Source of the DNA: an uncultured Candidatus Rokubacteria bacterium
GTDB taxonomy: Bacteria; Methylomirabilota; Methylomirabilia; Rokubacteriales; CSP1-6
DNA: 64,000 bases
Assembly: GCA_963762145.1 (NCBI GenBank)
Contig: CAVXJS010000014.1
Span: 1-64,000, forward strand
Reading direction: 5' to 3'
Both the position numbers and the translations under genes were made by a program. Each line of letters starts with the position of its first letter. The stretch's first letter is position 1. The notes beneath the pieces were generated by a model, which was not told where the DNA came from, made no database searches, and saw only the letters and a program-made list of their open reading frames with translations. Below are positions 1 through 64,000 of this stretch, piece by piece.

Positions 1-678
1 CCGACGGTGAGGTCGTGCTCCGCGCCGGTCCGGGCACAGGTGAGCGCCTGGTCATCGTGGACGGCCACCCGCGGCGACGACGGTGCCCGCGGGCGTGCGT
101 GTGACGTCGTCGGCGGGCTGTCGGCGGGCCGCCGGGCGCGGATCGACGACGAGCTGGCCGGCCACCGGTGGCGGATCTCGGCTCGTTCCTTCTTCCAGGC
201 GCGGGCTGATGGCGCCGAAGCGCTCGTCGACGCGGACCGGGCGCCGCCGAACCGACCTGGCCTGCCGGCGGCCACCTCGTGGAACTGCATGGGGGGGTCG
301 GCCTCTTCGGCCGCGCCCTCGCCAAGGATGGTCCCGTCACGGTCGTGGAGCAGTCCGGTCGGCAGCGGCCGACGCGGGGTGAACCTCGGCGGGCTCGACG
401 CTCGGGTCGTCCGGGCCGACGTCGACCACTGGGGACCGTCGCACGCCGATGTGGTCGTCGCCGACCCGTCGCGGAAGGGGCTCGGCAAGCGGGCCGTCGC
501 CAAGGTCGCCGCCACCCGCGTGGGTCGGGTCGTCCTCGCGAGCTGCGACCCGGCGGCGCTGGGACGGGATGCCCGGCTCCTGGGCGAGGCGGGCTACGAC
601 CTCATCTCGTGCCAGCTGGTCGACCTCTTCCCCCACACCTCCCACGTCGAGGCGGTTTCCCGGTTCGACCGGCGTTGA
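1..678 (+). CDS. RlmD/TrmA-family RNA (uracil-5)-methyltransferase, C-terminal part, frameshifted
   Basis: SFFQA, VVADPSRKG, SCDPAALGRD and LVDLFPHTSHVE motifs; SAM-binding motif ELHGGVGLFG in another frame. Confidence 0.8.
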   Translation, partial: PTVRSCSAPVRAQVSAWSSWTATRGDDGARGRACDVVGGLSAGRRARIDDELAGHRWRISARSFFQARADGAEALVDADRAPPNRPGLPAATSWNCMGGSASSAAPSPRMVPSRSWSSPVGSGRRGVNLGGLDARVVRADVDHWGPSHADVVVADPSRKGLGKRAVAKVAATRVGRVVLASCDPAALGRDARLLGEAGYDLISCQLVDLFPHTSHVEAVSRFDRR

Positions 679-716
679 TGGTCGCGGTCGGCCCCTGCCG
701 TGTGACTTGGCTTCCG

Positions 717-790
717 TACCCCCCCTGGGACTCGAACCCAGAACCTGCGGATTAAGAGTCCGACGCTCTGACCAATTGAGCTAGAGGGGC
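717..790 (-). tRNA. tRNA-Lys(CTT), CCA not encoded
   Basis: Reverse complement GCCCCTCTAGCTCAATTGGTCAGAGCGTCGGA-CTCTTAA-TCCGC...GGTTCGAGTCCC forms a cloverleaf. Confidence 0.93.
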
Positions 791-839
791 AAGTGGGCTT
801 CGTAGCCTAGGCGCTGGCGCACCCGGCTACGAAGCCTCT

Positions 840-917
840 TGGGGTGACCGAGGGGACTTGAACCCCCGACCTCCAGGGCCACAACCTGGCGCTCTAACCA
901 CCTGAGCTACGGCCACC
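840..917 (-). tRNA. tRNA-His(GTG)
   Basis: Cloverleaf with G-1, anticodon loop TTGTGGC and CCA end. Confidence 0.93.
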
Positions 918-927
918 ATGGGACGGG

Positions 928-1638
928 TCAGCATAGGCCAGGCCCTTCGCGCCGCTGCCAACGGGTACGGCGTCGTCGACGCCTATCCCCGTCGGGGCGT
1001 GTGGTCGTCGGCACTCGGTAGTGGTCGTCGACTCGGTGGTCGGTCGTGCTCTGGTCGTGGTGGTGGTCGTGGGTGCGGTTGTCGTCGTCGTCGGCGCCTG
1101 TCGCTCGGCCCTCCTCGTCCTCCCTTCGGCCGCGCCCTCGGGGCCACACTGGCCTCTCGGCAGCGTGCCGCCTTCTGCTGGGCGTCATGGACGCCCCGTC
1201 CTTCCCTGCCCCGCGGCGGACCCTGGCACGGGCCCCCTGTCCGCCCGCGCGGCCGCGCCCGCCCTTGACCTTCTTGCCGCAGTCCGACTTGGCCAGGTCG
1301 TGGTCGTCCTGTACGTACGCGCCGTGGTTCTTCTTCACCTCGGCGCCGCACTCGGGGCCGTGGTACCGCTGCGGGTCCGGCACCTCGACGCCGACGCGTG
1401 TCGAGCGCTCGGTGGGCGAAGTGCTGCGCAGGGTCGGGGAGCGCCCCGGCCGCGGCGAGGCTGGTGCTCCCGACCAGGACCCCGGCGACGACGATGCCGG
1501 CGACGCGCACCTTGGCCCTCCGCCGCGACGACCGCACTGCGCTCGCCATCTGCGTGAGGTGGGCGGACTGCAGGTCGGGTCGATCGGCCGTGTTCCGGCT
1601 GCCCTCAACCGATCTTCGAGCTCGGGATCGTGCTCCAT
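928..1638 (-). CDS. Membrane-anchored low-complexity protein, possible anti-sigma factor, frameshifted
   Basis: Directly downstream of the ECF sigma factor; TM segment VAGIVVAGVLVGSTSLAAAGALP; Thr-rich tail. Confidence 0.5.
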   Translation of the reverse strand: MEHDPELEDRLRAAGTRPIDPTCSPPTSRRWRAQCGRRGGGPRCASPASSSPGSWSGAPASPRPGRSPTLRSTSPTERSTRVGVEVPDPQRYHGPECGAEVKKNHGAYVQDDHDLAKSDCGKKVKGGRGRAGGQGARARVRRGAGKDGASMTPSRRRHAAERPVWPRGRGRREDEEGRATGADDDDNRTHDHHHDQSTTDHRVDDHYRVPTTTRPDGDRRRRRRTRWQRREGPGLC

Positions 1639-1641
1639 GCG

Positions 1642-2124
1642 CTACTCAGCGATCGAGGCGGGGTCGAGGATACGGGCGAGGTGCGCGAGGCCCCGCGCCT
1701 GCATCGCCTTCACTGCTCCGGTGGTCCTCCCGGTGATCCGGGCCACATCCTCCAGGGACAGGTCAGCGATGAACCGCAGCGCGACGACCTCGCGCTGCTC
1801 CGGAGTGAGCGCCCCCATGGCAAGGAGCAGGGCGGGATCGAGCGGATCGTCGTCGGGAGGGGGGGCCTCCTCGCGCACGGGACCGACCGCGACCAGCCGG
1901 GCGCGGCGCGATCGTCGCCGGGCGTCGTCGATGACCCGGTTCCGGGCGATGGTGAACACCCATCGGCGGAGCTCCTCGCCCTCGTCGCCACGGAAGCGGG
2001 GGAGCGAGCGGGCGACCTGGAGGAACACCTCGCCCGAGCAGGTCGTCGGGCTCCGGCACCCGCTGCCCCCGCAGGTAGCCGAGGACCGCAGGCGCGGCCG
2101 CCGGTACACGTCGCCCGCATCCAC
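1642..2124 (-). CDS. ECF RNA polymerase sigma factor (frameshifted N-terminus)
   Basis: Region 2 WVFTIARNRVID; region 4 LTPEQREVVALRFIADLSLEDVARITG. Confidence 0.88.
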   Translation of the reverse strand: MDAGDVYRRPRLRSSATCGGSGCRSPTTCSGEVFLQVARSLPRFRGDEGEELRRWVFTIARNRVIDDARRRSRRARLVAVGPVREEAPPPDDDPLDPALLLAMGALTPEQREVVALRFIADLSLEDVARITGRTTGAVKAMQARGLAHLARILDPASIAE

Positions 2125-2128
2125 GGTG

Positions 2129-2202
2129 CGCCCTCGGCAGGAGTCGAACCTGCGGCCGGCGGATTAGAAGTCCGCTGCTCTGTCCAGCTGAGCTACGAGG
2201 GC
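2129..2202 (-). tRNA. tRNA-Arg(TCT)
   Basis: Cloverleaf, anticodon loop CTTCTAA, T-arm GGTTCGACTCC. Confidence 0.92.
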
Positions 2203-2253
2203 CAAAAAAGAGGAGGGCCGTGCCGTTGGGAGAGCGACCGGGGGGCGCGGTCG

Positions 2254-2327
2254 GGAGCGGGTGACGGGAATCGAACCCGCACCACCAGCTTGGAAGGCTG
2301 GGGCTCTAGCCGTTGAGTGACACCCGC
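2254..2327 (-). tRNA. tRNA-Gly(TCC)
   Basis: Acceptor stem GCGGGTG/CACCCGC, anticodon loop CTTCCAA. Confidence 0.9.
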
Positions 2328-2703
2328 AGGGGCGCACCGGACGGGGAGCCGCGCCCTGCTAGACGGAGCGCGCGGGTTGACGAACGATTCCGACGAGGGG
2401 TGCCTAGCGGGGCCGTGGCGCCGCTGGTGCTCGGCCGACGGCTTCGCCTGACGGCGTGCCCGTGACCGCAGACCGTGCTCTTGCCGTTGTCCTGTCGCGG
2501 CTCAACAGCTCTCGCCCTATCGGGGAGATCGGCTTCGGCGCCGGGACCGTCGCCGGCTCGGTCGCATGAGGGTTGCCATGGCTGCCTCCTACCCGTAGGA
2601 GGTGTGAGCATGCATGCGGTCTCCTGCCGTGTTTGAAACAGACGGCCCGACGGGTAGGGAACCAGGCGGCCCTGGTTCGATCGACACACCCAAGGAGGAC
2701 CCG

Positions 2704-2933
<230 letters not shown>

Positions 2934-2939
2934 TCCCGA

Positions 2940-3188
2940 ATGGCGACCTGTGAGGTCTGCGGCAACGACTACGACAAGTCCTTCGAGGTCGTTGCCGCCG
3001 GCCAACGCCACGTGTTCGACAGCTTTGAGTGCGCCATCCACCGCATGGCGCCGGTCTGTGAGCACTGTGCCTGCAAGGTCATCGGCCATGGCGTCGAAGT
3101 GGATGGAAGGTTCTTCTGCTGCGCCCACTCCACGCATGGCTCGACCGGCGCCACCGAAGCCCGGGACCGAGTCGAGTCCGCCAGCTGA
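2940..3188 (+). CDS. Small Cys/His-rich metal-binding (metallothionein-like) protein
   Basis: CEVC, FDSFECAIH, CEHCAC and CCAH motifs. Confidence 0.7.
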   Translation: MATCEVCGNDYDKSFEVVAAGQRHVFDSFECAIHRMAPVCEHCACKVIGHGVEVDGRFFCCAHSTHGSTGATEARDRVESAS

Positions 3189-3445
3189 CAAGGCGTCGTG
3201 GCCGCTCAGGCTGGTCGCCCGAGGTCCTCCCAGTAGGGGACGGGATGGTCCTGGCCGAGGTCGAAGAAGTGCTCGTTGAGCGCGGCACAAGGTCGTGCTC
3301 GGCGCGGGTTGCTCGCCGGTCGCCCGAGGTGTCAGAGGTGAGCTCGGCCTGTCGCAGCCCGCCGCCGATGCTCATGGCCCGGAGCCAGAGGCCGGCGCTG
3401 GTGAGCCCTGAGTTACGGAACCCGGTGTGGAGGGTGCTGCCGCTC

Positions 3446-4195
3446 TCACGGTCCACTGGTGGCTCCGTCATCGAGCGGCCCGTCGCTCCCGCCACCGCCA
3501 CGGTGGACCGCCCGATCGACGATGCGCTGTGCGATGTCCCGGAGCTTGAGGTTCTCCCGCTGGGACGCCTTCACCAGGAAGTCGAAGGCGGTGTCCTCAT
3601 CGCAACCCTGCGCGGCCATGAGCATGCCCTTGGCCTGCTCGATGACGGCGCGGCTCTTCATCGCCTCGGTGAGCCCGGCGCTCATCTCGCGGGCGTCCCA
3701 GTACGCCTGGGCGTTGGCCAGGACGATCGCCGCTTGTGAGGCGAACAACGACGCCGTCGCGATCTCGTCCGTACCGAAGGCGTCTTCCTTCGCGAGTAGA
3801 GGTTCAGCGCCCCAACCGCTGCCTTCTCGGCCATCAGGGGCAGCGACAGGGTGCTCAGGATCCCGTGATCGGCCGCCGCGCGGCGGAACGCGGGCCAGGG
3901 GCCCCGCGGGTCGAGCGGATCTGCGTGATCTTCTGTCCGTGGTAGGCGTCGACGCAGGGCCCCTCGCCCGAGTCGTACTGCGCCTGATCGATCTCGGGCG
4001 ACGCCTCGTCGGTGAACACCGCCGTGCGATCGCGACCCTCCACTCCCATGGTGATGCCTGCCATATCGGCAGGCGCGATCGCATCGACCGTCAGATTGGT
4101 GACACGCGTGAGGGTCTCCTCGAGGGTTCCGTCCCCGACGAAGAACCGCGAGCAGCGCGGCGAGGCTCTGGGTGAGTGGCTCGTCAGCGATGACG
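3446..4195 (-). CDS. GAF + ANTAR domain regulator, frameshifted
   Basis: GAF QYDSGEGPCVDA; ANTAR SRAVIEQAKGMLMA...AFDFLVKASQRENLKLRDIA. Confidence 0.85.
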
Positions 4196-4447
4196 AACTC
4201 CTTGCCCTCAGGGCCGGAGCAAGTCGCTGTCCCCTGTGGGGTCAAGGAGCGACGGCCAACCCAGGCGAGAACCCAACCCTACTCGCCTGCCTCACGATGG
4301 CCACCATGAGCGCACGTGATGATCTGGCACTTCAGGACGGGCGAGTCCGCGAACGTGACTGATCGGTGGATTGCGCCCTAGGATGCCGTCTGCGTCGTTG
4401 AGCCTCGAGCGACCTCCGAACCGGCGGATGACAGTTGTGGGGGCTCG

Positions 4448-4770
4448 ATGAGCTTGTTCGAGATCGACGTGGTCGCAACCACCGACCGAGTGCTGCGGTT
4501 GGAGGTCGACGGCGAGATCGACGTGAGCAGCGCGCCAGGGCTGCTCGACTCCGTCCTGTGTGCCGCGCTCGCCAGCGATCACCGGCAGGTGGTGATGGAC
4601 CTGCGGAACGTGCGCTTCATCGACTCGAGCGGGCTGGGGGCGATCATCGAAGCCGACCGGCGCCTGCGCCACGAGGGCGCGCACCTCGTGATCGTCCGAC
4701 CGACAGGTCTCGTCCAGCGTCTGTTCGAGATGACCGGCCTTGACGGCTCGCTTGACGTTCGGCCCGACCA
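4448..4770 (+). CDS. STAS-domain anti-sigma factor antagonist, 3' end cut by the chimeric junction
   Basis: DGEIDVSSAP, MDLRNVRFIDSSGLGA, VQRLFEMTGL. Confidence 0.85.
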
Positions 4771-6310
4771 TCGAGGAAGAGCCACGCGGGCTTCTGCACC
4801 AGGGCGCGCGCGAAGGCGATGCGCTGCTGCTCGCCGGGGACAGCGCGAGCGCCCAGTGGGCGTGCTCGCCGAGCCGCGCGGTCAACGCCGGGAGCCCGAC
4901 CGCCTTGAGCGCTTCCCGGAGCGCGTCGTCGTCGAAGCCGCCGGGCGGGGTGGGATAGCTGACCACTTCGCGCAGGGTGCCGATCGGCAGGTACGGCTTC
5001 TGGGGCAGGAAGAGTACGCGGCCGTCGCGTGGCAGGCTGATCTCGCCCGTACCGAAGGGCCAGATACCCGCGATGGCGCGGAACAGCGTGCTCTTGCCCG
5101 CGCCGGACGGGCCGCTGATCAGCGCGGAATCGCCGGGCGGAAATCGAGCGTCGCGCCCTCGACGAGCGGTCCGCCCGCGGGCAGGTTCAGGTCGACCCGG
5201 TCGAGCGCGAGCGCGTCGCCCGCCCCGGCGGCCGTCGCACGCCGTCGCTCGCCGCGTCGGCGCGCATCCGCACGAGGGCTCGCTCGAAGCCCACCAGGCG
5301 CTGGACGACGGAACGCCACTGCGCGATGTCGGTGTAGGCGCTGATGATGAACGACAGCGAGTCCTGCACCTGGCCGAACGCCGACGCGATCTGCATCAGG
5401 CCGCCGAGCGGCATCTCCCCGCGGAAGTAGCGCGGCGCCGCGACCACGAACGGGAAGATGACCGCGACCTGGCCGTAGCCGGCGGTGAACCAGGTGAGGC
5501 GCTTCTGCTGGCGCATGATGGCCCACCAGTTCCCCACCACCTCCCCGAAGCGCTCGCGGAAGCTGCGCAGCTCGTCGGCCTCGCCGCGGTAGAGCGCGAC
5601 GCCCTCGGCGTTCTCGCGGAAGCGCACCAGGCCGAAGCGGAAGTCGGCCTCGTAGCGCTGCTGGTGGAAGTTCAGGCGCACGAGCGGCCGGCCGATCAGG
5701 TGGGTGAGCCAGGTGCCGACGACCGCGTAGAGGAGGGCGGCCCACACCATGTAGCCGGGAGAGTGATGGTCCAGTCCCGCCGACGGGGACGTCAGCGAGC
5801 CCGAGACCCCCACAGGATGGCGAGGAAGCGAGACGAGCGTGACCACCGCGCGCAGGCCGCCGAGCGCGAGCTGAGCGTGCCGCGGTCAAAGAGCCGCAGG
5901 TCCTCGGCGATGCGCTGGTCGGGGTTGTCGGTCTCCGCGGCGGTGAGCTGCATGCGGTAGTAGGCGCCGTCGGCGAGCCAGGCGCTCAGGTAGCGCTCGG
6001 TGAGCCAGCGCCGCCAGCGGATCTGCAGCATCTGGTTGAGATAGATCTGGTACACCGCGGCGACGATGAACAGGCCGGCGAGCCACGTGAACCGGACGAG
6101 CTGGCTCCAGAAGACGGCGTAGTCCTTATCCTGGAGCGCGTTGTAGAAGGCGTTGTTCCACTGGTTGAGGAGGACGTTGATGTAGACGATGCCCAGGTTG
6201 AGCGCAATGACCAGGATGAGGAGGCCACGCCCGGCCCAGCGGTCCTCCGAGGACCAGTAGGGGCGGATGAGCGTCCACGTATCGTGCAGCAGTTCGCGCA
6301 GGCGAGCCAT
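4770..6310 (-). CDS. ABC transporter fused permease/ATPase (YddA/SbmA-BacA-like), frameshifted and truncated at Walker B
   Basis: DNPDQRIAEDL, EADFRFGLVRFRENAE, GPSGAGKSTLFRAIAGIWP, LSPGEQQRIAFARAL...WLFLD then abrupt loss of homology. Confidence 0.88.
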
Positions 6311-6411
6311 GTGGGAGGGCCTCCTCGGCCCTGAGCATAGCCCACGTCCCCGGCCCTTCCCGGTAGTCCGCGCGGCTCGGATGACATATACTCTGTGGGC
6401 TTGAGACAGTT

Positions 6412-6505
6412 GGAGAGGTGGCCGAGTCGGCCGAAGGCAGCCGCCTGCTAAGCGGTTATAGGGGCAAAACCTCTATCCCGGGTTCGAATCCCGGCCTCTC
6501 CGCCA
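6412..6505 (+). tRNA. tRNA-Ser(GCT)
   Basis: Long variable arm, anticodon loop CTGCTAA, CCA. Confidence 0.95.
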
Positions 6506-6508
6506 TGC

Positions 6509-7118
<610 letters not shown>

Positions 7119-7231
7119 GGGCGACGGACGCCGGGGTCCGCGTCCGCGGCCCTCGGTAGGGATGGACTCTCTCGCGCCCACCGGCTACACTTGGGCACTT
7201 GAGTTAAGGTGGAAGTGACCGTGACATCCGT

Positions 7232-7279
7232 CGCGGAGGGGTGGCCGAGCCCGGTTGAAGGCGTCCGACTCGAAATCGG
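7232..7279 (+). repeat. Left att of island 1: 48-bp copy of the 5' half of tRNA-Ser(CGA)
   Basis: Identical to 24149-24196. Confidence 0.93.
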
Positions 7280-7642
7280 CCCCCACGGAAACCCGTAGGG
7301 ATTCCCAGTCTCGCTCGGTATCACTCCAGCCCAGTGTCTATGCGGAGAAGCGCGGGTCTCCCTCCTCGTGGCCAGTGAGACGGAGTGCTACCGAGAACCC
7401 CTGAACGAGCCCTACAACTTCGACAGGACTTCGACCCGCGGGAGTAGACCAGCCGGCCTAGAGGGAGGGGGGTTGACCGATCGAGGTCACGAGGAATCCT
7501 ACCTTCTCGGAGTCACCCGCATCGGCCACCCTACCCTCTGGTTCCCTCGCCTCCGAAGGCGCCGGGCCCGATCAAAGGCCAAAATTTCGCGGCGCTGAGG
7601 CAAAAGGCGGGGAACGGGCGCCGACCGGATCTGCCGAACAGG

Positions 7643-7773
7643 ATGGCGTCGCTGGGGTTGCCGTGGGTCCGGGTCGGGGATCATCGTGGCGGTTCCCGCG
7701 ACCGGATCTTGAGCGATGGGTCGCGCGCAGCACTCAAGGATCACGCAAGGGCAAGGCGATCAGGGGCAAGTAA
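7643..7773 (+). pseudogene. Excisionase-like HTH remnant
   Basis: ...RFPRPDLERWVARSTQGSRKGKAIRGK* resembles the C-terminus of 55159-55401. Confidence 0.6.
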
Positions 7774-8254
7774 GTGTCGTATAGGCTCGAGCAGACGCGA
7801 GCAAACTGATGGTGGATCAGCTGCATTAAGCCAGACCGTCTGCAGTGCGGGTCTCCCCATGCGGCTGGACGGCTTGGCGGGCTTCGCTTTCCGGAAGACC
7901 CCTTCCCCCTTCCCCCAGAAAATCGCGAGCCCGAGTTTGCGAGGGAAGCCACTCATCGACAATATATTTTTTCAGGAGAGAGGTCGATTCAGCCAGATTC
8001 TCATCACGTTAGAGCGAGCGTTCCGTCGATTTCTGACAGGGCCCCGACCAGAGGAACATCGGAAACAATCTCGTCAGAATGGGCCCAGAAGCAGCGACAT
8101 GGAAACTGGTCCCCGGCCGGAGACACTCGATACCAGAGTCCGTAACAATGGCCCGCCAAAGCGCCAATGCTCCTTGACCCCTCCTGCCCCCCAGACTAAG
8201 CTCTCGCCACCTGTCCGACCGGTCCCGGCTTTGACTCGCTGGGAGGTTTCCGGC

Positions 8255-10597
8255 ATGCAGTGTCCACGGTGCCAGCACGAGAATCCACCGAACGCCATCG
8301 CGAACGGGCGACCGGTGAGATTCTGCGTGTCATCGGGAGCTCGCCGACCGACGCGCAACCGGTCTTCGAGACGATCGCCCGAAGCGGGGTTAGCGTCTGT
8401 GCGGCCTTGGGCTGCGCGGTGTTCGTCGTTGACGGGGACATGCTCCGAGTGGCCGCGACCCATGGAGTCCGGCCCGATCGACTGGAGCGATTTAGCGCCG
8501 AGTACCCGATACCGCTCAGCGCCGAAATAAACACGGCACAAACCGTCCGACAACGTCACGTGGTCCATCTGGCGGATATCGAGCACAACCCCAACGCCAC
8601 CGCCAGCGATATCGAATACGCACACCTTGCAGGTTACAAAACTCGACTGATGGTCCCGATGGTCCGCGGAGATCGCGCTCTGGGTCTCATTGCAGTGACG
8701 CGCGAAGATCCGAAACCGTTCCCAGATCAACTCGTCGAGCTGCTCAAACACTTCGCCGACCAGGCCGTGATCGCCATCGAGAACGTCCGGCTGTTCAAGG
8801 AGCTCGAGGCGCGCAACCGCGACCTGACCGAAGCGCTTGACCAGCAGACGGCCACGAGCGAAATCTTGCAGGTCATTAGTCAGTCGCAGACGGACGTGCA
8901 ACCAGTCTTTGACACAATTGTCAGAAGCGCCGTGAGGTTGTGCAACGGACTCTTCAGCACCGTCTTCCGTTTCGATGGCGAGCTGCTCCATGTCGTTGCC
9001 ACGCACAATCTCACCCGAGAAGCTCTCGAGGCACTGCATCGCCTGTATCCGGCGCGCCCAACCCGGGCCCTTGCGGCAGCGCGGGCGATCCTCGAGCGCG
9101 CGGTGGTCCACATTCCGGATGTCGAGCTCGAGGCGGCGTTCCAGCAGCGAGCCGTTGCCCGCGCGGTCGGCTGGCGAAGCGCGCTCGTTGTCCCGATGAT
9201 GCGAGAGGGCGCGCCCATCGGCGTGATCACGGTGGGTCGCGCCGGGCCCGGGCCGTTTTCGGATGGCGAGATCGACCTGTTGAAGACCTTCGCCGATCAG
9301 GCGGTCATCGCGGTCGAGAATGTCCGCCTGTTCAAGGAGTTGCAGGCGCGGACGGGTGAGCTGACCCGGTCGGTCGAGAAACTGACGGCGCTGGGCGAGG
9401 TCAGCCGGGCGGTGAGCTCGACGTTAGACGTCGAGACGGTGCTCGACACGATCGTCTCGCGAGCCAGCCAGCTGGCCGGCGCCGACGGCTGCTCGATCTT
9501 CGAGTACGACGAAGGCACCAGCAGTTCGAGCTGCGCGCCACCCACAACGACGACACGCGCATTTGTCGAGGCGCTCCGGGCGGTGCCGCTCCGGAAGGGC
9601 GAAGGGCTCATGGGGCGCGCGGCCGAGATGCGCGAGCCGATCCAGATCCCTGACATCACCCAGCCCGGGGCCTACCAGAGCAGCGTCCGGGATACCCTCA
9701 TCCGGTTCGGATACCACGCGCTCCTCTCCGTGCCCCTGCTCCGCGAGGACGAAATCATCGGGAGCCTGTCCTTCAACCGAAAGGCCCCCGGCGAGTTCCC
9801 GCCAGAGGTCGTGGACGTCTTGAAGACGTTCGCCACCCAATCCGCCCTGGCCATCCAGAATGCCCGCCTCTTCCGGGAGATCGCGGACAAGAGCCGGCAG
9901 CTCGAGGCGGCCAGCCGACACAAGTCCGAGTTCCTCGCCAACATGAGCCACGAGCTCCGCACGCCGCTCAACGCCATCATCGGGTTCTCGGAGGTGCTCG
10001 CCGAGAAGATGTTCGGCGACCTCAATGACAAGCAGGCGGAATATCTGCAGGACATTCTGGAGTCTGGGCGGCACCTCCTGTCCCTCATCAACGACATCCT
10101 CGACCTCTCGAAGATCGAGGCAGGGCACATGGAGCTGGAGCCGGCGGACTTCCATCTACCGGGCGTTATCGAGAACGCCCTGATCCTCGTGCGGGAGCGG
10201 GCGAGCCGGCGCGGTATCACGCTCGGCAGCACCATCGATGAGCGGCTCGGGCTGATCCGCGGCGACGAGCGCAAGGTGAAGCAGGTCCTCTTGAACCTTC
10301 TCTCCAACGCCCTGAAGTTCACGCCCGAGGGCGGGCGGATCGACGTCGGCGGCCGGCTGGACGGCGAGGTGGCGGAGGTGTCTGTCACCGATACGGGCGT
10401 CGGCATCGCGCCGGCGGATCAGGAGGCCGTGTTCGAAGAGTTCCGGCAGGTGGGCACCGCGGAGAAGAAAGCGGAAGGCACCGGGCTCGGGCTGGCGCTC
10501 TCCCGGAAGTTCGTCGAGCTCCATGGCGGGAAGATCTGGGTGCAAGAGCGAGGTCGGGCACGGCTCGACGTTCACGTTCACGTTGCCGCTGAACTGA
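8255..10597 (+). CDS. Soluble multi-GAF (3x) histidine kinase with truncated N-terminal zinc ribbon; frameshifts at both ends
   Basis: MQCPRCQHEN start, repeated FADQAVIAIENVRLF, H-box FLANMSHELRTPL, N-box NLLSNA, G boxes DTGVGI and GTGLGL. Confidence 0.92.
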
Positions 10598-10601
10598 CGC
10601 G

Positions 10602-11568
10602 GTGGTTACCCGACGAGCCTTCATCGGCACGCTTACTGGTGGCCTCCTCGCCGCGCCGCTCGCCGCCGAGGCGCAGCAGGCAGGGAAGGTGTACCGGATC
10701 GCTGTTCTCGGACTAACTCCCACGGACCCGTCTCTCAATGCGGCATTCAAACAGGGGCTGGGCCAGTTCGGATACACAGAGGGGAAGAACATCGTAATCG
10801 AATACCGAGACGCCGACGGACAACCTGAGCGACTTCCCGACTCGCGGCCCAGCTCAAGGTGGATGTCATTTTCGCCAGAGGGGCAGGCGCGCTGTCAGCT
10901 GCCAAGCAGACAAACAGCCGCATTCCAACCGTTGCGGTTGATCTTGAGACTGATCCAGTCGGTGATGGGATTCGTGCGGAACCTGGCGCGGCCGGGCGGC
11001 AATATCACGGGCGTGTTTCTGATCTGCCGGGGGTGAGTGGCAAGCGACTGCAGCTGCTCAAGGAGATCATCCCGGCACTCTCCCGCGTAGCCATCTCGGC
11101 GATCCGGCGCTCAACGCCCCGCAATTTCAGGCGAGCGAGAGCGCCGCACGCGCGCTGGGAATTCAACCTCAGATTCTGGAGGTGCGAGCAACGAAAGACC
11201 TTGACACGGCCTTGGAAGCGGCGAGTAAAGGACGGGCGAACGCCGTCCTCTTGCTCTCGTCGCCACTCGTCTTTTATCACCGAGCAGAGCTCGGTGCTCT
11301 CGTGATGAAAAGAACGGCTTCCAGCCGTTTCCATGTTCGTGGGATTCGCAGAAGCGGGTGGCCTCATGGCCTACGGACCAAGCCTACTCGAGGCGTTCCG
11401 CCGCGCGGCGCACCTTCGTGACGGATCCTCAAGGGCGCCAAGCCGGGGGAATTGCCCGTCGAGCGGCCGACGAAGTTCGAACTCGTCATCAACCTCAAGA
11501 CCGCCAAGGCCCTCGGCCTGACGATCCCGCCGTCGCTCCTGCAGCGGGCGGATCAGGTGATCGAGTGA
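10602..11568 (+). CDS. ABC-type substrate-binding protein (ABC_sub_bind-like) SBP1, frameshifted
   Basis: VVTRRAF...AEAQ leader, [10 protein letters not shown], tail [31 protein letters not shown]. Confidence 0.85.
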
Positions 11569-12556
11569 TGGACCGGCGGGCGTTCTCGGCACCTTGGCTG
11601 GCTGGTCTCCTCGCCGCGCCGCTCGCCGCCGAGGCGCAGCCGGCGGGAAGGTCGCCGCGCATCGGGTTCTCTGGGTCCGACCAGCCTTCGCTCGAAGCCA
11701 TCGGATCGGCGCCTTCCGGCAGGGACTGCGCGAACTCGGCTAGGTCGAGGGCCAGAACATCGTCGATCGAGTATCGCTGGCGCGAGGGCGCTCGAGCGGC
11801 TGCCCGACCTCGCCGCCGAGCTCGTCCGCCTGAAGGTCGATGTCATCGTCACGCTGGACCACGCCAGCGCTCGTCGCTGCAAAGAAGGCGACAACCACCA
11901 TCCCGATCGTCGTTGCGGCGGTGGCGACCCGGTAGGCAGCGGCCTGGTCGCGAGCCTGGCGCGGCCGGGCGGCAACGTCACCGGCTTGTCGCTCCGTCGA
12001 CCGACAGCTGGCTGCCAAGCGACTGGAGCTGCTCAGGAGGTCGTCCCCGGTCTCGCCGTTTGGCCGTTCTCTGGCAATACCGACACATCCGCCGCCGGCT
12101 GGACGCTGCTGAGCGAGCTTCAGGCGGCGGCCCGCACGCTTGGCGTCGAAGCTCCGTCGCTCGAGTCCGGCGCCCGGAGCGATCTCGACGCCGGCCTTCG
12201 CGGCGCATCAAGGAGCCGCGCGGAGGCACTCTATCGTCGTCCGCGACGACCCATCTGTCAACCACGCTCCGGATCGCATCGAGAATTTCGCGGGTGAGCA
12301 TCGTCTGCCGACGATGTATGACGCTCAGGGAGTTCGTCGAGGCCGGAGGCCTGCTGTCCTATGGAGCCGAACTTCCTGGACCTGTACCGGCGCGCCGGCG
12401 ATACGTCGACAGGATCCTCAAGGGCGCCAAGCCGGCCGACCTGCCCGTCGAGCAGCCACCAAGTTCGAGCTCGTGATCAACCTCAAGACCGCCAAGGCGC
12501 TCGGCCTGACGATCCCGCCGTCGCTGCTGCAGCGGGCGGACCAGGTGATCGAGTGA
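11568..12556 (+). CDS. SBP2, heavily frameshifted
   Basis: Same leader, core and tail motifs spread over several frames. Confidence 0.8.
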
Positions 12557-13535
12557 TGGACCGCCGCGCTTCCTCGGCACTGGTGGCTGGTGGCTCCTCG
12601 CCGCGCCGCTCGCCGCCGAGGCGCAGCCGGCGGGGAAGGTCGCCAGGATCGGATATCTGAAGGGCTAGGTTCTGTGGGTGCCTCTTGATGCCTTCAGACA
12701 GGTGCTGGGTGAGCACGGGTACATTGAGGGACGAAACATCGCGATTGAGAGCAGATCAGCAGAGGGAAGAGTTGAGCGACTTTCCCTTCTTGCCGCCGAA
12801 TTGGCCCGCCTCAGTGTCGATGTGTTCCTGGTGACCGTCAACAGAGTAGCCGTGGCCGTGCGGGAGGTAGCCCCGAAGACCCCTATCGTAATGACGCGTG
12901 CCGAGGAACCAGTTCGCCTTGGGCTCGTCAAGAGTCTTGCCAGGCCGGGCGGCAACATCACGGGGATCGCAATCGTGGCCGGCGCGGAGATCTATGGTAA
13001 GAACCTGGAGTTGTTGAAGGCGGTCCTTCCCGGCAGGCCGCGCATCGCTGCTCTCTTCAGAATCCACGTCTTCCGTCAACGCACTCTGGTTGAAGGCCAC
13101 GAACAGGCGGCTGGCAAGCTCGGGGTCAGGCTTGTGCCGACCGGAGTCCGCAGCCCGGAGGACTTCGAACACGCATTTGCGCTGATGAAGCAAGCGGAGG
13201 CGACAGGGTTTGTCGTCCTCGGTGAGCCGCTCTTCTTTGGCCCCAACAGCCGGCGACTCAACGATCTAGCACTGCGAAGGGGACTGGCTTCCATGTGGCC
13301 CCTTCGAGCTGGCGTAGACGCAGGTGGCCTGATGTCTTATGGCGTTCCTGTGCGCGACTCGTATCGCAGCGCGGCAGCCTACGTCGTTAAGATTCTTCTG
13401 GGTGTCCAGCCCGGTGATTTGCCGATGGAGCAGCCCACCAAGTTCGAGCTGGCCATCAACCTCAAGACCGCCAAGGCCCTCGGCCTGACGATCCCGCCGT
13501 CGCTCCTGCAGCGGGCGGACCAGGTGATCGAGTGA
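12556..13535 (+). CDS. SBP3, frameshifted in the leader
   Basis: [23 protein letters not shown], conserved tail. Confidence 0.87.
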
Positions 13536-14557
13536 TGGAGCGGCGGGCATTCATCGGGACTCTGACTGGCGGCCTCCTCGCCGCGCCGCTCGCGGCCGAG
13601 GCGCAGAGCGGCTACAAGTCCGAGTTCAAGATGTCCGTCGTCGTGAACGAGGACACTGCTTGGGGCCGGGCCGCCATCAGATTTGCTGACGCCCTGAGGA
13701 ATCGGACCGTGGGACGTATCCACGTTAAGCCCTACTTCAACGGGCGGCTCTTCGCGGATCAACAGACGACTGAGTTCCGGCTTTTGCAGCAAGGTGGAGC
13801 TGATTTTGCCATCGGCTCAACTATCAACTGGTCTCCGCAGGTGAAGGAACTAAACCTCTTCTCCATGCCGTTCATGTTCCCGAACTACGGCGCCCTTGAT
13901 GCGGTGCAAGCGGGGGATCCCGGTTCACGCTTGCTCAAGCTGATCGAGCACAAGGGCGTAGTGCCAATCGCTTGGGGGGAGAACGGCTTCCGCGAGCTGA
14001 ACTCAACGCGCTCAGTTCGCCGACCAGAAGATCTTCAAGGCTTGAGGGTCCGCGTGGTCGGTGTTCCGATCTGCATGGAGGTCTTCCGTGCGCTCGGTGC
14101 GAACCCAGTAAGTATGAATTGGGGCGAAGCTCTGACCGCCTTGCAGCAAGGCACAGTGGATGGGCACGAGAATCCGCTCGCTCTTATCATCCCGTACAGG
14201 CTTTGGGAAATACAGAGGCACGTCACGTTATGGCACTACGCAATCGACCCCTTAATCCTGGCTGTCAGTGGGAAGACGTGGATGAGCTTAACACCTGAGG
14301 ACCGGAACATAGTTCGGAAGGCCGGAGAGGAGATTATGGCCGTGCAGAAGCGGGAAGCACGGGAAGGACTGGATCGCGACATGACTCTGCCCACGACCCT
14401 CGAGAGGCTTTATGGGATGGAGGTGGTCCAGCTCTCGCCCGCAGAGCTTCAGGTGTTTCGTCAGAAGACCCGTCCGGTCTACAACAAGTGGGCTTCCGAG
14501 ATCGGAGTCGAATTGGTGCGCCGCGCGGAGACGATCGTCGGAGACTCCGGCAGGTGA
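13535..14557 (+). CDS. dctP: TRAP transporter solute receptor DctP carrying the array's SBP leader peptide
   Basis: WGENGFRE, PEDLQGLRVRV, ALQQGTVDGHENP. Confidence 0.9.
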   Translation: MERRAFIGTLTGGLLAAPLAAEAQSGYKSEFKMSVVVNEDTAWGRAAIRFADALRNRTVGRIHVKPYFNGRLFADQQTTEFRLLQQGGADFAIGSTINWSPQVKELNLFSMPFMFPNYGALDAVQAGDPGSRLLKLIEHKGVVPIAWGENGFRELNSTRSVRRPEDLQGLRVRVVGVPICMEVFRALGANPVSMNWGEALTALQQGTVDGHENPLALIIPYRLWEIQRHVTLWHYAIDPLILAVSGKTWMSLTPEDRNIVRKAGEEIMAVQKREAREGLDRDMTLPTTLERLYGMEVVQLSPAELQVFRQKTRPVYNKWASEIGVELVRRAETIVGDSGR

Positions 14558-14627
14558 TTCGAGACGACGACGCTGGCCTGAAGGTCCCGCCGTCGCTGCT
14601 GCAGCGGGCGGATCAGGTGATCGAGTG

Positions 14628-15611
14628 ATGGATCGGCGGGCGTTCCTTGGCAGCTTGGCAGGCGGCTTCCTCGCCGCGCCGCTCTCCGCCGAGGCGCAAC
14701 AGGCGGGAAAAGTGTGGCGAGTCGGCATCCTAGACGGCGGCTTACCCACGCCGGAACGTGAGGTGCTCTGGAATGTGTTCCGCGAAGCTTTACGGAACAC
14801 GGGGTATGTAGAGGGCAAGAACATCGCGTTCGAGTTCCGTTGGGGTTCCGGCCACGTCGCTAACTTGGGTGTGCTCGCTGGGGAACTCGTGCGCGCCAAC
14901 GTCGATCTCATCGCCACAGCCGGCACGCCGGCGGCACTCGCGGCGAAGCAGACTACCTCCAGCGTTCCGATAGTGCTCGTCATCGCCGGCGACCCGGTAC
15001 GGACTGGACTGGCGTCGACCCTTCGCCGTCCTGGGGGTAACGTCACCGGCCTTACAACGCTCTCTACGGAGCTGAGCGGAAAGCGGCTGGAGTTTCTGAG
15101 GGAACTTCTGCCGGCGGTTACGCAGCTCGGTGTGCTATGGGATAGCAACCCGGCGTTTGCGTTGGCCGTACAGGACACGGAAATCGCTGGCCGCACCATG
15201 AAGGTGAACGTGCGGACGGTGGCGGCACACAGCCGCGACGACATCGAGGCCTTCTTTGCCAACCTCAATCGCCTGAGACTCGACGCCCTTGAGGTGATGC
15301 CCGGTCAGCTATTCCTGCGCGAGCGACGACTCTTCGCCGGTCTGGCCGTAAGGCATCGCATACCGACAATCTACGCCCAGCGCGAATACGTTGAGGCCGG
15401 TGGCCTGATGTCCTATGGATCCAGCCTTTCGCAGCTGTTTCCGCGGGCGGCGGTCTATGTCGACAGGATCTTAAGGGGCGCCACACCGACCGATCTTCCC
15501 ATCGAACAACCCACCGCGTTCGAGCTGGTCGTCAACCTCAAGACCGCCAAGGCCCTCGGCCTGACGATCCCGCCGTCGCTCCTGCAGCGAGCCGACCAGG
15601 TGATCGAGTGA
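14628..15611 (+). CDS. SBP4
   Basis: Intact ORF with leader, core and tail motifs. Confidence 0.9.
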   Translation: MDRRAFLGSLAGGFLAAPLSAEAQQAGKVWRVGILDGGLPTPEREVLWNVFREALRNTGYVEGKNIAFEFRWGSGHVANLGVLAGELVRANVDLIATAGTPAALAAKQTTSSVPIVLVIAGDPVRTGLASTLRRPGGNVTGLTTLSTELSGKRLEFLRELLPAVTQLGVLWDSNPAFALAVQDTEIAGRTMKVNVRTVAAHSRDDIEAFFANLNRLRLDALEVMPGQLFLRERRLFAGLAVRHRIPTIYAQREYVEAGGLMSYGSSLSQLFPRAAVYVDRILRGATPTDLPIEQPTAFELVVNLKTAKALGLTIPPSLLQRADQVIE

Positions 15612-16579
15612 TGGACCGTCGAGCGTTCATCGGCACCTTGACGGGTGGCCTCCTCGCCGCGCCACTCGCCGCCGAGGCGCAGCCGGCGGGGAAGGTGTAC
15701 CGAGTCGGGATCATCGCCATCAACCCCCGGTCGGCGCCGTTCGTCCAGGTGTTCGAGCGGCGCCTCCGCGATCTAGGCTGGGCGGAAGGGAAGAACCTGG
15801 CGATCGTGTTCCGCTCGCCCCGCCGCCCGCAAGACGCCGCTGCTATGGCCGTCGATTTGGTTCGCCAGAACGTCGACGTCATTGTGGCGGGCGGCCCCGA
15901 GCCGAATCTGAAGGCGGCCACGGAGGCCACTCGCACGATCCCGATCGTCATGGTCGCGCTCAACTACGATCCGGTATCGAAGGGGTATGTCGCGAGCGTT
16001 CCCCGGCCTGGCGGGAACGTGACCGGCGTATGGTCCCTGTCGCAGGAGCAAGGGCCGAAGCAGCTTGAGCTGCTGACCGAGATGCTCCCGCAGGTCACCC
16101 GCATCGGGGTGCTGTGGGAGGCGTTCTCCCGGGATCAGCTCGCTCTGATCGATGCCGCGGCGCCACGACTGAGCGTACAGATAAAGAAGGTGGAGGTGCT
16201 CCCACCGTACGATTTCGAGCAGGCCTTCCTAACCCTCAAGCAGGAACGCGTCAGAGCTGTCCTGGCTGTAGGCTCCCCGATCTTCTTCCGTCAGCGCGCC
16301 ACGCTTGGGAAGATCGCTCTCGCTCACCGCCTGCCCACCGGCGGATCCCTGAGCTACATGGACGGTGGGTTTCTACTCGGGTTTGGGGTACCTACTGACA
16401 TGCACTACCAGCGGGCGGCCGAATACGTCGACAAGATCCTACGAGGCACCAAGCCCGCCGATCTACCTATCGAGCAGCCCAGCAAGTTCGAGCTGGTCAT
16501 CAACCTCAAGACCGCGAAAGCCCTCGGCCTCACGATTCCGCCGTCGCTCCTGCAGCGGGCGGATCAGGTGATCGAGTGA
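15611..16579 (+). CDS. SBP5
   Basis: Intact ORF with leader, core and tail motifs. Confidence 0.9.
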   Translation: MDRRAFIGTLTGGLLAAPLAAEAQPAGKVYRVGIIAINPRSAPFVQVFERRLRDLGWAEGKNLAIVFRSPRRPQDAAAMAVDLVRQNVDVIVAGGPEPNLKAATEATRTIPIVMVALNYDPVSKGYVASVPRPGGNVTGVWSLSQEQGPKQLELLTEMLPQVTRIGVLWEAFSRDQLALIDAAAPRLSVQIKKVEVLPPYDFEQAFLTLKQERVRAVLAVGSPIFFRQRATLGKIALAHRLPTGGSLSYMDGGFLLGFGVPTDMHYQRAAEYVDKILRGTKPADLPIEQPSKFELVINLKTAKALGLTIPPSLLQRADQVIE

Positions 16580-16743
16580 TGGATCGGCGGGCGTTCATCG
16601 GGGCCTTGGCGGGCGGCCTCCTCGCCGTGCCGCTTAGCGCCGAGACGCAAGAGGCGGCCAAGACCGCTCGGCAGCGACGTGACTCGCACTTTGCGCTCGG
16701 GCTCACGCCGCCCAACGGCAGTATGGTTAGACAATCCACGTAG
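16579..16743 (+). pseudogene. SBP leader-only stub preceding the methyltransferase
   Basis: MDRRAFIGALAGGLLAVPLSAETQEAAK then unrelated sequence and stop. Confidence 0.75.
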
Positions 16744-16760
16744 CTTATAGGAGGACTCCC

Positions 16761-17560
16761 ATGCCGGCGACGCTGCAGATCTCGGGAACCCCGGCGGAAA
16801 TCTATGAGCGGCACATGGTCCCCGCGATTTTCGCGCGCTGGGCCCCGGACCTGGTACAGGCGGCCGGTGTGCGGACCGGGGAACTGGCGCTCGACGTCGC
16901 GTGTGGTACAGGCGCCGTGACAAGGCTTTTGGCGGAACGCGTGGGACCAACGGGCAAGGTCACGGGCCTGGATCTCAACCCTGGTATGCTCGCGGTCGCC
17001 CGACTCGCTGCTCCAAGTCAGAGCATCGAATGGGTGGAAGGCAGCGTGGTCAAGATTCCCCTACCGGATGCGACCCTCGACGCTGTGGTCTGCCAGCAGG
17101 GGCTCCAATTCTTTCCTGACAAGGCAGCGGCGCTCTCAGAGATGCACCGGGTGCTCAAGCGCGGCGGCCGCCTTGCGTTGTCCTGCTGGCGCTCGGTCGA
17201 ACACACTCCGGGCTATCACGTGCTTGAGCAGGCCCTCGCCCGCCGGATCGGTCCCGAAAGGCAGCGCTCCCGCCGTTCAGTTTTGGAGAGGCAGGCGCGA
17301 TCCGAGCCCTCCTCGTAGGCGCTGGGTTCCGAGAGGTCAAGCTCTGGGCCGAGGCCAAGATGCTTCGATTCCGATCCGCCGAGCACTTGGTCAGGGCCGT
17401 GGTGGGTGGCGCACCAACCATGATGGGCGCGTTGACCGGGCAGGGAGAAGGCGGTCTCGACGCCATCATCGCCGAGGTGACTGAGGCAACCAAACAGTAC
17501 GTCGATGACGAAGGTTGGGCGACGCCCGCGGTGAGCCATATCGTGACGGCGATAGGATGA
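16761..17560 (+). CDS. Class I SAM-dependent methyltransferase (UbiE-like), one frameshift near 17257
   Basis: LDVACGTG, GLDLNPGML, CQQGLQFFPD; near-identical to the intact copy at 41781-42581. Confidence 0.9.
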
Positions 17561-17599
17561 CCCCGGACGTATCCTGGGTCCTCATCGGTCGGCCCGCGA

Positions 17600-17770
17600 G
17601 AGGCCTCATCGCGTACGGGCCGAACTTCGTTGCCGTCGCGCGCCGGAGCCCACCCAAACCCGGCGATCTCCAGTCCAGCAGCCCACGACATTCGAACTGG
17701 TCATCAACCTGAAGCCCTCGGCCTGACGGTCCCGCCGTCGCTCCTGCAGCGGGCGGAACAGGTCATCGAG
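17600..17770 (+). pseudogene. Eroded SBP C-terminal remnant
   Basis: GLIAYGPN...[26 protein letters not shown]. Confidence 0.75.
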
Positions 17771-17772
17771 CG

Positions 17773-18776
17773 ATGGATCGGCGGGCGTTCATTTCGGGGA
17801 TGACTCTCGGCCTCCTCGCCGCGCCACTCGCCGCCGAGGCGCAGCCGGCGGGGAAGGTGTATCGGATGGTGATCGTGTTCGCCGGGATGCCAGTTGCGGA
17901 GATGACCAAGGCGACGGATCCTGTTCAACGGGTGCTGTTCTTGGAGCTGCGCAGGCTCGGCTATGTGGAGGGCCAGAATCTCGTGGTTGAGCGCCGATCG
18001 GCCGCAGGGCAGCGGCGCGAGAACTACCCGGACGTTGCCCGCCAGATCGCGCGGCTCGCGCCGGACCTTATCTACGCCGGCTCGGGCCGCCTGGCGCAGG
18101 CGCTCCGCGCAGCAACGACCGCCATCCCGATCGTGACCACTACGTCTGATCCTGTGAGGTTAGGGCTGGCGGCGACTCTGGCGCGGCCGGGCGGCAACGT
18201 AACCGGCTTCAGCATCGACACGGGCGCCGAGATCCTCGGCAAGCGACTGGAACTTTTGACGTCGGTCCCACCGCTTCTCGCTTCGCGTTCCTGACCTCAC
18301 GGGCATCGTGGGAGGGGGTGTGGGGACGCCTCACGCGCGAGGCGGCCCAAAGTGCCGGTGTTAGGGTCTACAGTGCGGTAGTCGGCGACTCGTTCCAGGA
18401 GCCAGAATATCGGCGCGCCTTCGCCGCGATGGTGAAGGAACGCACGGAGGCTGTGATGGTGGGCGACCAAGCGGAATTCTTGGGACACGGGCCGCTCATC
18501 GTCGAGCTGGCTGCGGAGTCGCGACTCCCAGCCATCTATCCCCATCGCGGGTTTGCGGTGGCCGGCGGCCTCATGGCTTACGCGCCAGACCAGGATGATA
18601 GGACTCGCCGGGTGGCCGGATACATTGACCAAATCCTCAAGGGCGCCAATCCCGGTGACCTCCCCTTTCAGCAGCCGACGACGCTCGAGTTGGTCATCAA
18701 CCTCAAGACGGCCAAAGCGCTCGGCCTGAAGATCCCACCCTCGCTCCTGCAGCGGGCGGATCAGGTGATTGAGTAA
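17773..18776 (+). CDS. SBP6, frameshifted near 18260-18300
   Basis: Leader, [10 protein letters not shown], tail. Confidence 0.85.
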
Positions 18777-18785
18777 GCGACCGCG

Positions 18786-18950
18786 ATGCCAGAGCTACTC
18801 ACCGCTCTCGACGCCTTCCTGCAGGAGCACCGCCGCTGCGGCGAGCTGGACGGCGGTGTGGATGGTGAGCGCGACTGGATGGCGTGCGACTGCGGGGCTA
18901 CAGTGACACATCCTACCGGAGCTAGGCGCAGACCCGAAGGCGTGGGGTGA
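18786..18950 (+). CDS. Small Cys/His peptide (MPELLTALDAFLQEHRRCGELDGG...ACDCGA)
   Basis: Follows the last SBP tail; paralogous start at 41560 on the minus strand. Confidence 0.55.
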   Translation: MPELLTALDAFLQEHRRCGELDGGVDGERDWMACDCGATVTHPTGARRRPEGVG

Positions 18951-18956
18951 CCATCA

Positions 18957-19169
18957 ATGCTGTACCTGATTGTCCTGAGTGTCGTTCTCCTGCTCGTCGT
19001 GATCTTCGCCCTGCAGAATGCCGAGGTGGTCACGATCCGGTTCCTCTTCTGGCAGCTTGAGTCCTCCCTGGCCATCCTTGCGCTCGCCTTCACGGCTGCG
19101 GGCGTGCTGATCGCGGAATCGCTCAGGCTGGCGATCCGTTTACTGCGCTGGAAGCGCGGGCGCCCGTGA
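18957..19169 (+). CDS. LapA-family small membrane protein
   Basis: IFALQNAEVVTIRFLFWQ, two TM helices. Confidence 0.75.
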   Translation: MLYLIVLSVVLLLVVIFALQNAEVVTIRFLFWQLESSLAILALAFTAAGVLIAESLRLAIRLLRWKRGRP

Positions 19170-19341
19170 CGGGTAGAGGCGAGTCTTCCGCACGGACGGT
19201 GTAAGACTTCCAGTTCACCGGGTGCGTGCCGAGCCGCCCAGCAAACGCCCGAAGGGGATCTCTCCGTCGCCTTGCCTGTACGAGAGGGCCAGCGGCGGGC
19301 ATCGAAACGGTCAACGACCTGAGAGTTGGGGAAGGAACAGA

Positions 19342-19593
19342 ATGAACCAGTCCGATGACCTGTTACAGGAGACTATCCGTCGCAAGATCCTCGCGGGTGA
19401 TCTCCCGAAGCAAAACTGCCGCATGACGTGGTATGGCCCCGGAACCGGCGGGATCTGCGTGGCGTGTGAGCAGCCCATCGCGGCCGACGACGTGGAGGTC
19501 GAGTGCGACCTGCCGACGGGGGGCACGATCCGCCTCCATCGGAGGTGCTACGACCTCTGGGCGGCGGAGTGGCCCACGTGCGACGAGGGTTGA
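19342..19593 (+). CDS. Small putative Zn-binding protein (CxxC...HxxCYxxW)
   Basis: GPGTGGICVACEQPI...LHRRCYDLW; RBS GAAGGA. Confidence 0.65.
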   Translation: MNQSDDLLQETIRRKILAGDLPKQNCRMTWYGPGTGGICVACEQPIAADDVEVECDLPTGGTIRLHRRCYDLWAAEWPTCDEG

Positions 19594-19758
19594 CGGTATC
19601 CCGTCTGAGACGGGTAAAAGTAACACCTTCCCGGCTCGAAGTGCCGGTAGTACCTTCCGTCACGCGGAGCGGCGCGTAACCCCGCGTTCTGGTTGGCTCG
19701 TAGCCGGGTCACGTGTGATGCAGGCCTTTGGCGCCAAGTTGCGGGCCAGGAGTGGTCG

Positions 19759-20202
19759 ATGCCGCCGTTGACCGTCGTCGTAGTGGATGACGCCTCCGAT
19801 TATCGCGAAATCGTCCGCTCCCTCCTGGCGCGCCCGTCCGACATGGTGACCATCGTGGGTGAAGCTGCAGATGGCGAGGAAGCCCTCGCCGTTGTGCTAC
19901 GCGAGCGACCCGACCTCGTGATCACGGATGTGGTGATGCCCCGCCTCAACGGGGTCGACCTAACGCGTCGGATCAGGCAACAACTCCCGCAGACGATGAT
20001 CGTCGTCATGAGTTCCTACACGGAAGAGGCCTACCGGCACATGGCCTCCGACAGTGGTGCGGATGTCTTTATTAGCAAGAGTGTCATCATGAGCAGCCTG
20101 CTGCCAGCGATCCGCGACGTCATCCGCCGACGGTTCTCCTGCGTGGGACCGCTACCGCCGCCGAGCGCTGGTCCGTCGTCCGCTTCGGCAGCTCAGCCGT
20201 GA
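19759..20202 (+). CDS. Stand-alone response regulator receiver protein
   Basis: VVVDD, VITDVVMPRLNG, GADVFISK. Confidence 0.85.
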   Translation: MPPLTVVVVDDASDYREIVRSLLARPSDMVTIVGEAADGEEALAVVLRERPDLVITDVVMPRLNGVDLTRRIRQQLPQTMIVVMSSYTEEAYRHMASDSGADVFISKSVIMSSLLPAIRDVIRRRFSCVGPLPPPSAGPSSASAAQP

Positions 20203-20239
20203 TGACGGCCCGGAGAGCGGCGGGCGCCTAATCCGTATC

Positions 20240-20313
20240 GGGCGCGTGGCAAGGCGCTCGGCCATCGCCCGAAGGGGAAGGGCCGCCCTCTAGAGACTTC
20301 CCCTTCGGGCTCT
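20240..20313 (+). repeat. Intergenic hairpin element GCCCGAAGGGG-N22-CCCCTTCGGGC, copy B
   Basis: Related copies at 19220-19260 (partial), 21253-21300, 21937-22012 and 40671-40737 (minus strand). Confidence 0.8.
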
Positions 20314-20570
20314 GCCGCTCGTCGCTACGACACCTTCGACAGCTGGCCCGTCTGAATTAGATCAACCAGCAAGTTCCACTCGTCCTTCTTGAGCACGGCG
20401 AGGTGGCCCGCCTCGCCGATCCGCACTTTATCACCAGCAATTCTCGACGTCGGGGCACTGGCCGCAACCAGCCGGGCACAACGTGACCTTGCGATACAGG
20501 GGCAGACGGCAGCAGGACGGTCCCGGCGGGACCGCCAGGAGCGAAGCAGTCCCCTGCAGCTGACCGCCCT

Positions 20571-20720
20571 TTACGTCGCCTCGCCCTCGACCACGATCAG
20601 CCGCCAGCGCCCGTCAACGTCCGGCACCGGGATGCCCTCGACGCGATGCCCGCACCATTCGACGGTGCTCCAGAGCTGCCACGGTTGCCAGCCGTACCAC
20701 TTGAGCTGCTCAGTCGGCAC
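20571..20720 (-). CDS. Small Trp-rich hypothetical protein (VPTEQLKWYGWQPWQLWSTVEWCGHRVEG...EGEAT*)
   Basis: 3' part repeated as a remnant at 22015-22119. Confidence 0.45.
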   Translation of the reverse strand: MPTEQLKWYGWQPWQLWSTVEWCGHRVEGIPVPDVDGRWRLIVVEGEAT

Positions 20721-20851
20721 CGAGGAGCAACGGAATCTCTCTCCCGCACCGCGGACACGGGCGCTTGGGGCGGGGCCGACATCGCGCCTCCGCGATCAAA
20801 CCGGCGGGCTAGACCAGTCCGGAGCCGGGGCTGAGCGCGAAAGCCGCTCGG

Positions 20852-21043
20852 TCAATAAGCGAGTTCGACTCGATCCGCCACCGCCGCTGTGACCAGCGCC
20901 AGCAGAGTGCCCGGAATCCTTTTCATCTTGTGAGCAATGCGAACATGCTCAGCTTCCTTGACCACGACTTCAACCTCGTCCCGCCCCTCAAGAATCGTCT
21001 TGCACCCAGGCATAATGTCTTTACACTTCAACACTTTCGCCAT
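20852..21043 (-). CDS. DUF1059-like small metal-binding protein
   Basis: MAKVLKCKDIMPGC...AEHVRIAH. Confidence 0.7.
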   Translation of the reverse strand: MAKVLKCKDIMPGCKTILEGRDEVEVVVKEAEHVRIAHKMKRIPGTLLALVTAAVADRVELAY

Positions 21044-21300
21044 GGTTCGCACCTCGCTTTGGTGGGGCGGGGAAGTGCTACAGGATCACGGACGAACGAG
21101 TCGATGAGTAAAGCCGCAATCTCCGTGCCTGAACAGACGGTCGAAGTATCAAGTCGATACGAAGGACGCCGACGAAGGCAAGGAGTTTACTACCAAGTAA
21201 CACTTACGCGTTGTGCCCGTCTCGTGCGTCACGCCGCAGCGCCCGGCAACACGCCCGGAGGGGATGAGCCGCCCTCCTGGAGGTTACCCTTCGGGCTCTA

Positions 21301-21801
21301 TCACTCTGCGCGCACCACGCCGGACGCCTCCCTGATCCCCTCGCGTTCCGTGTAGCTCACCAGTAGCGCCGTACCGATGGCGTGATCGCAGTGTGTACCA
21401 TTCGTAAGGAACAGAACCATGTCCCCCACGATAATACGGTCGGGCAGTCGTGCCTGGAGCCGGCCAAGGACGACCCCGTCGGCTTCACTCAATGGCCCCA
21501 GATCGTCGCTGTTGAGAGCTCTTTGGCGACCTTTGGGAGCGCGGAACACAACCGATTCCTCCCGCCAGAGCTTGTAGCAAGCCTCGTGGGCGTACAGGAA
21601 CACCCCGAGCCCGCCAGCCTGCCGTTCGACCTCGGTCGGTTCTATGGCACGACCGCACACGACGCAGGGACGGCCGGTTCCTCGGCTGGACCTCGACCCA
21701 CCATCGACAGCAGGCAGGCGGGCCTCGGACAAGCGGGCGCGTATCTGCCCCCGCAGTTCGTCATCGGTGGCGGCTGAACCGCCCGCAGTGGGAGCACACA
21801 A
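21301..21801 (-). CDS. CxxC...HxxCYxxW protein fused to an unknown C-terminal domain
   Basis: GTGRPCVVCGRAI...AHEACYKLW; GGAGG RBS before a TTG start. Confidence 0.6.
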   Translation of the reverse strand: MCAPTAGGSAATDDELRGQIRARLSEARLPAVDGGSRSSRGTGRPCVVCGRAIEPTEVERQAGGLGVFLYAHEACYKLWREESVVFRAPKGRQRALNSDDLGPLSEADGVVLGRLQARLPDRIIVGDMVLFLTNGTHCDHAIGTALLVSYTEREGIREASGVVRAE

Positions 21802-21853
21802 AGGCGCCTCCGGGAGGCCCCTCTGCCTTCTCCTCAGGGGGTGAAGCGCCGCG

Positions 21854-21882
21854 AGTATAGGCGGGTTGGGCGGAAGGCACAA
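21854..21882 (-). promoter_or_regulatory. Sigma70-type promoter TTGTGC-N17-TATACT
   Basis: Consensus-like hexamers; paralogous promoter and leader at 23044-23073. Confidence 0.6.
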
Positions 21883-22172
21883 GGGGGCTGTCGTGTGATG
21901 CCCGCCGAGAGGAGTGCGCTCACTTTCGCTTTAAGCGGGCGCACGCCAAGGCGCCCAGCCATCGCCCGAAGGGGATGAGCCGCCCTCCTGGAGGTTACCC
22001 CTTCGGGCTCTATCCTACGTCGCCTCGCCCTCGACCACGATCAGCCGCCCGCGGCCGTCAGTGTCCGGAATCGGGACGCCCTCGATGCGATGGCCACACT
22101 CTACTCGACGGTGCTCCAGGGCCGGGTTGGCATAGTAGTTTTCACACTCTGATGCATGCTCTACTGGCCATC

Positions 22173-22619
22173 ATGAAAGCAAAGACTCAAAGCGATGAAC
22201 TAGTAACCACCGTGGTCGTCGTGGACGATGACCCTGACTACCTCTGGGTCGTCCGCTTCATCCTGGAATCGGGGCCGGACCAGACAGCCATCGTGGGTGA
22301 GGCTGGAAGCGGCGAGGAGGCCCTCGAGTTGGTGCTACAGAAAAACCCCGACATCGTAATCGTTGACTTGATGATGCCTCGCCTCAACGGTCTGGAGTTG
22401 ACGAGGCGCATCAAGCAGGTACGGCCCCAGACGAAGATCCTGCTGATGAGCGCTTACACCGAGGATACGTATCGGCGCATCGCCTCCGTGAGTGGCGCAG
22501 ACGGGTTCGTAAACAAGAACCTGCTTCAAACCGCTCTAGTCCCTGCGATCCGCGAGATCATGGTTCAGCCGCCGTCAACCTTGCATGAACCTCCGCCATC
22601 CTCTTCTCCACCCGCCTGA
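22173..22619 (+). CDS. Stand-alone response regulator receiver protein
   Basis: VVVVDDD, IVDLMMPRLNG, GADGFVNK; paralog of 19759-20202. Confidence 0.85.
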   Translation: MKAKTQSDELVTTVVVVDDDPDYLWVVRFILESGPDQTAIVGEAGSGEEALELVLQKNPDIVIVDLMMPRLNGLELTRRIKQVRPQTKILLMSAYTEDTYRRIASVSGADGFVNKNLLQTALVPAIREIMVQPPSTLHEPPPSSSPPA

Positions 22620-22705
22620 TCTGCCATTCTAGGCGCGCCCGACATTCTCGGTTCTCCTGGGGCGTAGCATCAAGTTCCCGCTGGTAGTTGAAGACGTGGG
22701 CAGGC

Positions 22706-22993
22706 TCATCGCCGCCTGTCCGATTCGGACAGCCACATGCGATAGCAGCCCTCATGAACCGGCACTGTCCCGGTCCCACGCGGCACCGGCAAATCATACT
22801 GAATACCCTGCACGCTGATGCGGAGGCGGCATACTGCACAAGGCTTGACCGCGCCGTGCCCAAACCAGACCGGCGCGGCTTCCAGCAGCCATAGCCGACC
22901 CTTGTCCAAGCCATCCCTCACGAGCTGCAAAATGGACGACTGGCGAGTCGAGTCCTCCGGGGTGCGCCGCGACCGAAGCGAGGGATGAGGCAA
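22706..22993 (-). CDS. CxxC...HxxCYxxW small protein
   Basis: GHGAVKPCAVCRLRI...VHEGCYRMW; GGAGG RBS, TTG start. Confidence 0.62.
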   Translation of the reverse strand: MPHPSLRSRRTPEDSTRQSSILQLVRDGLDKGRLWLLEAAPVWFGHGAVKPCAVCRLRISVQGIQYDLPVPRGTGTVPVHEGCYRMWLSESDRRR

Positions 22994-23043
22994 GGATACC
23001 CTCCGAGAGGGCCCTTCTGCCTCTCCTCAGAGGGCGGAGGGTG

Positions 23044-23073
23044 AGTATAGGGGGCGACGGACGGGATATGCAA
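23044..23073 (-). promoter_or_regulatory. Sigma70-type promoter TTGCAT-N18-TATACT
   Basis: Consensus-like hexamers upstream of 22993. Confidence 0.55.
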
Positions 23074-23105
23074 CCGCGTAGTGCGCCTTGACGGAACTGC
23101 TGACA

Positions 23106-23338
23106 TGACGGACCTCGACCGCGAGCAGCTCAAGCGCGATTGTTCCGACGCCCTCGAGGCACTCCTGCGGGAGCAGCGGGTGGACGCGATCGCCGGCTTG
23201 GCTGAATCCCTCCGGGTCCTCGGCCCCCCGTACCGCTTCCATGGCGAGCTGATGCACGGGGCGCTGCGGGACGGGCAAGACAACCCGATCACGCGGCACC
23301 TGATCCAGGTACTCGAGCAGCTGGAGAAGGAGACGTAG
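23106..23338 (+). CDS. Hypothetical protein
   Basis: Short ORF with GC-rich third codon positions; no recognisable motif. Confidence 0.45.
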
Positions 23339-23398
23339 AAATAAGGCGCCCCTGGGGACACCAAACGACAACCTGAATAAAAGGGGGGTTACTAGGAA

Positions 23399-24084
23399 AT
23401 GGCGGAAAGCGACGGCACCATACGCCGCTGGAGCACCAAGAAGAAGGACGACGCACCCCGTGGGCTCTTTCGGCATTCCGGCGGCGGCTGGGGCATCCGA
23501 TACACCTGCGGGGCGGGGCATGTGCACGAGGAGAAGGTCGGTCAGATCAAGGGGGATGCGCTCCGTGCCCAGGCGACCCGCCGCGCCCGATGCTATGCGG
23601 AGCCCGGATGGTGCCCGGCTCGTCGGGCGGCCGCATGGATCTCTTGGCCGGCTTCGTCACGGTGCCGCCGGGCAAGAATGGCCGGACTAGCCAGGTGCCC
23701 ATGAATAGCGTGGTGCGCGCCGTCCTGCTGGATCTGGCGACGCAGCGCGCACGGACGGACGACCCCCACGCGCTCGTCTTCCCGTGTTCCTATCGGGAGC
23801 CCGACAAGTTCTTTCCCGCGGCCGTGGAGCGGGCCAGGAAGGTTCTGGAAGCGGCGGGGCAGCCCGCCGGCCACCTCGAGGCATACACGTGGCATGGCAA
23901 CCGGCACACTTTCGCCTCGCGGCTGGTCATGGCTGGGGTAGACTTGCGCACGGTCCAGCAGCTCGGCGGGTGGCAGAGCTTGGCCATGGTCCAGCGCTAC
24001 GCCCACCTCGCCCCTGATCACCTGCGCGCGGCGGTCGAGCGCCTCGTGCAGGCCTCGGACCGAGTGGCACTAGGACAGGACTAG
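23399..24084 (+). pseudogene. Tyrosine integrase with a large internal deletion
   Basis: N-terminal GLFRHSGGGWGIRY joined out of frame to GKNGRTSQVPMN...WHGNRHTFASRL...GGWQSLAMVQRYAHL; first catalytic Arg box missing. Confidence 0.85.
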
Positions 24085-24151
24085 GACGTATCGACGGCGG
24101 ATGGGGAGCTTGCTCGCGTCGTCGTCGTGCAAGATACTGATTGTGTTACGC

Positions 24152-24243
24152 GGAGGGGTGGCCGAGCCCGGTTGAAGGCGTCCGACTCGAAATCGGATAG
24201 GGGCGCAAGTCCCTCGGGGGTTCAAATCCTCTCCCCTCCGCCA
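24152..24243 (+). tRNA. tRNA-Ser(CGA)
   Basis: Anticodon loop CTCGAAA, long variable arm, CCA. Confidence 0.95.
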
Positions 24244-24278
24244 ATTTAGCGCACTTCAAGACGTGCCGGACAGTGCGC

Positions 24279-24368
24279 GGAGGGGTGACCGAGCGGCCGA
24301 AGGTGCGGCACTGGAAATGCCGTGTACGGGCAACTGTACCGTGGGTTCGAATCCCACCCCCTCCGCCA
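24279..24368 (+). tRNA. tRNA-Ser(GGA)
   Basis: Anticodon loop CTGGAAA, long variable arm, CCA. Confidence 0.95.
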
Positions 24369-24389
24369 TTTTTCTCGCTCACAGCTGTG

Positions 24390-24658
24390 GCCGTGCTAGA
24401 CGGGGAGGTAGCGGTGCCCTGTAACCCGCAATCCGCTATCAGCGGGGTTGAATTCCCTCTCGAGGGCGGTCGTGTCGAATGAGCCGTCACGGGACGGCGT
24501 TGAAGGTTGGGCCCCACGCAACGGGAATGCGTCGAACCCCGCCAGGCCCGGAAGGGAGCAACGGTAAGGCGCCCCTCTCGTGTGCCGTGGGAGTACCTGA
24601 CCGGAGCAGGTTCCGTGCGGAGATCGCGGTATGGGCGGTTCGATTGAGGGTGCACGGC
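24390..24658 (+). ncRNA. ffs: Large (Alu-domain, Bacillus-type) SRP RNA
   Basis: Terminal pairing GCCGTGC/GCACGGC, Alu-like GGGGAGGTAGCGGTGCCCTGT, helix 8 CAGGCCCGGAAGGGAGCA; upstream of dnaX. Confidence 0.9.
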
Positions 24659-24663
24659 ACTCT

Positions 24664-26424
24664 TTGACTTATCAGGTCCTGGCGCGGAAGTGGCGGCCGC
24701 AGGACGTTCGACGCGGTCGTCGGGCAGGATCCCGTCACGCGCACGCTCGCGCAACGCGCTCGCCTCGGGCCGCATCGCGCACGCCTATCTGTTCGCCGGG
24801 CCGCGCGGCGTCGGCAAGACCACCACCGCGCGCCTCCTCGCCAAGGCGCTGGTGTGCACCGCGCGCACCGGCACCGAGGCCTGCGGCGCGTGCCCGTCGT
24901 GCCTGGACTCGCCGGCGCGCCGGTGGACGTGATCGAGATCGACGCGGCGTCCAACACGCAGCATCGAGGAGATCCGCACCCTCCGCGAGAACGTCAAGTA
25001 CGCGCCCGCGCGCGGCCGCTTCAAGGTCTACATCATCGACGAGGTCCACAGCTCACCGGCGCCGCCTTCAACGCGCTCCTCAAGACGCTGGAGGAGCCGC
25101 CCGCGCACGTGGTCTTCGTGCTCGCCACCACCGACCCCAAGACATCCCGGCCACCGTGCTCTCGCGCTGCAGCGCTTCGACTTCCGGCCGATCGCGCCCG
25201 AGCTGCTGACCGCGAGCCTCACCGCGCATCCTCGAGGAGGAGGGCGTGCCGTTCGAGCCGGCCGCGCTGCCGCGCGCTCATCCGCGCCGCCGAGGGCTGC
25301 CTGCGCGACGCGCTGTCGCTGCTCGACACCGCGATCGCCTACGGCGAGGGCCGGCTCGACGAGGCGGGCGTGGCCCGCTGCTCGGCTCGACCTCGCCGGT
25401 GCGACGTGCGCGGCCTTCGTGGGGGCGCTGCTCGCCGGCGACGGCGCCGCCGCGCTGGAGGCGGTGGACCGCGCCGCGACCGCGGGCGAGGACCTCGGCG
25501 CGTTCTGCCGCGAGGTGATCGAGCTGCTGCGCCGCCTGCTCGTGCTGAAGGCGGCGCCGGGCGCGAAGCTCGTGCCGACCTGCACGCCCGCCGAGGCGGA
25601 CGAGCTGCGGGCGGTCGCGGAGCCGGTATCCGCTCGACGAGCTCCTGTACGTGCTGCGCGCGTTCCTCGACGCCGACGCGGAGATGCGCGGCTCGCCGCA
25701 CCCGCGGGTCGAGCTCGAGATCGCGGCCGTGCGCGCCACGCGCCGCCCGCGGCCGCAGGCCATCGAGACGCTGATCGGCAAGCGTGGAGGAGGCGGAGAC
25801 GCGGCTGCGCCAGATGCCGTCCGCCGGCCCCGGCACGACGGGCCGGGCCGTGTGGTGCAGGAGAGGCTGCTCGACGCGCGTCCGACGCCGCGCGCGCCGC
25901 TCCGGTGGCGCCCGAGCCGTCTCCGCCGCGCGCCAATCCCGCCGCCGATCCGGCGCCTCCGGCGCCCGAGGCCGCGAGCAGCCGGGTGGCCGAGGCGGAG
26001 CCCCTGATCGCGGCCGCGGCGGCCGACATGGAGGCCACCGCGTCCGCCCTGCCTCCGCCCGCCGGCCTGGACGCGGCGTGGCAACGGGTCGTCGACGAGG
26101 TCATGAGGCGCAAGGCGGTGCTGGGCGCGGTGCTCCAGCACGCCACGCCGCTCCGCGTGGAGGGCGGCGTGCTCACGCTGGCGCTCCTGGCCAGCCGCTT
26201 CCACCGTGAGATGCTCAACGATCGCGGCAGCAAGGACCTGATCGACCAGGCCGTGCGGCGCCACGTGCGTCGGCGCGGCGTTCGAGCTGGATCCCATGGC
26301 GGCGCGACGAGCGGGGGCGGGGGCGGGGCCCGCAACCATCCCGCGGTGCAGGCCGCGCTCAGCGCATTCCAGGGCGAGGTGGTCGCGGTGCGGCCGCGGA
26401 GCCCGGAGGAAGGAGAACCAGTGA
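24664..26424 (+). CDS. dnaX: DNA polymerase III gamma/tau, many frameshifts
   Basis: [45 protein letters not shown]. Confidence 0.92.
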
Positions 26425-26737
26425 AAGGCTTCGGCAACATGATGAAGGAAGCGCAGAAGCTCCAGGCCCAGATGGAGCAGCTCCAGGCGGAGGCGGCCAA
26501 GAAGAAGGTGGAGGCGACCGCCGGCGGCGGCATGGTCACGGTGGAGGCCAACGGCAAGCAGGAGATCGTCTCCATCAAGATCGACCGCGAGGTCATCAAC
26601 CGGAGGACGCGCAGATGCTCGAGGATCTCGTGCTGGCCGCCAGCAACGAGGCGCTGCGCAAGTCGAAGGAGATGGTCCAGGGGGAGATGGGCAAGATCAC
26701 GGCCGGGCTCAAGATCCCCGGCCTCGGCCCAGGATAG
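26421..26737 (+). CDS. ybaB: YbaB/EbfC nucleoid-associated protein, one frameshift
   Basis: NMMKEAQKLQAQM...AGGGMVTVEANG; located between dnaX and recR. Confidence 0.9.
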
Positions 26738-26744
26738 GAAAATA

Positions 26745-27347
26745 ATGGCCTACTACCCGGAGCCGGTGGCGCGGCTCATCGACGCGCTCCAGCGGCTGCC
26801 CGGCATCGGGCCCAAGACGGCCCAGCGGCTCACCTTCTTCCTCCTCAAGCGGCCGGCCGCCGAGGTCGCCGAGCTCGGCGAGGCCCTGGCCCAGCTCAAG
26901 GAGCGCATCGTCCACTGCTCGACGTGCTTCAACGTCACCGAGCAGGATCCCTGCCGCATCTGCGAGGATCCGCAGCGCGACCAGCGAACCCTCTGCGTGG
27001 TGGAGGAGCCCAACGACCTGCTGGCGCTCGAGCGCACGGGCGAGTTCCGCGGGCGCTATCACGTGCTGCTGGGCGCGCTGTCGCCGCTCGACGGCATCGG
27101 GCCCGAGGACCTGAAGGTGCGCGAGCTGCTCGTGCGGCTGGAGGACGACCAGGTCGAGGAGGTGATCCTGGCCACCAATCCGAACGTGGAGGGCGAGGCC
27201 ACCGCGCTCTACCTGGCCAGGCTGCTCCGGCCGCTCGGCATGCGCATCACCCGCATCGCCCGCGGGCTGCCGGTGGGCGGCGACCTCGAGTACGCCGACC
27301 AGGTGACGCTGTCCAAGGCCCTGGAGGGGCGGCGCGAGATGGGGTAG
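26745..27347 (+). CDS. recR: Recombination protein RecR
   Basis: LPGIGPKTAQR, C4 zinc finger, EVILATNPNVEGEAT. Confidence 0.96.
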   Translation: MAYYPEPVARLIDALQRLPGIGPKTAQRLTFFLLKRPAAEVAELGEALAQLKERIVHCSTCFNVTEQDPCRICEDPQRDQRTLCVVEEPNDLLALERTGEFRGRYHVLLGALSPLDGIGPEDLKVRELLVRLEDDQVEEVILATNPNVEGEATALYLARLLRPLGMRITRIARGLPVGGDLEYADQVTLSKALEGRREMG

Positions 27348-27407
27348 GGAGGCTTGGCGACCGTCCGGAACGTGTGATAGAACAGACCGGACGGTTCCCT
27401 CCCTGAT

Positions 27408-27482
27408 TCCCCGATAGCTCAATGGTAGAGCATCCGGCTGTTAACCGGAGGGTTGCAGGTTCGAGTCCTGCTCGGGGAGCCA
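27408..27482 (+). tRNA. tRNA-Asn(GTT)
   Basis: Anticodon loop CTGTTAA, CCA. Confidence 0.95.
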
Positions 27483-27519
27483 CCCCTCCCGGCCCCGACC
27501 CCGATGCTATAATCGCCCC

Positions 27520-28992
27520 GTGACCCCCCTGAGCCCCGCCCGGAAGACGCTCCTCCGTCGCGAGATGGAGGCCCTGCTCGGTCCGGGGGGCGTGCTCTCC
27601 GATCCGGAAGAGCTGCTGGTCTACGAGTCCGACGGACTCACCCTCTTCCGCGCCCTCGCCGACTTCGTCGTGTTCCCGCGGAGCGCGGAGCAGGTGGCGG
27701 CCCTGGTCAAGATCGCCGGCCGGGAGGGCATGCCCTTCGTGGCCCGCGGCGCCGGCACCGGGCTCTCGGGCGGCTGCCTGCCGTCCGAAGGCGGCCTCGT
27801 CATCTCGCTGATGCGGATGAATCGCGTGCTCGAGGTCGACTACGAGAACCAGATCGCGGTGGTGGAGCCGGGACTCGTGAACCTCCACCTCTCGTGGGCG
27901 GTAGGGCCGCAGGGCTACTACTATGCGCCCGACCCGTCGAGCCAGCAGGCCTGCACCATCGGCGGCAACATCGCGAACAACTCGGGCGGCCCGCACACCC
28001 TCAAGTACGGCGTGACGACCAATCACGTGCTCGGCCTCGAGGTCGTGCTGCCCGACGGCGAGCTGATGTGGATCGGGGGCAAGACGCGCGACGCGCAGGG
28101 CTACGACCTGGTCGGCCTCTTCGTCGGCTCCGAGGGCACCTTCGGCATCGCGACCAAGATCGTCGTGCGCATCCTGAAAAAGCCGCAGGCGGTAAAGACA
28201 GTGCTCGCCGTCTTCGACCAGGTGGACCAGGCCTCGGAGGCGGTGTCCGCGATCATCGCGCGCGGCCTCGTGCCCGCCGCGATGGAGATGATCGACCAGC
28301 TCACGATCGAGGCGGTGGAGGACGCGTTCGGCTGCGGCTACCCACGCGACGCGGCGGCCGCGCTCCTGATCGAGCTGGACGGCCTCGCGGCGGGCATGGA
28401 GGCGCAGGCCGAGCGCGTGGTCCAGGCGTGCCGCGATTGCGGCGCCCGCGACGTGCGCGCCGCGCGCGACGAGGCGGAGCGGCAGCTGCTCTGGAAGGGC
28501 CGCAAGTCCGCGTTCGGCGCGTACGGTCGGATCTCGCCCGCCTACATGGTGATGGACGGCGTGATCCCGCGGACGAAGCTGCCCTACGTGCTCGGGCGCG
28601 TGAACGCGATCGCGGCCGAACACGGCCTTCGGGTCGGCAACGTGTTCCACGCGGGCGACGGCAACCTGCACCCGAACATCCTCTACGATCCGCGCAAGCC
28701 GGGTGAGGAAGCGCGGGTGGTGGCCGCCGGGGCCGAGATCCTGAAGGTCTGCGCCGAGGTGGGCGGGTCCATCTCGGGGGAGCACGGGATCGGGCTCGAG
28801 AAGGCCGACTACATGCCGTTGATCTTCTCGGAGGCCGATCTCGCGTGTATGCGGCTGGTGAAGGAGGCGTTCAATCCGACCGGCCTCTGCAATCCCGGCA
28901 AGATCTTCCCCAGCAACAAGGCCTGTGTCGAGGTCGGCCCGGCCTACCGTCCGCATCCGATCGAAGAGAAGGGCCTCGCTCAGCGCTTCTAG
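27520..28992 (+). CDS. glcD: Glycolate oxidase FAD subunit GlcD
   Basis: RGAGTGLSGG, APDPSSQQACTIGGN, FHAGDGNLHP, SGEHGIG. Confidence 0.88.
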   Translation: MTPLSPARKTLLRREMEALLGPGGVLSDPEELLVYESDGLTLFRALADFVVFPRSAEQVAALVKIAGREGMPFVARGAGTGLSGGCLPSEGGLVISLMRMNRVLEVDYENQIAVVEPGLVNLHLSWAVGPQGYYYAPDPSSQQACTIGGNIANNSGGPHTLKYGVTTNHVLGLEVVLPDGELMWIGGKTRDAQGYDLVGLFVGSEGTFGIATKIVVRILKKPQAVKTVLAVFDQVDQASEAVSAIIARGLVPAAMEMIDQLTIEAVEDAFGCGYPRDAAAALLIELDGLAAGMEAQAERVVQACRDCGARDVRAARDEAERQLLWKGRKSAFGAYGRISPAYMVMDGVIPRTKLPYVLGRVNAIAAEHGLRVGNVFHAGDGNLHPNILYDPRKPGEEARVVAAGAEILKVCAEVGGSISGEHGIGLEKADYMPLIFSEADLACMRLVKEAFNPTGLCNPGKIFPSNKACVEVGPAYRPHPIEEKGLAQRF

Positions 28993-29013
28993 CGCGGGAA
29001 TCAGGAGCTGCCC

Positions 29014-30333
29014 GTGCCGTCAGCCCTGCCGGACAAGCTGCGCCTCATCGTCGGCGCCCCCCATGTGCTCACCGGCGTGGATTGCTCGCCGTACGTGGTG
29101 GAGGGCCGCACGCCGGACGCGGTGGTCTTCCCGGGTACGAAGGAGGAGGTCGCCGCGGTGCTGGTCGCGGCCGGCGAGGCGGGCCTGCCGGTCACGCCGT
29201 GGGGCGGCGGCACCCGCATGGCGATCGGCTCCCCGCCCAACCGGATCGGCCTCGTGCTGGGGCTCAAGCGGCTCGACCGGATTCTCGAGCACGAGCCGGG
29301 CGATCTCACGGTCACCGTCGAGGCCGGGCTGCCCTTCGACACCCTGCAAGCCGAGCTGGGCAAGCGCGGGCAGTGGCTCTCGCTCGACGCGGGCGCGTCC
29401 AACCGGTCCACCGTGGGCGGCATGCTCGCCAGCGACGCCTCGGGGCCCCGCCGGCACCTCTACGGCACCGCGCGCGACCTGGTGATCGGCCTCACCGTCG
29501 TGATGGCCGACGGCAGCCTCGTGCGGGGCGGCGGCAAGGTGGTCAAGAACGTGGCCGGCTACGATCTCCCGAAGCTCTACATCGGGTCCTTCGGCACGCT
29601 GGGCGTGCTGGTGGAGGCGACCCTGAAGCTCCGGCCGCGCGTGGACGTGGACCGGCTGGTGGTCGCGCGCTTCGATCGGCTCAAGGCCGCGGGAGCGGCC
29701 GCGCGCGCGGTGCTGAGCTCCGATCTCATTCCCTGCGCGCTCGAGCTGGCCGACGCGGAGGCGCTGCGCCGCCTCGGGCTGGGCGGCGGTGCCGCGCTCC
29801 TGGTCGGCCTCGACGGCATCGCGGAGCAGGTGGACTGGGAGGTCGCCGAGCTCCAGCGCCTGCTCGCTCCGATCGGCCTCGGCGAGACCACCGTGCTCGA
29901 CGGCGCCGCGCGCGATGACGCCTGGCGCGGGCTCGCCGGTCTCGGGCGCCCGGGCCACGAGCGCGTCGCGGCGGTGATGAAGTGGGCGGTGCTGCCCGGC
30001 CAGATCGCCGACCTCATGGAGGCGGGCGCCGCGGCCGCGCAGCGCAACGGCCTCGTGGGTGCCCTCAGCGCGCACGCGGGGGTGGGCATCGTCACCGCGG
30101 TGCTGGCCGGCGGCACCAACCCGAACGCGGTGGTGTCCACGCTCACCGAGTGGCGCGCACTCGTCAACCGCGTGGACGGGCACGCGATGATCGAGTGGGC
30201 GCCGCTCGCGGTGAAGGAGCGGGTAGCGGTCTGGGACGCTGCCGGGCCCACGCTCCGGTTGATGAAGGGCATCAAGGAGCGGCTCGATCCGCACGGCATC
30301 CTGAACCCGGGCCGCTTCGTGGGAGGCATCTGA
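29014..30333 (+). CDS. glcE: Glycolate oxidase FAD subunit GlcE
   Basis: GGKVVKNVAGYDLPKL, DPHGILNPGR. Confidence 0.85.
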   Translation: MPSALPDKLRLIVGAPHVLTGVDCSPYVVEGRTPDAVVFPGTKEEVAAVLVAAGEAGLPVTPWGGGTRMAIGSPPNRIGLVLGLKRLDRILEHEPGDLTVTVEAGLPFDTLQAELGKRGQWLSLDAGASNRSTVGGMLASDASGPRRHLYGTARDLVIGLTVVMADGSLVRGGGKVVKNVAGYDLPKLYIGSFGTLGVLVEATLKLRPRVDVDRLVVARFDRLKAAGAAARAVLSSDLIPCALELADAEALRRLGLGGGAALLVGLDGIAEQVDWEVAELQRLLAPIGLGETTVLDGAARDDAWRGLAGLGRPGHERVAAVMKWAVLPGQIADLMEAGAAAAQRNGLVGALSAHAGVGIVTAVLAGGTNPNAVVSTLTEWRALVNRVDGHAMIEWAPLAVKERVAVWDAAGPTLRLMKGIKERLDPHGILNPGRFVGGI

Positions 30334-30337
30334 CCCG

Positions 30338-31657
30338 ATGGCACACCCGCCGGTGACCGAGACGAAGCCGTCGCAGCCGCTCACCCTGCACGGCCTGCCC
30401 GTGGACGGGGTGGATCGGTGCGTGCACTGCGGACTCTGCCTCGCCTACTGCCCGACCTTCTCCGAGCTGGGCACCGAGATGGACTCGCCGCGCGGCCGCA
30501 TCATGCTGATCAAGTCGCTTGCGGAGGGGCGCATCAACTTGACCGATTCCACCGTCGCGCATCTCGATCTCTGCCTGGGCTGCCGCGCGTGCGAGACGGT
30601 GTGCCCGTCCGGCGTCCCGTACGGCCAGCTCATCGAGGCCGCGCGCGCCGAGATCGAGCGGCAGCGGCCGGGCGGTCTCCTGCGCCGCGGGTTCCGCTGG
30701 GTCAACTTCTCGCTGCTGCTGCCCAACCCGGCGCTGCTGCGGCTGGCCGCCGCCGGCCTCCGCTTCTACCAGGCCAGCGGGCTGCGGCGACTGGTGCGCG
30801 CCTCCGGGCTCTTGCGGGTTCTCCCCGAGTCGCTGCGGCACTGGGAGCCGCTGCTGCCGGATCTGCCGTCGGGCGCCGATCGCGCGCCGCTGGCCGAGGT
30901 GACGCCCGCCAACGGGGTGCGCCGGATCCGGGTCGGCCTCCTCACCGGCTGCATCCAGCAGGTGGCGTTCGGGCCTCAGAATCAGGCGACCGCCCGCGTG
31001 CTCGCCCGCAATGGCGCCGAGGTGGTCGCGCCGCGGACGCAGGCCTGCTGCGGCGCGCTCCACGCCCACGCGGGCGAGCACGAGACCGCGCTGGCCCTGG
31101 CCCGGCGCACCATCGAGACCTTCGAGGCGGCCGGCGTCGAGCACGTCATCGTGAACACCTCCGGCTGCGGCGCGCACATGAAGGCCTACGGCACGCTGCT
31201 GGCGGGCGATCCGGCGTGGCGCGGCCGTGCGGAGCGGTTCGCGGCGAGCGTGCGGGACGTGTCCGAGTTCCTCGCCGCCGAGCCGCTCCGCGGGCCGCTG
31301 CGCGAGGTGAAGCGGACCGTGACGTACCACGATCCCTGTCACGTGGTGCACGGCCAGAAGATCCGCGCGCAGCCCCGCGCGCTCCTCGCGCAGATCCCGG
31401 GCCTGCGCGTCGTGGAGCTCAAGGAGGCCGACTGGTGCTGCGGCTCCGCGGGGACTTACAACCTGACCCAGCCGGAGATGGCCACGCGGCTGCAGGAGCG
31501 GAAGATCGCGCACGTGCGCGCCACCGGCGCCGACGCGGTGGTGACCGCCAACCCGGGCTGCATCATCCAGATCGTCCAGGGGCTGCGCGCGAAGGGCTCG
31601 CCGATCCGGGTGCTCCACATCGTCGAGATCCTCGATCAGGCCTACCGGGGCACGTAG
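30338..31657 (+). CDS. glcF: Glycolate oxidase Fe-S subunit GlcF
   Basis: CVHCGLCLAYCP, CLGCRACETVCP, two CCG domains. Confidence 0.88.
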   Translation: MAHPPVTETKPSQPLTLHGLPVDGVDRCVHCGLCLAYCPTFSELGTEMDSPRGRIMLIKSLAEGRINLTDSTVAHLDLCLGCRACETVCPSGVPYGQLIEAARAEIERQRPGGLLRRGFRWVNFSLLLPNPALLRLAAAGLRFYQASGLRRLVRASGLLRVLPESLRHWEPLLPDLPSGADRAPLAEVTPANGVRRIRVGLLTGCIQQVAFGPQNQATARVLARNGAEVVAPRTQACCGALHAHAGEHETALALARRTIETFEAAGVEHVIVNTSGCGAHMKAYGTLLAGDPAWRGRAERFAASVRDVSEFLAAEPLRGPLREVKRTVTYHDPCHVVHGQKIRAQPRALLAQIPGLRVVELKEADWCCGSAGTYNLTQPEMATRLQERKIAHVRATGADAVVTANPGCIIQIVQGLRAKGSPIRVLHIVEILDQAYRGT

Positions 31658-31658
31658 G

Positions 31659-31967
31659 ATGGCCCGCGTGAGGGTCCTGGCGCTGTCCGACGTGCCGCCG
31701 AACAAGGGCGTGCCCGTCAGCCTGAACGGGCACAACGTGGGTGTCTATCGTCGCGGCGAAGAGGTCCTGGCCATCGGCGACGACTGTCCGCATCAGGGCG
31801 GCAGCCTCTGCGAGGGCTGGGTCGAGGGCGAGATCGTGATCTGTCCCCTCCACGGCTGGGAGTTCGACATGCGCACCGGCGCGTGCATGACGGTGCCGGG
31901 CGAGAGCGTGCCGAGGTACACCGCCACCGTCGAGGGCGGCGCGGTCTACCTGGAGGAAGCCGAATGA
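31659..31967 (+). CDS. Rieske [2Fe-2S] ferredoxin
   Basis: CPHQGG...CPLHGWEFD. Confidence 0.9.
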   Translation: MARVRVLALSDVPPNKGVPVSLNGHNVGVYRRGEEVLAIGDDCPHQGGSLCEGWVEGEIVICPLHGWEFDMRTGACMTVPGESVPRYTATVEGGAVYLEEAE

Positions 31968-32518
31968 CCCCGCCGGACGCGGTCCCGCCGGCCGGCGCAG
32001 TCCCGCCAGCCGACGCGGTCCCCAAGGACCACAAGGCGAGCGCGCCACGATCCATCGGCTGCTTCGTCCTCACGATCTCGGACTCGAAGACGCCCGAGAC
32101 CGACACCAGCGGCGCCCTGATCCGCGAGCTGCTCACCCGGGCGGGGCACGCCGTCGCTGGCCACGCCATCGTGCGGGACGAGCCGACGCAGGTCACCGCG
32201 GTGATCCGGAAGGGCTGCGACGATCCCGCCGTCGAGGCCTTCATCCTCACCGGCGGCACCGGGGTCACCTCGCGCGATTCCACCTTCGAGGCGGTCGAGG
32301 CCCTGCTCGACAAGCGCCTCACCGGCTTCGGCGAGCTCTTCCGGATGCTCTCGTACCAGGAGGTCGGCGCCGCCGCCATGCTCTCGCGCGCCCAGGGCGG
32401 GGTCGTGCGAGGGCGGGCGCTCTTCTCGTTGCCCGGCTCGCCCAATGCCTGCCGGCTCGCGCTCGAGAAGCTGATCATTCCCGAGCTCGGTCACGTGCTC
32501 CGCGAGGTCCGACGGTAG
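31964..32518 (+). CDS. moaB: Molybdenum cofactor biosynthesis protein B
   Basis: LTISD, TGGTGVTSRD, GFGELFRMLS, SLPGS. Confidence 0.87.
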   Translation: MTPPDAVPPAGAVPPADAVPKDHKASAPRSIGCFVLTISDSKTPETDTSGALIRELLTRAGHAVAGHAIVRDEPTQVTAVIRKGCDDPAVEAFILTGGTGVTSRDSTFEAVEALLDKRLTGFGELFRMLSYQEVGAAAMLSRAQGGVVRGRALFSLPGSPNACRLALEKLIIPELGHVLREVRR

Positions 32519-32592
32519 GCGCAGCGCGGAATCCGTAAGGCGGTATAATCGAAGCCGGTCCCCGAGCACCACCCATTCCAGGAGGCGTGCAG

Positions 32593-33732
32593 ATGCGTCG
32601 TTCAGCCCTCTTCGTCGCCCTCGCAGTCTCTCTCGTGGCGCCCGCGGTGGCGGCCGCTCAGGCCCCGCCCGCGGAGCCGCTGTGGAAGGAGAGCCAGGGC
32701 GCCGTGGCGCCGCCCGACATCCTGCGCCTGAACGACTTCATGCACGCCCTCACGGAGCGCCTCAAGGCGCCGCTCGTCCAGATCCGCGTGCGCCGGGCGG
32801 CCGAGGCCCAGGAAGGGCCGGAGCAGCAGCCCAGCGGCCCGGACGAGCGCCGGAGCCAGGGCTCGGGCTTCATCATTCGCGAGGACGGCTACCTGGTCAC
32901 GAACGCGCACGTGGTGGGCGACGCCGAGCGCATCCAGGTCCGGCTGATCGACGGCCGGCGGTTCGAGGGCAAGGTGGTGGGGCTCGACGAGCGCGTGGAC
33001 CTGGCGCTGATCAAGATCGACGCGAAGGGCCTGCCGGTCGCCGCCCTCGGCGATTCCAACCGCACCCGCGTCGGCGAGTTCGTCCTGGCGCTCGGGCATC
33101 CCTTCGGGCTCGAGCAGACGGTGTCCTTCGGCATCGTGAGTCGCAAGGGCGCCCCGATCCAGGTGGCGGCCCCCGGCTTCGAGTTCATCCAGACCGACGC
33201 CGCGGTGAATCCCGGCAACTCGGGCGGGCCGCTCGTCAACATGGCGGGCGAGGTGGTGGGCGTCAACAGCATGGCGGCGGTCAACGGCACCATCGGCTTC
33301 GCCATCCCGGTGAACCTGGTGAAGGCGCTCCTGCCCCAGCTCGCCGAGAAGGGCAAGGTCGAGTGGGGGTGGCTGGGCGTCAGCATCGCCGAGGTGCCGG
33401 ACGAGGAAGCCGCCAAGTTCGGCCTGAAGGAGGCCAAGGGCGTGCTGATCCGCCAGGTCGTGGCCGGCCAGCCGGCCGACCAGGGCGGAATCCGCGCCAA
33501 CGACGTGGTCGTGTCCGTGGATGGGACGGCGGTCGAAGGGCCGCGCGATCTCCAGCGGATCATCTCGAGCACGCCCGTGGGTCAGAGCGTCAAGATCTCG
33601 CTCATGCGCGAGGGCAAGGAGACCCAGGTCGCGGTGACGGTGGGGGCCTACCAGGCCGCGCCGCGCGTCCCGCGCCGCATCGTGCCCGCCCCCGGTCCAC
33701 GCCAGCCGTCGCCGCCCCAGCCCCCTCGCTGA
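32593..33732 (+). CDS. HtrA/DegP-family serine protease with PDZ domain
   Basis: TNAHVV, IQTDAAVNPGNSGGPL, signal peptide. Confidence 0.92.
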   Translation: MRRSALFVALAVSLVAPAVAAAQAPPAEPLWKESQGAVAPPDILRLNDFMHALTERLKAPLVQIRVRRAAEAQEGPEQQPSGPDERRSQGSGFIIREDGYLVTNAHVVGDAERIQVRLIDGRRFEGKVVGLDERVDLALIKIDAKGLPVAALGDSNRTRVGEFVLALGHPFGLEQTVSFGIVSRKGAPIQVAAPGFEFIQTDAAVNPGNSGGPLVNMAGEVVGVNSMAAVNGTIGFAIPVNLVKALLPQLAEKGKVEWGWLGVSIAEVPDEEAAKFGLKEAKGVLIRQVVAGQPADQGGIRANDVVVSVDGTAVEGPRDLQRIISSTPVGQSVKISLMREGKETQVAVTVGAYQAAPRVPRRIVPAPGPRQPSPPQPPR

Positions 33733-33737
33733 GGACG

Positions 33738-35792
33738 GTGGGCCGAGCCGGACGCCTCGCCGGCAGCCTCGCGCTCGGGCTCTCGCTCGCGGCCGGCGGC
33801 CTCCACGCCGGCGCGGCCGGCGCGGCGGAGGTGCAGGCGCTCTTTCCATCGGACCGGCAGACCGTCCCCGATCCGCGGCAGTCGACCGGGCGCCGCGTCG
33901 CGCTCGCGCTGCCCGATTGCGGCACCGATGCTGCGGGCTGTGACGAGATCCGCCTCGTCAACGAGCTGGACGGCTTCAGCGTCAATCCGCGCGTGGCGAT
34001 GCGCTTCTCCGGACCGGTCGCGCTCGACAGCGTCACGAAGTCCAGCGTGTTCATCCTCCCGCTCGCGCCCGAGCCCTTCGCGTCGCCGATCGGGCTCGAC
34101 CAGCTCGTCTGGGACGGGGCGAGCCACACGCTCTACGCCCGGCCGGAGCGCGCCCTGCTTCAGGCGCGCCGCTACGCGCTGGTCCTGACCACGCGAGTCC
34201 TGGACGATGCCGGGCAGCCGGTCGCGCCGGCGCCGAACGCGCCGATCGTGGCCGAGGCCGCCTACGGGATCTCGGCCCAGGGCGTGGTCTTCCAGCGGCT
34301 CCGGGCCCTCGGCGTCACGAAGCGCGAGGTCGCCGCCGTCACCGTCTTCACCACCCAGAGCGTGACCGGGGGCCTCGAGCAGATGCGCGCGGTGCTCGAC
34401 GCGGGCCCCGCGCCCGAGTTGCGCTTCGCCCTCGGGCCGGCCGGCGCCCGCTCGGTGTACGCGCGGGTGGAGCTGGACGGCCTCGAGCTGCGCCGCCACG
34501 TCGCCGCCGATCCGGTCGCCCGGCTCGAGGAGCCGGTGAAGCTTCCGCTGATGCTGGTCCCGCCCACCGACATCCGGACGATCGCGGTCGGACGATTCAG
34601 CGCGCGGTCCTTCCTCACCGCGGACCGCATCATCCCCGCCACCGGGACCCGGGACGAGACGCCCGCCGTCCAGGGCAGCGAGGACGTGGACGTCACGATC
34701 TATCTGCCGACCGGCACGAGGCCGACCGGCGGCTGGCCGGTCGCGATCTTCGGTCACGGCTTCGGCAACGACCGCCACGTCGTGCCCATGATGGTGGCCG
34801 GCACCATGGCGCGCTTCGGCTACGCCACCGCGGCCATCAACGTGGTGGGGCACGGCGGCGGGTCCGAGGGCACGCTCACCGTGCTCCGCACCGGCCAGGA
34901 TCCGGTGACGCTGCCCGCGGGAGGGCGCGGCACGGACCAGGACGGCGACGGACGGATCGGCTCGACGGAGGGCGTGGGGACCCGCGCGGGCACGCCGCTC
35001 GCGCTCATCAGCAGCCGCGACGGGCTGCGCCAGACGACCGCGGACCTCATGCAGCTCGTCCGGGCCATCCGCCGGGGCGTGGACGTGGACGGCGACGGAC
35101 ACGTGGATCTGGATCGCGAGCGCATCGCCTACCTCGGGCAGTCTTTCGGCGGTATCTACGGGACGCTCCTGATGGCGGTGGACCCGCTGGTGCGCGTGGG
35201 CGTGCTCAACGTGGCGGGCGGGCCCATCGTGGAGATCGCGCGCCAGTCTCCGGTCTTCCGCGGGCTCGTGGCGGACCAGCTCAAGCGGCGGCAGCCCCCG
35301 CTGATGAACGGCGAGCAGGACTTCGCGGAGGCGATTCCGCTGCCGGGCGAGGCGCCGGTGCGCGAGCCGGTCGCGGGCGCGCTCGACATCCAGGCGTTCC
35401 TCGACCGCGCGGAGTGGCTCAGCCAGCCCGCGAATCCGGTCGCGTTCGCGCCCTATCTGAAGCAGGCGCCGCTGCCCGGGGTCAGCGTGAAGGCCGTGCT
35501 CTACCAGTGGGCCGTGGGCGATCGCACCGTGCCCAATCCGACGACGGCGGCCCTGCTGCGCGCGGGCGTGCTACAGCCGGTGTCCTCGCTGTACCGGCAC
35601 GACCCCGCCGGCGTCTCGGAGCGCTTCAAGAACCCGCACGGGTTCCTCGTCTGGACCGCGTTCCCCGAGGTGTACGCCATCGGGCGGGCCGCGCAGGAGC
35701 AGGTCGCACGCTTCTTCGTCTCCGGCGGCCGCCAGATCGAGCCCGTGCTGCCGCAGTTCGAGATCGGTGCCGCGCCGCCGCCGAACCCCTGA
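33738..35792 (+). CDS. Secreted alpha/beta hydrolase (extracellular lipase-like) with N-terminal Ig-like region
   Basis: Signal peptide, PVAIFGHG, nucleophile elbow YLGQSFGG, GDRTVPN, C-terminal HGFL. Confidence 0.7.
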   Translation: MGRAGRLAGSLALGLSLAAGGLHAGAAGAAEVQALFPSDRQTVPDPRQSTGRRVALALPDCGTDAAGCDEIRLVNELDGFSVNPRVAMRFSGPVALDSVTKSSVFILPLAPEPFASPIGLDQLVWDGASHTLYARPERALLQARRYALVLTTRVLDDAGQPVAPAPNAPIVAEAAYGISAQGVVFQRLRALGVTKREVAAVTVFTTQSVTGGLEQMRAVLDAGPAPELRFALGPAGARSVYARVELDGLELRRHVAADPVARLEEPVKLPLMLVPPTDIRTIAVGRFSARSFLTADRIIPATGTRDETPAVQGSEDVDVTIYLPTGTRPTGGWPVAIFGHGFGNDRHVVPMMVAGTMARFGYATAAINVVGHGGGSEGTLTVLRTGQDPVTLPAGGRGTDQDGDGRIGSTEGVGTRAGTPLALISSRDGLRQTTADLMQLVRAIRRGVDVDGDGHVDLDRERIAYLGQSFGGIYGTLLMAVDPLVRVGVLNVAGGPIVEIARQSPVFRGLVADQLKRRQPPLMNGEQDFAEAIPLPGEAPVREPVAGALDIQAFLDRAEWLSQPANPVAFAPYLKQAPLPGVSVKAVLYQWAVGDRTVPNPTTAALLRAGVLQPVSSLYRHDPAGVSERFKNPHGFLVWTAFPEVYAIGRAAQEQVARFFVSGGRQIEPVLPQFEIGAAPPPNP

Positions 35793-35846
35793 CCGTGGCG
35801 CAACCCTCGCCCCCGAAGGGGGAGAGGGCAGGGTGAGGGGGTGGGG

Positions 35847-36320
35847 CTATCCCGCCCGCAGCGCGCCCAGCACCGCCGTCACCCAGGGCTCCTCGAGCGC
35901 CGGCACCGGCGCATACGTGATCCCGCTCGTGATCCGCACGTCACCTTCCTCCGCGGTGGGCGTGTCCTCCAGGACGTCCTCGACCGCCAGGTCGAAGCGC
36001 GCCAGCTCGCCAAACCGAAGCGGCGCGCCCGTCGCCCGGCACTTGACATAGACCGTGAGCCCGGGCTCGACCACCAGCAGCGTGCCCACGCCGCGCTCCT
36101 CCAGGTTCCGCGCGCTGCGACTCTCCGCGGCGATGGCCACGCGCAGCGTCCGGGTATCCACCGCGAGCCACTCGAGGTAGCTGCACAGCATCGGGTGCAG
36201 CGTGCCGTCGGCGGCACGCGTGAGGAACGGCAGGCCACGGCCGAGCACGGCGGCCAGATCCGTCTGAGAGAAGCGCGCGACCAGCTCCGGCGGCAGCGCG
36301 GAGCCGAGCGACCGGCTCAT
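35847..36320 (-). CDS. Pyridoxamine 5'-phosphate oxidase-like (split-barrel) protein
   Basis: ESRSARNLEERG pattern and size; weak call. Confidence 0.5.
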   Translation of the reverse strand: MSRSLGSALPPELVARFSQTDLAAVLGRGLPFLTRAADGTLHPMLCSYLEWLAVDTRTLRVAIAAESRSARNLEERGVGTLLVVEPGLTVYVKCRATGAPLRFGELARFDLAVEDVLEDTPTAEEGDVRITSGITYAPVPALEEPWVTAVLGALRAG

Positions 36321-36325
36321 CGTGA

Positions 36326-37291
36326 CTAGTAGCCGCGCGCCCGGTCCACCGTCTCCCGCAGGGGCTGGCCGCCCGCGAGGAAGCGCTGCAGGTTGTCGGT
36401 GAAGAGCTCGGCCACGATGTGATCGCGTCCGGGGTGGAGCCCGCCGATGTGCGGCAGCACCATGATGCCCTCGGTGACCCAGAAAGGATGCTCGGCGGGC
36501 AGGGGTTCGGTGGTGAAGACGTCGAGCACCGCGCCCGCGATCGTCTTCGCGGTGACCGCCTCGATCAGGTCGGCGTCCACGATCAGCTCGCCCCGCCCGA
36601 AGTTGAGCAGGTACGCGCCGGGCTTCATGCGCTTGAGGCGGGCCGCGCTCATGAAGCCCCGGGTGTCCGGCGTCACCGGCAGCAGCAACAGCACGAAGTC
36701 GGAGGTGGCCAGCACGGTGTCGGTGTCGGCGGGCCCGTACACCCGCTCCACGTGGGGCATCGGCGCCGGGCGGAGTCGCGTGCCGATCACGCGCATCTCG
36801 AGGGCCTCGGCCTTGCGCGCCAGCTCCTGGCCGATCACGCCCAGGCCCAGGATGCCGAGCGTGGTGCCGGCCAGCGTGGTCGAGACGCGCCGCCGCCAGT
36901 GCCGCGCCTTCTGATCCTGCGCGATGCCCGCGTAGCCCTTGGTGAGGTGGAAGAGCGCGCCCATGATGTTCTCCGGCATCTGGACCCGGTGCGTCCCGCG
37001 CGCGCAGGTGAGCGTCAGGTCCTTCGGCAAGTCCGGCAGCGCGAGCCAGCCTTCCACGCCGGCGGTCAGCGCCTGCAGCCACCGCAGGCGCGGCATCTGC
37101 GCGAGCACGCCCGCGCCGGCCCGGAAAGCCATCATGGCCTCGCAGCGCGCGAGCAGCTCGGGCTTCGGCGTCTCGCCGAGCGGGACGTCGACGACTTCGA
37201 CGCGCTGGTCGAGTCCCGCCCGAGCGAGGCCCTGGCGGTACGGTGCGGTGTCGGGAATCCAGAGCAGCACGAGCGGACGATCGGTGGCCAT
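36326..37291 (-). CDS. D-2-hydroxyacid dehydrogenase
   Basis: GILGLGVIG, LNFGRG, LDVFTTEPLP, PHIGG. Confidence 0.92.
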   Translation of the reverse strand: MATDRPLVLLWIPDTAPYRQGLARAGLDQRVEVVDVPLGETPKPELLARCEAMMAFRAGAGVLAQMPRLRWLQALTAGVEGWLALPDLPKDLTLTCARGTHRVQMPENIMGALFHLTKGYAGIAQDQKARHWRRRVSTTLAGTTLGILGLGVIGQELARKAEALEMRVIGTRLRPAPMPHVERVYGPADTDTVLATSDFVLLLLPVTPDTRGFMSAARLKRMKPGAYLLNFGRGELIVDADLIEAVTAKTIAGAVLDVFTTEPLPAEHPFWVTEGIMVLPHIGGLHPGRDHIVAELFTDNLQRFLAGGQPLRETVDRARGY

Positions 37292-37401
37292 GTCGGGTGG
37301 GTCCTCCCCGCGGGATCGTAGCCTCCAGCCGTCGGCCCGGCAAGGCCTCCTGGTTGGCGGCGAGTTGCTCCGCGCCGGACCGTCCGGTAAGGTGCAATCT
37401 C

Positions 37402-38289
37402 ATGCGCGCGCTCGTGATCGGAGCTTCCGGACAGGTGGGCGCGGCCCTGTTGCGCGTGCTCCGCGCGCGGGGTCACGACGCGGTCGGCACGTGGGCCCAC
37501 GAGGCTTTTCCCGGCCTCGTCCCGCTCGATTTCACCGATTCCGCCGCGACCGAGCGTCTCGTCCGCGAGACTCGCCCCGACTGGGTGCTGTGTCCCGCCG
37601 CGCTGAGCCACGTGGACTACTGCGAGGAGCATCCCGCCGAGGCCTTCGCCGCGAACCTGCACGGGCCGCTCGCCGCCGCGAAGGCGGCCGCCCGCGCCGG
37701 GGCCGGCTTCGTCTACTACTCCTCCGACTACGTCTTCGACGGCGTGGACGGGCCCTATGCCGAGGACGCCCGGCCACGGCCGCTGGGCGTCTATGGACAG
37801 AGCAAGTGGGAGGGCGAGCAGGCCGTGCTGGGCGCGCTCGAGCGCGCCCTGGTGGTGCGCACCAGCGTGGTCTACGGCCCCGAGCGCCAGGAGAAGAACT
37901 CGGCCTATCAGCTCATCCGCGCCTGCCGCAGCGGCAAGGGATTCCGCCCCGCGGTGGACCAGCGCGCGAGCCCCAGCTACAACCCGGACGTGGCCGCCGC
38001 CACCGTGGAGTGCTGCGAGCGGGAGCTGCGCGGCACCTGGCACCTGGCCGGCGCCGACGTGCTGGACCGCATGGCGTACGCGCAGCTGGTCTGCCGCGTC
38101 TTCGACCTGGATGCCTCCAATCTGACGCCGGCGACCACGGCCCAGCTCGGGCAGAAGGCGGCGCGCCCGCTCAACGGCGGCCTGCGGATCGAGAAGGCGC
38201 AGGCCGAGCTCCGCACCCCGCTGCGCGGCGTCGAGGCCGGGCTCCGCGCGATGCGCGCCGCGCTCGATGCGGCGCCGGCCGGCGCCTGA
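37402..38289 (+). CDS. dTDP-4-dehydrorhamnose reductase-like SDR
   Basis: IGASGQVG, SSDYVFDG, YGQSK. Confidence 0.85.
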   Translation: MRALVIGASGQVGAALLRVLRARGHDAVGTWAHEAFPGLVPLDFTDSAATERLVRETRPDWVLCPAALSHVDYCEEHPAEAFAANLHGPLAAAKAAARAGAGFVYYSSDYVFDGVDGPYAEDARPRPLGVYGQSKWEGEQAVLGALERALVVRTSVVYGPERQEKNSAYQLIRACRSGKGFRPAVDQRASPSYNPDVAAATVECCERELRGTWHLAGADVLDRMAYAQLVCRVFDLDASNLTPATTAQLGQKAARPLNGGLRIEKAQAELRTPLRGVEAGLRAMRAALDAAPAGA

Positions 38290-38350
38290 GCGGCCGTTGA
38301 CCAGTCCCGAAACATACGGTACAGTCACAACTTGGCTGTCGTCCTGAGAC

Positions 38351-38428
38351 GGTGACCGTAGCTCAATTGGTTAGAGCACTGGACTGTGGCTCCAGGGGTT
38401 GAGGGTTCGATTCCCTTCGGTCACCCCA
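38351..38428 (+). tRNA. tRNA-His(GTG)
   Basis: G-1, anticodon loop CTGTGGC, CCA. Confidence 0.95.
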
Positions 38429-38451
38429 CTCCTGAAGTCGGCCAGGCTCGG

Positions 38452-38528
38452 GCGCCCATAGCTCAGCTGGATAGAGCGTTAGCCTCCGGAGCTAAAGGTC
38501 AGAGGTTCGAATCCTCTTGGGCGCACCA
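38452..38528 (+). tRNA. tRNA-Arg(CCG)
   Basis: Anticodon loop CTCCGGA, CCA. Confidence 0.95.
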
Positions 38529-38573
38529 TTTTTTGGTGTAGAAGTTCTGATGTAGCAGCACCCGCTACGACGC

Positions 38574-38649
<76 letters not shown>

Positions 38650-38670
38650 AACAAGACAAGGGGTTCCGGG

Positions 38671-39226
38671 TTACCGGGACCCCTTCGTCGTCTCTACAGC
38701 TGGCTCATGTGTGATCGCTTGCGTGATTTTCTGCGGGGTCAGTACGGTATCGAGGCGAGCGACGGCGGAACGCAGGTGCTCTGGCGATAGGTGGGCATAG
38801 CGCATTACCATCGCCAGGGAGCTGTGGCCGAGGAGGTCTTTCAGCTCGGGCAGGGTCGCGCCCCGCTGAATCGCCCACGAGGCGAAGGTGTGGCGGAGGT
38901 CGTGAAACCGGAAGTCCTCAGCCCGGCCGCCCTCACCGAGGCCTCCCAGTGCCCGCGGAAGGTGTACCAGCTCCGGGAGTCGAACATGAGTCGGTCACCG
39001 GGCGTTTCTCTGGCGTCCTGCGGGCCAGGATGGCGTCCGCTGGGCCGTTCAAGGGAACCTCCCGCCGGCGGCCTGACTTCGTGCGCTCGAGGAGCACCAC
39101 GCCGCGGGCGCCGTCTACCCGGTCCCAGGTCAGTCCGAGTAGCTCCCCTTGGCGCATGCCGGTGTAGAGGGCCAGCTCGGCGAGGTCCGCGAGGTTCGGG
39201 TTCTTCTGCGTCCGGCACTTCTCAAG
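38671..39226 (-). pseudogene. Tyrosine integrase catalytic-domain remnant, N-terminus lost
   Basis: ALYTGMRQGELLGL, TKSGRRREVP, FHDLRHTFASW, LGHSSLAMVMRYAHL across frameshifts. Confidence 0.88.
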
Positions 39227-39294
39227 CTCGATCACCTGATCCGCCCGCTGCAGCAGCGACGGCGGGACCTTCAGGCCAGCGTCGTCGTCTCGAA

Positions 39295-40317
39295 TCACCT
39301 GCCGGAGTCTCCGACGATCGTCTCCGCGCGGCGCACCAATTCGACTCCGATCTCGGAAGCCCACTTGTTGTAGACCGGACGGGTCTTCTGACGAAACACC
39401 TGAAGCTCTGCGGGCGAGAGCTGGACCACCTCCATCCCATAAAGCCTCTCGAGGGTCGTGGGCAGAGTCATGTCGCGATCCAGTCCTTCCCGTGCTTCCC
39501 GCTTCTGCACGGCCATAATCTCCTCTCCGGCCTTCCGAACTATGTTCCGGTCCTCAGGTGTTAAGCTCATCCACGTCTTCCCACTGACAGCCAGGATTAA
39601 GGGGTCGATTGCGTAGTGCCATAACGTGACGTGCCTCTGTATTTCCCAAAGCCTGTACGGGATGATAAGAGCGAGCGGATTCTCGTGCCCATCCACTGTG
39701 CCTTGCTGCAAGGCGGTCAGAGCTTCGCCCCAATTCATACTTACTGGGTTCGCACCGAGCGCACGGAAGACCTCCATGCAGATCGGAACACCGACCACGC
39801 GGACCCTCAAGCCTTTAAGATCTTCTGGTCGGCGAACTGAGAGCGTTGAGTTCAGCTCGCGGAAGCCGTTCTCCCCCCAAGCGATTGGCACTACGCCCTT
39901 GTGCTCGATCAGCTTGAGCAAGCGTGAACCGGGATCCCCCGCTTGCACCGCATCAAGGGCGCCGTAGTTAGGGAACATGAACGGCATGGAGAAGAGGTTT
40001 AGCTCCTTCACCTGTGGAGACCAGTTGATAGTTGAGCCGATGGCAAAGTCAGCTCCACCTTGCTGCAAAAGCCGGAACTCCGTTGTCTGTTGATCCGCGA
40101 AGAGCCGCCCGTTGAAGTGGGGCTTAACCTGGATACGTCCCCCGGTCCGACTCCTCAGGGCGTCAGCAAATCTGATGGCGGCCCGGCCCCACGCGGTGTC
40201 CTCGTTCACGACGACGGACATCTTGAACTCGGACTTGTAGCCGCTCTGCGCCTCGGCGGCGAGCGGCGCGGCGAGGAGGCTTCCCGCTACTGTCCTGAGG
40301 AAGGTGCGTCTGTGCAC
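39295..40317 (-). CDS. dctP: TRAP solute receptor DctP, second copy
   Basis: Near-identical to 13535-14557 except for the first ~11 codons. Confidence 0.9.
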   Translation of the reverse strand: MHRRTFLRTVAGSLLAAPLAAEAQSGYKSEFKMSVVVNEDTAWGRAAIRFADALRSRTGGRIQVKPHFNGRLFADQQTTEFRLLQQGGADFAIGSTINWSPQVKELNLFSMPFMFPNYGALDAVQAGDPGSRLLKLIEHKGVVPIAWGENGFRELNSTLSVRRPEDLKGLRVRVVGVPICMEVFRALGANPVSMNWGEALTALQQGTVDGHENPLALIIPYRLWEIQRHVTLWHYAIDPLILAVSGKTWMSLTPEDRNIVRKAGEEIMAVQKREAREGLDRDMTLPTTLERLYGMEVVQLSPAELQVFRQKTRPVYNKWASEIGVELVRRAETIVGDSGR

Positions 40318-40670
40318 ACGGGACCCCCGCCTGACCGCCCGTGTAGGAGGGACCGGGCGGAGGACGGCCAAGCGGAAGGAAGTTACACCGTGCTGAGGCA
40401 GTCCGCTAGGACTTCCTGTCCGCCTTCAGGCAAGTATGTTTACGCTGGTTCAGTAGGTCGGCCAAGCGGGTTTCGAGCACCAGCATGATGCCAGCGCCGA
40501 CGAGCGTAGCCCACGGCCAATGGCTGGAATGCAGCGGCCAGCCCTCCGCGATCAGGACACCATCAGCATGATCGAGACATATTGAAGCACTGGGATCATC
40601 TTGCCTTGGCGACGTGCTCGCACGGGCACGAACGGATCATCCATGACCTCCCTATCGCACGGGGTTGGGT

Positions 40671-40737
40671 GATAGAGCCCGAAGGGGCAGTCTCAAGAGG
40701 GCGGCTCATCCCCTTCGGGCGTGATCCGGGCGTGCTC
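40671..40737 (-). repeat. Intergenic hairpin element, copy E
   Basis: Reverse complement GCCCGAAGGGGATGAGCCGCCCTCTTGAGACTGCCCCTTCGGGCTCTATC. Confidence 0.8.
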
Positions 40738-40739
40738 AC

Positions 40740-41036
40740 TCAGCCTCGGATGAGATAGGCTCCGGGCGGCACGCGATATTGGAGTTCTTCGCAGGGACCG
40801 GGCGGCGGCTGATGCCCGGGTGGGCGATCAGGGAACCAGACACGACATTCCCCCGGCGGCGGATAGTGCCCACGTGGAATTCTGGGAGCGCCGGCCGCGG
40901 GATACGGCGGGGGTCCCGGTGCGCGGCCCGGCTCGTCGGCAACCACGACCGCGCACCCAGTCAGCACGACTACACTCAGGAGGAGACCGGCGACAAGTCC
41001 TGGCCCTCCCCGCGTGGTCAGTCGATGGTTAGTCAT
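40740..41036 (-). CDS. Pro-rich putative lipoprotein
   Basis: Lipobox LTGC; IPRGHYPPPGECRVWFPDRPPGHQPPP. Confidence 0.65.
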   Translation of the reverse strand: MTNHRLTTRGGPGLVAGLLLSVVVLTGCAVVVADEPGRAPGPPPYPAAGAPRIPRGHYPPPGECRVWFPDRPPGHQPPPGPCEELQYRVPPGAYLIRG

Positions 41037-41388
41037 GCCGCCCGCCATGCTTCCTACGCCAACCATGTGCGCCGGCCCACGGCGGTGGCCCGTCCTTGCC
41101 GCGGTTGTGTCTCCAGTACCTGTGCTCCCAGTCCCTGTGCTTATGGCTTCCGTATCCATGGCCTCGATAGTAGCGCGGGGCGTGGTACGAGTAGCCAGGG
41201 TGCCCATATCCGTAGATGGCATGGGGCGCATAAACCACCGGGGGACGTACCACGATGACCGGTGGCTGCGGCAGCCAAACTGATACCCCCAGCCCGAAAT
41301 CTCCCGCTCGGCCCGGTGTGGGGACAAGTAAAAAACCCATAGACACGCCCACGATGACGCTAGCAAATACCGCGGCGGCTCGTCTCAT
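41029..41388 (-). CDS. Secreted Pro/Tyr/His-rich protein
   Basis: Signal peptide, PPVIVVRPPVVYAP, GPPPWAGAHG; GGAGG RBS. Confidence 0.6.
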   Translation of the reverse strand: MRRAAAVFASVIVGVSMGFLLVPTPGRAGDFGLGVSVWLPQPPVIVVRPPVVYAPHAIYGYGHPGYSYHAPRYYRGHGYGSHKHRDWEHRYWRHNRGKDGPPPWAGAHGWRRKHGGRHD

Positions 41389-41780
41389 GCTCGCCCTCCT
41401 CGGCCGACCTGGGGCTGGACCCCGCGCGGGCCGTGGTGAAATCCATTTCGGCTTTCGACGCGGCGGGAGTAGCAAGTATTCGACAGCCACCGCCCTCCAG
41501 CTCACCGCAGCGGCGGTGCACCTGCATGAAGGCGTCGAGGGCGGCGAGTAGCTCGGGCATCGTGGAGCTACTCGATTACCTGTTCCGCCCGCTGCAGGAG
41601 CGACGGTGGGACCGTCAGGCCGAGGGCTTCAGGTTGATGACCAGTTCGAATGTCGTGGGCTGCTGGACTGGAGATCGCCGGGTTTGGGTGGGCTCCGGCG
41701 CGCGACGGCAACGAAGTTCGGCCCGTACGCGATGAGGCCTCTCGCGGGCCGACCGATGAGGACCCAGGATACGTCCGGGG

Positions 41781-42581
41781 TCATCCTATCGCCGTCACGA
41801 TATGGCTCACCGCGGGCGTCGCCCAACCTTCGTCGTCGACGTACTGTTTGGTTGCCTCAGTCACCTCGGCGATGATGGCGTCGAGACCGCCTTCTCCCTG
41901 CCCGGTCAACGCGCCCATCATGGTTGGTGCGCCACCCACCACGGCCCTGACCAAGTGCTCGGCGGATCGGAATCGAAGCATCTTGGCCTCGGCCCAGAGC
42001 TTGACCTCTCGGAACCCGGCGCCTACGAGGAGGGCTCGGATCGCGCCTGCCTCTCCAAAACTGAACGGCGGGAGCGCTGCCTTTTCGGGACCGATCCGGC
42101 GGGCGAGGGCCTGCTCGAGCACGTGATAGCCCGGAGTGTGTTCGACCGAGCGCCAGCAGGACAACGCAAGGCGGCCGCCGCGCTTGAGCACCCGGTGCAT
42201 CTCTGAGAGCGCCGCTGCTTTGTCAGGAAAGAATTGGAGCCCCTGCTGGCAGACCACAGCGTCGAGGGTCGCATCCGGTAGGGGAATCTTGACCACGCTG
42301 CCTTCCACCCATTCGATGCTCTGACTTGGAGCAGCGAGTCGGGCGACCGCGAGCATACCAGGGTTGAGATCCAGGCCCGTGACCTTGCCCGTTGGTCCCA
42401 CGCGTTCCGCCAAAAGCCTTGTCACGGCGCCTGTACCACACGCGACGTCGAGCGCCAGTTCCCCGGTCCGCACACCGGCCGCCTGTACCAGGTCCGGGGC
42501 CCAGCGCGCGAAAATCGCGGGGACCATGTGCCGCTCATAGATTTCCGCCGGGGTTCCCGAGATCTGCAGCGTCGCCGGCAT
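41781..42581 (-). CDS. Class I SAM-dependent methyltransferase, intact copy
   Basis: LDVACGTG; duplicate of 16761-17560. Confidence 0.92.
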   Translation of the reverse strand: MPATLQISGTPAEIYERHMVPAIFARWAPDLVQAAGVRTGELALDVACGTGAVTRLLAERVGPTGKVTGLDLNPGMLAVARLAAPSQSIEWVEGSVVKIPLPDATLDAVVCQQGLQFFPDKAAALSEMHRVLKRGGRLALSCWRSVEHTPGYHVLEQALARRIGPEKAALPPFSFGEAGAIRALLVGAGFREVKLWAEAKMLRFRSAEHLVRAVVGGAPTMMGALTGQGEGGLDAIIAEVTEATKQYVDDEGWATPAVSHIVTAIG

Positions 42582-42760
42582 GGGAGTCCTCCTATAAGCT
42601 ACGTGGATTGTCTAACCATACTGTCGTTGGACGGCGTGAGCCCGAGCGCAAAGTGCGAGTCACGTCGCTGCCGAGCGGTCTTGGCCGCCTCTTGCGTCTC
42701 GGCGGAGCGGCACGGCGAGGAGGCCGCCCGCCAACGCGCCGAGGAAGGTCCGGCGACCGA

Positions 42761-43747
42761 TCACTCGATCACCCGATCCGCCCTCAACAGGACGGATGGC
42801 GGAATGGTCAGGCCGAGGGTCTTGGCCGTCTTGAGGTTGATCACCAGCTCGAACTTCGTGGACTGCTCGACGGGAAGCTCCGCCGGCCTGGTCCCCTTCA
42901 GGATCTTGTCCACCATCCGCGCCGCCTGCTTGCCGAGCTCGTACGTATTGGCGGCATAGGAGGCCAGCCCACCCCGCTCTACGAAGAACCCACTCGTGAA
43001 CATCGTCGGCATCACTCCTCGCGACGCGACCTCGAGGATGAACCCGGGAATGTTCGAGCTGAGGAACCGGAGGGAAAAGATCCCGTCCGCGTCACCCTTC
43101 CGGAGTCCGGTGATCGTTGCCCGCGCCTCCTCTTCGGTCCTGACCGGCCTCTCCACCAGCGTGAGACCGAGCCGCAGGGCGGCGTCGCGGTGGACGGCCA
43201 GTTGCGCCACGGCGGCCGAATTCGTAGCGTCGTAGGGCACCAGCACACGCTTCAACCCGGGAATCAGTTCCCGGAAGATCTCCATTCTCTTGGGCACGAG
43301 CTGGACGTCCAGATCGGCGACCCCGGTGATGTTGCCGCCCGGGCGGGCGAGACTCCGCACCAGCCCCAATCCGACCGGATCGCCCGAACCGATGACGACG
43401 ATGGGAATTTGATTCGTGGCGACCTGGGCCGCCTTCGCCGCCGGCCCGCTTTCCGTCGTCACGATGAGGTCCACCCGGTGCCGAACGAGGTCGCGAGCGG
43501 CCGCGGGCAGCTCGGCGACCTTGCCTTCGGTGAAGCGCACCCCGATCGTGAAATCCTTGTCCTCGCGGTACCCGAGCTCCTGAAGGCCGTCGCGCAGCCC
43601 GACAATGGACGGCGTCGGCCCCCAGGATTCCGTGAGCGCCCCGATCTTGAACAGGCGAGCCGGCTGAGCGAAGGCGTCGCGGCCGAGCAACCCTGCCCCC
43701 GAGACCAGGAACCCGACCACGAGCTGGCGACGACGCAGGTCCGTCAT
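42761..43747 (-). CDS. SBP-f (divergent leader MTDLRRRQL)
   Basis: [10 protein letters not shown], tail [31 protein letters not shown]. Confidence 0.88.
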   Translation of the reverse strand: MTDLRRRQLVVGFLVSGAGLLGRDAFAQPARLFKIGALTESWGPTPSIVGLRDGLQELGYREDKDFTIGVRFTEGKVAELPAAARDLVRHRVDLIVTTESGPAAKAAQVATNQIPIVVIGSGDPVGLGLVRSLARPGGNITGVADLDVQLVPKRMEIFRELIPGLKRVLVPYDATNSAAVAQLAVHRDAALRLGLTLVERPVRTEEEARATITGLRKGDADGIFSLRFLSSNIPGFILEVASRGVMPTMFTSGFFVERGGLASYAANTYELGKQAARMVDKILKGTRPAELPVEQSTKFELVINLKTAKTLGLTIPPSVLLRADRVIE

Positions 43748-43751
43748 GCGC

Positions 43752-44351
43752 TCAGGGGGCTGGCTCGGCCAGCAGGGCCTCGATGAGCGCACGTGCCGGA
43801 GGACTCCCCCATTGACGTGGTCCCACGCCGAAAGCGACGGCGCGCCCATCCCGACCGAGGACGAAGCTCGTCGGAAGTCCGATCACGCCATACAGACGAT
43901 TGTTCTTGCCCGCCTGATCGAGCACGAGCGGAAAGGTCAAGCGCAGCTCCGTGGCGTAGGTCGCGACTGCTTGCTTGTCCTCCCGGGCGTTGATCCCGAT
44001 GACGGCGAGTCCTCGCCACGCGAACTCTCGGTGGAGTCCCTCCAGTATGGGCATCTCCGGGCGACACTCGAGACACCAGCTCGCCCAGAAATTGACGATG
44101 ACCACCTTTCCACGCAGGTCGGTCAGCGAGAGCACTCGGGCGTCGAGTGTGTGGCCACTGAAGTGTGGAGGTTTCGTACCGGAGCGGTAGCCGACGAGAT
44201 CGAGACGCGTGAGCAGGGCCGTCACCGCCGGCTGCTCGGCACTCGCGGAACTCCACACGGCAACCACGAGCAGGGCGCTGGCGAGCAGTCGGCCCCGGCC
44301 GGCGAGCCGGCAGTTCAGCCCACCTCCCGGCTCGGCCGGCCCGGACGCCAT
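43752..44351 (-). CDS. TlpA/ResA-family thiol-disulfide oxidoreductase
   Basis: VNFWASWCLECRPEMP, YGVIGLPTS. Confidence 0.88.
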   Translation of the reverse strand: MASGPAEPGGGLNCRLAGRGRLLASALLVVAVWSSASAEQPAVTALLTRLDLVGYRSGTKPPHFSGHTLDARVLSLTDLRGKVVIVNFWASWCLECRPEMPILEGLHREFAWRGLAVIGINAREDKQAVATYATELRLTFPLVLDQAGKNNRLYGVIGLPTSFVLGRDGRAVAFGVGPRQWGSPPARALIEALLAEPAP

Positions 44352-44353
44352 CG

Positions 44354-44917
44354 TCAGCGTTTTCCGATGATCTCCCGGATATCCCGCAACAGGGTGTCGC
44401 TGTACACCACGGTGGTCGTCGGGTTGTCGATGATCCACTTCTTGCGCAGGATGCCCTGAGGATCGATGAGGAACAAGGCCCGGTTCGCGGTCATGGTCTT
44501 TTCATTGAGCACGCCGTAGCTGCGCATGACCTTCCGCTCGGGAAAGTCGCTGAGCAGCGGGAACGGCAGCTTCAGGGATTCGGCAAAGGTCTGCTGCGAG
44601 AAAGAAATGTTGGCACTGGCCCCGAGGTTCTGAATCCCCAGGTCTTCGAAACGCTTGTAGTCGGCCTTCCTGGCTGACAGGTTCGCCGCTCAGGTTGGCG
44701 AGAAGTCGGCGCCATAGAACTCGAGGAGGACCCACTTCTTGCCCCGAAAATCCGTGAGGGAGACATCGGCTCCCATGGTACCGGGCAACGTGAAGTCGGG
44801 TGCGGGCTGGCCCACCTCCACGGCCACGGCCGGCCCGGGACCGATGACGATCGACGCAATCGCGAGGGTCGCACCCACCAGGATCCAGCCAAACGTGCCC
44901 CGGCCCAGGACCATCAT
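44354..44917 (-). CDS. Exported AhpC/TSA (peroxiredoxin-like) putative selenoprotein with in-frame UGA at 44690-44692
   Basis: APDFTLP...FYGADFSPT-(UGA)-AANL...FPLLSD...RALFLIDPQG in one frame; hairpin after the UGA. Confidence 0.8.
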
Positions 44918-45299
44918 GTGCGTCTCCTTCAGAAGGATTTGGACGTTCACGGCGCGTTGTTGTCGAATGCTGCCGGAGGGAAGTGATTCTCGTCAGCCGG
45001 TCGCCCGTCGATCACACCGGCTCCGGATCGGACCGCGTTGCTACCGGATTGCGCTGGCCGGCACCACGCTTGACTTGCCGGAATCCTACCACAGCTTGAT
45101 AGAGGACTGCTTGCGCCGAAGTGTGCCCGGGCGGTGCCATGGTCGAGGGGAGCAAGCGCGCGTCGTGCGTCCGCTGGGACACGTCGAACGTGCCGGCATG
45201 AACCAAGAGTTTCTTCGTGACGCGCCGGCACACGGGGCGCTCGCTGACTACGGGCCTGGGCGGCGCGTGCTAAGTCGTTGCAAGCGGGTGAGAAACCCA

Positions 45300-45346
45300 T
45301 GGTGGGCTGGGACGGGATTGGACCGCCGACACCAGGATTCTCAGAC
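45300..45346 (-). repeat. Degenerate 3' half of a tRNA (Phe-like), relic att site
   Basis: CTGAGAATCCTGGTGTCGGCGGTCCAATCCCGTCCCAGCCCACCA; tandem TTGTGCC repeats at 45402-45419. Confidence 0.65.
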
Positions 45347-45430
45347 CTAGGCCTCAGTTCGTGTAAGTATGCGTAACTGCTTACGACAGTTGCCCGAGTT
45401 AGGCACAACTTGGGCACAAACTCTGGGCCA

Positions 45431-46408
45431 CTACTCGATCACCTGATCCGCCCGCTGCAGGAGCGACGGCGGGATCGTCAGCCCGAGCGCCCTGGCAGTC
45501 TTGAGATTGATCACAAACTCGAACTTGGTTGGCTGCTCTACGGGAAGGTCGGTCGGCTTCGCTCCCTTGAGGATCTTGTCGACGAAATCGGCGGTGCGCC
45601 GGTACAGATCCAGGAAGCTCGGTCCATAGGACAGCAGCCCTCCCGCTTCGACGAACTCCCGAACGTTATACATCGTCGGCAGCCGCACACCCAACGCCAA
45701 GGTGTTCATGCTGATCCGGTGAGTGGTTACGAGTGGGTCGTTGCAGACATAAAGTGCCTCCGCGCGGCCCTTGAGCGCCTCGAAGGCGGGCGCGATATCC
45801 TCCGGGCGCCGGATTTCTGATGCGACAACTTCGAGGCCAAGCGTGCGGGCCGTTGCCTGAACCTCGCGCATCTCCACCACGGCGGCGGGAGTGTCGCTAT
45901 TGGCCATGATCGCCAAACGGCGCAGACCGGGGACGACCTCGCGCACCAGTCCGAGTCGCTTGGCAGCTAGGTCGGTCGCCTGGAGCGACAGGCCGGTGAC
46001 GTTGCCGCCCGGTCGCGCCAGACTCGCGACCAGGCCGGTGCCGACCGGGTCCCCCACCGCCGCGAACACGATCGGGATGACCGATGTCGCTTGCTTTGCC
46101 GCGACGACTTGTCGGGTTCCCCCCGTGACAATGACATCCACCTTCAGGCGGACGAGCTCGGCCGCGATCTCGGCCAGGCGCTCGACGCGTCCTTCCCCCC
46201 AGCGATACTCGATCGCAACATTGCGACCCTCGATCCAGCTGAGTTCGCGCAGTCGCTCCAAAAAGGCGCCGACCCGGGGGCTCTCGAGCGAAGGCGTGGT
46301 AGGACCCAAGAACCCGATGGTTGGTCGCTTCGCCTGCTGGGCGCGCGCAACGAGCGGCGCGGCGAGGAGGCCACCAGTTAAGGTGCTAAGGAAGCTGCGC
46401 CGGTCCAC
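45431..46408 (-). CDS. SBP-e
   Basis: Intact ORF with leader, core and tail. Confidence 0.9.
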   Translation of the reverse strand: MDRRSFLSTLTGGLLAAPLVARAQQAKRPTIGFLGPTTPSLESPRVGAFLERLRELSWIEGRNVAIEYRWGEGRVERLAEIAAELVRLKVDVIVTGGTRQVVAAKQATSVIPIVFAAVGDPVGTGLVASLARPGGNVTGLSLQATDLAAKRLGLVREVVPGLRRLAIMANSDTPAAVVEMREVQATARTLGLEVVASEIRRPEDIAPAFEALKGRAEALYVCNDPLVTTHRISMNTLALGVRLPTMYNVREFVEAGGLLSYGPSFLDLYRRTADFVDKILKGAKPTDLPVEQPTKFEFVINLKTARALGLTIPPSLLQRADQVIE

Positions 46409-47400
46409 TACTCGATCACCTGATCCGCCCGCTGCAGGAGCGGCGGCGGGATCGTCAGGCCGAGAGCCTTGGCGGTCTTGAGGTTGATGACCAACTGGAC
46501 GTTTGTCGGACGGTGGATCGGGAGCTCGGAGGGCTTGGCGCCCTTGAAGATGCGATCGACATAGCCGGCCGCGTGCCGGTGGAGATCGGGTTCGTTGGAG
46601 TCGTACGCCATTAGCCCATTGGCGTCGGTCACCATCAGGGCCCACGGGTAGATCGCCGGAAGCTTGTGGCGGGCGGCCAGCTCGGTCAGTCGCGCGCGGT
46701 TAACCACGAAGATGCTCTCGCCGGTGACGACGAGACCATTCGCGCCCTCCTTGAGGCCAGCCTCGAGGGCGGCGGGAAGATCGTCGCCGGCGCGGATATC
46801 GCGGATCAGCAACGCCACCCCCAGCGACGGCGCCGCCGCCTCCAGGACTTTAACCTGGAGTGGAGCGATCGGATCGGCAAGGTTCGAAAGCACGAGAACG
46901 CGCGAGAGTTTCGGCACCGTCTCCTTCAGCAGCTCCAGGCGCTTGCCGGCGAGGTCCGAGGTCATCATGGTCGCGCCGGTGATGTTGCCCGCGGGGCGGG
47001 CGAGGCTTGAGATGAGCCCCGTGCCCACGGGGTCTCCCAGGGACAGCATGACGATAGGCACCGTCTGCGTCGCCTTCTTCGCGGCAAATCCTCCGGGTGT
47101 AGTGGTCACCGCGATCACATCCGCCTTGCGGCGCAGGCACTCCTGAGCCAGTTCCGCAAAACGTTCGTGCTGGCCGCCGGCGGACAGGTAGTCGATGGTT
47201 ACGGTCCGGCCGTTCACGTAGCCCAGCTCGGATAGGCGTTGGAAGAAGGCTTCCCATCTCGGCGAGCGCGTCTCGAACGTCCCCGGATCGAAGATGAGAA
47301 AGCAGAGTCGGGGGAGCTTCTTGGCTGGCTGCGCCTCCGCGTCGAGCGGCGCGGCGAGGAGGCCGCCAGCGAGGGTGCCGATGAACGCCCGCCGGTTCAT
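46408..47400 (-). CDS. SBP-d
   Basis: Intact ORF with leader, core and tail. Confidence 0.9.
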   Translation of the reverse strand: MNRRAFIGTLAGGLLAAPLDAEAQPAKKLPRLCFLIFDPGTFETRSPRWEAFFQRLSELGYVNGRTVTIDYLSAGGQHERFAELAQECLRRKADVIAVTTTPGGFAAKKATQTVPIVMLSLGDPVGTGLISSLARPAGNITGATMMTSDLAGKRLELLKETVPKLSRVLVLSNLADPIAPLQVKVLEAAAPSLGVALLIRDIRAGDDLPAALEAGLKEGANGLVVTGESIFVVNRARLTELAARHKLPAIYPWALMVTDANGLMAYDSNEPDLHRHAAGYVDRIFKGAKPSELPIHRPTNVQLVINLKTAKALGLTIPPPLLQRADQVIE

Positions 47401-47740
47401 CACTCGATCACCTGGTCCGCCCGCTGCAGGAGCGACGGCGGGATCGTCAGGCCGAGGGCCTTCGCAGTCTTGAGGTTGATGACCAGCTCGAACTTGGTCG
47501 GTTGCTCGACCGAAAGGTCACCGGGCTTCGGGCCCTTCAAGATCTTGTCCACGTAAGCGGCGGCACGTCTCCACAGATCTGGGAGGTTTGGACCGTACGA
47601 CATGAGGCCTCCAGCCTCGACGTAGACCCGAGCCGGATATATGCGGGCAGCCGGCTCCCGGCCACCGCGTCGACGAGGCGCGCACGGTGCGTCACGAAGA
47701 GTGGGTTATCGGCGGGTAGCACACCCTCGATACGTTCGCT
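47400..47740 (-). pseudogene. SBP C-terminal third only
   Basis: [12 protein letters not shown]...GLMSYGPN...conserved tail; no N-terminus. Confidence 0.8.
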
Positions 47741-47766
47741 TGCCTGAAAGTGTTCATGCCAGAGTG

Positions 47767-48279
47767 CTACCGCTCAGCGCGTGCCCTCAAGAGCTCCGTC
47801 AGGGTGAAGACAAAGTCCCTCTGGGCCTCCGGCTTGTGGCATTCGAAGCAGCCCTTGATGTTCGCCTTCGGGTCGCGGCTGCCGTCACCGAGGAAGCGCG
47901 CATATTCCCACTCGCCATTCCGAAGCTCTTCGGGATACTCAGCCCCCCAACCCGGCCGCTTCTCCATCACTACAACTCGGTCGAGCCGCCCGCGCACAAG
48001 GCGTCCGTTCGGGTCCTTCACCAGCTCGCCCTTCTCATCCACGAGGGCCTTGAACGTTGGCAGACTGAGGATGGTGCCATAGGGTAGCGGCTGACCAGGC
48101 TGCAACACCTTGAAGGCTTCAGGATTGATGTAGGCCTCTCGTAGCTCCTTGAGATCGGGCTGGTCGAGCACCGTGTACAGCACATGGTTCTGATAGAGCG
48201 GAAAGGCGACTTTCTCTTGGCCGGCCAGGGCAGGTGTGGTCAGGATCAAGAATAGCGTGACGAGGGCTCGAAGGACCAT
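47767..48279 (-). CDS. Cytochrome P460-family c-type cytochrome
   Basis: Signal peptide, VVMEK...GEWEYARF, C-terminal CFECH...DFVF. Confidence 0.78.
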   Translation of the reverse strand: MVLRALVTLFLILTTPALAGQEKVAFPLYQNHVLYTVLDQPDLKELREAYINPEAFKVLQPGQPLPYGTILSLPTFKALVDEKGELVKDPNGRLVRGRLDRVVVMEKRPGWGAEYPEELRNGEWEYARFLGDGSRDPKANIKGCFECHKPEAQRDFVFTLTELLRARAER

Positions 48280-48627
48280 GGTATCTCCTTGGAGCGGTCA
48301 GGATGGGGCGGGCGTCACTATCTCAAAGGGCAAGCTCGCGGGCAAGGCAGAAGGAGCCAACGCGCCAACGGGGCTTTCCCGTGCTCGTCAACGGATCATG
48401 GGTCGCCGCCACCAGTGCAGCCACCAGCCACAAAGCCACGTCCCGCCCGGTGGCACTCCCGCGCCCGCTCCGCGTCTCTCTCCTCCCATGCCTGGCGGAT
48501 GGCCTCCCTGCTGGGCCTGTCACATCGAGCAGCCTGGGAGCGCGCCGACCAAGAGGATTCCACCCAGAGTGTCTGGAAGGATCTCCCTCAACGCTCAAGC
48601 TCCCAGTGGGCGCAATCGAGTGTGGCC

Positions 48628-48732
48628 CTACTCGATCACCGAGCGATCCTGGCCCGCCTGCTGCGCCTCGGCGGCGAGCGGCGCGGCGAGGAGGCCCCCA
48701 GCCAAGGCACCGATGAACGCCCGCCGATCCAT
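48628..48732 (-). pseudogene. Empty SBP unit: leader fused directly to terminal VIE*
   Basis: [34 protein letters not shown]. Confidence 0.8.
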
Positions 48733-49703
48733 CACTCGATCACCTGATCCGCCCGCTGCAGGAGCGACGGCGGGATTGTCAGGCCGAGGGCCTTGGCCGT
48801 CTTGAGGTTGATGACTAGTTCGAACTTCGTCGGCTGCTCGATGGGAAGGTCGGCGGGCTTGGCGCCCTTGAGAATCTTGTCCACGTAGGTCGCGGCGCGC
48901 CGGAACATCTCTGGATAGCTGGCCCCATAAACCAAGAGGCCGCCGGCATCAGCAAACCCCCTGAGCGTAAACACGGCCGGCAGGCGGCTCTTTGATGCGA
49001 ACTCCACGATTCGTATCCTGTGGGAATAGAAGAAGATGTCCCCTTGGACGATGAGGGCGTCGGGGCGCTTCTTCTCCACCGCGGCGAATGCGGTGTCGAA
49101 CTCGGTTGGACTTTTCACTCCCACGAGGTCCAGGCGCACGCCCAAACGCGTCGCCGCAGCCTTCGCCTCTCTGACGAGACCGTCATGCAGCGGATTGGCC
49201 GGATTCCACAGTACGGCCACCTGCGAAAGCTGCTTGGGAACGAGTTCCCTCAGCAGCTCGAGCCGCTTTGCCTCAAGGCCGGGATTGTGAGCGGACAACC
49301 CGGTGATGTTCCCGCCGGGCCGCGCCAGGCTCGCGACGAGCTTGGTTCCAACGGGATCTCCGCTCAGCATGACGATGGGGACTGTCTTGGTCACGTTTTT
49401 CGCGGCCAAGGTTGAAGGCGTACCCCAAGTAACAATAACGTCAGTGCCGACTCTGGCGAGGTCGGCTGCGAGCCGAGGAAGCCCCTCGTCGCTCCCTTCT
49501 CCCCATCTGTACTCGAGCAGGATCGTCTGTCCTTCGACATAACCGAGATCGCGTAATCCTTGCCGGAAGTCCTCCCAGAGTGGTGAATTCTGCGCAACGA
49601 TGCCGACTCGGGGGATCCTCTTTATCGGCTGTGCGTCGGCTGCTCGCGGCCCGGCCAGCGCCCCGGCCAGCGAGGTCAGCAGGAAGCGGCGGCGGCTTAT
49701 CAT
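48732..49703 (-). CDS. SBP-c
   Basis: Intact ORF with leader, core and tail. Confidence 0.9.
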   Translation of the reverse strand: MISRRRFLLTSLAGALAGPRAADAQPIKRIPRVGIVAQNSPLWEDFRQGLRDLGYVEGQTILLEYRWGEGSDEGLPRLAADLARVGTDVIVTWGTPSTLAAKNVTKTVPIVMLSGDPVGTKLVASLARPGGNITGLSAHNPGLEAKRLELLRELVPKQLSQVAVLWNPANPLHDGLVREAKAAATRLGVRLDLVGVKSPTEFDTAFAAVEKKRPDALIVQGDIFFYSHRIRIVEFASKSRLPAVFTLRGFADAGGLLVYGASYPEMFRRAATYVDKILKGAKPADLPIEQPTKFELVINLKTAKALGLTIPPSLLQRADQVIE

Positions 49704-50696
49704 TCGATCACCTGATCCGCCCGCTGCAGGAGCGACGGCGGGATCGTGAGGCCGAGGGCCTTGGCGGTCTTGAGGTTGATCACCAGCTCGAACTTGGTGG
49801 GCTGCTCGATCGGTAGATCGGCGGGTTTGGCGCCCTTGAGGATCTTATCCACGTAGGTGGCGGCGCGGCGGAACAAATCAGGAAGGTCCGGCCCATAGGA
49901 CATGAGGCCTCCGTCCTCGGCCCAACCTCGGAACGAGTACACCGTAGGCAGCCGGTTCTTGGTCGCCAGGTCCACGAGGCGTCGTCGGTGAATGTCGAAC
50001 ATCGGCGTCACGGCGATGTACACGGCGCCAGCCTGAACTCTCGCCATGTCCGCGAAGGCCCGATCGAAGTCCTCCGGACTGCGCGCCTCCACGAAATGCA
50101 GCCGTACCCCGAGCGCCCGCGCCGTGACCTCTGCTGCTTTGACTCTGTCCTTCCTGGCGCCCTCCGGCATGGCATCTGGCTTCAACAGAAAGGCAACCGT
50201 ACTCAGCCCAGGAACCGCCTGCTTCAAGAGTTCTAGCGACTTGCCGACGAGCTCCCAGGTGACGATGGACAAGCCCGTGACGTTGCCACCCGGTCGCGCA
50301 AGACTGGAGACAAGTCTCTCTTGCACGGGATCGCCCGAAGCGGTGAACACGATCGGCAGAGTCGTCGTGGCCTGCTTCGCGGCCAGGGCGGCGAGGGTGC
50401 CGCCGGCGGCGACGATCACATCGAGCTTGAGCGCAACCAGCTCGGTCGCAAGAGCGGGGAACCGGTCGGTTTTTCCCCCCGGCATCCCGGTATTCGATCA
50501 GGAGGTTGCGGCCTTCGATGTAGCCTAGCTTGCGCAATCCTTCGATGAAGGCATTGCGGTTGCGGGGATCGGCGGCCGCCAGGTTGAGCGACAGGTAACC
50601 GATGCGAGCGTTCCTGTCCGCGTGCTGCGCCTCGACAGCGAGCGGCGCGGCGAGGAGGCCACACGCGGCAGCCGCGATGAAGGCTCGGCGGTCCAC
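49700..50696 (-). CDS. SBP-b, frameshift at a homopolymer near 50475
   Basis: Two overlapping ORFs supply the leader/N-terminus and the core/tail. Confidence 0.87.
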
Positions 50697-51682
50697 TACT
50701 CAATCACCTGATCCGCCCGCTGGAGGAGCGACGGCGGGATCGTCAGGACGAGGGCTTTGGCGGTCTTGAGGTTGATGACCAGCTCGAACTTGGTCGGCTG
50801 CTCGACAGGCAGGTCGACGGGTTTCGCGCCTTTCAGTATTTTGCCGACATGAAAGGCCCCCCGGCGGGCCATTTCGGCGTAGTCGGGCCCGTAGGTGAGA
50901 AGAGCGCCGGGTGGAATCCAAATCCGGTTCAATCCCATGATTGGCAGCCGATGCGTCGCGGCATATTCCACGATGCGTGCGCGATACGGGTACACGGCGA
51001 TGTGCACATGCAGCGCGTCGGGGCGCTCGCGTGACATCGCCACCAGGGCCGGCTCGAGATCCGCTGGACCGTGGATCTCCACCGAGACCAGCGCCATTCC
51101 CGCGGTCTTGGCAATGGCCTCCATGTCCTTCCACCCCGCTGCTGACGCCGGATTCTCCGGGTTCCATAGAACGGCGAGGCGAGACAACCTGGGAAGGGCC
51201 TCACGCATGATGTGCAGCGCCTTCGCTTGCAGGTCAGGATACTGAGCGGCTATTCCGGTGACGTTCCCGCCCGGCCGAACCAGGCTCGCGACGAGACCGT
51301 CGCGGACCGGATCGCTGAGCCCGATGAAGACGATCGGAATCGTGCTGGTCCGTTCCTTGGCGGTACGAGCTACTAACGTACTGGATGTCACGATGATATC
51401 TACCTTCATCTGCAGCAGATCGGTCACGAAGTTGGACGCCCGCTCATTCTTCCCCTCTAGGAATCGCCCCTCAATGACGAGATTTCTATCCGTGACGTAG
51501 CCCTGCTCACGGAGGCCTTGGAGAAAAGCCGACCAGTATCGAGAGTCTTCCGGATTCGTAGGGGACACGGTCCCGATGTATCCGATGTGTGGGATCTTCG
51601 TCGCTTGCTGCGCCGCCGCGCCGAGCGGCGCGGCGAGGACGCCGCCCGTCAAAGTGCTAATGAAGTCTCGTCGGGTCACCAT
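50696..51682 (-). CDS. SBP-a (first in the array)
   Basis: MVTRRDF leader, core and tail. Confidence 0.9.
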   Translation of the reverse strand: MVTRRDFISTLTGGVLAAPLGAAAQQATKIPHIGYIGTVSPTNPEDSRYWSAFLQGLREQGYVTDRNLVIEGRFLEGKNERASNFVTDLLQMKVDIIVTSSTLVARTAKERTSTIPIVFIGLSDPVRDGLVASLVRPGGNVTGIAAQYPDLQAKALHIMREALPRLSRLAVLWNPENPASAAGWKDMEAIAKTAGMALVSVEIHGPADLEPALVAMSRERPDALHVHIAVYPYRARIVEYAATHRLPIMGLNRIWIPPGALLTYGPDYAEMARRGAFHVGKILKGAKPVDLPVEQPTKFELVINLKTAKALVLTIPPSLLQRADQVIE

Positions 51683-51686
51683 CGAA

Positions 51687-54647
51687 TCAGCTCACGGGCA
51701 GCGTGAAGGTGAAGCTGGAGCCGCGGCCCACCTCGCTCTCCACCCAGATCCGGCCCCCGTGTAGCTCGATGAACTTCTTCGCCAGAGTCAGGCCCAGCCC
51801 CGTGCCCTCCTGTTTGCGGGTCTCGTCGGTCCCCACCTGGCGGAACTCCTCGAAGATGGCCGCCTGGTCTTCGGGCGCGATGCCGATCCCGGTGTCGGTC
51901 ACGGCGACCTCGACGGCGCCGTCCCGCCGGCCGGCCTTCAGGCTGATCCGGCCGCCTTCCGGGGTGAACTTGACGGCGTTAGAGAGAAGGTTGAGGAGGA
52001 CCTGCTTGACCTTGCGCTCGTCCCCCACGACCTCCCCGAGTCGCGGGTCGAGGTCGAGCTGCAGGGCGATGCCGTGGCGCGCGGCGCGCTCCTTGACCAG
52101 GGTGACGGCATTCTCCAGGGCGCTCGGTAGGTGGAAGGGGGCCGGCGCCAGCTCCATCCGCCCGGCCTCGATCTTGGAGAGGTCCAGGATGTCGTTGATG
52201 AGCGAGAGGAGGTGCTGGCCGGAGGCGTAGATATCCTTGAGATACTCGTCCTGCTTCTCGTTCAACGCGCCGAACATCCGCTGGAGTAGCACCTCGGAGA
52301 AGCCGATGACGGCGTTGAGCGGCGTCCGGAGCTCGTGTGACATGTTGGCCAGGAACTCGGACTTGTGGCGGCTGGCCGCCTCGAGCTGCCGGCTCTTGTC
52401 TTCAATCTCGTGAAAGAGTCGCGCATTCTGGATGGCCAGGGCCGATTGCGTGGCGAACGTCCGAAGGAGGTCGACGACTTCGGCCGTGAACGCGCCAGAT
52501 GCCCGCCGGGTGACCACTAGCCCGCCGACGAGCTCCTCCTCGTGGAGCAGGGGGATCGCGAGCACCGAGCGCGTCCCCGCCTCGAGCATGGCGCCTCGAA
52601 TCCGGCTCTCATAGGCGCCCTCGGCCGCGATGTCCGGGATCTGGATCGGCTGGCGCGTCACGGCCATCTGCCCGACGGCGCCTTCACCCCGGCGGAGGCG
52701 CGTCGCGCGCAGCAACGCGGACTGGCTCTCGTCCGCGTTGAGCGTCGCGCGGGCCGTGAACTCTTCGGCGCTCTCGTCGTACTCGAAGATCGTGCCGCCA
52801 TCGGTGCCTGAGAGCTGAACCGCACGGCCGACGATCGTCGAGAGCACGGTGTCGAGATCGAGCGACGAGCTGACGGCCCGCCCGACTTCGCCGAGGGCTG
52901 TGAGCTGCTCGACGGAGCGTGTCAGCGCAGCAGTCCGGGCCTCCAGCTCCTTGAATAGGCGGACGTTCTCGACAGCGATGACGGCCTGGTCTGCGAAGGT
53001 CTTGAGCAGATCTAGCTCCGCGTCGGAGAAGCGGCCGGCTTCCCGACGGGTCACGATGATGACGCCCATCGCCTCGCCTTCGCGAAGCATCGGCACCGCG
53101 GCGAGACTCTGGAACCCATGCAGGCGGCCCGTCTCCCGCACGAACTCGAGCGTCGCGGGCTCCTCGATGTCGGGCACATGCACGAGCGAGCGCGTCAGGA
53201 TCGCCACGCCAGGCGCGCTGTCCATCGCCAGGGGCCGGGGGTACAGCGCGCGCTGGGCCGCGAGGGCCTCGGGCGAGCTGCCGTAGTTCGCCTGGTGGTA
53301 CAGCATCCGGCCATCGGTCAGGTGAACCGCCGCGATGATCGCGCGGCAGAGCCGCGCGGCGCTCCGGACGATCGTGTCGAAAACCGGCTGCACATCGGCC
53401 TGGGTGTGCGCGATGGCGCGCAGGACCTCGCTCGTCGCGGTCTGCTGGTCGAGGGCCTCGGTGACTTGCCGGTGCGCCTGGGTCAGCTCGCGATTCTTCT
53501 CCTGCAGTTCGGTGAACAACCGCACGTTCTCGATGGCGATGACGGCCTGGTCAGCGAAGGTGCGCAGCAGCCCTACCTGTGCGTCGGTAAAGGGCCTGAC
53601 TTCGGCGCGGCGCACCGCCAGAGTGCCGATGGCAACACCATCTTGCATCAGGGGGACAGTGAGCACCGTCCGATGCCCGAACTTGAGCGCGATGGCCTGG
53701 CCGTCCGGGAACTCAACCGATTCGGCAGTAAGGTCGGCAACCTGGACGGGTCGCTGCTCAAACACCGAACGGCCATTGACGGTGGCCCGGCTGATCGGCA
53801 TCGTGAACTCGCCCACGGGGCCGGATGGAATCGGACCGTGATGCGCCACGAGGCGCAGGCGCTCGCCTTCGCGCCGAAAGATCTGAGCATCGCGCGCCGA
53901 GCACAGCCGGCCGGCATGCTCAACGACCGTGTCCAGGACCGGCTGAACATCGGTGGGCGAGCTCGAGATCACCTTCAAGATCTCGCTCGTCGCCGTCAGG
54001 TCACGGTTCCGTGCCTCCAGCTCCGTGAAGAGGCGGACGTTCTCGAGGGCGATGACGGCCTGGTCCGCGAAGGTCTGGAGGAGCGCCAGCTGCTTGTCCG
54101 AAAACGGCCGGACCTCCATCCGGCGGATCACGATAACCCCGATGGGAACACCCTCTCGGAGCAATGGTGCGGCAAGGACAGTCCGAACGCCGGAACCCTT
54201 CGCCAGACTGTCGGGAAATTCGCTGATGGGTTCCGTGCTGAAATCACGGATGTGAATCGTCTGTCGATCGATCATCGCCCGGCCCGCCACCGAACCTCGG
54301 GTCACGGGCACCAGCCGGGCGGGCGGGAGCGGCCCGTGGGAGGCGGCCAAGTGGAAGGCGTCACCGTCGAGACGAAAGATCTGAGCATCGCTTGCTTCGC
54401 ACAGGCGGGCGGCATGTTCCGCGACTGTGTCCATCACGGGCTGTAGGTCGAGCGGCGAGCTACTGATGACGCGGAGGATCTCGCTCGTCGCCGCCTGCTG
54501 CTCCAGGGCCTCCGTCAGGGAGCGCTGCACGTGCGCATACGACGGTGCTGGCTGGGCGCTCGCTTCGAGACGCTGAAGCGGTGTACCACACTCTCCGCAG
54601 AACTTCTGGCTAGTGGGGTTTTCGTGCTGGCACCGGGGACACTGCAT
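51687..54647 (-). CDS. Soluble zinc-ribbon + 4xGAF histidine kinase
   Basis: CPRC...FCGECG, repeated FADQAVIA, FLANMSHELRTPL, HATPase boxes, no TM segment seen. Confidence 0.94.
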   Translation of the reverse strand: MQCPRCQHENPTSQKFCGECGTPLQRLEASAQPAPSYAHVQRSLTEALEQQAATSEILRVISSSPLDLQPVMDTVAEHAARLCEASDAQIFRLDGDAFHLAASHGPLPPARLVPVTRGSVAGRAMIDRQTIHIRDFSTEPISEFPDSLAKGSGVRTVLAAPLLREGVPIGVIVIRRMEVRPFSDKQLALLQTFADQAVIALENVRLFTELEARNRDLTATSEILKVISSSPTDVQPVLDTVVEHAGRLCSARDAQIFRREGERLRLVAHHGPIPSGPVGEFTMPISRATVNGRSVFEQRPVQVADLTAESVEFPDGQAIALKFGHRTVLTVPLMQDGVAIGTLAVRRAEVRPFTDAQVGLLRTFADQAVIAIENVRLFTELQEKNRELTQAHRQVTEALDQQTATSEVLRAIAHTQADVQPVFDTIVRSAARLCRAIIAAVHLTDGRMLYHQANYGSSPEALAAQRALYPRPLAMDSAPGVAILTRSLVHVPDIEEPATLEFVRETGRLHGFQSLAAVPMLREGEAMGVIIVTRREAGRFSDAELDLLKTFADQAVIAVENVRLFKELEARTAALTRSVEQLTALGEVGRAVSSSLDLDTVLSTIVGRAVQLSGTDGGTIFEYDESAEEFTARATLNADESQSALLRATRLRRGEGAVGQMAVTRQPIQIPDIAAEGAYESRIRGAMLEAGTRSVLAIPLLHEEELVGGLVVTRRASGAFTAEVVDLLRTFATQSALAIQNARLFHEIEDKSRQLEAASRHKSEFLANMSHELRTPLNAVIGFSEVLLQRMFGALNEKQDEYLKDIYASGQHLLSLINDILDLSKIEAGRMELAPAPFHLPSALENAVTLVKERAARHGIALQLDLDPRLGEVVGDERKVKQVLLNLLSNAVKFTPEGGRISLKAGRRDGAVEVAVTDTGIGIAPEDQAAIFEEFRQVGTDETRKQEGTGLGLTLAKKFIELHGGRIWVESEVGRGSSFTFTLPVS

Positions 54648-55158
54648 GCAGGGGGCCTCCCAGCGAGCCGGACCGGGAATGGTCGGACAGGTGGCACGAG
54701 GGTAGTCTGCCGAGTGGGAGGGGTCAAGGATGGTCCGACGGTCGCTGCGCCGGCGCTTGGGCGGTCCATTGTTAGGGGCTGTGGTTTAGTGTTGCCGGCC
54801 GGGGACCCCATCTTCCATGTCGCTCCTTTCCGGGCCCATTCGGGCCCATCACGACGGGACTGTTCCGAAGTTCATCTGGTTGAGACCCTCGTCAGAAATC
54901 GACGGGGCGGTACGCTCGCTCTAACTGATGAGAATTTGGCTGAATCGACTCCTCTCCTGAAAAAATATTTTGTCGATGAATGGCTTCCCTCGCACACTCG
55001 GCCTCGCGATTTTTTGGGGGTAGGGGGAGGGGGTCTCCCGGAAAACGAGGCCCGCCAGGCCATCCAGCCGCAAGGGGAGACCTGCGCTGCTGCCTGTCTG
55101 GCTCGATCCAGCTGATCCACCAACAGGTGCTTGCGCCTGCTTGAGCCTATACGAACGC

Positions 55159-55401
55159 CTACTTATCCGCGATCGCTTTGCTCTTGCGTGATCTTTGAGT
55201 GCTGCGCTCGAGCCATCGCTCGAGCTCCGCCCGCGGGAACCGCACGGTTCGGCCGAGGCGGAGGGCTGGCATGCTGGCGTCCTCGAGGGCCCAGCGCTGC
55301 ACGGTACGCGAGGATACTTGAAGGAGCTCGCCTACTTGCTTCGCGGTGAGGTACGGCGTCGCTGCCGACTTGGCCGGCTCGAACGGCGCTGTTCCTACCA
55401 T
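55159..55401 (-). CDS. Excisionase-like HTH DNA-binding protein
   Basis: YLTAKQVGELLQVSSRTVQRW...LRLGRTVRFPRAELERW. Confidence 0.85.
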   Translation of the reverse strand: MVGTAPFEPAKSAATPYLTAKQVGELLQVSSRTVQRWALEDASMPALRLGRTVRFPRAELERWLERSTQRSRKSKAIADK

Positions 55402-55766
55402 TGCTAAGGTCACGGGTATCACCTCCTTTCTATCGTGCTTATCTGTTGAGCCGGGGATGGTGCACATTTTGTCTGCGGTCCGCGGACCGTAGCTCGTGGG
55501 GCGCCGGGGTCAGCGGGCACGCTTCGAGAGAGGTAGGCTGGGGCCGGCGCGGATTGAATTGAGCGCCGAAGCCAGTAAGATTGCCTTCTCCCGGCCCCCG
55601 ATGCCGACGAGCTCGTTAAGCTAATCCCTTGCTTCTCGCGTACCTAGGGACGGCGGGAGCGGCGTGGGCGTTACGTGGCATCTCGACTATGTTGGGCCCT
55701 CATCGCGGTCATTCGGGGCATTCCGGGGTATTTTCGGCTCGTGACAGCTCTCGCGCGCGCGTAGCG

Positions 55767-55975
55767 ATGTGCGAATCTGTGTATCTGTGTATCTGTGCAT
55801 CTGTAGGATCTGGCGATCCTAGGACAGATACACAGATCTTACAGAACACACACATCACACACATTCATCTTCTCCCTGCGTCGGCCCTGGTGTACCCGGT
55901 GGTACCACTACAGGCGCACTAAGAATCGATCCCCTCTATTTCTCTAAGGCTGGTGGTGGTACCACCACCTACACC
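55767..55975. repeat. Iteron-like direct and inverted short repeats (putative replication-origin relics)
   Basis: ATCTGTGT tandem copies at 8-bp period with inverted ACAGATACACAGAT; second set GGTGGTACCAC. Confidence 0.55.
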
Positions 55976-56058
55976 AGGCCGTCAGAAGGGCGCCTCATCG
56001 GTCTCCGCCGAGACCGCCGGCTCGGCAACGGCGACGGGGTCTGCAACCACCTTCAGTC

Positions 56059-56101
56059 ATCAGCGGGTCCAAGGTTCGAGTCCTTGACGGCCCACCAAAC
56101 A
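56059..56101 (+). repeat. Right att of island 2 (3' half of tRNA-Lys)
   Basis: Identical to 38611-38653. Confidence 0.93.
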
Positions 56102-56104
56102 TTG

Positions 56105-56137
56105 ACGGGCACTTCGGAGACTTCCGGGGTGCCCGTT
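56105..56137 (+). terminator. GC-rich hairpin after the att copy
   Basis: ACGGGCACTTCGGA-GACT-TCCGGGGTGCCCGT. Confidence 0.55.
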
Positions 56138-56215
56138 ACTGTCTTTGCTACCATTTTGCTACCGGGTTGATCGTGAGCGGCTCTCCTCTTCGGCCGGTAT
56201 GCCCGCGCCTCCATG

Positions 56216-56776
56216 TCACTTGAAATCCGCCTCGTTGAACTGGAGCTTGAATCCTCGCACTCGTGGGTCGATCTCGATCTGTCGGCTCCAGGTCACTCGT
56301 GGAAGCGTGCCGGGCGCGGCGCCGGTCGGGCGCGCCACCAGGCGGTGTCGTCCAGGCTGGAAGGCAAGCTGGAGGCTGGCTCCCGGGTAGAGGAAAGTTA
56401 ACGGTGGTGCCCCAGGCGCATCCGGATCCTGGTTCAGGTAGACGACGATCGTCCATGGCGCCCCGTTGACGAGCGTGCCCACGGCCACGGATTGGCCGCC
56501 GGCCGGGTTCGGCGTCGAAGCCGAGACGATCCGCACCCCCGGCGGAGGTGGGCAACTCGGATGGCCCTCGTATGCCTGGCGCACCTCCTCCTGCTGGATG
56601 GTCACCTCGGAGAGGCCGATCGTGGCCACGCCCAAGAAAAAGCGTCCGAAGTACTTACCGTCGCGGTCATCGACCGTATCGCAGGGCCGGATGGCCAGGC
56701 TGGCGCAGCCCGCGATCGACGCGAGCATCGCGAGCCAGCACGCTACTGGACGGCCGATCGACCCGAGCACGCGCAT
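56216..56776 (-). CDS. Putative lipoprotein
   Basis: Lipobox IAGC. Confidence 0.55.
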   Translation of the reverse strand: MRVLGSIGRPVACWLAMLASIAGCASLAIRPCDTVDDRDGKYFGRFFLGVATIGLSEVTIQQEEVRQAYEGHPSCPPPPGVRIVSASTPNPAGGQSVAVGTLVNGAPWTIVVYLNQDPDAPGAPPLTFLYPGASLQLAFQPGRHRLVARPTGAAPGTLPRVTWSRQIEIDPRVRGFKLQFNEADFK

Positions 56777-56891
56777 TCTCGACCTCGAATTCTGTGCCAA
56801 CGGCGAAAAGGAGGTCCCTAGAGTACAACAGGTCCGTATGCCACGCTCCGACCGTGCCCACGAGTTCATCGAGGGTACACTGCAGCGAGGA

Positions 56892-58007
56892 CTAGTCCAG
56901 CCAGTCTTCCTCTTTGAGCTTCCGCGGCAGGTAGGTCTTGGTCAGGTAGCGGAAGTCCTTGTTGGCGAGCGCGTCGAGCTCGTACTTCAGCCCGCTCGCG
57001 AGCATCCGCTTGATCTCATCCTGCCAGGGCTTCTTCTGGAGCCACCGGTACTTGAGTAGCTCCCTGGCGCGGCTGATGTCCTTGTCGTTGAGCTTGATGC
57101 CCACGTTGCGGGGCAGGCCGTAGCGGTCGGGGTCGGCACTGGAGAGGCCGATGAACTTCGCCTTGGGAATGGCCATCCGCTCGCTCTCGAAGGCGAGGTT
57201 GATCGAGCCCTGCTTGACGACCGAGTAGATGTAGTAGCCCCAGGGGTCGTTGTCCACGAGCACGTAGACGGGAATCTTGTACTCCTCGTGCAGTCGGCGC
57301 GCCAGGCGCCGGACGCCGCGGGGCGGCTGGCCGTTGCCGGTGAGGAGCACGCAGTTGTAGCGGCGCCAGAACTTGTCCTCCGAGAGGCGATTCCACTGGG
57401 TGCCCTTCTCGACGAGCAGGACGAAGTCGGCGGTGCAGCGGCGGATCTCGATGAAGTCGGGCTCGACGATGGACGGCACCGAGTAGCCGCCCTTGCCGAG
57501 GCGCGCGCAGTCGACCCGGTCGCCGTCGTCGCCGAAGACGACCGGCCCCACGATGCTGCCCGCGTTCTCGGCGCGCACGTGGAGCTCCTCGCGCAGGGCG
57601 GCGAGGGAGACCTCGAGATCCTCGATCAGCGGGTCTGACTCGTTCTGGTTGTCGAAGGTGTTCTCGTTCGAGCCCTTCATGGTGTGCTTGGTGCGGTAGT
57701 AGATCTCGCGCAAGGACGTGGTGAGGTCGGCCCGCTGGAGCTCGGAGAGGGCGTCGGCCACCAGCACCGTCTGCATGAACTTCTTCGCCATGCCCACGTT
57801 GAAGAACGTGCGCTCCTGCTTGCGCTTGCCCATCTCGATGATGCCGCGCTTCTCGTTGAAGTTGACGTTGGCGAGGCTGCGCACCGGGATGGACAGCGTG
57901 GGGTCCTTGCTGCGGTCGGCGGCGGTGATCACCGCGTCCGCCACGCTGATGAGCTTCTTCTCGACCGCCCCGGCGACCGGAGCCTTCTTTGCCTTCGCTC
58001 GCGCCAT
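56892..58007 (-). CDS. top6A: DNA topoisomerase VI subunit A
   Basis: TSLREIYY (catalytic Tyr), TOPRIM LVEK, GNGQP, DNDPWG, KYELDAL. Confidence 0.93.
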   Translation of the reverse strand: MARAKAKKAPVAGAVEKKLISVADAVITAADRSKDPTLSIPVRSLANVNFNEKRGIIEMGKRKQERTFFNVGMAKKFMQTVLVADALSELQRADLTTSLREIYYRTKHTMKGSNENTFDNQNESDPLIEDLEVSLAALREELHVRAENAGSIVGPVVFGDDGDRVDCARLGKGGYSVPSIVEPDFIEIRRCTADFVLLVEKGTQWNRLSEDKFWRRYNCVLLTGNGQPPRGVRRLARRLHEEYKIPVYVLVDNDPWGYYIYSVVKQGSINLAFESERMAIPKAKFIGLSSADPDRYGLPRNVGIKLNDKDISRARELLKYRWLQKKPWQDEIKRMLASGLKYELDALANKDFRYLTKTYLPRKLKEEDWLD

Positions 58008-58016
58008 GGCTCTCGT

Positions 58017-60030
58017 CTACCTCTTCCTGCGCGTCGGCGTCTTGGTCTTGGGCTTCGCCGCCTTGGCGCGCTTGGCGGAGCGGGTCGGCTTGGGGGCGCG
58101 GGCCGTCTGGGCCGGTCGGCCGGGCTTGGCCGCCTTGGCCGGGCGGGCGCCCTTGTCTTTCCCCCGTGCCGGGGCGGGCTTGGTCTTCGCCGGCGGGCGG
58201 CTCCGGCGGCAACGGCGCGACCTCGGCCGGCTCGGCGCCAGGCAACTCCGGCGCGTCGCCCTCGGGCCCGTCGGGGGTGACGATGATCGAGTGGGGGAGG
58301 CCTTCCGGGCCGCCCTCGTGGCCCAGGATCGCGTCGGTGCGGGTGCCGCCGGTCCGCTTGAGCGCGATCTTCTGCAGCTGAGCCTTGAGCTTCTCCTTGG
58401 GGAGCTTGCCGCCCTTCAGCCGGCCGCAGGCCTCGACGACCTCCTCGATGTAGAGCTCGAAGATGTTGCGCCGGCGGAACTCGGTCTTGGCCCGCTCGCG
58501 CCGACGGAGGAACATGCCGAGCCGGCGCCCGCATTCCTGCAGGGCGAGCTTGATCTCCTTCCGGATCTCGTCGTAGTCGGCGATCGCTTCCTTGGACTCG
58601 CTCGTGAACGGGACCCAGACCGAGCCCATGTGGACGAAGATCACCATGGGGCCGGCGGGGAGCGCGCCGCGCGACTGGGCCACCCCGTAGTTGCGCCACG
58701 CGGTCTCGAGCGCGGCCTTGAAGGTCGCGCAGGCCGACTGCTGGTAGAGCAGCGGGACGCGATTGGCGTACCGGATGACACGGGCCAGCTCGTTGTCGTC
58801 CTCGCGATCCTCGCCTTCCGCGAGCGGCACCACGGGCGCGTCCGGCGCGGCGGTGGCGACCTGGTCCGGCGACTTGCCGAAGGCCAGCCCGGCCTCGATG
58901 ACGAACGGATTGCCGCGGTACACCGCGGCCGGTCGGGTCACCGCGGTGTAGAACTCACCCTTGATCTGCTTGTAGAGGCCGTGGAGGATCGCCTTCTCGC
59001 CGATGGGCGAGATGCAGTTCGAGGGCGGCGCCATGATCTTGGTCGCCTGGATGGCCTTGTAGAGCGCCTCGGCGGCGTCGCCGTGCACGTTGCGCGGCCG
59101 CGCGTCCGGCGAGAGCTTGGCCGTCTTGCAGATCTCCACCGCGACCGCGGGCGAGACCCGGCTGAAGTCGCCCGCGAGGAACCCGGAGAGCGAGTGGCTC
59201 CGGGTGTCGTGGAGCATGCGCAGGAGCACGCCGAACTCGATGCCGTAGGGATGCGGCTTGATCTCGCGGGGCGGGGGCGGCAGCTCCTGGATCGTCCGCG
59301 GGTACTGCCGGGTGTCGCCCTCCGGGGTGTGGTAGACGAGCGTCACGTGCGGATTGGCGATCGCGACCTGCTCGAGGAACTCGTCCACCGAGGCGCGGCC
59401 CTTCTGGTAGCGCCCTTCGATCTCGAGCGTCACCTGCGTGCCGCGCGGGTGGTGCCAGTCGATCTTCTTGCTCTCGAAGATCCGGGGCTCGTTCTTCTTG
59501 GTGTCGATCTGGACCTCGAAGTAGTGCGTCGCGGCCCGCGGCCCCGTGCTCGAGGTGATCTGCACCGGCTTGCCGGTCGTGAGCTGCGCGTACATGCCCG
59601 CCGCGGAGATGCCGATGCCTTGCTGGCCGCGGCTCATCCGGAGCCGGTGGAACTTCGAGCCGTACAGCAGCTTGGCGAAGATCGGCGGGATCTGCTGGCG
59701 GACGATGCCGGGCCCGTTGTCGATGACGGTGACGCGGAAGCGCGTGGCCTGGCTGGCCGCCACCGGCGCCTCGTCGCCGCTCGACGCGACCTCGAGCGTG
59801 ACGACCACCTCGGGCAGGATGCCGGCCTCTTCGGCCGCGTCGAGCGCGTTGTCCACCGCTTCCTTGACGCAGGTGAGGAGGGCCTTGCGCGGATTGTCGA
59901 AGCCGAGCAGATGGCGGTTCTTGGTGAAGAACTCGGAGACGGAGATCTCCCGCTGGCGCGCGCCCATCTCGGCGGCGGATGGGGCGACCTTCGTCTCGGC
60001 GGACGGCGGCCTCGCGAGTGCGGCGGACAT
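58017..60030 (-). CDS. top6B: DNA topoisomerase VI subunit B, frameshift before a basic C-terminal tail
   Basis: EFFTKNRHLLGFDN, KEAVDNALDA, DNGPGI, SRGQQGIGIS, RYANRVPLLY, VPFTSESKEAI. Confidence 0.93.
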
Positions 60031-60105
60031 TCCTCTCCTTGATATCAAATCCGCGCGCTCCCGCCGCGTTTTTTTGACCGCCGCCGCGCGAGGCTGTAGT
60101 GTTCG

Positions 60106-61269
60106 GTGGGCGTGGACTTCAAGCTGACGCCGGCACACGAGGCATTTCGCGAGGAGATCCGGGGATTTCTGCGCTCGGAGCTGTCCGCCGAGCGCCGGAG
60201 CGTCCGCGAGGACGGCTGGGTCGTCGGATTCTCGCGCGCCTTCTCGGAGAAGCTCGGCCGGCGCGGGTGGCTCGGCCTGACCTGGCCGCGGGAGTATGGC
60301 GGCCAGGCGCGCTCGGTCCTCGAGCGCCTGATCCTCACCGAGGAGCTGCTGCGCGCGGGGGCCCCGGTCGCGGCGCACTGGCTCGGCGATCGCCAGGTGG
60401 GCCCGTCCATCCTGCGCTTCGGCACCGCCGAGCAGCGCCGCGAGATCCTGCCCCGCATCACGTCGGGGGCCATCGTCTTCTGCGTGGGCCTGAGCGAGCC
60501 GAATGCCGGCTCCGACGCGGCGGCGGTCACCACCCAGGCGGTCGAGGACGGCGACGGCTTCATCATCCGGGGCCAGAAGATCTGGACCAGCTTCGCCCAC
60601 CAGGCCGACTACTGCTACCTGGTGGCGCGCACCGACGCGAGCGGACCCAAGCACAAGGGGATCAGCGAGTTCATCGTGCCGATGGCGACGCCCGGGATCA
60701 CGGTGCGCCCGTTGCTGGACATGACCGGCGAGCACCACTTCAACGAGGTCTTCTTCGAGGACGTGCGCGTACCGCGCGCCGCGCTGATCGGGCAGAAGGA
60801 TCGCGGCTGGTACCAGATCGCGGTCCAGCTCGACTTCGAGCGCGGCGGCATCGAGCGGGTGCTGAGCAACTGGCCGCTGCTGGAGGACGCGCTGGCGGCC
60901 CTGCGCGGGAGCGCGGCCCTCCGCGATCCGGTGACGCGCGACCGGCTGGCCGGGCTGCGCGTGGATCTCGAGATCGCCCGCCTGATGGTCTACCGCATCG
61001 CGTGGCTCGCCGATCACGGGCGGGTGCCCAACGTGGAGGCGGCGGTGGCCAAGTCGTTCGGGACCGAGCTCGAGCAGCGCATCGCGGAGACGGTGGGTGG
61101 GCTCTTCCAGATGTCCGCGCTGGGGATGGCCGGGACCGCGCGCGCCGCGCTCGGGGGCCGCGTCGCGCGCGCCCTGCTCTACGCGCCCGCGTACACGATC
61201 CAGGGCGGCACGAGCAACATCCTGAGAAACATCATCGCGCACCGCGGGCTCGGCTTGCCCGCGGACTGA
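60106..61269 (+). CDS. Acyl-CoA dehydrogenase
   Basis: GLSEPNAGSD, GQKIWTS, FNEVFFEDVRVP, TIQGGTSNI. Confidence 0.92.
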   Translation: MGVDFKLTPAHEAFREEIRGFLRSELSAERRSVREDGWVVGFSRAFSEKLGRRGWLGLTWPREYGGQARSVLERLILTEELLRAGAPVAAHWLGDRQVGPSILRFGTAEQRREILPRITSGAIVFCVGLSEPNAGSDAAAVTTQAVEDGDGFIIRGQKIWTSFAHQADYCYLVARTDASGPKHKGISEFIVPMATPGITVRPLLDMTGEHHFNEVFFEDVRVPRAALIGQKDRGWYQIAVQLDFERGGIERVLSNWPLLEDALAALRGSAALRDPVTRDRLAGLRVDLEIARLMVYRIAWLADHGRVPNVEAAVAKSFGTELEQRIAETVGGLFQMSALGMAGTARAALGGRVARALLYAPAYTIQGGTSNILRNIIAHRGLGLPAD

Positions 61270-61278
61270 GAGGGTGGC

Positions 61279-61701
61279 ATGGCTCGCGTGATCGTCAGAG
61301 GCGGCGCGACCGGGTTCGCGCAGGAGATCGAGGCGGGGCGGCACCGGCTGACCGCGGACGAGCCGGTCGAGGCGGGCGGGACGGACGCGGGACCGTCGCC
61401 CTACGAGCTGCTACTGGCCGCGCTCGGCGCGTGCACGTCGATGACGATCTCGATGTACGCGCGGCGCAAGCGGTGGCCGCTCGAGGCCGTCACGGTGCGG
61501 CTGCAGCACGCGCGGATCCACGCCCAGGACTGCGCGGAGTGCGAGACGAAGGAGGGCATGCTCGATCGCATCGAGCGGGAGATCAGCCTGACCGGTGCGC
61601 TCGACGCGGCGCAGCGCGAGCGGCTCCTCGAGATCGCCAATCGCTGCCCGGTGCACCGGACCCTGGTCTCCGAGATCGACATCCGCACCCGGCTGGTCTG
61701 A
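61279..61701 (+). CDS. OsmC-family protein
   Basis: [16 protein letters not shown]...[10 protein letters not shown]. Confidence 0.9.
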
Positions 61702-61706
61702 GGCGG

Positions 61707-62906
61707 GTGCCGCCCGCGGCCCGCGCCTTTTCCTGGTACCTGGCCGGGACCGGCTCGTGGTTCGCGAGCTCCGGAATGCAGACCATCGTGTTCCCCTGGC
61801 TGGTCACGGTGGTGCTGCACGAGCCGGCGGCGCGGGTCGGGATCGCCCAGACGGCGCTCATGGCGCCGTCGATCTTCCTGATGCTGCTCGGCGGCGCCGT
61901 CGCGGACCGCGCGGATTGCCGCCGGCTGCTCCTGCGCGGGCATCTGGTGGCGGCCGTGCCGCCGCTCGTGCTGGGCGCGGCCATCGCGAGCGGCCGGCTG
62001 GCCTACGGCGGCCTGATCGCGTACGCGCTCGCGGTGGGCGCCGCGGGAGCGTTCGTCATGCCGGCCCGCGACGCGATGCTCACGCGCGTGGCGGGAGGCG
62101 GGCTGGGGCGCGCGGTGGCGGTGATGACCGCCGTCCAGTTCGGGGCGCAGCTCGTGGGGATCGCGCTCGGCGGCAGCGCCGGGGCGATCGGCGCGCCCGC
62201 GCTGCTGCTGCTGCAGGCGGCCGTGCTGGCGTTCGGCGGCCTCGCGGCCCGGCGCCTGCCCTCTGCGCCTCCGATGGCCGGCGCCTCGGATCGGAGCCGG
62301 CTCGGCGCCATGCGCGACGGGCTGCGCGCCGCCGCCGAGTCGCCGATCCTGGTCCCGGTGCTGGTCGCGAACCTGGCGGTGGGCGTGCTCTACGTGGGCG
62401 CCTTCCTCGTGATCCTCCCGCTCATCGTGCGGGACGCGTACGGCGGGGGCTCGGGGCAGCTCTCGCTCGTGAGCCTGGGCTTCTGGGGCGGCACGATCGG
62501 GTCCACGCTCGTGCAGATCCGCCTGGGAGCCCTGCGGCGCCCGGGGCGAGCGATCGTGATGGCGCTCTTCGTCGGGGCCGCGGTCCTCGCCGCCATGGCC
62601 TGGCCCGGGCCCTTCCCGGCCTTCGTGGCGCTCTGTCTCGTCTGGGGCCTGGGGGCAGGCGTGGTCATGACCCAGGCCCGGACGCTGGTGCAGGCGGCGG
62701 CGCCGGAGACGCATCGGGCCCGGATCCTCTCGCTCTTCCAGCTCGGCCTGATGGGCGGGGCGCCGGTCGGCGCCCTGCTGATCGGCTACCTGGCGGCGGT
62801 CACCGGGCCGCGCGGAGCGGTGGTCTATCCCGCCACGTGCATGTTGCTGGTACTGGCCGGGCTGCTGCTGCGCTCGCGCCTCTGGCAACAGGGCGCGGCG
62901 CGATGA
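61707..62906 (+). CDS. MFS transporter
   Basis: About 12 hydrophobic segments, [11 protein letters not shown] motif A. Confidence 0.88.
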
Positions 62907-62913
62907 GACGGGG

Positions 62914-63627
62914 TCAGCGCATCTCGTGGAGGAACGGCGATACCTTGATCTCGGCGCCGAGCAGCTCGCCGACCGCGGCCGGCTGCGCCTGCTCCGTGCC
63001 GACCCGTGACTGGATCCGGACCACGAGGTCGCGGTACGAGGAGGCCTTGATGACCCGGCCGAACTGGGCCCGGTAGTTCGTGATCAGGCTGACCCCGTCG
63101 ATCGTGATGTCCCGCACCAGCCAGCGATTGCCCTGGTAGACCATCCAGTGGTCGAGGTGGATCTGCCGGCCGCCTCGGCCCAGGATGACGGTGCGCACCC
63201 CGGCCCGGTCCCGCTCCACCGTCTCGCCCAGGTAGGAGACGCGAATCCCGTCGCCGTCGATCTCCGCCGCCGCCGCGAGCCAGTAGACGAAGCTGCGCTG
63301 GACGAAGCCCGAGAAGATCGACGTGAACTCACGCTGCTCGACGGGGGTGCGCGCCTTCCACTCAGGCCCCAGCACATCCTCCGAGGCCCCGCGGAAGTCG
63401 AAGACCTTGCTGAACAGGGTGCGGATCGCGACGATGCGCTCGAGGGGCCGATCGTCCAGCGTGGGGTCGGCGATGATCTTGTTGGCCTGGGCGAACGTGG
63501 TCTGCAGCGTGGTGGTAGGCGCGCCGTCCCCGGCTGCGACGTCGGTGACCAGGATCGTGCTGAGCGCGACGAGAGCAAGGACTGCATGGAGCGCCATGGC
63601 CCCAGGAGAGTGCATCGCCTGTGCCAC
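62914..63627 (-). CDS. MlaC/Ttg2D-family periplasmic binding protein
   Basis: FDFRGASEDVLG.EW, WLVRDITIDGVSLITNYRAQF. Confidence 0.82.
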   Translation of the reverse strand: MAQAMHSPGAMALHAVLALVALSTILVTDVAAGDGAPTTTLQTTFAQANKIIADPTLDDRPLERIVAIRTLFSKVFDFRGASEDVLGPEWKARTPVEQREFTSIFSGFVQRSFVYWLAAAAEIDGDGIRVSYLGETVERDRAGVRTVILGRGGRQIHLDHWMVYQGNRWLVRDITIDGVSLITNYRAQFGRVIKASSYRDLVVRIQSRVGTEQAQPAAVGELLGAEIKVSPFLHEMR

Positions 63628-63730
63628 CGGACGCGCCCCGAAGCCGCTCCAAAAGCGAGGGATTGAAGGCGGGATTGCCTACTTCGAACGGGCTGGCGGC
63701 CGTCCCAGATGGACGACGACCGTCAGAGTG

Positions 63731-64000
63731 TCAGCCGCCCTTCAGTCGAGGATCGAGCAGGTCGCGCAGCGCGTCGCCCAGCATGTTGAAGCCGAACACC
63801 GCGAGTGACAGGGCCACCGCCGGCCAGATCGCGAGCCAGGGCGCGCGGTACATGTGGTCGAGGCCCGCCAGCGAGAGCATGCCGCCCCAGGTCGGATAGG
63901 GTGGCGGCACGCCGAGGCCGAGGAACGAGAGGCTCGCCTCGGTCAGGATGACCGTCGAGAGCCCGGTGGTGGCGACCACGATGATCGTCGGCATGACGTT
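63731..64000 (-). CDS. Dpp/Opp-type ABC permease, C-terminal part
   Basis: EASLSFLGLG..PPYPTWGGML, FNMLGDALRDLLDPR. Confidence 0.9.
   Translation of the reverse strand, partial: NVMPTIIVVATTGLSTVILTEASLSFLGLGVPPPYPTWGGMLSLAGLDHMYRAPWLAIWPAVALSLAVFGFNMLGDALRDLLDPRLKGG

Follow-up and report, generated by a model that had tools for sequence, protein, structure and literature searches.

How does a row of highly divergent periplasmic binding-protein (SBP) genes come to be joined, gene after gene, by the same piece of coding DNA, and is that piece a recombination site in its own right? The question arises from the 64,000-nt stretch of Candidatus Rokubacteria DNA analysed here (the window), where we find both arrays that an earlier note had described, array 1 at 10602-18776 on the plus strand and array 2 at 39227-51682 on the minus strand. 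The note read them as integron-like cassette rows; beyond it, we find that both arrays are the cargo of tRNA-bounded islands. Two related integrative genomic islands of ~17 kb lie in the window, each carrying one SBP array; they are inserted in opposite orientations in tRNA-Ser (island 1) and tRNA-Lys (island 2), and both follow the order att repeat, HTH gene, GAF histidine kinase, SBP row, MPELL ORF, integrase, tRNA. The features outside the arrays are:

7232-7279, plus strand: left att repeat of island 1 (48 nt), which duplicates the 5' half of tRNA-Ser(cga); exact repeat of 24149-24196
19693-20202 and 21975-22619, plus strand: two response-regulator receiver genes of island 1 (PF00072)
23399-24084, plus strand: tyrosine integrase of island 1, across two overlapping frames (PF00589, 76.1 bits)
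24149-24243, plus strand: tRNA-Ser(cga), including the right att repeat of island 1 (24149-24196)
38574-38653, plus strand: tRNA-Lys(ctt), including the island 2 att repeat (38611-38653, 43 nt)
38779-39226, minus strand: integrase remnant of island 2 (PF00589 fragments)
55159-55467, minus strand: HTH_17 (excisionase-like) gene of island 2 (PF12728, 47 bits)
56059-56101, plus strand: far att repeat of island 2

In both islands the att repeats are exact, direct copies of a tRNA half, and GC is ~64% (0.63-0.66) inside the islands versus ~72% (0.70-0.74) in the surrounding DNA, which is collinear with relatives. A relative that is ~90% identical in housekeeping DNA has 1,145 nt at a site where the present genome (G000) has 16,544 nt; the missing segment holds the histidine kinase HK1 and array 1. 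The integrase remnant of island 2 lacks its N-terminal ~190 codons and is fused in frame to an SBP tail stub at 39227, and an ORF of at least 368 aa is retained at this position in genome G021; island 1 has, at 7678-7770, a remnant of a gene related to the HTH_17 gene of island 2. No conjugation or phage genes were seen among the ORFs scanned. These elements resemble tRNA-integrated islands in their tyrosine integrase beside a tRNA gene, part-tRNA direct repeats at both ends, deviating GC and the absence of island 1 from a close relative; they differ in their cargo, a histidine kinase plus an SBP array.

Array 1, with its kinase, reads:

8260-10716, plus strand: HK1, GAF-domain histidine kinase (Pfam GAF x3, HisKA, HATPase_c)
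10602-13535, plus strand: SBP units 1-3, all frame-broken (10602-11568, 11568-12556, 12556-13535; ORFs, tblastn)
13532-14557, plus strand: DctP (TRAP-type SBP), fused in frame to the family leader (PF03480, 223.6 bits)
14558-14625, plus strand: tail-only stub behind DctP (alignment, tblastn)
14628-16579, plus strand: two intact SBP genes with stop/start overlap (14628-15611, 15608-16579; ORFs, Pfam)
16579-16743, plus strand: mini-ORF of leader and decayed tail, MDRRAFIGALAGGLLAVPLSAETQEAAKTA..ALGLTPP.. to a stop, read as an SBP unit with its interior lost
16761-17770, plus strand: methyltransferase, then a C-terminal SBP fragment with decayed tail (17576-17770; Pfam on the island 2 copy)
17773-18776, plus strand: SBP unit 8, last of array 1, frame-broken at a G5/G4 run
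18786-18950, plus strand: small MPELL ORF, MPELLTALDAFLQEHRRCGELDGG.., behind the array end

Array 2 lies on the opposite strand and is given from its head:

51687-54647, minus strand: HK2, GAF-domain histidine kinase, with its end 4 nt upstream of the first SBP start (Pfam)
48732-51682, minus strand: SBP genes 50696-51682 (intact), 49700-50696 (frame-broken at a G6A5 run) and 48732-49703 (intact)
47400-48732, minus strand: P460 unit, with a leader fused to a tail-end mini-ORF (48628-48732), cytochrome P460 (47767-48279) and a C-terminal SBP fragment plus tail (47403-47749, tblastn columns 230-351; Pfam, tblastn)
45431-47403, minus strand: two intact SBP genes (46408-47403, 45431-46408)
43752-44438, minus strand: AhpC/TSA-redoxin gene (Pfam)
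42761-43747, minus strand: intact SBP with a leader of another type (MTDLRRRQLVV..)
41571-42760, minus strand: second methyltransferase unit, with a leader/decayed-tail stub, intact methyltransferase (41781-42581) and tail fragment (41571-41765; Pfam)
41489-41560, minus strand: beginning of a small MPELL-like ORF, at which array 2 proper ends
39227-40371, minus strand: second DctP unit, a tail stub (39227-39294) and DctP with a DctP-type leader N-part

The two histidine kinases are cytoplasmic and share 71% nt identity; the true C-terminus of HK1 (GSTFTFTLPLN, then stop) is in another frame and ends ~6 nt upstream of the first SBP start. The tblastn fragments of SBP units 1-3 span alignment columns 0-351 in two frames each, with the switch in unit 1 at a G5 run and an additional in-frame TAG in unit 12556-13535. 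DctP at 13532 retains 25 leader letters before SGYK at the fusion point, the array 1 methyltransferase has a 1-nt A4/A3 indel at 17257, and the SBP fragment behind it covers tblastn columns 282-351. The MPELL ORF matched no Pfam family; tblastn places relatives immediately behind three other array ends (41560(-), C22:110360, C11:311509) and finds a further one at C9:80657. By eye, a look-alike was also seen behind the array end at C9:658144.

The array SBPs belong to Pfam family PF04392, ABC_sub_bind (124.9 bits; cut-off 25.9). The earlier note counted 12 full-length genes; there are indeed 12 units of gene length, of which seven are intact and five frame-broken. All three frame switches inspected, like the methyltransferase indel, fall at G5/G6/A5 or A4/A3 runs, and some of the breaks may be assembly indels. 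The interiors are as divergent as the note had it (36.5% amino-acid identity within the window), and its foreign DctP, methyltransferase, P460 and redoxin genes are present, though the stubs said to flank them are missing around the redoxin gene. None of the 81 genome matches to the permease family PF02653 lies in the window, nor does any of the PF00005 ATPase matches listed (at least 149, with 150 of 258 candidates scored).

The whole genome holds 77 PF04392 matches, and for six of the seven intact genes the nearest mature-domain paralogue lies outside the gene's own array, at 42-51% identity, so that the arrays are not recent tandem duplicates. Similar arrays occur at 15 of 80 loci from other assemblies. 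The SBPs are predicted to be orphan and Tat-exported, and the tightly packed row is probably co-translated. Tandem arrays of orphan SBPs and lineage-specific expansions are described for the TTT/Bug family of Rhodoplanes sp. Z2-YC6860 (PMC5994714). As far as the available portion of that paper goes, those arrays are alike in having numerous SBP genes whose cognate membrane components are few or lacking in the vicinity, and have up to nine genes, members <50% identical and closest relatives outside the array, a paralogue pattern that recurs here; they differ in being of the TctC family rather than PF04392. The same portion says nothing of gene ends conserved at the nucleotide level, of overlapping stops and starts, of chimeric leaders, or of arrays that contain foreign genes or lie on islands, and uses the words 'recombination' and 'twin-arginine' 0 times.

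The junction has the described parts: a 31-residue tail, stop/start overlaps (GAGTGATG, TAGTG) and a leader, the family leader being Tat-type and ~27 codons long and the family tail ~31 codons. Its description needs correction in other respects. Instead of 18 tail copies there are 17 clear ones (8 + 9) and three vestigial ones in leader-tail mini-ORFs; instead of a near-identical ~170-bp junction, BLASTN finds a repeat of about 250-350 bp at 76-86% identity; and the motif also occurs outside the two arrays, on other contigs and on dispersed single genes (45-48 tails genome-wide, singletons included). Mean pairwise identity is 0.826 over 96 nt for 48 genome-wide tails (maximum 0.979) and 0.583 for 18 leaders, and the tail identities form a single broad peak around the consensus, with no identical pairs and no neighbour effect. 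The leader motif is family-specific: its 32 genomic matches comprise 26 before SBP-like sequence (frame-broken included), two DctP copies, three stubs and one loose, unrelated match. The tail lies within the PF04392 profile, the match extending to position 293 of 293, and recurs across many phyla. Of 231 tail pairs, 38% share an exact stretch of 25 nt or longer, compared with 8% of leader pairs and 0.4% of interior pairs; the junction homology is long enough for recombination.

At silent sites the junction is more conserved than the interiors, as the earlier note had expected. For codon pairs encoding the same amino acid in 231 gene pairs, the identical-codon fraction is 0.713 versus 0.474 expected in the tail, 0.590 versus 0.398 in the leader and 0.415 versus 0.411 in the interior, i.e. 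ratios of 1.5-1.6 in tail and leader and 1.0-1.1 in interiors, which carry no valid P value since gene pairs are not independent. As a control, 41 interior columns with protein conservation of 85% or more have a ratio of 1.07, compared with 1.60 for 27 tail columns. The preferred codons are position-specific and often differ from the family's major codon (TCG 17/19, CGG 17/22, GAT 15/22, GTG 20/22). The excess is seen between contigs too, and it extends to other genomes: it is 1.56 within G000, 1.56 between G000 and 23 genes of other Rokubacteria/Methylomirabilota records, and 1.57 when those records are compared with each other, a near-equality that counts against simple concerted evolution, which predicts a higher value within a genome. 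The excess persists where no leader follows the tail (1.53 in a set of 30 tails, 1.48 in 18 intact genes). Conservation on other contigs, in leaderless tails and in other genomes of the phylum thus means that the junction is not particular to these two arrays, and the star-like tail identities are more suggestive of selection towards a single nucleotide sequence than of recent conversion between pairs.

Footprints of exchange are found at these same gene ends. Between the islands, the DctP unit has been copied (13572-14625 = 39227-40280, 98-99% identity), as has the methyltransferase unit (16638-17770 = 41571-42704, 99%; 41571-42760 versus 16410-17770, 96% overall); both copies run from a point within the leader core to the last codon of the tail. 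The whole unit 17773-18776 lies between the methyltransferase-unit tail and the MPELL ORF in island 1 and is missing in island 2. Two leader-tail mini-ORFs (16579-16743, 48628-48732) have lost their interior, and all three leader stubs end at alignment columns 32-35, two continuing into a tail remnant and one into the in-frame DctP fusion. Array content also differs among relatives, a comparison the earlier note had called for: the orthologue of SBP 12557-13535 is followed by DctP in G000, by another SBP in G004 (92% nt identity) and, in G003 (89%), by an amidohydrolase-like gene whose leader is of the family type, and homology among these congeners stops at 13596-13605, within the leader. Breakpoints do fall within the junction, but not at one fixed core site; crossovers are scattered, between codons ~10 and ~31 in the leader and between alignment columns ~230 and ~333 in the tail, with the 3' ends of insertions at columns 230, 282 and ~333. 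The tail-to-mid-integrase join at 39227 is illegitimate, with at most 3 nt of shared sequence, and its position exactly after the last tail codon counts against a homologous-recombination reading.

We put a probability of roughly 0.58 on the best reading of these data, islands whose SBP rows are reshuffled by general homologous recombination on conserved gene ends. The silent-site conservation could instead reflect a function of the junction in RNA or translation, e.g. a Shine-Dalgarno sequence plus coupling structure in the upstream gene's last codons, or the target of a shared regulator such as a small RNA, with recombination only a by-product. We consider this unlikely, with evidence on either side. 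The consensus has AGGTGAT 5-8 nt ahead of the overlapping ATG; the last 10 tail codons are tighter with a leader following (1.83, 18 tails) than without (1.31, 18 intact genes); and the star-like identities and equal within- and between-genome excess fit purifying selection. The tail also folds more stably than its synonymous recodings (mean z = -1.49, versus -0.31 for 88 interior windows), but this z of -1.5 is effectively one observation because the 48 tails are near-copies of one sequence. On the other side, the excess in the first 21 tail codons is independent of a following gene (1.65 versus 1.56), the whole-junction fold is ordinary (z = -0.61 versus dinucleotide shuffles), promoter- and terminator-like sites do not recur (1 and 6 hits, shuffle level), and in G015, which belongs to the same order but a different family, no excess is seen in the last 14 codons (0.98).

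A dedicated site at the stop/start overlap, worked by a site-specific recombinase in an integron analogue, as the earlier note would have it, seems to us distinctly improbable. The last tail codon is the exact end point of both recent inter-island copies, one being joined there to the integrase DNA, and the arrays resemble integrons in that unrelated genes stand in one orientation without promoter-like sites of their own, content varies among relatives, and a tyrosine recombinase gene lies in the same element. However, neither array head has a recombinase or attI; the only tyrosine-recombinase genes in the islands belong to the islands' own att/tRNA system, at the opposite ends (4.8 kb past the end of array 1). 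An attC-like junction was rejected on its fold, there being no intergenic attC hairpin; crossovers have no fixed point; and the repeated boundary is protein-coding, part of each gene, and present on dispersed single genes. We give hardly any credence to the null reading of ordinary tandem paralogues, with ends kept by protein need (Tat signal, last strand plus helix) and stubs left by random decay: the position of the tail inside the Pfam profile, its presence in many phyla and the divergent tandem arrays of the TTT family (PMC5994714, in the portion cited above) would suit it, but the codon test with its conserved-column control, the shared end of the three leader stubs and the junction-bounded copies contradict it. 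Equally improbable is an assembly artefact, in which metagenome repeats produced chimeric arrays, duplicated units and frameshifts. The bin has 25 contigs, 88% completeness and 5.4% contamination, homopolymers mark the frame breaks, several PF02653 genes elsewhere in the genome are likewise in pieces, and at most 0.52 of the sampled words are present in any public run; yet the junction repeats are only about 83% identical, the two near-identical 1.1-1.4 kb units are 15-20 substitutions and indels apart, the islands are embedded in collinear host DNA of 72% GC, and other assemblies contain similar arrays.

Because every member of the family shares leader and tail, each gene is flanked by portable homology. 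RecA-type recombination and gene conversion between ends, carried out by the host's general recombination system, would delete interiors, gain or lose whole units, swap mature domains and copy units between arrays, and a foreign gene could enter by a crossover in leader or tail at one end and an illegitimate join at the other. The nucleotide conservation itself may be maintained because copies convert one another and exchange sequence, both within a genome and, via such islands, between genomes; the last ~10 codons may in addition be selected for translational coupling. There is a likeness to orphan Rhs and CdiA-CT toxin modules (PMC3967940 and PMC6336857). In such systems exchange is by homologous recombination: a conserved coding stretch beside a variable domain serves as homology, and alternative modules stored in a row are swapped in. 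There, conservation is on one side only and C-terminal toxin/immunity pairs are swapped; here both gene ends are conserved, and whole periplasmic binding-protein mature domains would be exchanged.

The two arrays that the earlier note had drawn from sequence, 10602-18776 (+) and 39227-51682 (-), are recovered by ORF calling and BLASTN; the bin that hosts them has 6.26 Mb on 25 contigs at about 70% GC, and the window is the initial 64 kb of its contig C14. The repeated genes score 124.9 bits against Pfam PF04392 (ABC_sub_bind), aligned to profile positions 20-293 of 293, and their PDB relatives are 3lkv, 3lft and 6hni (E 8e-27 to 7e-16). A tblastn unit map built with 22 intact family members as queries bears out the count of 12 gene-length solute-binding protein (SBP) units, but not their description as full-length: only 7 are intact, and five switch frame, as follows.

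Frame-switching SBP units (tblastn)
10602-11568 (+), SBP unit
11568-12556 (+), SBP unit
12556-13535 (+), SBP unit with an in-frame TAG besides the frame switch
17773-18776 (+), SBP unit; lies after the methyltransferase unit and before the small ORF that follows the array, a stretch in which it is the one unit that island 1 has beyond those of island 2
49700-50696 (-), SBP unit

Where 18 copies of the tail (the shared C-terminal ~31 codons) had been claimed, we count 17 clear ones (8 + 9) plus 3 vestigial. The junction formed by a tail, an overlapping stop/start and the next leader is conserved but falls short of near-identity: across the genome, 48 tails have a mean identity of 82.6% over 96 nt (maximum 97.9%), and 18 leaders a mean of 58%. 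Pfam agrees on the non-SBP genes in the arrays (DctP, a class I methyltransferase, cytochrome P460 and an AhpC/TSA redoxin). The window is likewise free of permeases (0 of the 81 PF02653 matches in the genome lie inside it), and it holds none of the PF00005 ATPase matches listed (at least 149, with 150 of 258 candidates scored). With 77 PF04392 matches the genome carries an orphan SBP expansion, next to a few canonical SBP operons such as the one at 515951-518568 of contig C21.

Tat-exported proteins carry a twin-arginine motif, a hydrophobic core and an AxA cleavage site. The leader (the shared N-terminal ~27 codons), read from the sequence, has an RRxF.. candidate twin-arginine motif followed by a putative cleavage site before Q. 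It does not behave as a general Tat leader of many protein families, since 26 of its 32 matches head SBP-like sequence; the other six are two DctP copies, three stubs and one loose unrelated match. Loci of other genomes gave 20 leader matches, one of them a DctP. Recent local tandem duplication as the origin of the arrays is ruled out by a nearest-paralogue test: for 6 of the 7 intact array genes the nearest mature-domain relative lies outside the gene's own array, at 42-51% identity. The array members are old paralogues. Among described systems, the TTT SBP expansion of Rhodoplanes comes closest: its array members, too, are less than 50% identical, and their relatives lie elsewhere than in the array (PMC5994714). 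Known ligands of PF04392 proteins are aromatic amino acids (PMC10443332).

Each array lies in a stretch of lower GC (0.63-0.66 around the arrays vs 0.70-0.74 elsewhere) that has the marks of a tRNA island, with an integrase beside a tRNA gene and part of that tRNA repeated directly at either end.

Features of the two islands
7232-7279 (+), island 1 att repeat, identical over 48 nt to the tRNA-Ser(cga) 5' half at 24149-24196
23399-24084 (+), island 1 tyrosine integrase gene, adjoining tRNA-Ser
38779-39193 (-), island 2 integrase fragments, adjoining tRNA-Lys
55159-55467 (-), island 2 HTH_17 gene (Pfam)
56059-56101 (+), island 2 att repeat, identical over 43 nt to the tRNA-Lys(ctt) 3' half at 38611-38653

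In opposite orientations the islands have a common layout of att, HTH, GAF histidine kinase, SBP array, small ORF, integrase and tRNA. The two kinase genes are 71% identical as DNA, and each stops 4-6 nt before the first SBP start (10540-10602; 51682-51690), a spacing that suggests that kinase and SBP array form one operon. The last ~20 codons of the island 1 kinase are in another frame, so that the listed ORF extends into the SBP leader. The small ORF (MPELLxALDAFLxEHRRCGEL..) occurs at 18786-18950 (+), at 41489-41560 (-) and on three other contigs (C22:110360, C11:311509, C9:80657); its setting was examined at four of these five tblastn loci, all except C9:80657, and at each of the four it directly follows the last array tail, resembling a conserved array terminus. 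It matched no Pfam family, and neither did proline-/glycine-rich ORFs at 40740-41505 (-), which separate the DctP unit from the end of array 2. From position only, we infer the function of the SBPs, the link of the kinase to them and the role of this small ORF. The window has twelve tRNA genes, and an Rfam scan of it returned nothing beyond tRNAs and SRP RNA. Two inverted tRNA-His(gtg)/tRNA-Lys(ctt) pairs, at 716-916 (-) and 38352-38649 (+), differ in sequence and so are separate genes, not a recent duplication.

A comparison with relatives supports mobility of the islands. Genome G026, about 90% identical to the host genome in the housekeeping DNA between the islands, is continuous across the tRNA-Ser site on its contig C207, with 1,145 nt where the host has 16,544 nt containing the kinase and array 1; this presence/absence variation is for island 1 only. 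Around island 2, contigs of the relatives break off in the tRNA-Lys/integrase region or shortly beyond it. The filler of the empty tRNA-Ser site contains a stretch (1487-1674 of locus L113) that is 73% identical to the spacer upstream of P460 in island 2 (48376-48567).

Constraint on the junction was gauged at synonymous sites. In a codon alignment of the 22 intact family genes of the genome, we counted codon identity over all pairs at columns with the same amino acid and took the expectation from the family's own codon usage; the pairs are non-independent, and ratios are therefore given without P values.

Codon identity at same-amino-acid columns, with the codon-identity ratios against genes of other records below
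Interior: observed 0.415, expected 0.411
29 codons before the tail: observed 0.485, expected 0.462
Tail (last 31 codons): observed 0.713, expected 0.474
Leader: observed 0.590, expected 0.398
Host vs 23 genes of other records titled Rokubacteria/Methylomirabilota: tail 1.56, leader 1.48, interior 1.08
Host vs 18 alphaproteobacterial genes: tail 1.19, leader 1.26, interior 1.08
Host vs 15 betaproteobacterial genes: tail 1.24, leader 1.23, interior 1.06

As the earlier note had anticipated, the junction is more conserved than the interior, which sits at expectation, and pairs on different contigs give the same values. The excess goes beyond this one genome; the comparison loci are unbiased for codons because they were picked by degenerate peptide patterns.

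Several ordinary causes of such an excess can be weighed. Codon bias at conserved residues, as under selection for translational accuracy, is rejected by the ratio of only 1.07 at 41 interior columns with protein conservation of 85% or more, vs 1.60 for 27 tail columns; the preferred junction codons are position-specific and often other than the family's major codon. Translational coupling is favored by tails with a leader behind them being the most constrained (ratio 1.71, n = 18), but intact-gene tails with nothing behind still reach 1.48 (n = 18), and only the last ten tail codons, which contain a Shine-Dalgarno-like AGGTGAT, relax without a following leader (1.83 to 1.31); coupling therefore accounts for part of the constraint and leaves the bulk. 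A promoter or terminator in every junction was rejected, as matches were only at shuffle level. The 191-nt junction folds no better than its dinucleotide shuffles (z = -0.61); tails fold better than synonymous recodings (mean z = -1.49, vs -0.31 for interior windows), but, the tails being near-copies of a single sequence, this amounts to just one weak observation. Pairwise tail identities scatter about one consensus, with 0 identical pairs and no neighbour effect, and the codon excess is equal within and between genomes, for which reasons nucleotide selection or cross-genome exchange fits better than simple concerted evolution within the genome.

The junction also coincides with footprints of recombination. 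The gene ends offer sufficient homology: 38% of tail pairs share an exact run of at least 25 nt, as do 8% of pairs of leaders and 0.4% of pairs of interiors. Two non-SBP units common to both islands are 96-99% identical, the rest of the islands being about 70-80%, and this near-identity sets in at about 13573-13575 and at about 16606, inside the leader core, and continues to the last tail codon. The island 2 DctP has a DctP-type N-terminal leader part, as in its 86%-identical orthologue in genome G021, and the island 1 DctP has an SBP-type one that is 92% identical to the SBP leader at the same position in genome G004; a double crossover, in leader core and tail, would replace an SBP interior by DctP and would match these leaders. 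The DctP orthologue of G026 has no tail stub behind it. Downstream of the leader, all 15 substitutions between the DctP copies fall in 13594-14036, and the 589 nt of 14037-14625 have none; a further, later conversion tract over the 3' half plus tail stub would leave such a pattern. The stubs before the methyltransferase and P460 are present; rather than leader-only, as had been noted, they are leader-plus-tail mini-ORFs that have lost the interior.

Array content differs between related genomes. Behind the orthologue of SBP 12557-13535 comes DctP in the host, another SBP in G004 and, in genome G003, an amidohydrolase-like gene with a family-type leader, that is, three different next genes in three congeners, with homology among them stopping at 13596-13605. 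The amidohydrolase-like gene (IVDTHVHP..; 339-1373 (-) of locus L003, G003:C638) directly follows an SBP with stop and start overlapping, reads LR at the twin arginine, and has no tail stub behind it; it has no homologue in the host. The stretch 12557-13605 is 92% identical to G004 and 89% to G003, vs 79-84% for housekeeping DNA, a higher identity that may point to single units having moved from one species to another.

The earlier note took the arrays as an integron analogue with the junction as recombination unit, a reading that we reject on four points: the recombinases belong to the tRNA/att system, crossovers are scattered, there is no attC-like element, and the junction is also found on single genes dispersed in the genome. 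Of the 12 PF00589 matches in the genome, those in the window (23635-24015, 38779-39193) are beside the tRNAs at the far island ends; no integrase is at the array heads, the attI-type position, where each array is headed by the histidine kinase gene. No intergenic attC hairpin was found in the arrays, the stop/start overlap leaving no intergenic DNA, and the sole junction structure is a 9-bp tail hairpin (z about -1.5 vs synonymous recodings). Mapped breakpoints (about 13573-13575, about 16606, 13596 and 13605; leader columns 31-35; tail columns 230, 282 and ~333) do not share one fixed position and range across about 20 codons of the leader and about 100 of the tail. One join is less easily set aside. 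The G021 integrase beside tRNA-Lys has an open frame of at least 368 aa, and host homology to it ends at 39227, the point at which the host has a tail stub fused in frame with mid-integrase sequence; the change to this unrelated DNA comes immediately behind the last tail codon, and no more than 3 nt are in common, yet one event cannot carry a site-specific model. A more novel reading, at a probability of only about 15%, is that the junction is a selected, phylum-wide coding homology that serves as a cassette boundary for module exchange via tRNA islands, or else the target of an undiscovered recombinase or RNA regulator. As a boundary, its sequence would be held constant since it allows SBP modules, and occasional foreign genes, to be exchanged within and between Rokubacteria genomes.

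The family is widespread. In a one-genome-per-species collection the tail pattern matched at least 590 stretches, and 15 of 80 kept loci have three or more same-strand tails 950-1150 nt apart, in records titled Methylomirabilota/Rokubacteria, Alpha-, Beta- and Deltaproteobacteria, Binatia, Udaeobacter and Pyrinomonadaceae. An order-level search with array 1 plus the kinase matched 21 of 21 genomes (the host included), and locus L009, from a different family of the same order, has the same arrangement of kinase and three SBPs. Array 2 cannot be compared unit by unit because it lacks close orthologues in the genus search: in 21 genomes, the host's own copies aside, only DctP pieces (84%) and one 294-nt stretch (90%) reach at least 84%, and the best gene-length SBP matches are 75% identical. 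Full-tail family members also occur in bins titled Nitrosocosmicus (an archaeon) and Enterobacteriaceae (loci L107 and L098), probably through binning errors in those records. A literature search, covering material outside supplementary files, found no description of PF04392 arrays or of conserved coding junctions.

All three frame switches inspected fall at G5/G6/A5 runs, and a single A in an A4/A3 run sets the array 1 methyltransferase apart from its intact twin; frame breaks at 11030, 17257, 18315 and 50460 coincide with such homopolymers (G5/G6/A5 or A4/A3). Many PF02653 genes elsewhere in the genome are split into 3-4 pieces. Given breaks at homopolymers and permease genes in pieces, some frame breaks may be assembly indels, and the assembly may have systematic indel errors. 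Parts of array 1 are shared by 20 metagenome runs (soil, rhizosphere and unspecified; 8 studies) at 0.11-0.52, shares that by themselves give no support for habitat or structure.

Orphan binding-protein expansions are common in soil bacteria, and to our knowledge the process that builds their arrays is poorly understood. Here the gene ends are conserved at silent sites across a phylum, and the same ends mark deletions, domain replacements, foreign-gene captures and copies between two mobile islands. If the boundary reading is true, Rokubacteria would have a shared cassette pool without attC or a dedicated integrase. Should this role of the gene ends hold up in strain-resolved data, it would be a simple way of shuffling exported proteins without a dedicated recombinase, and a clear case of nucleotide constraint on coding sequence beyond protein function.
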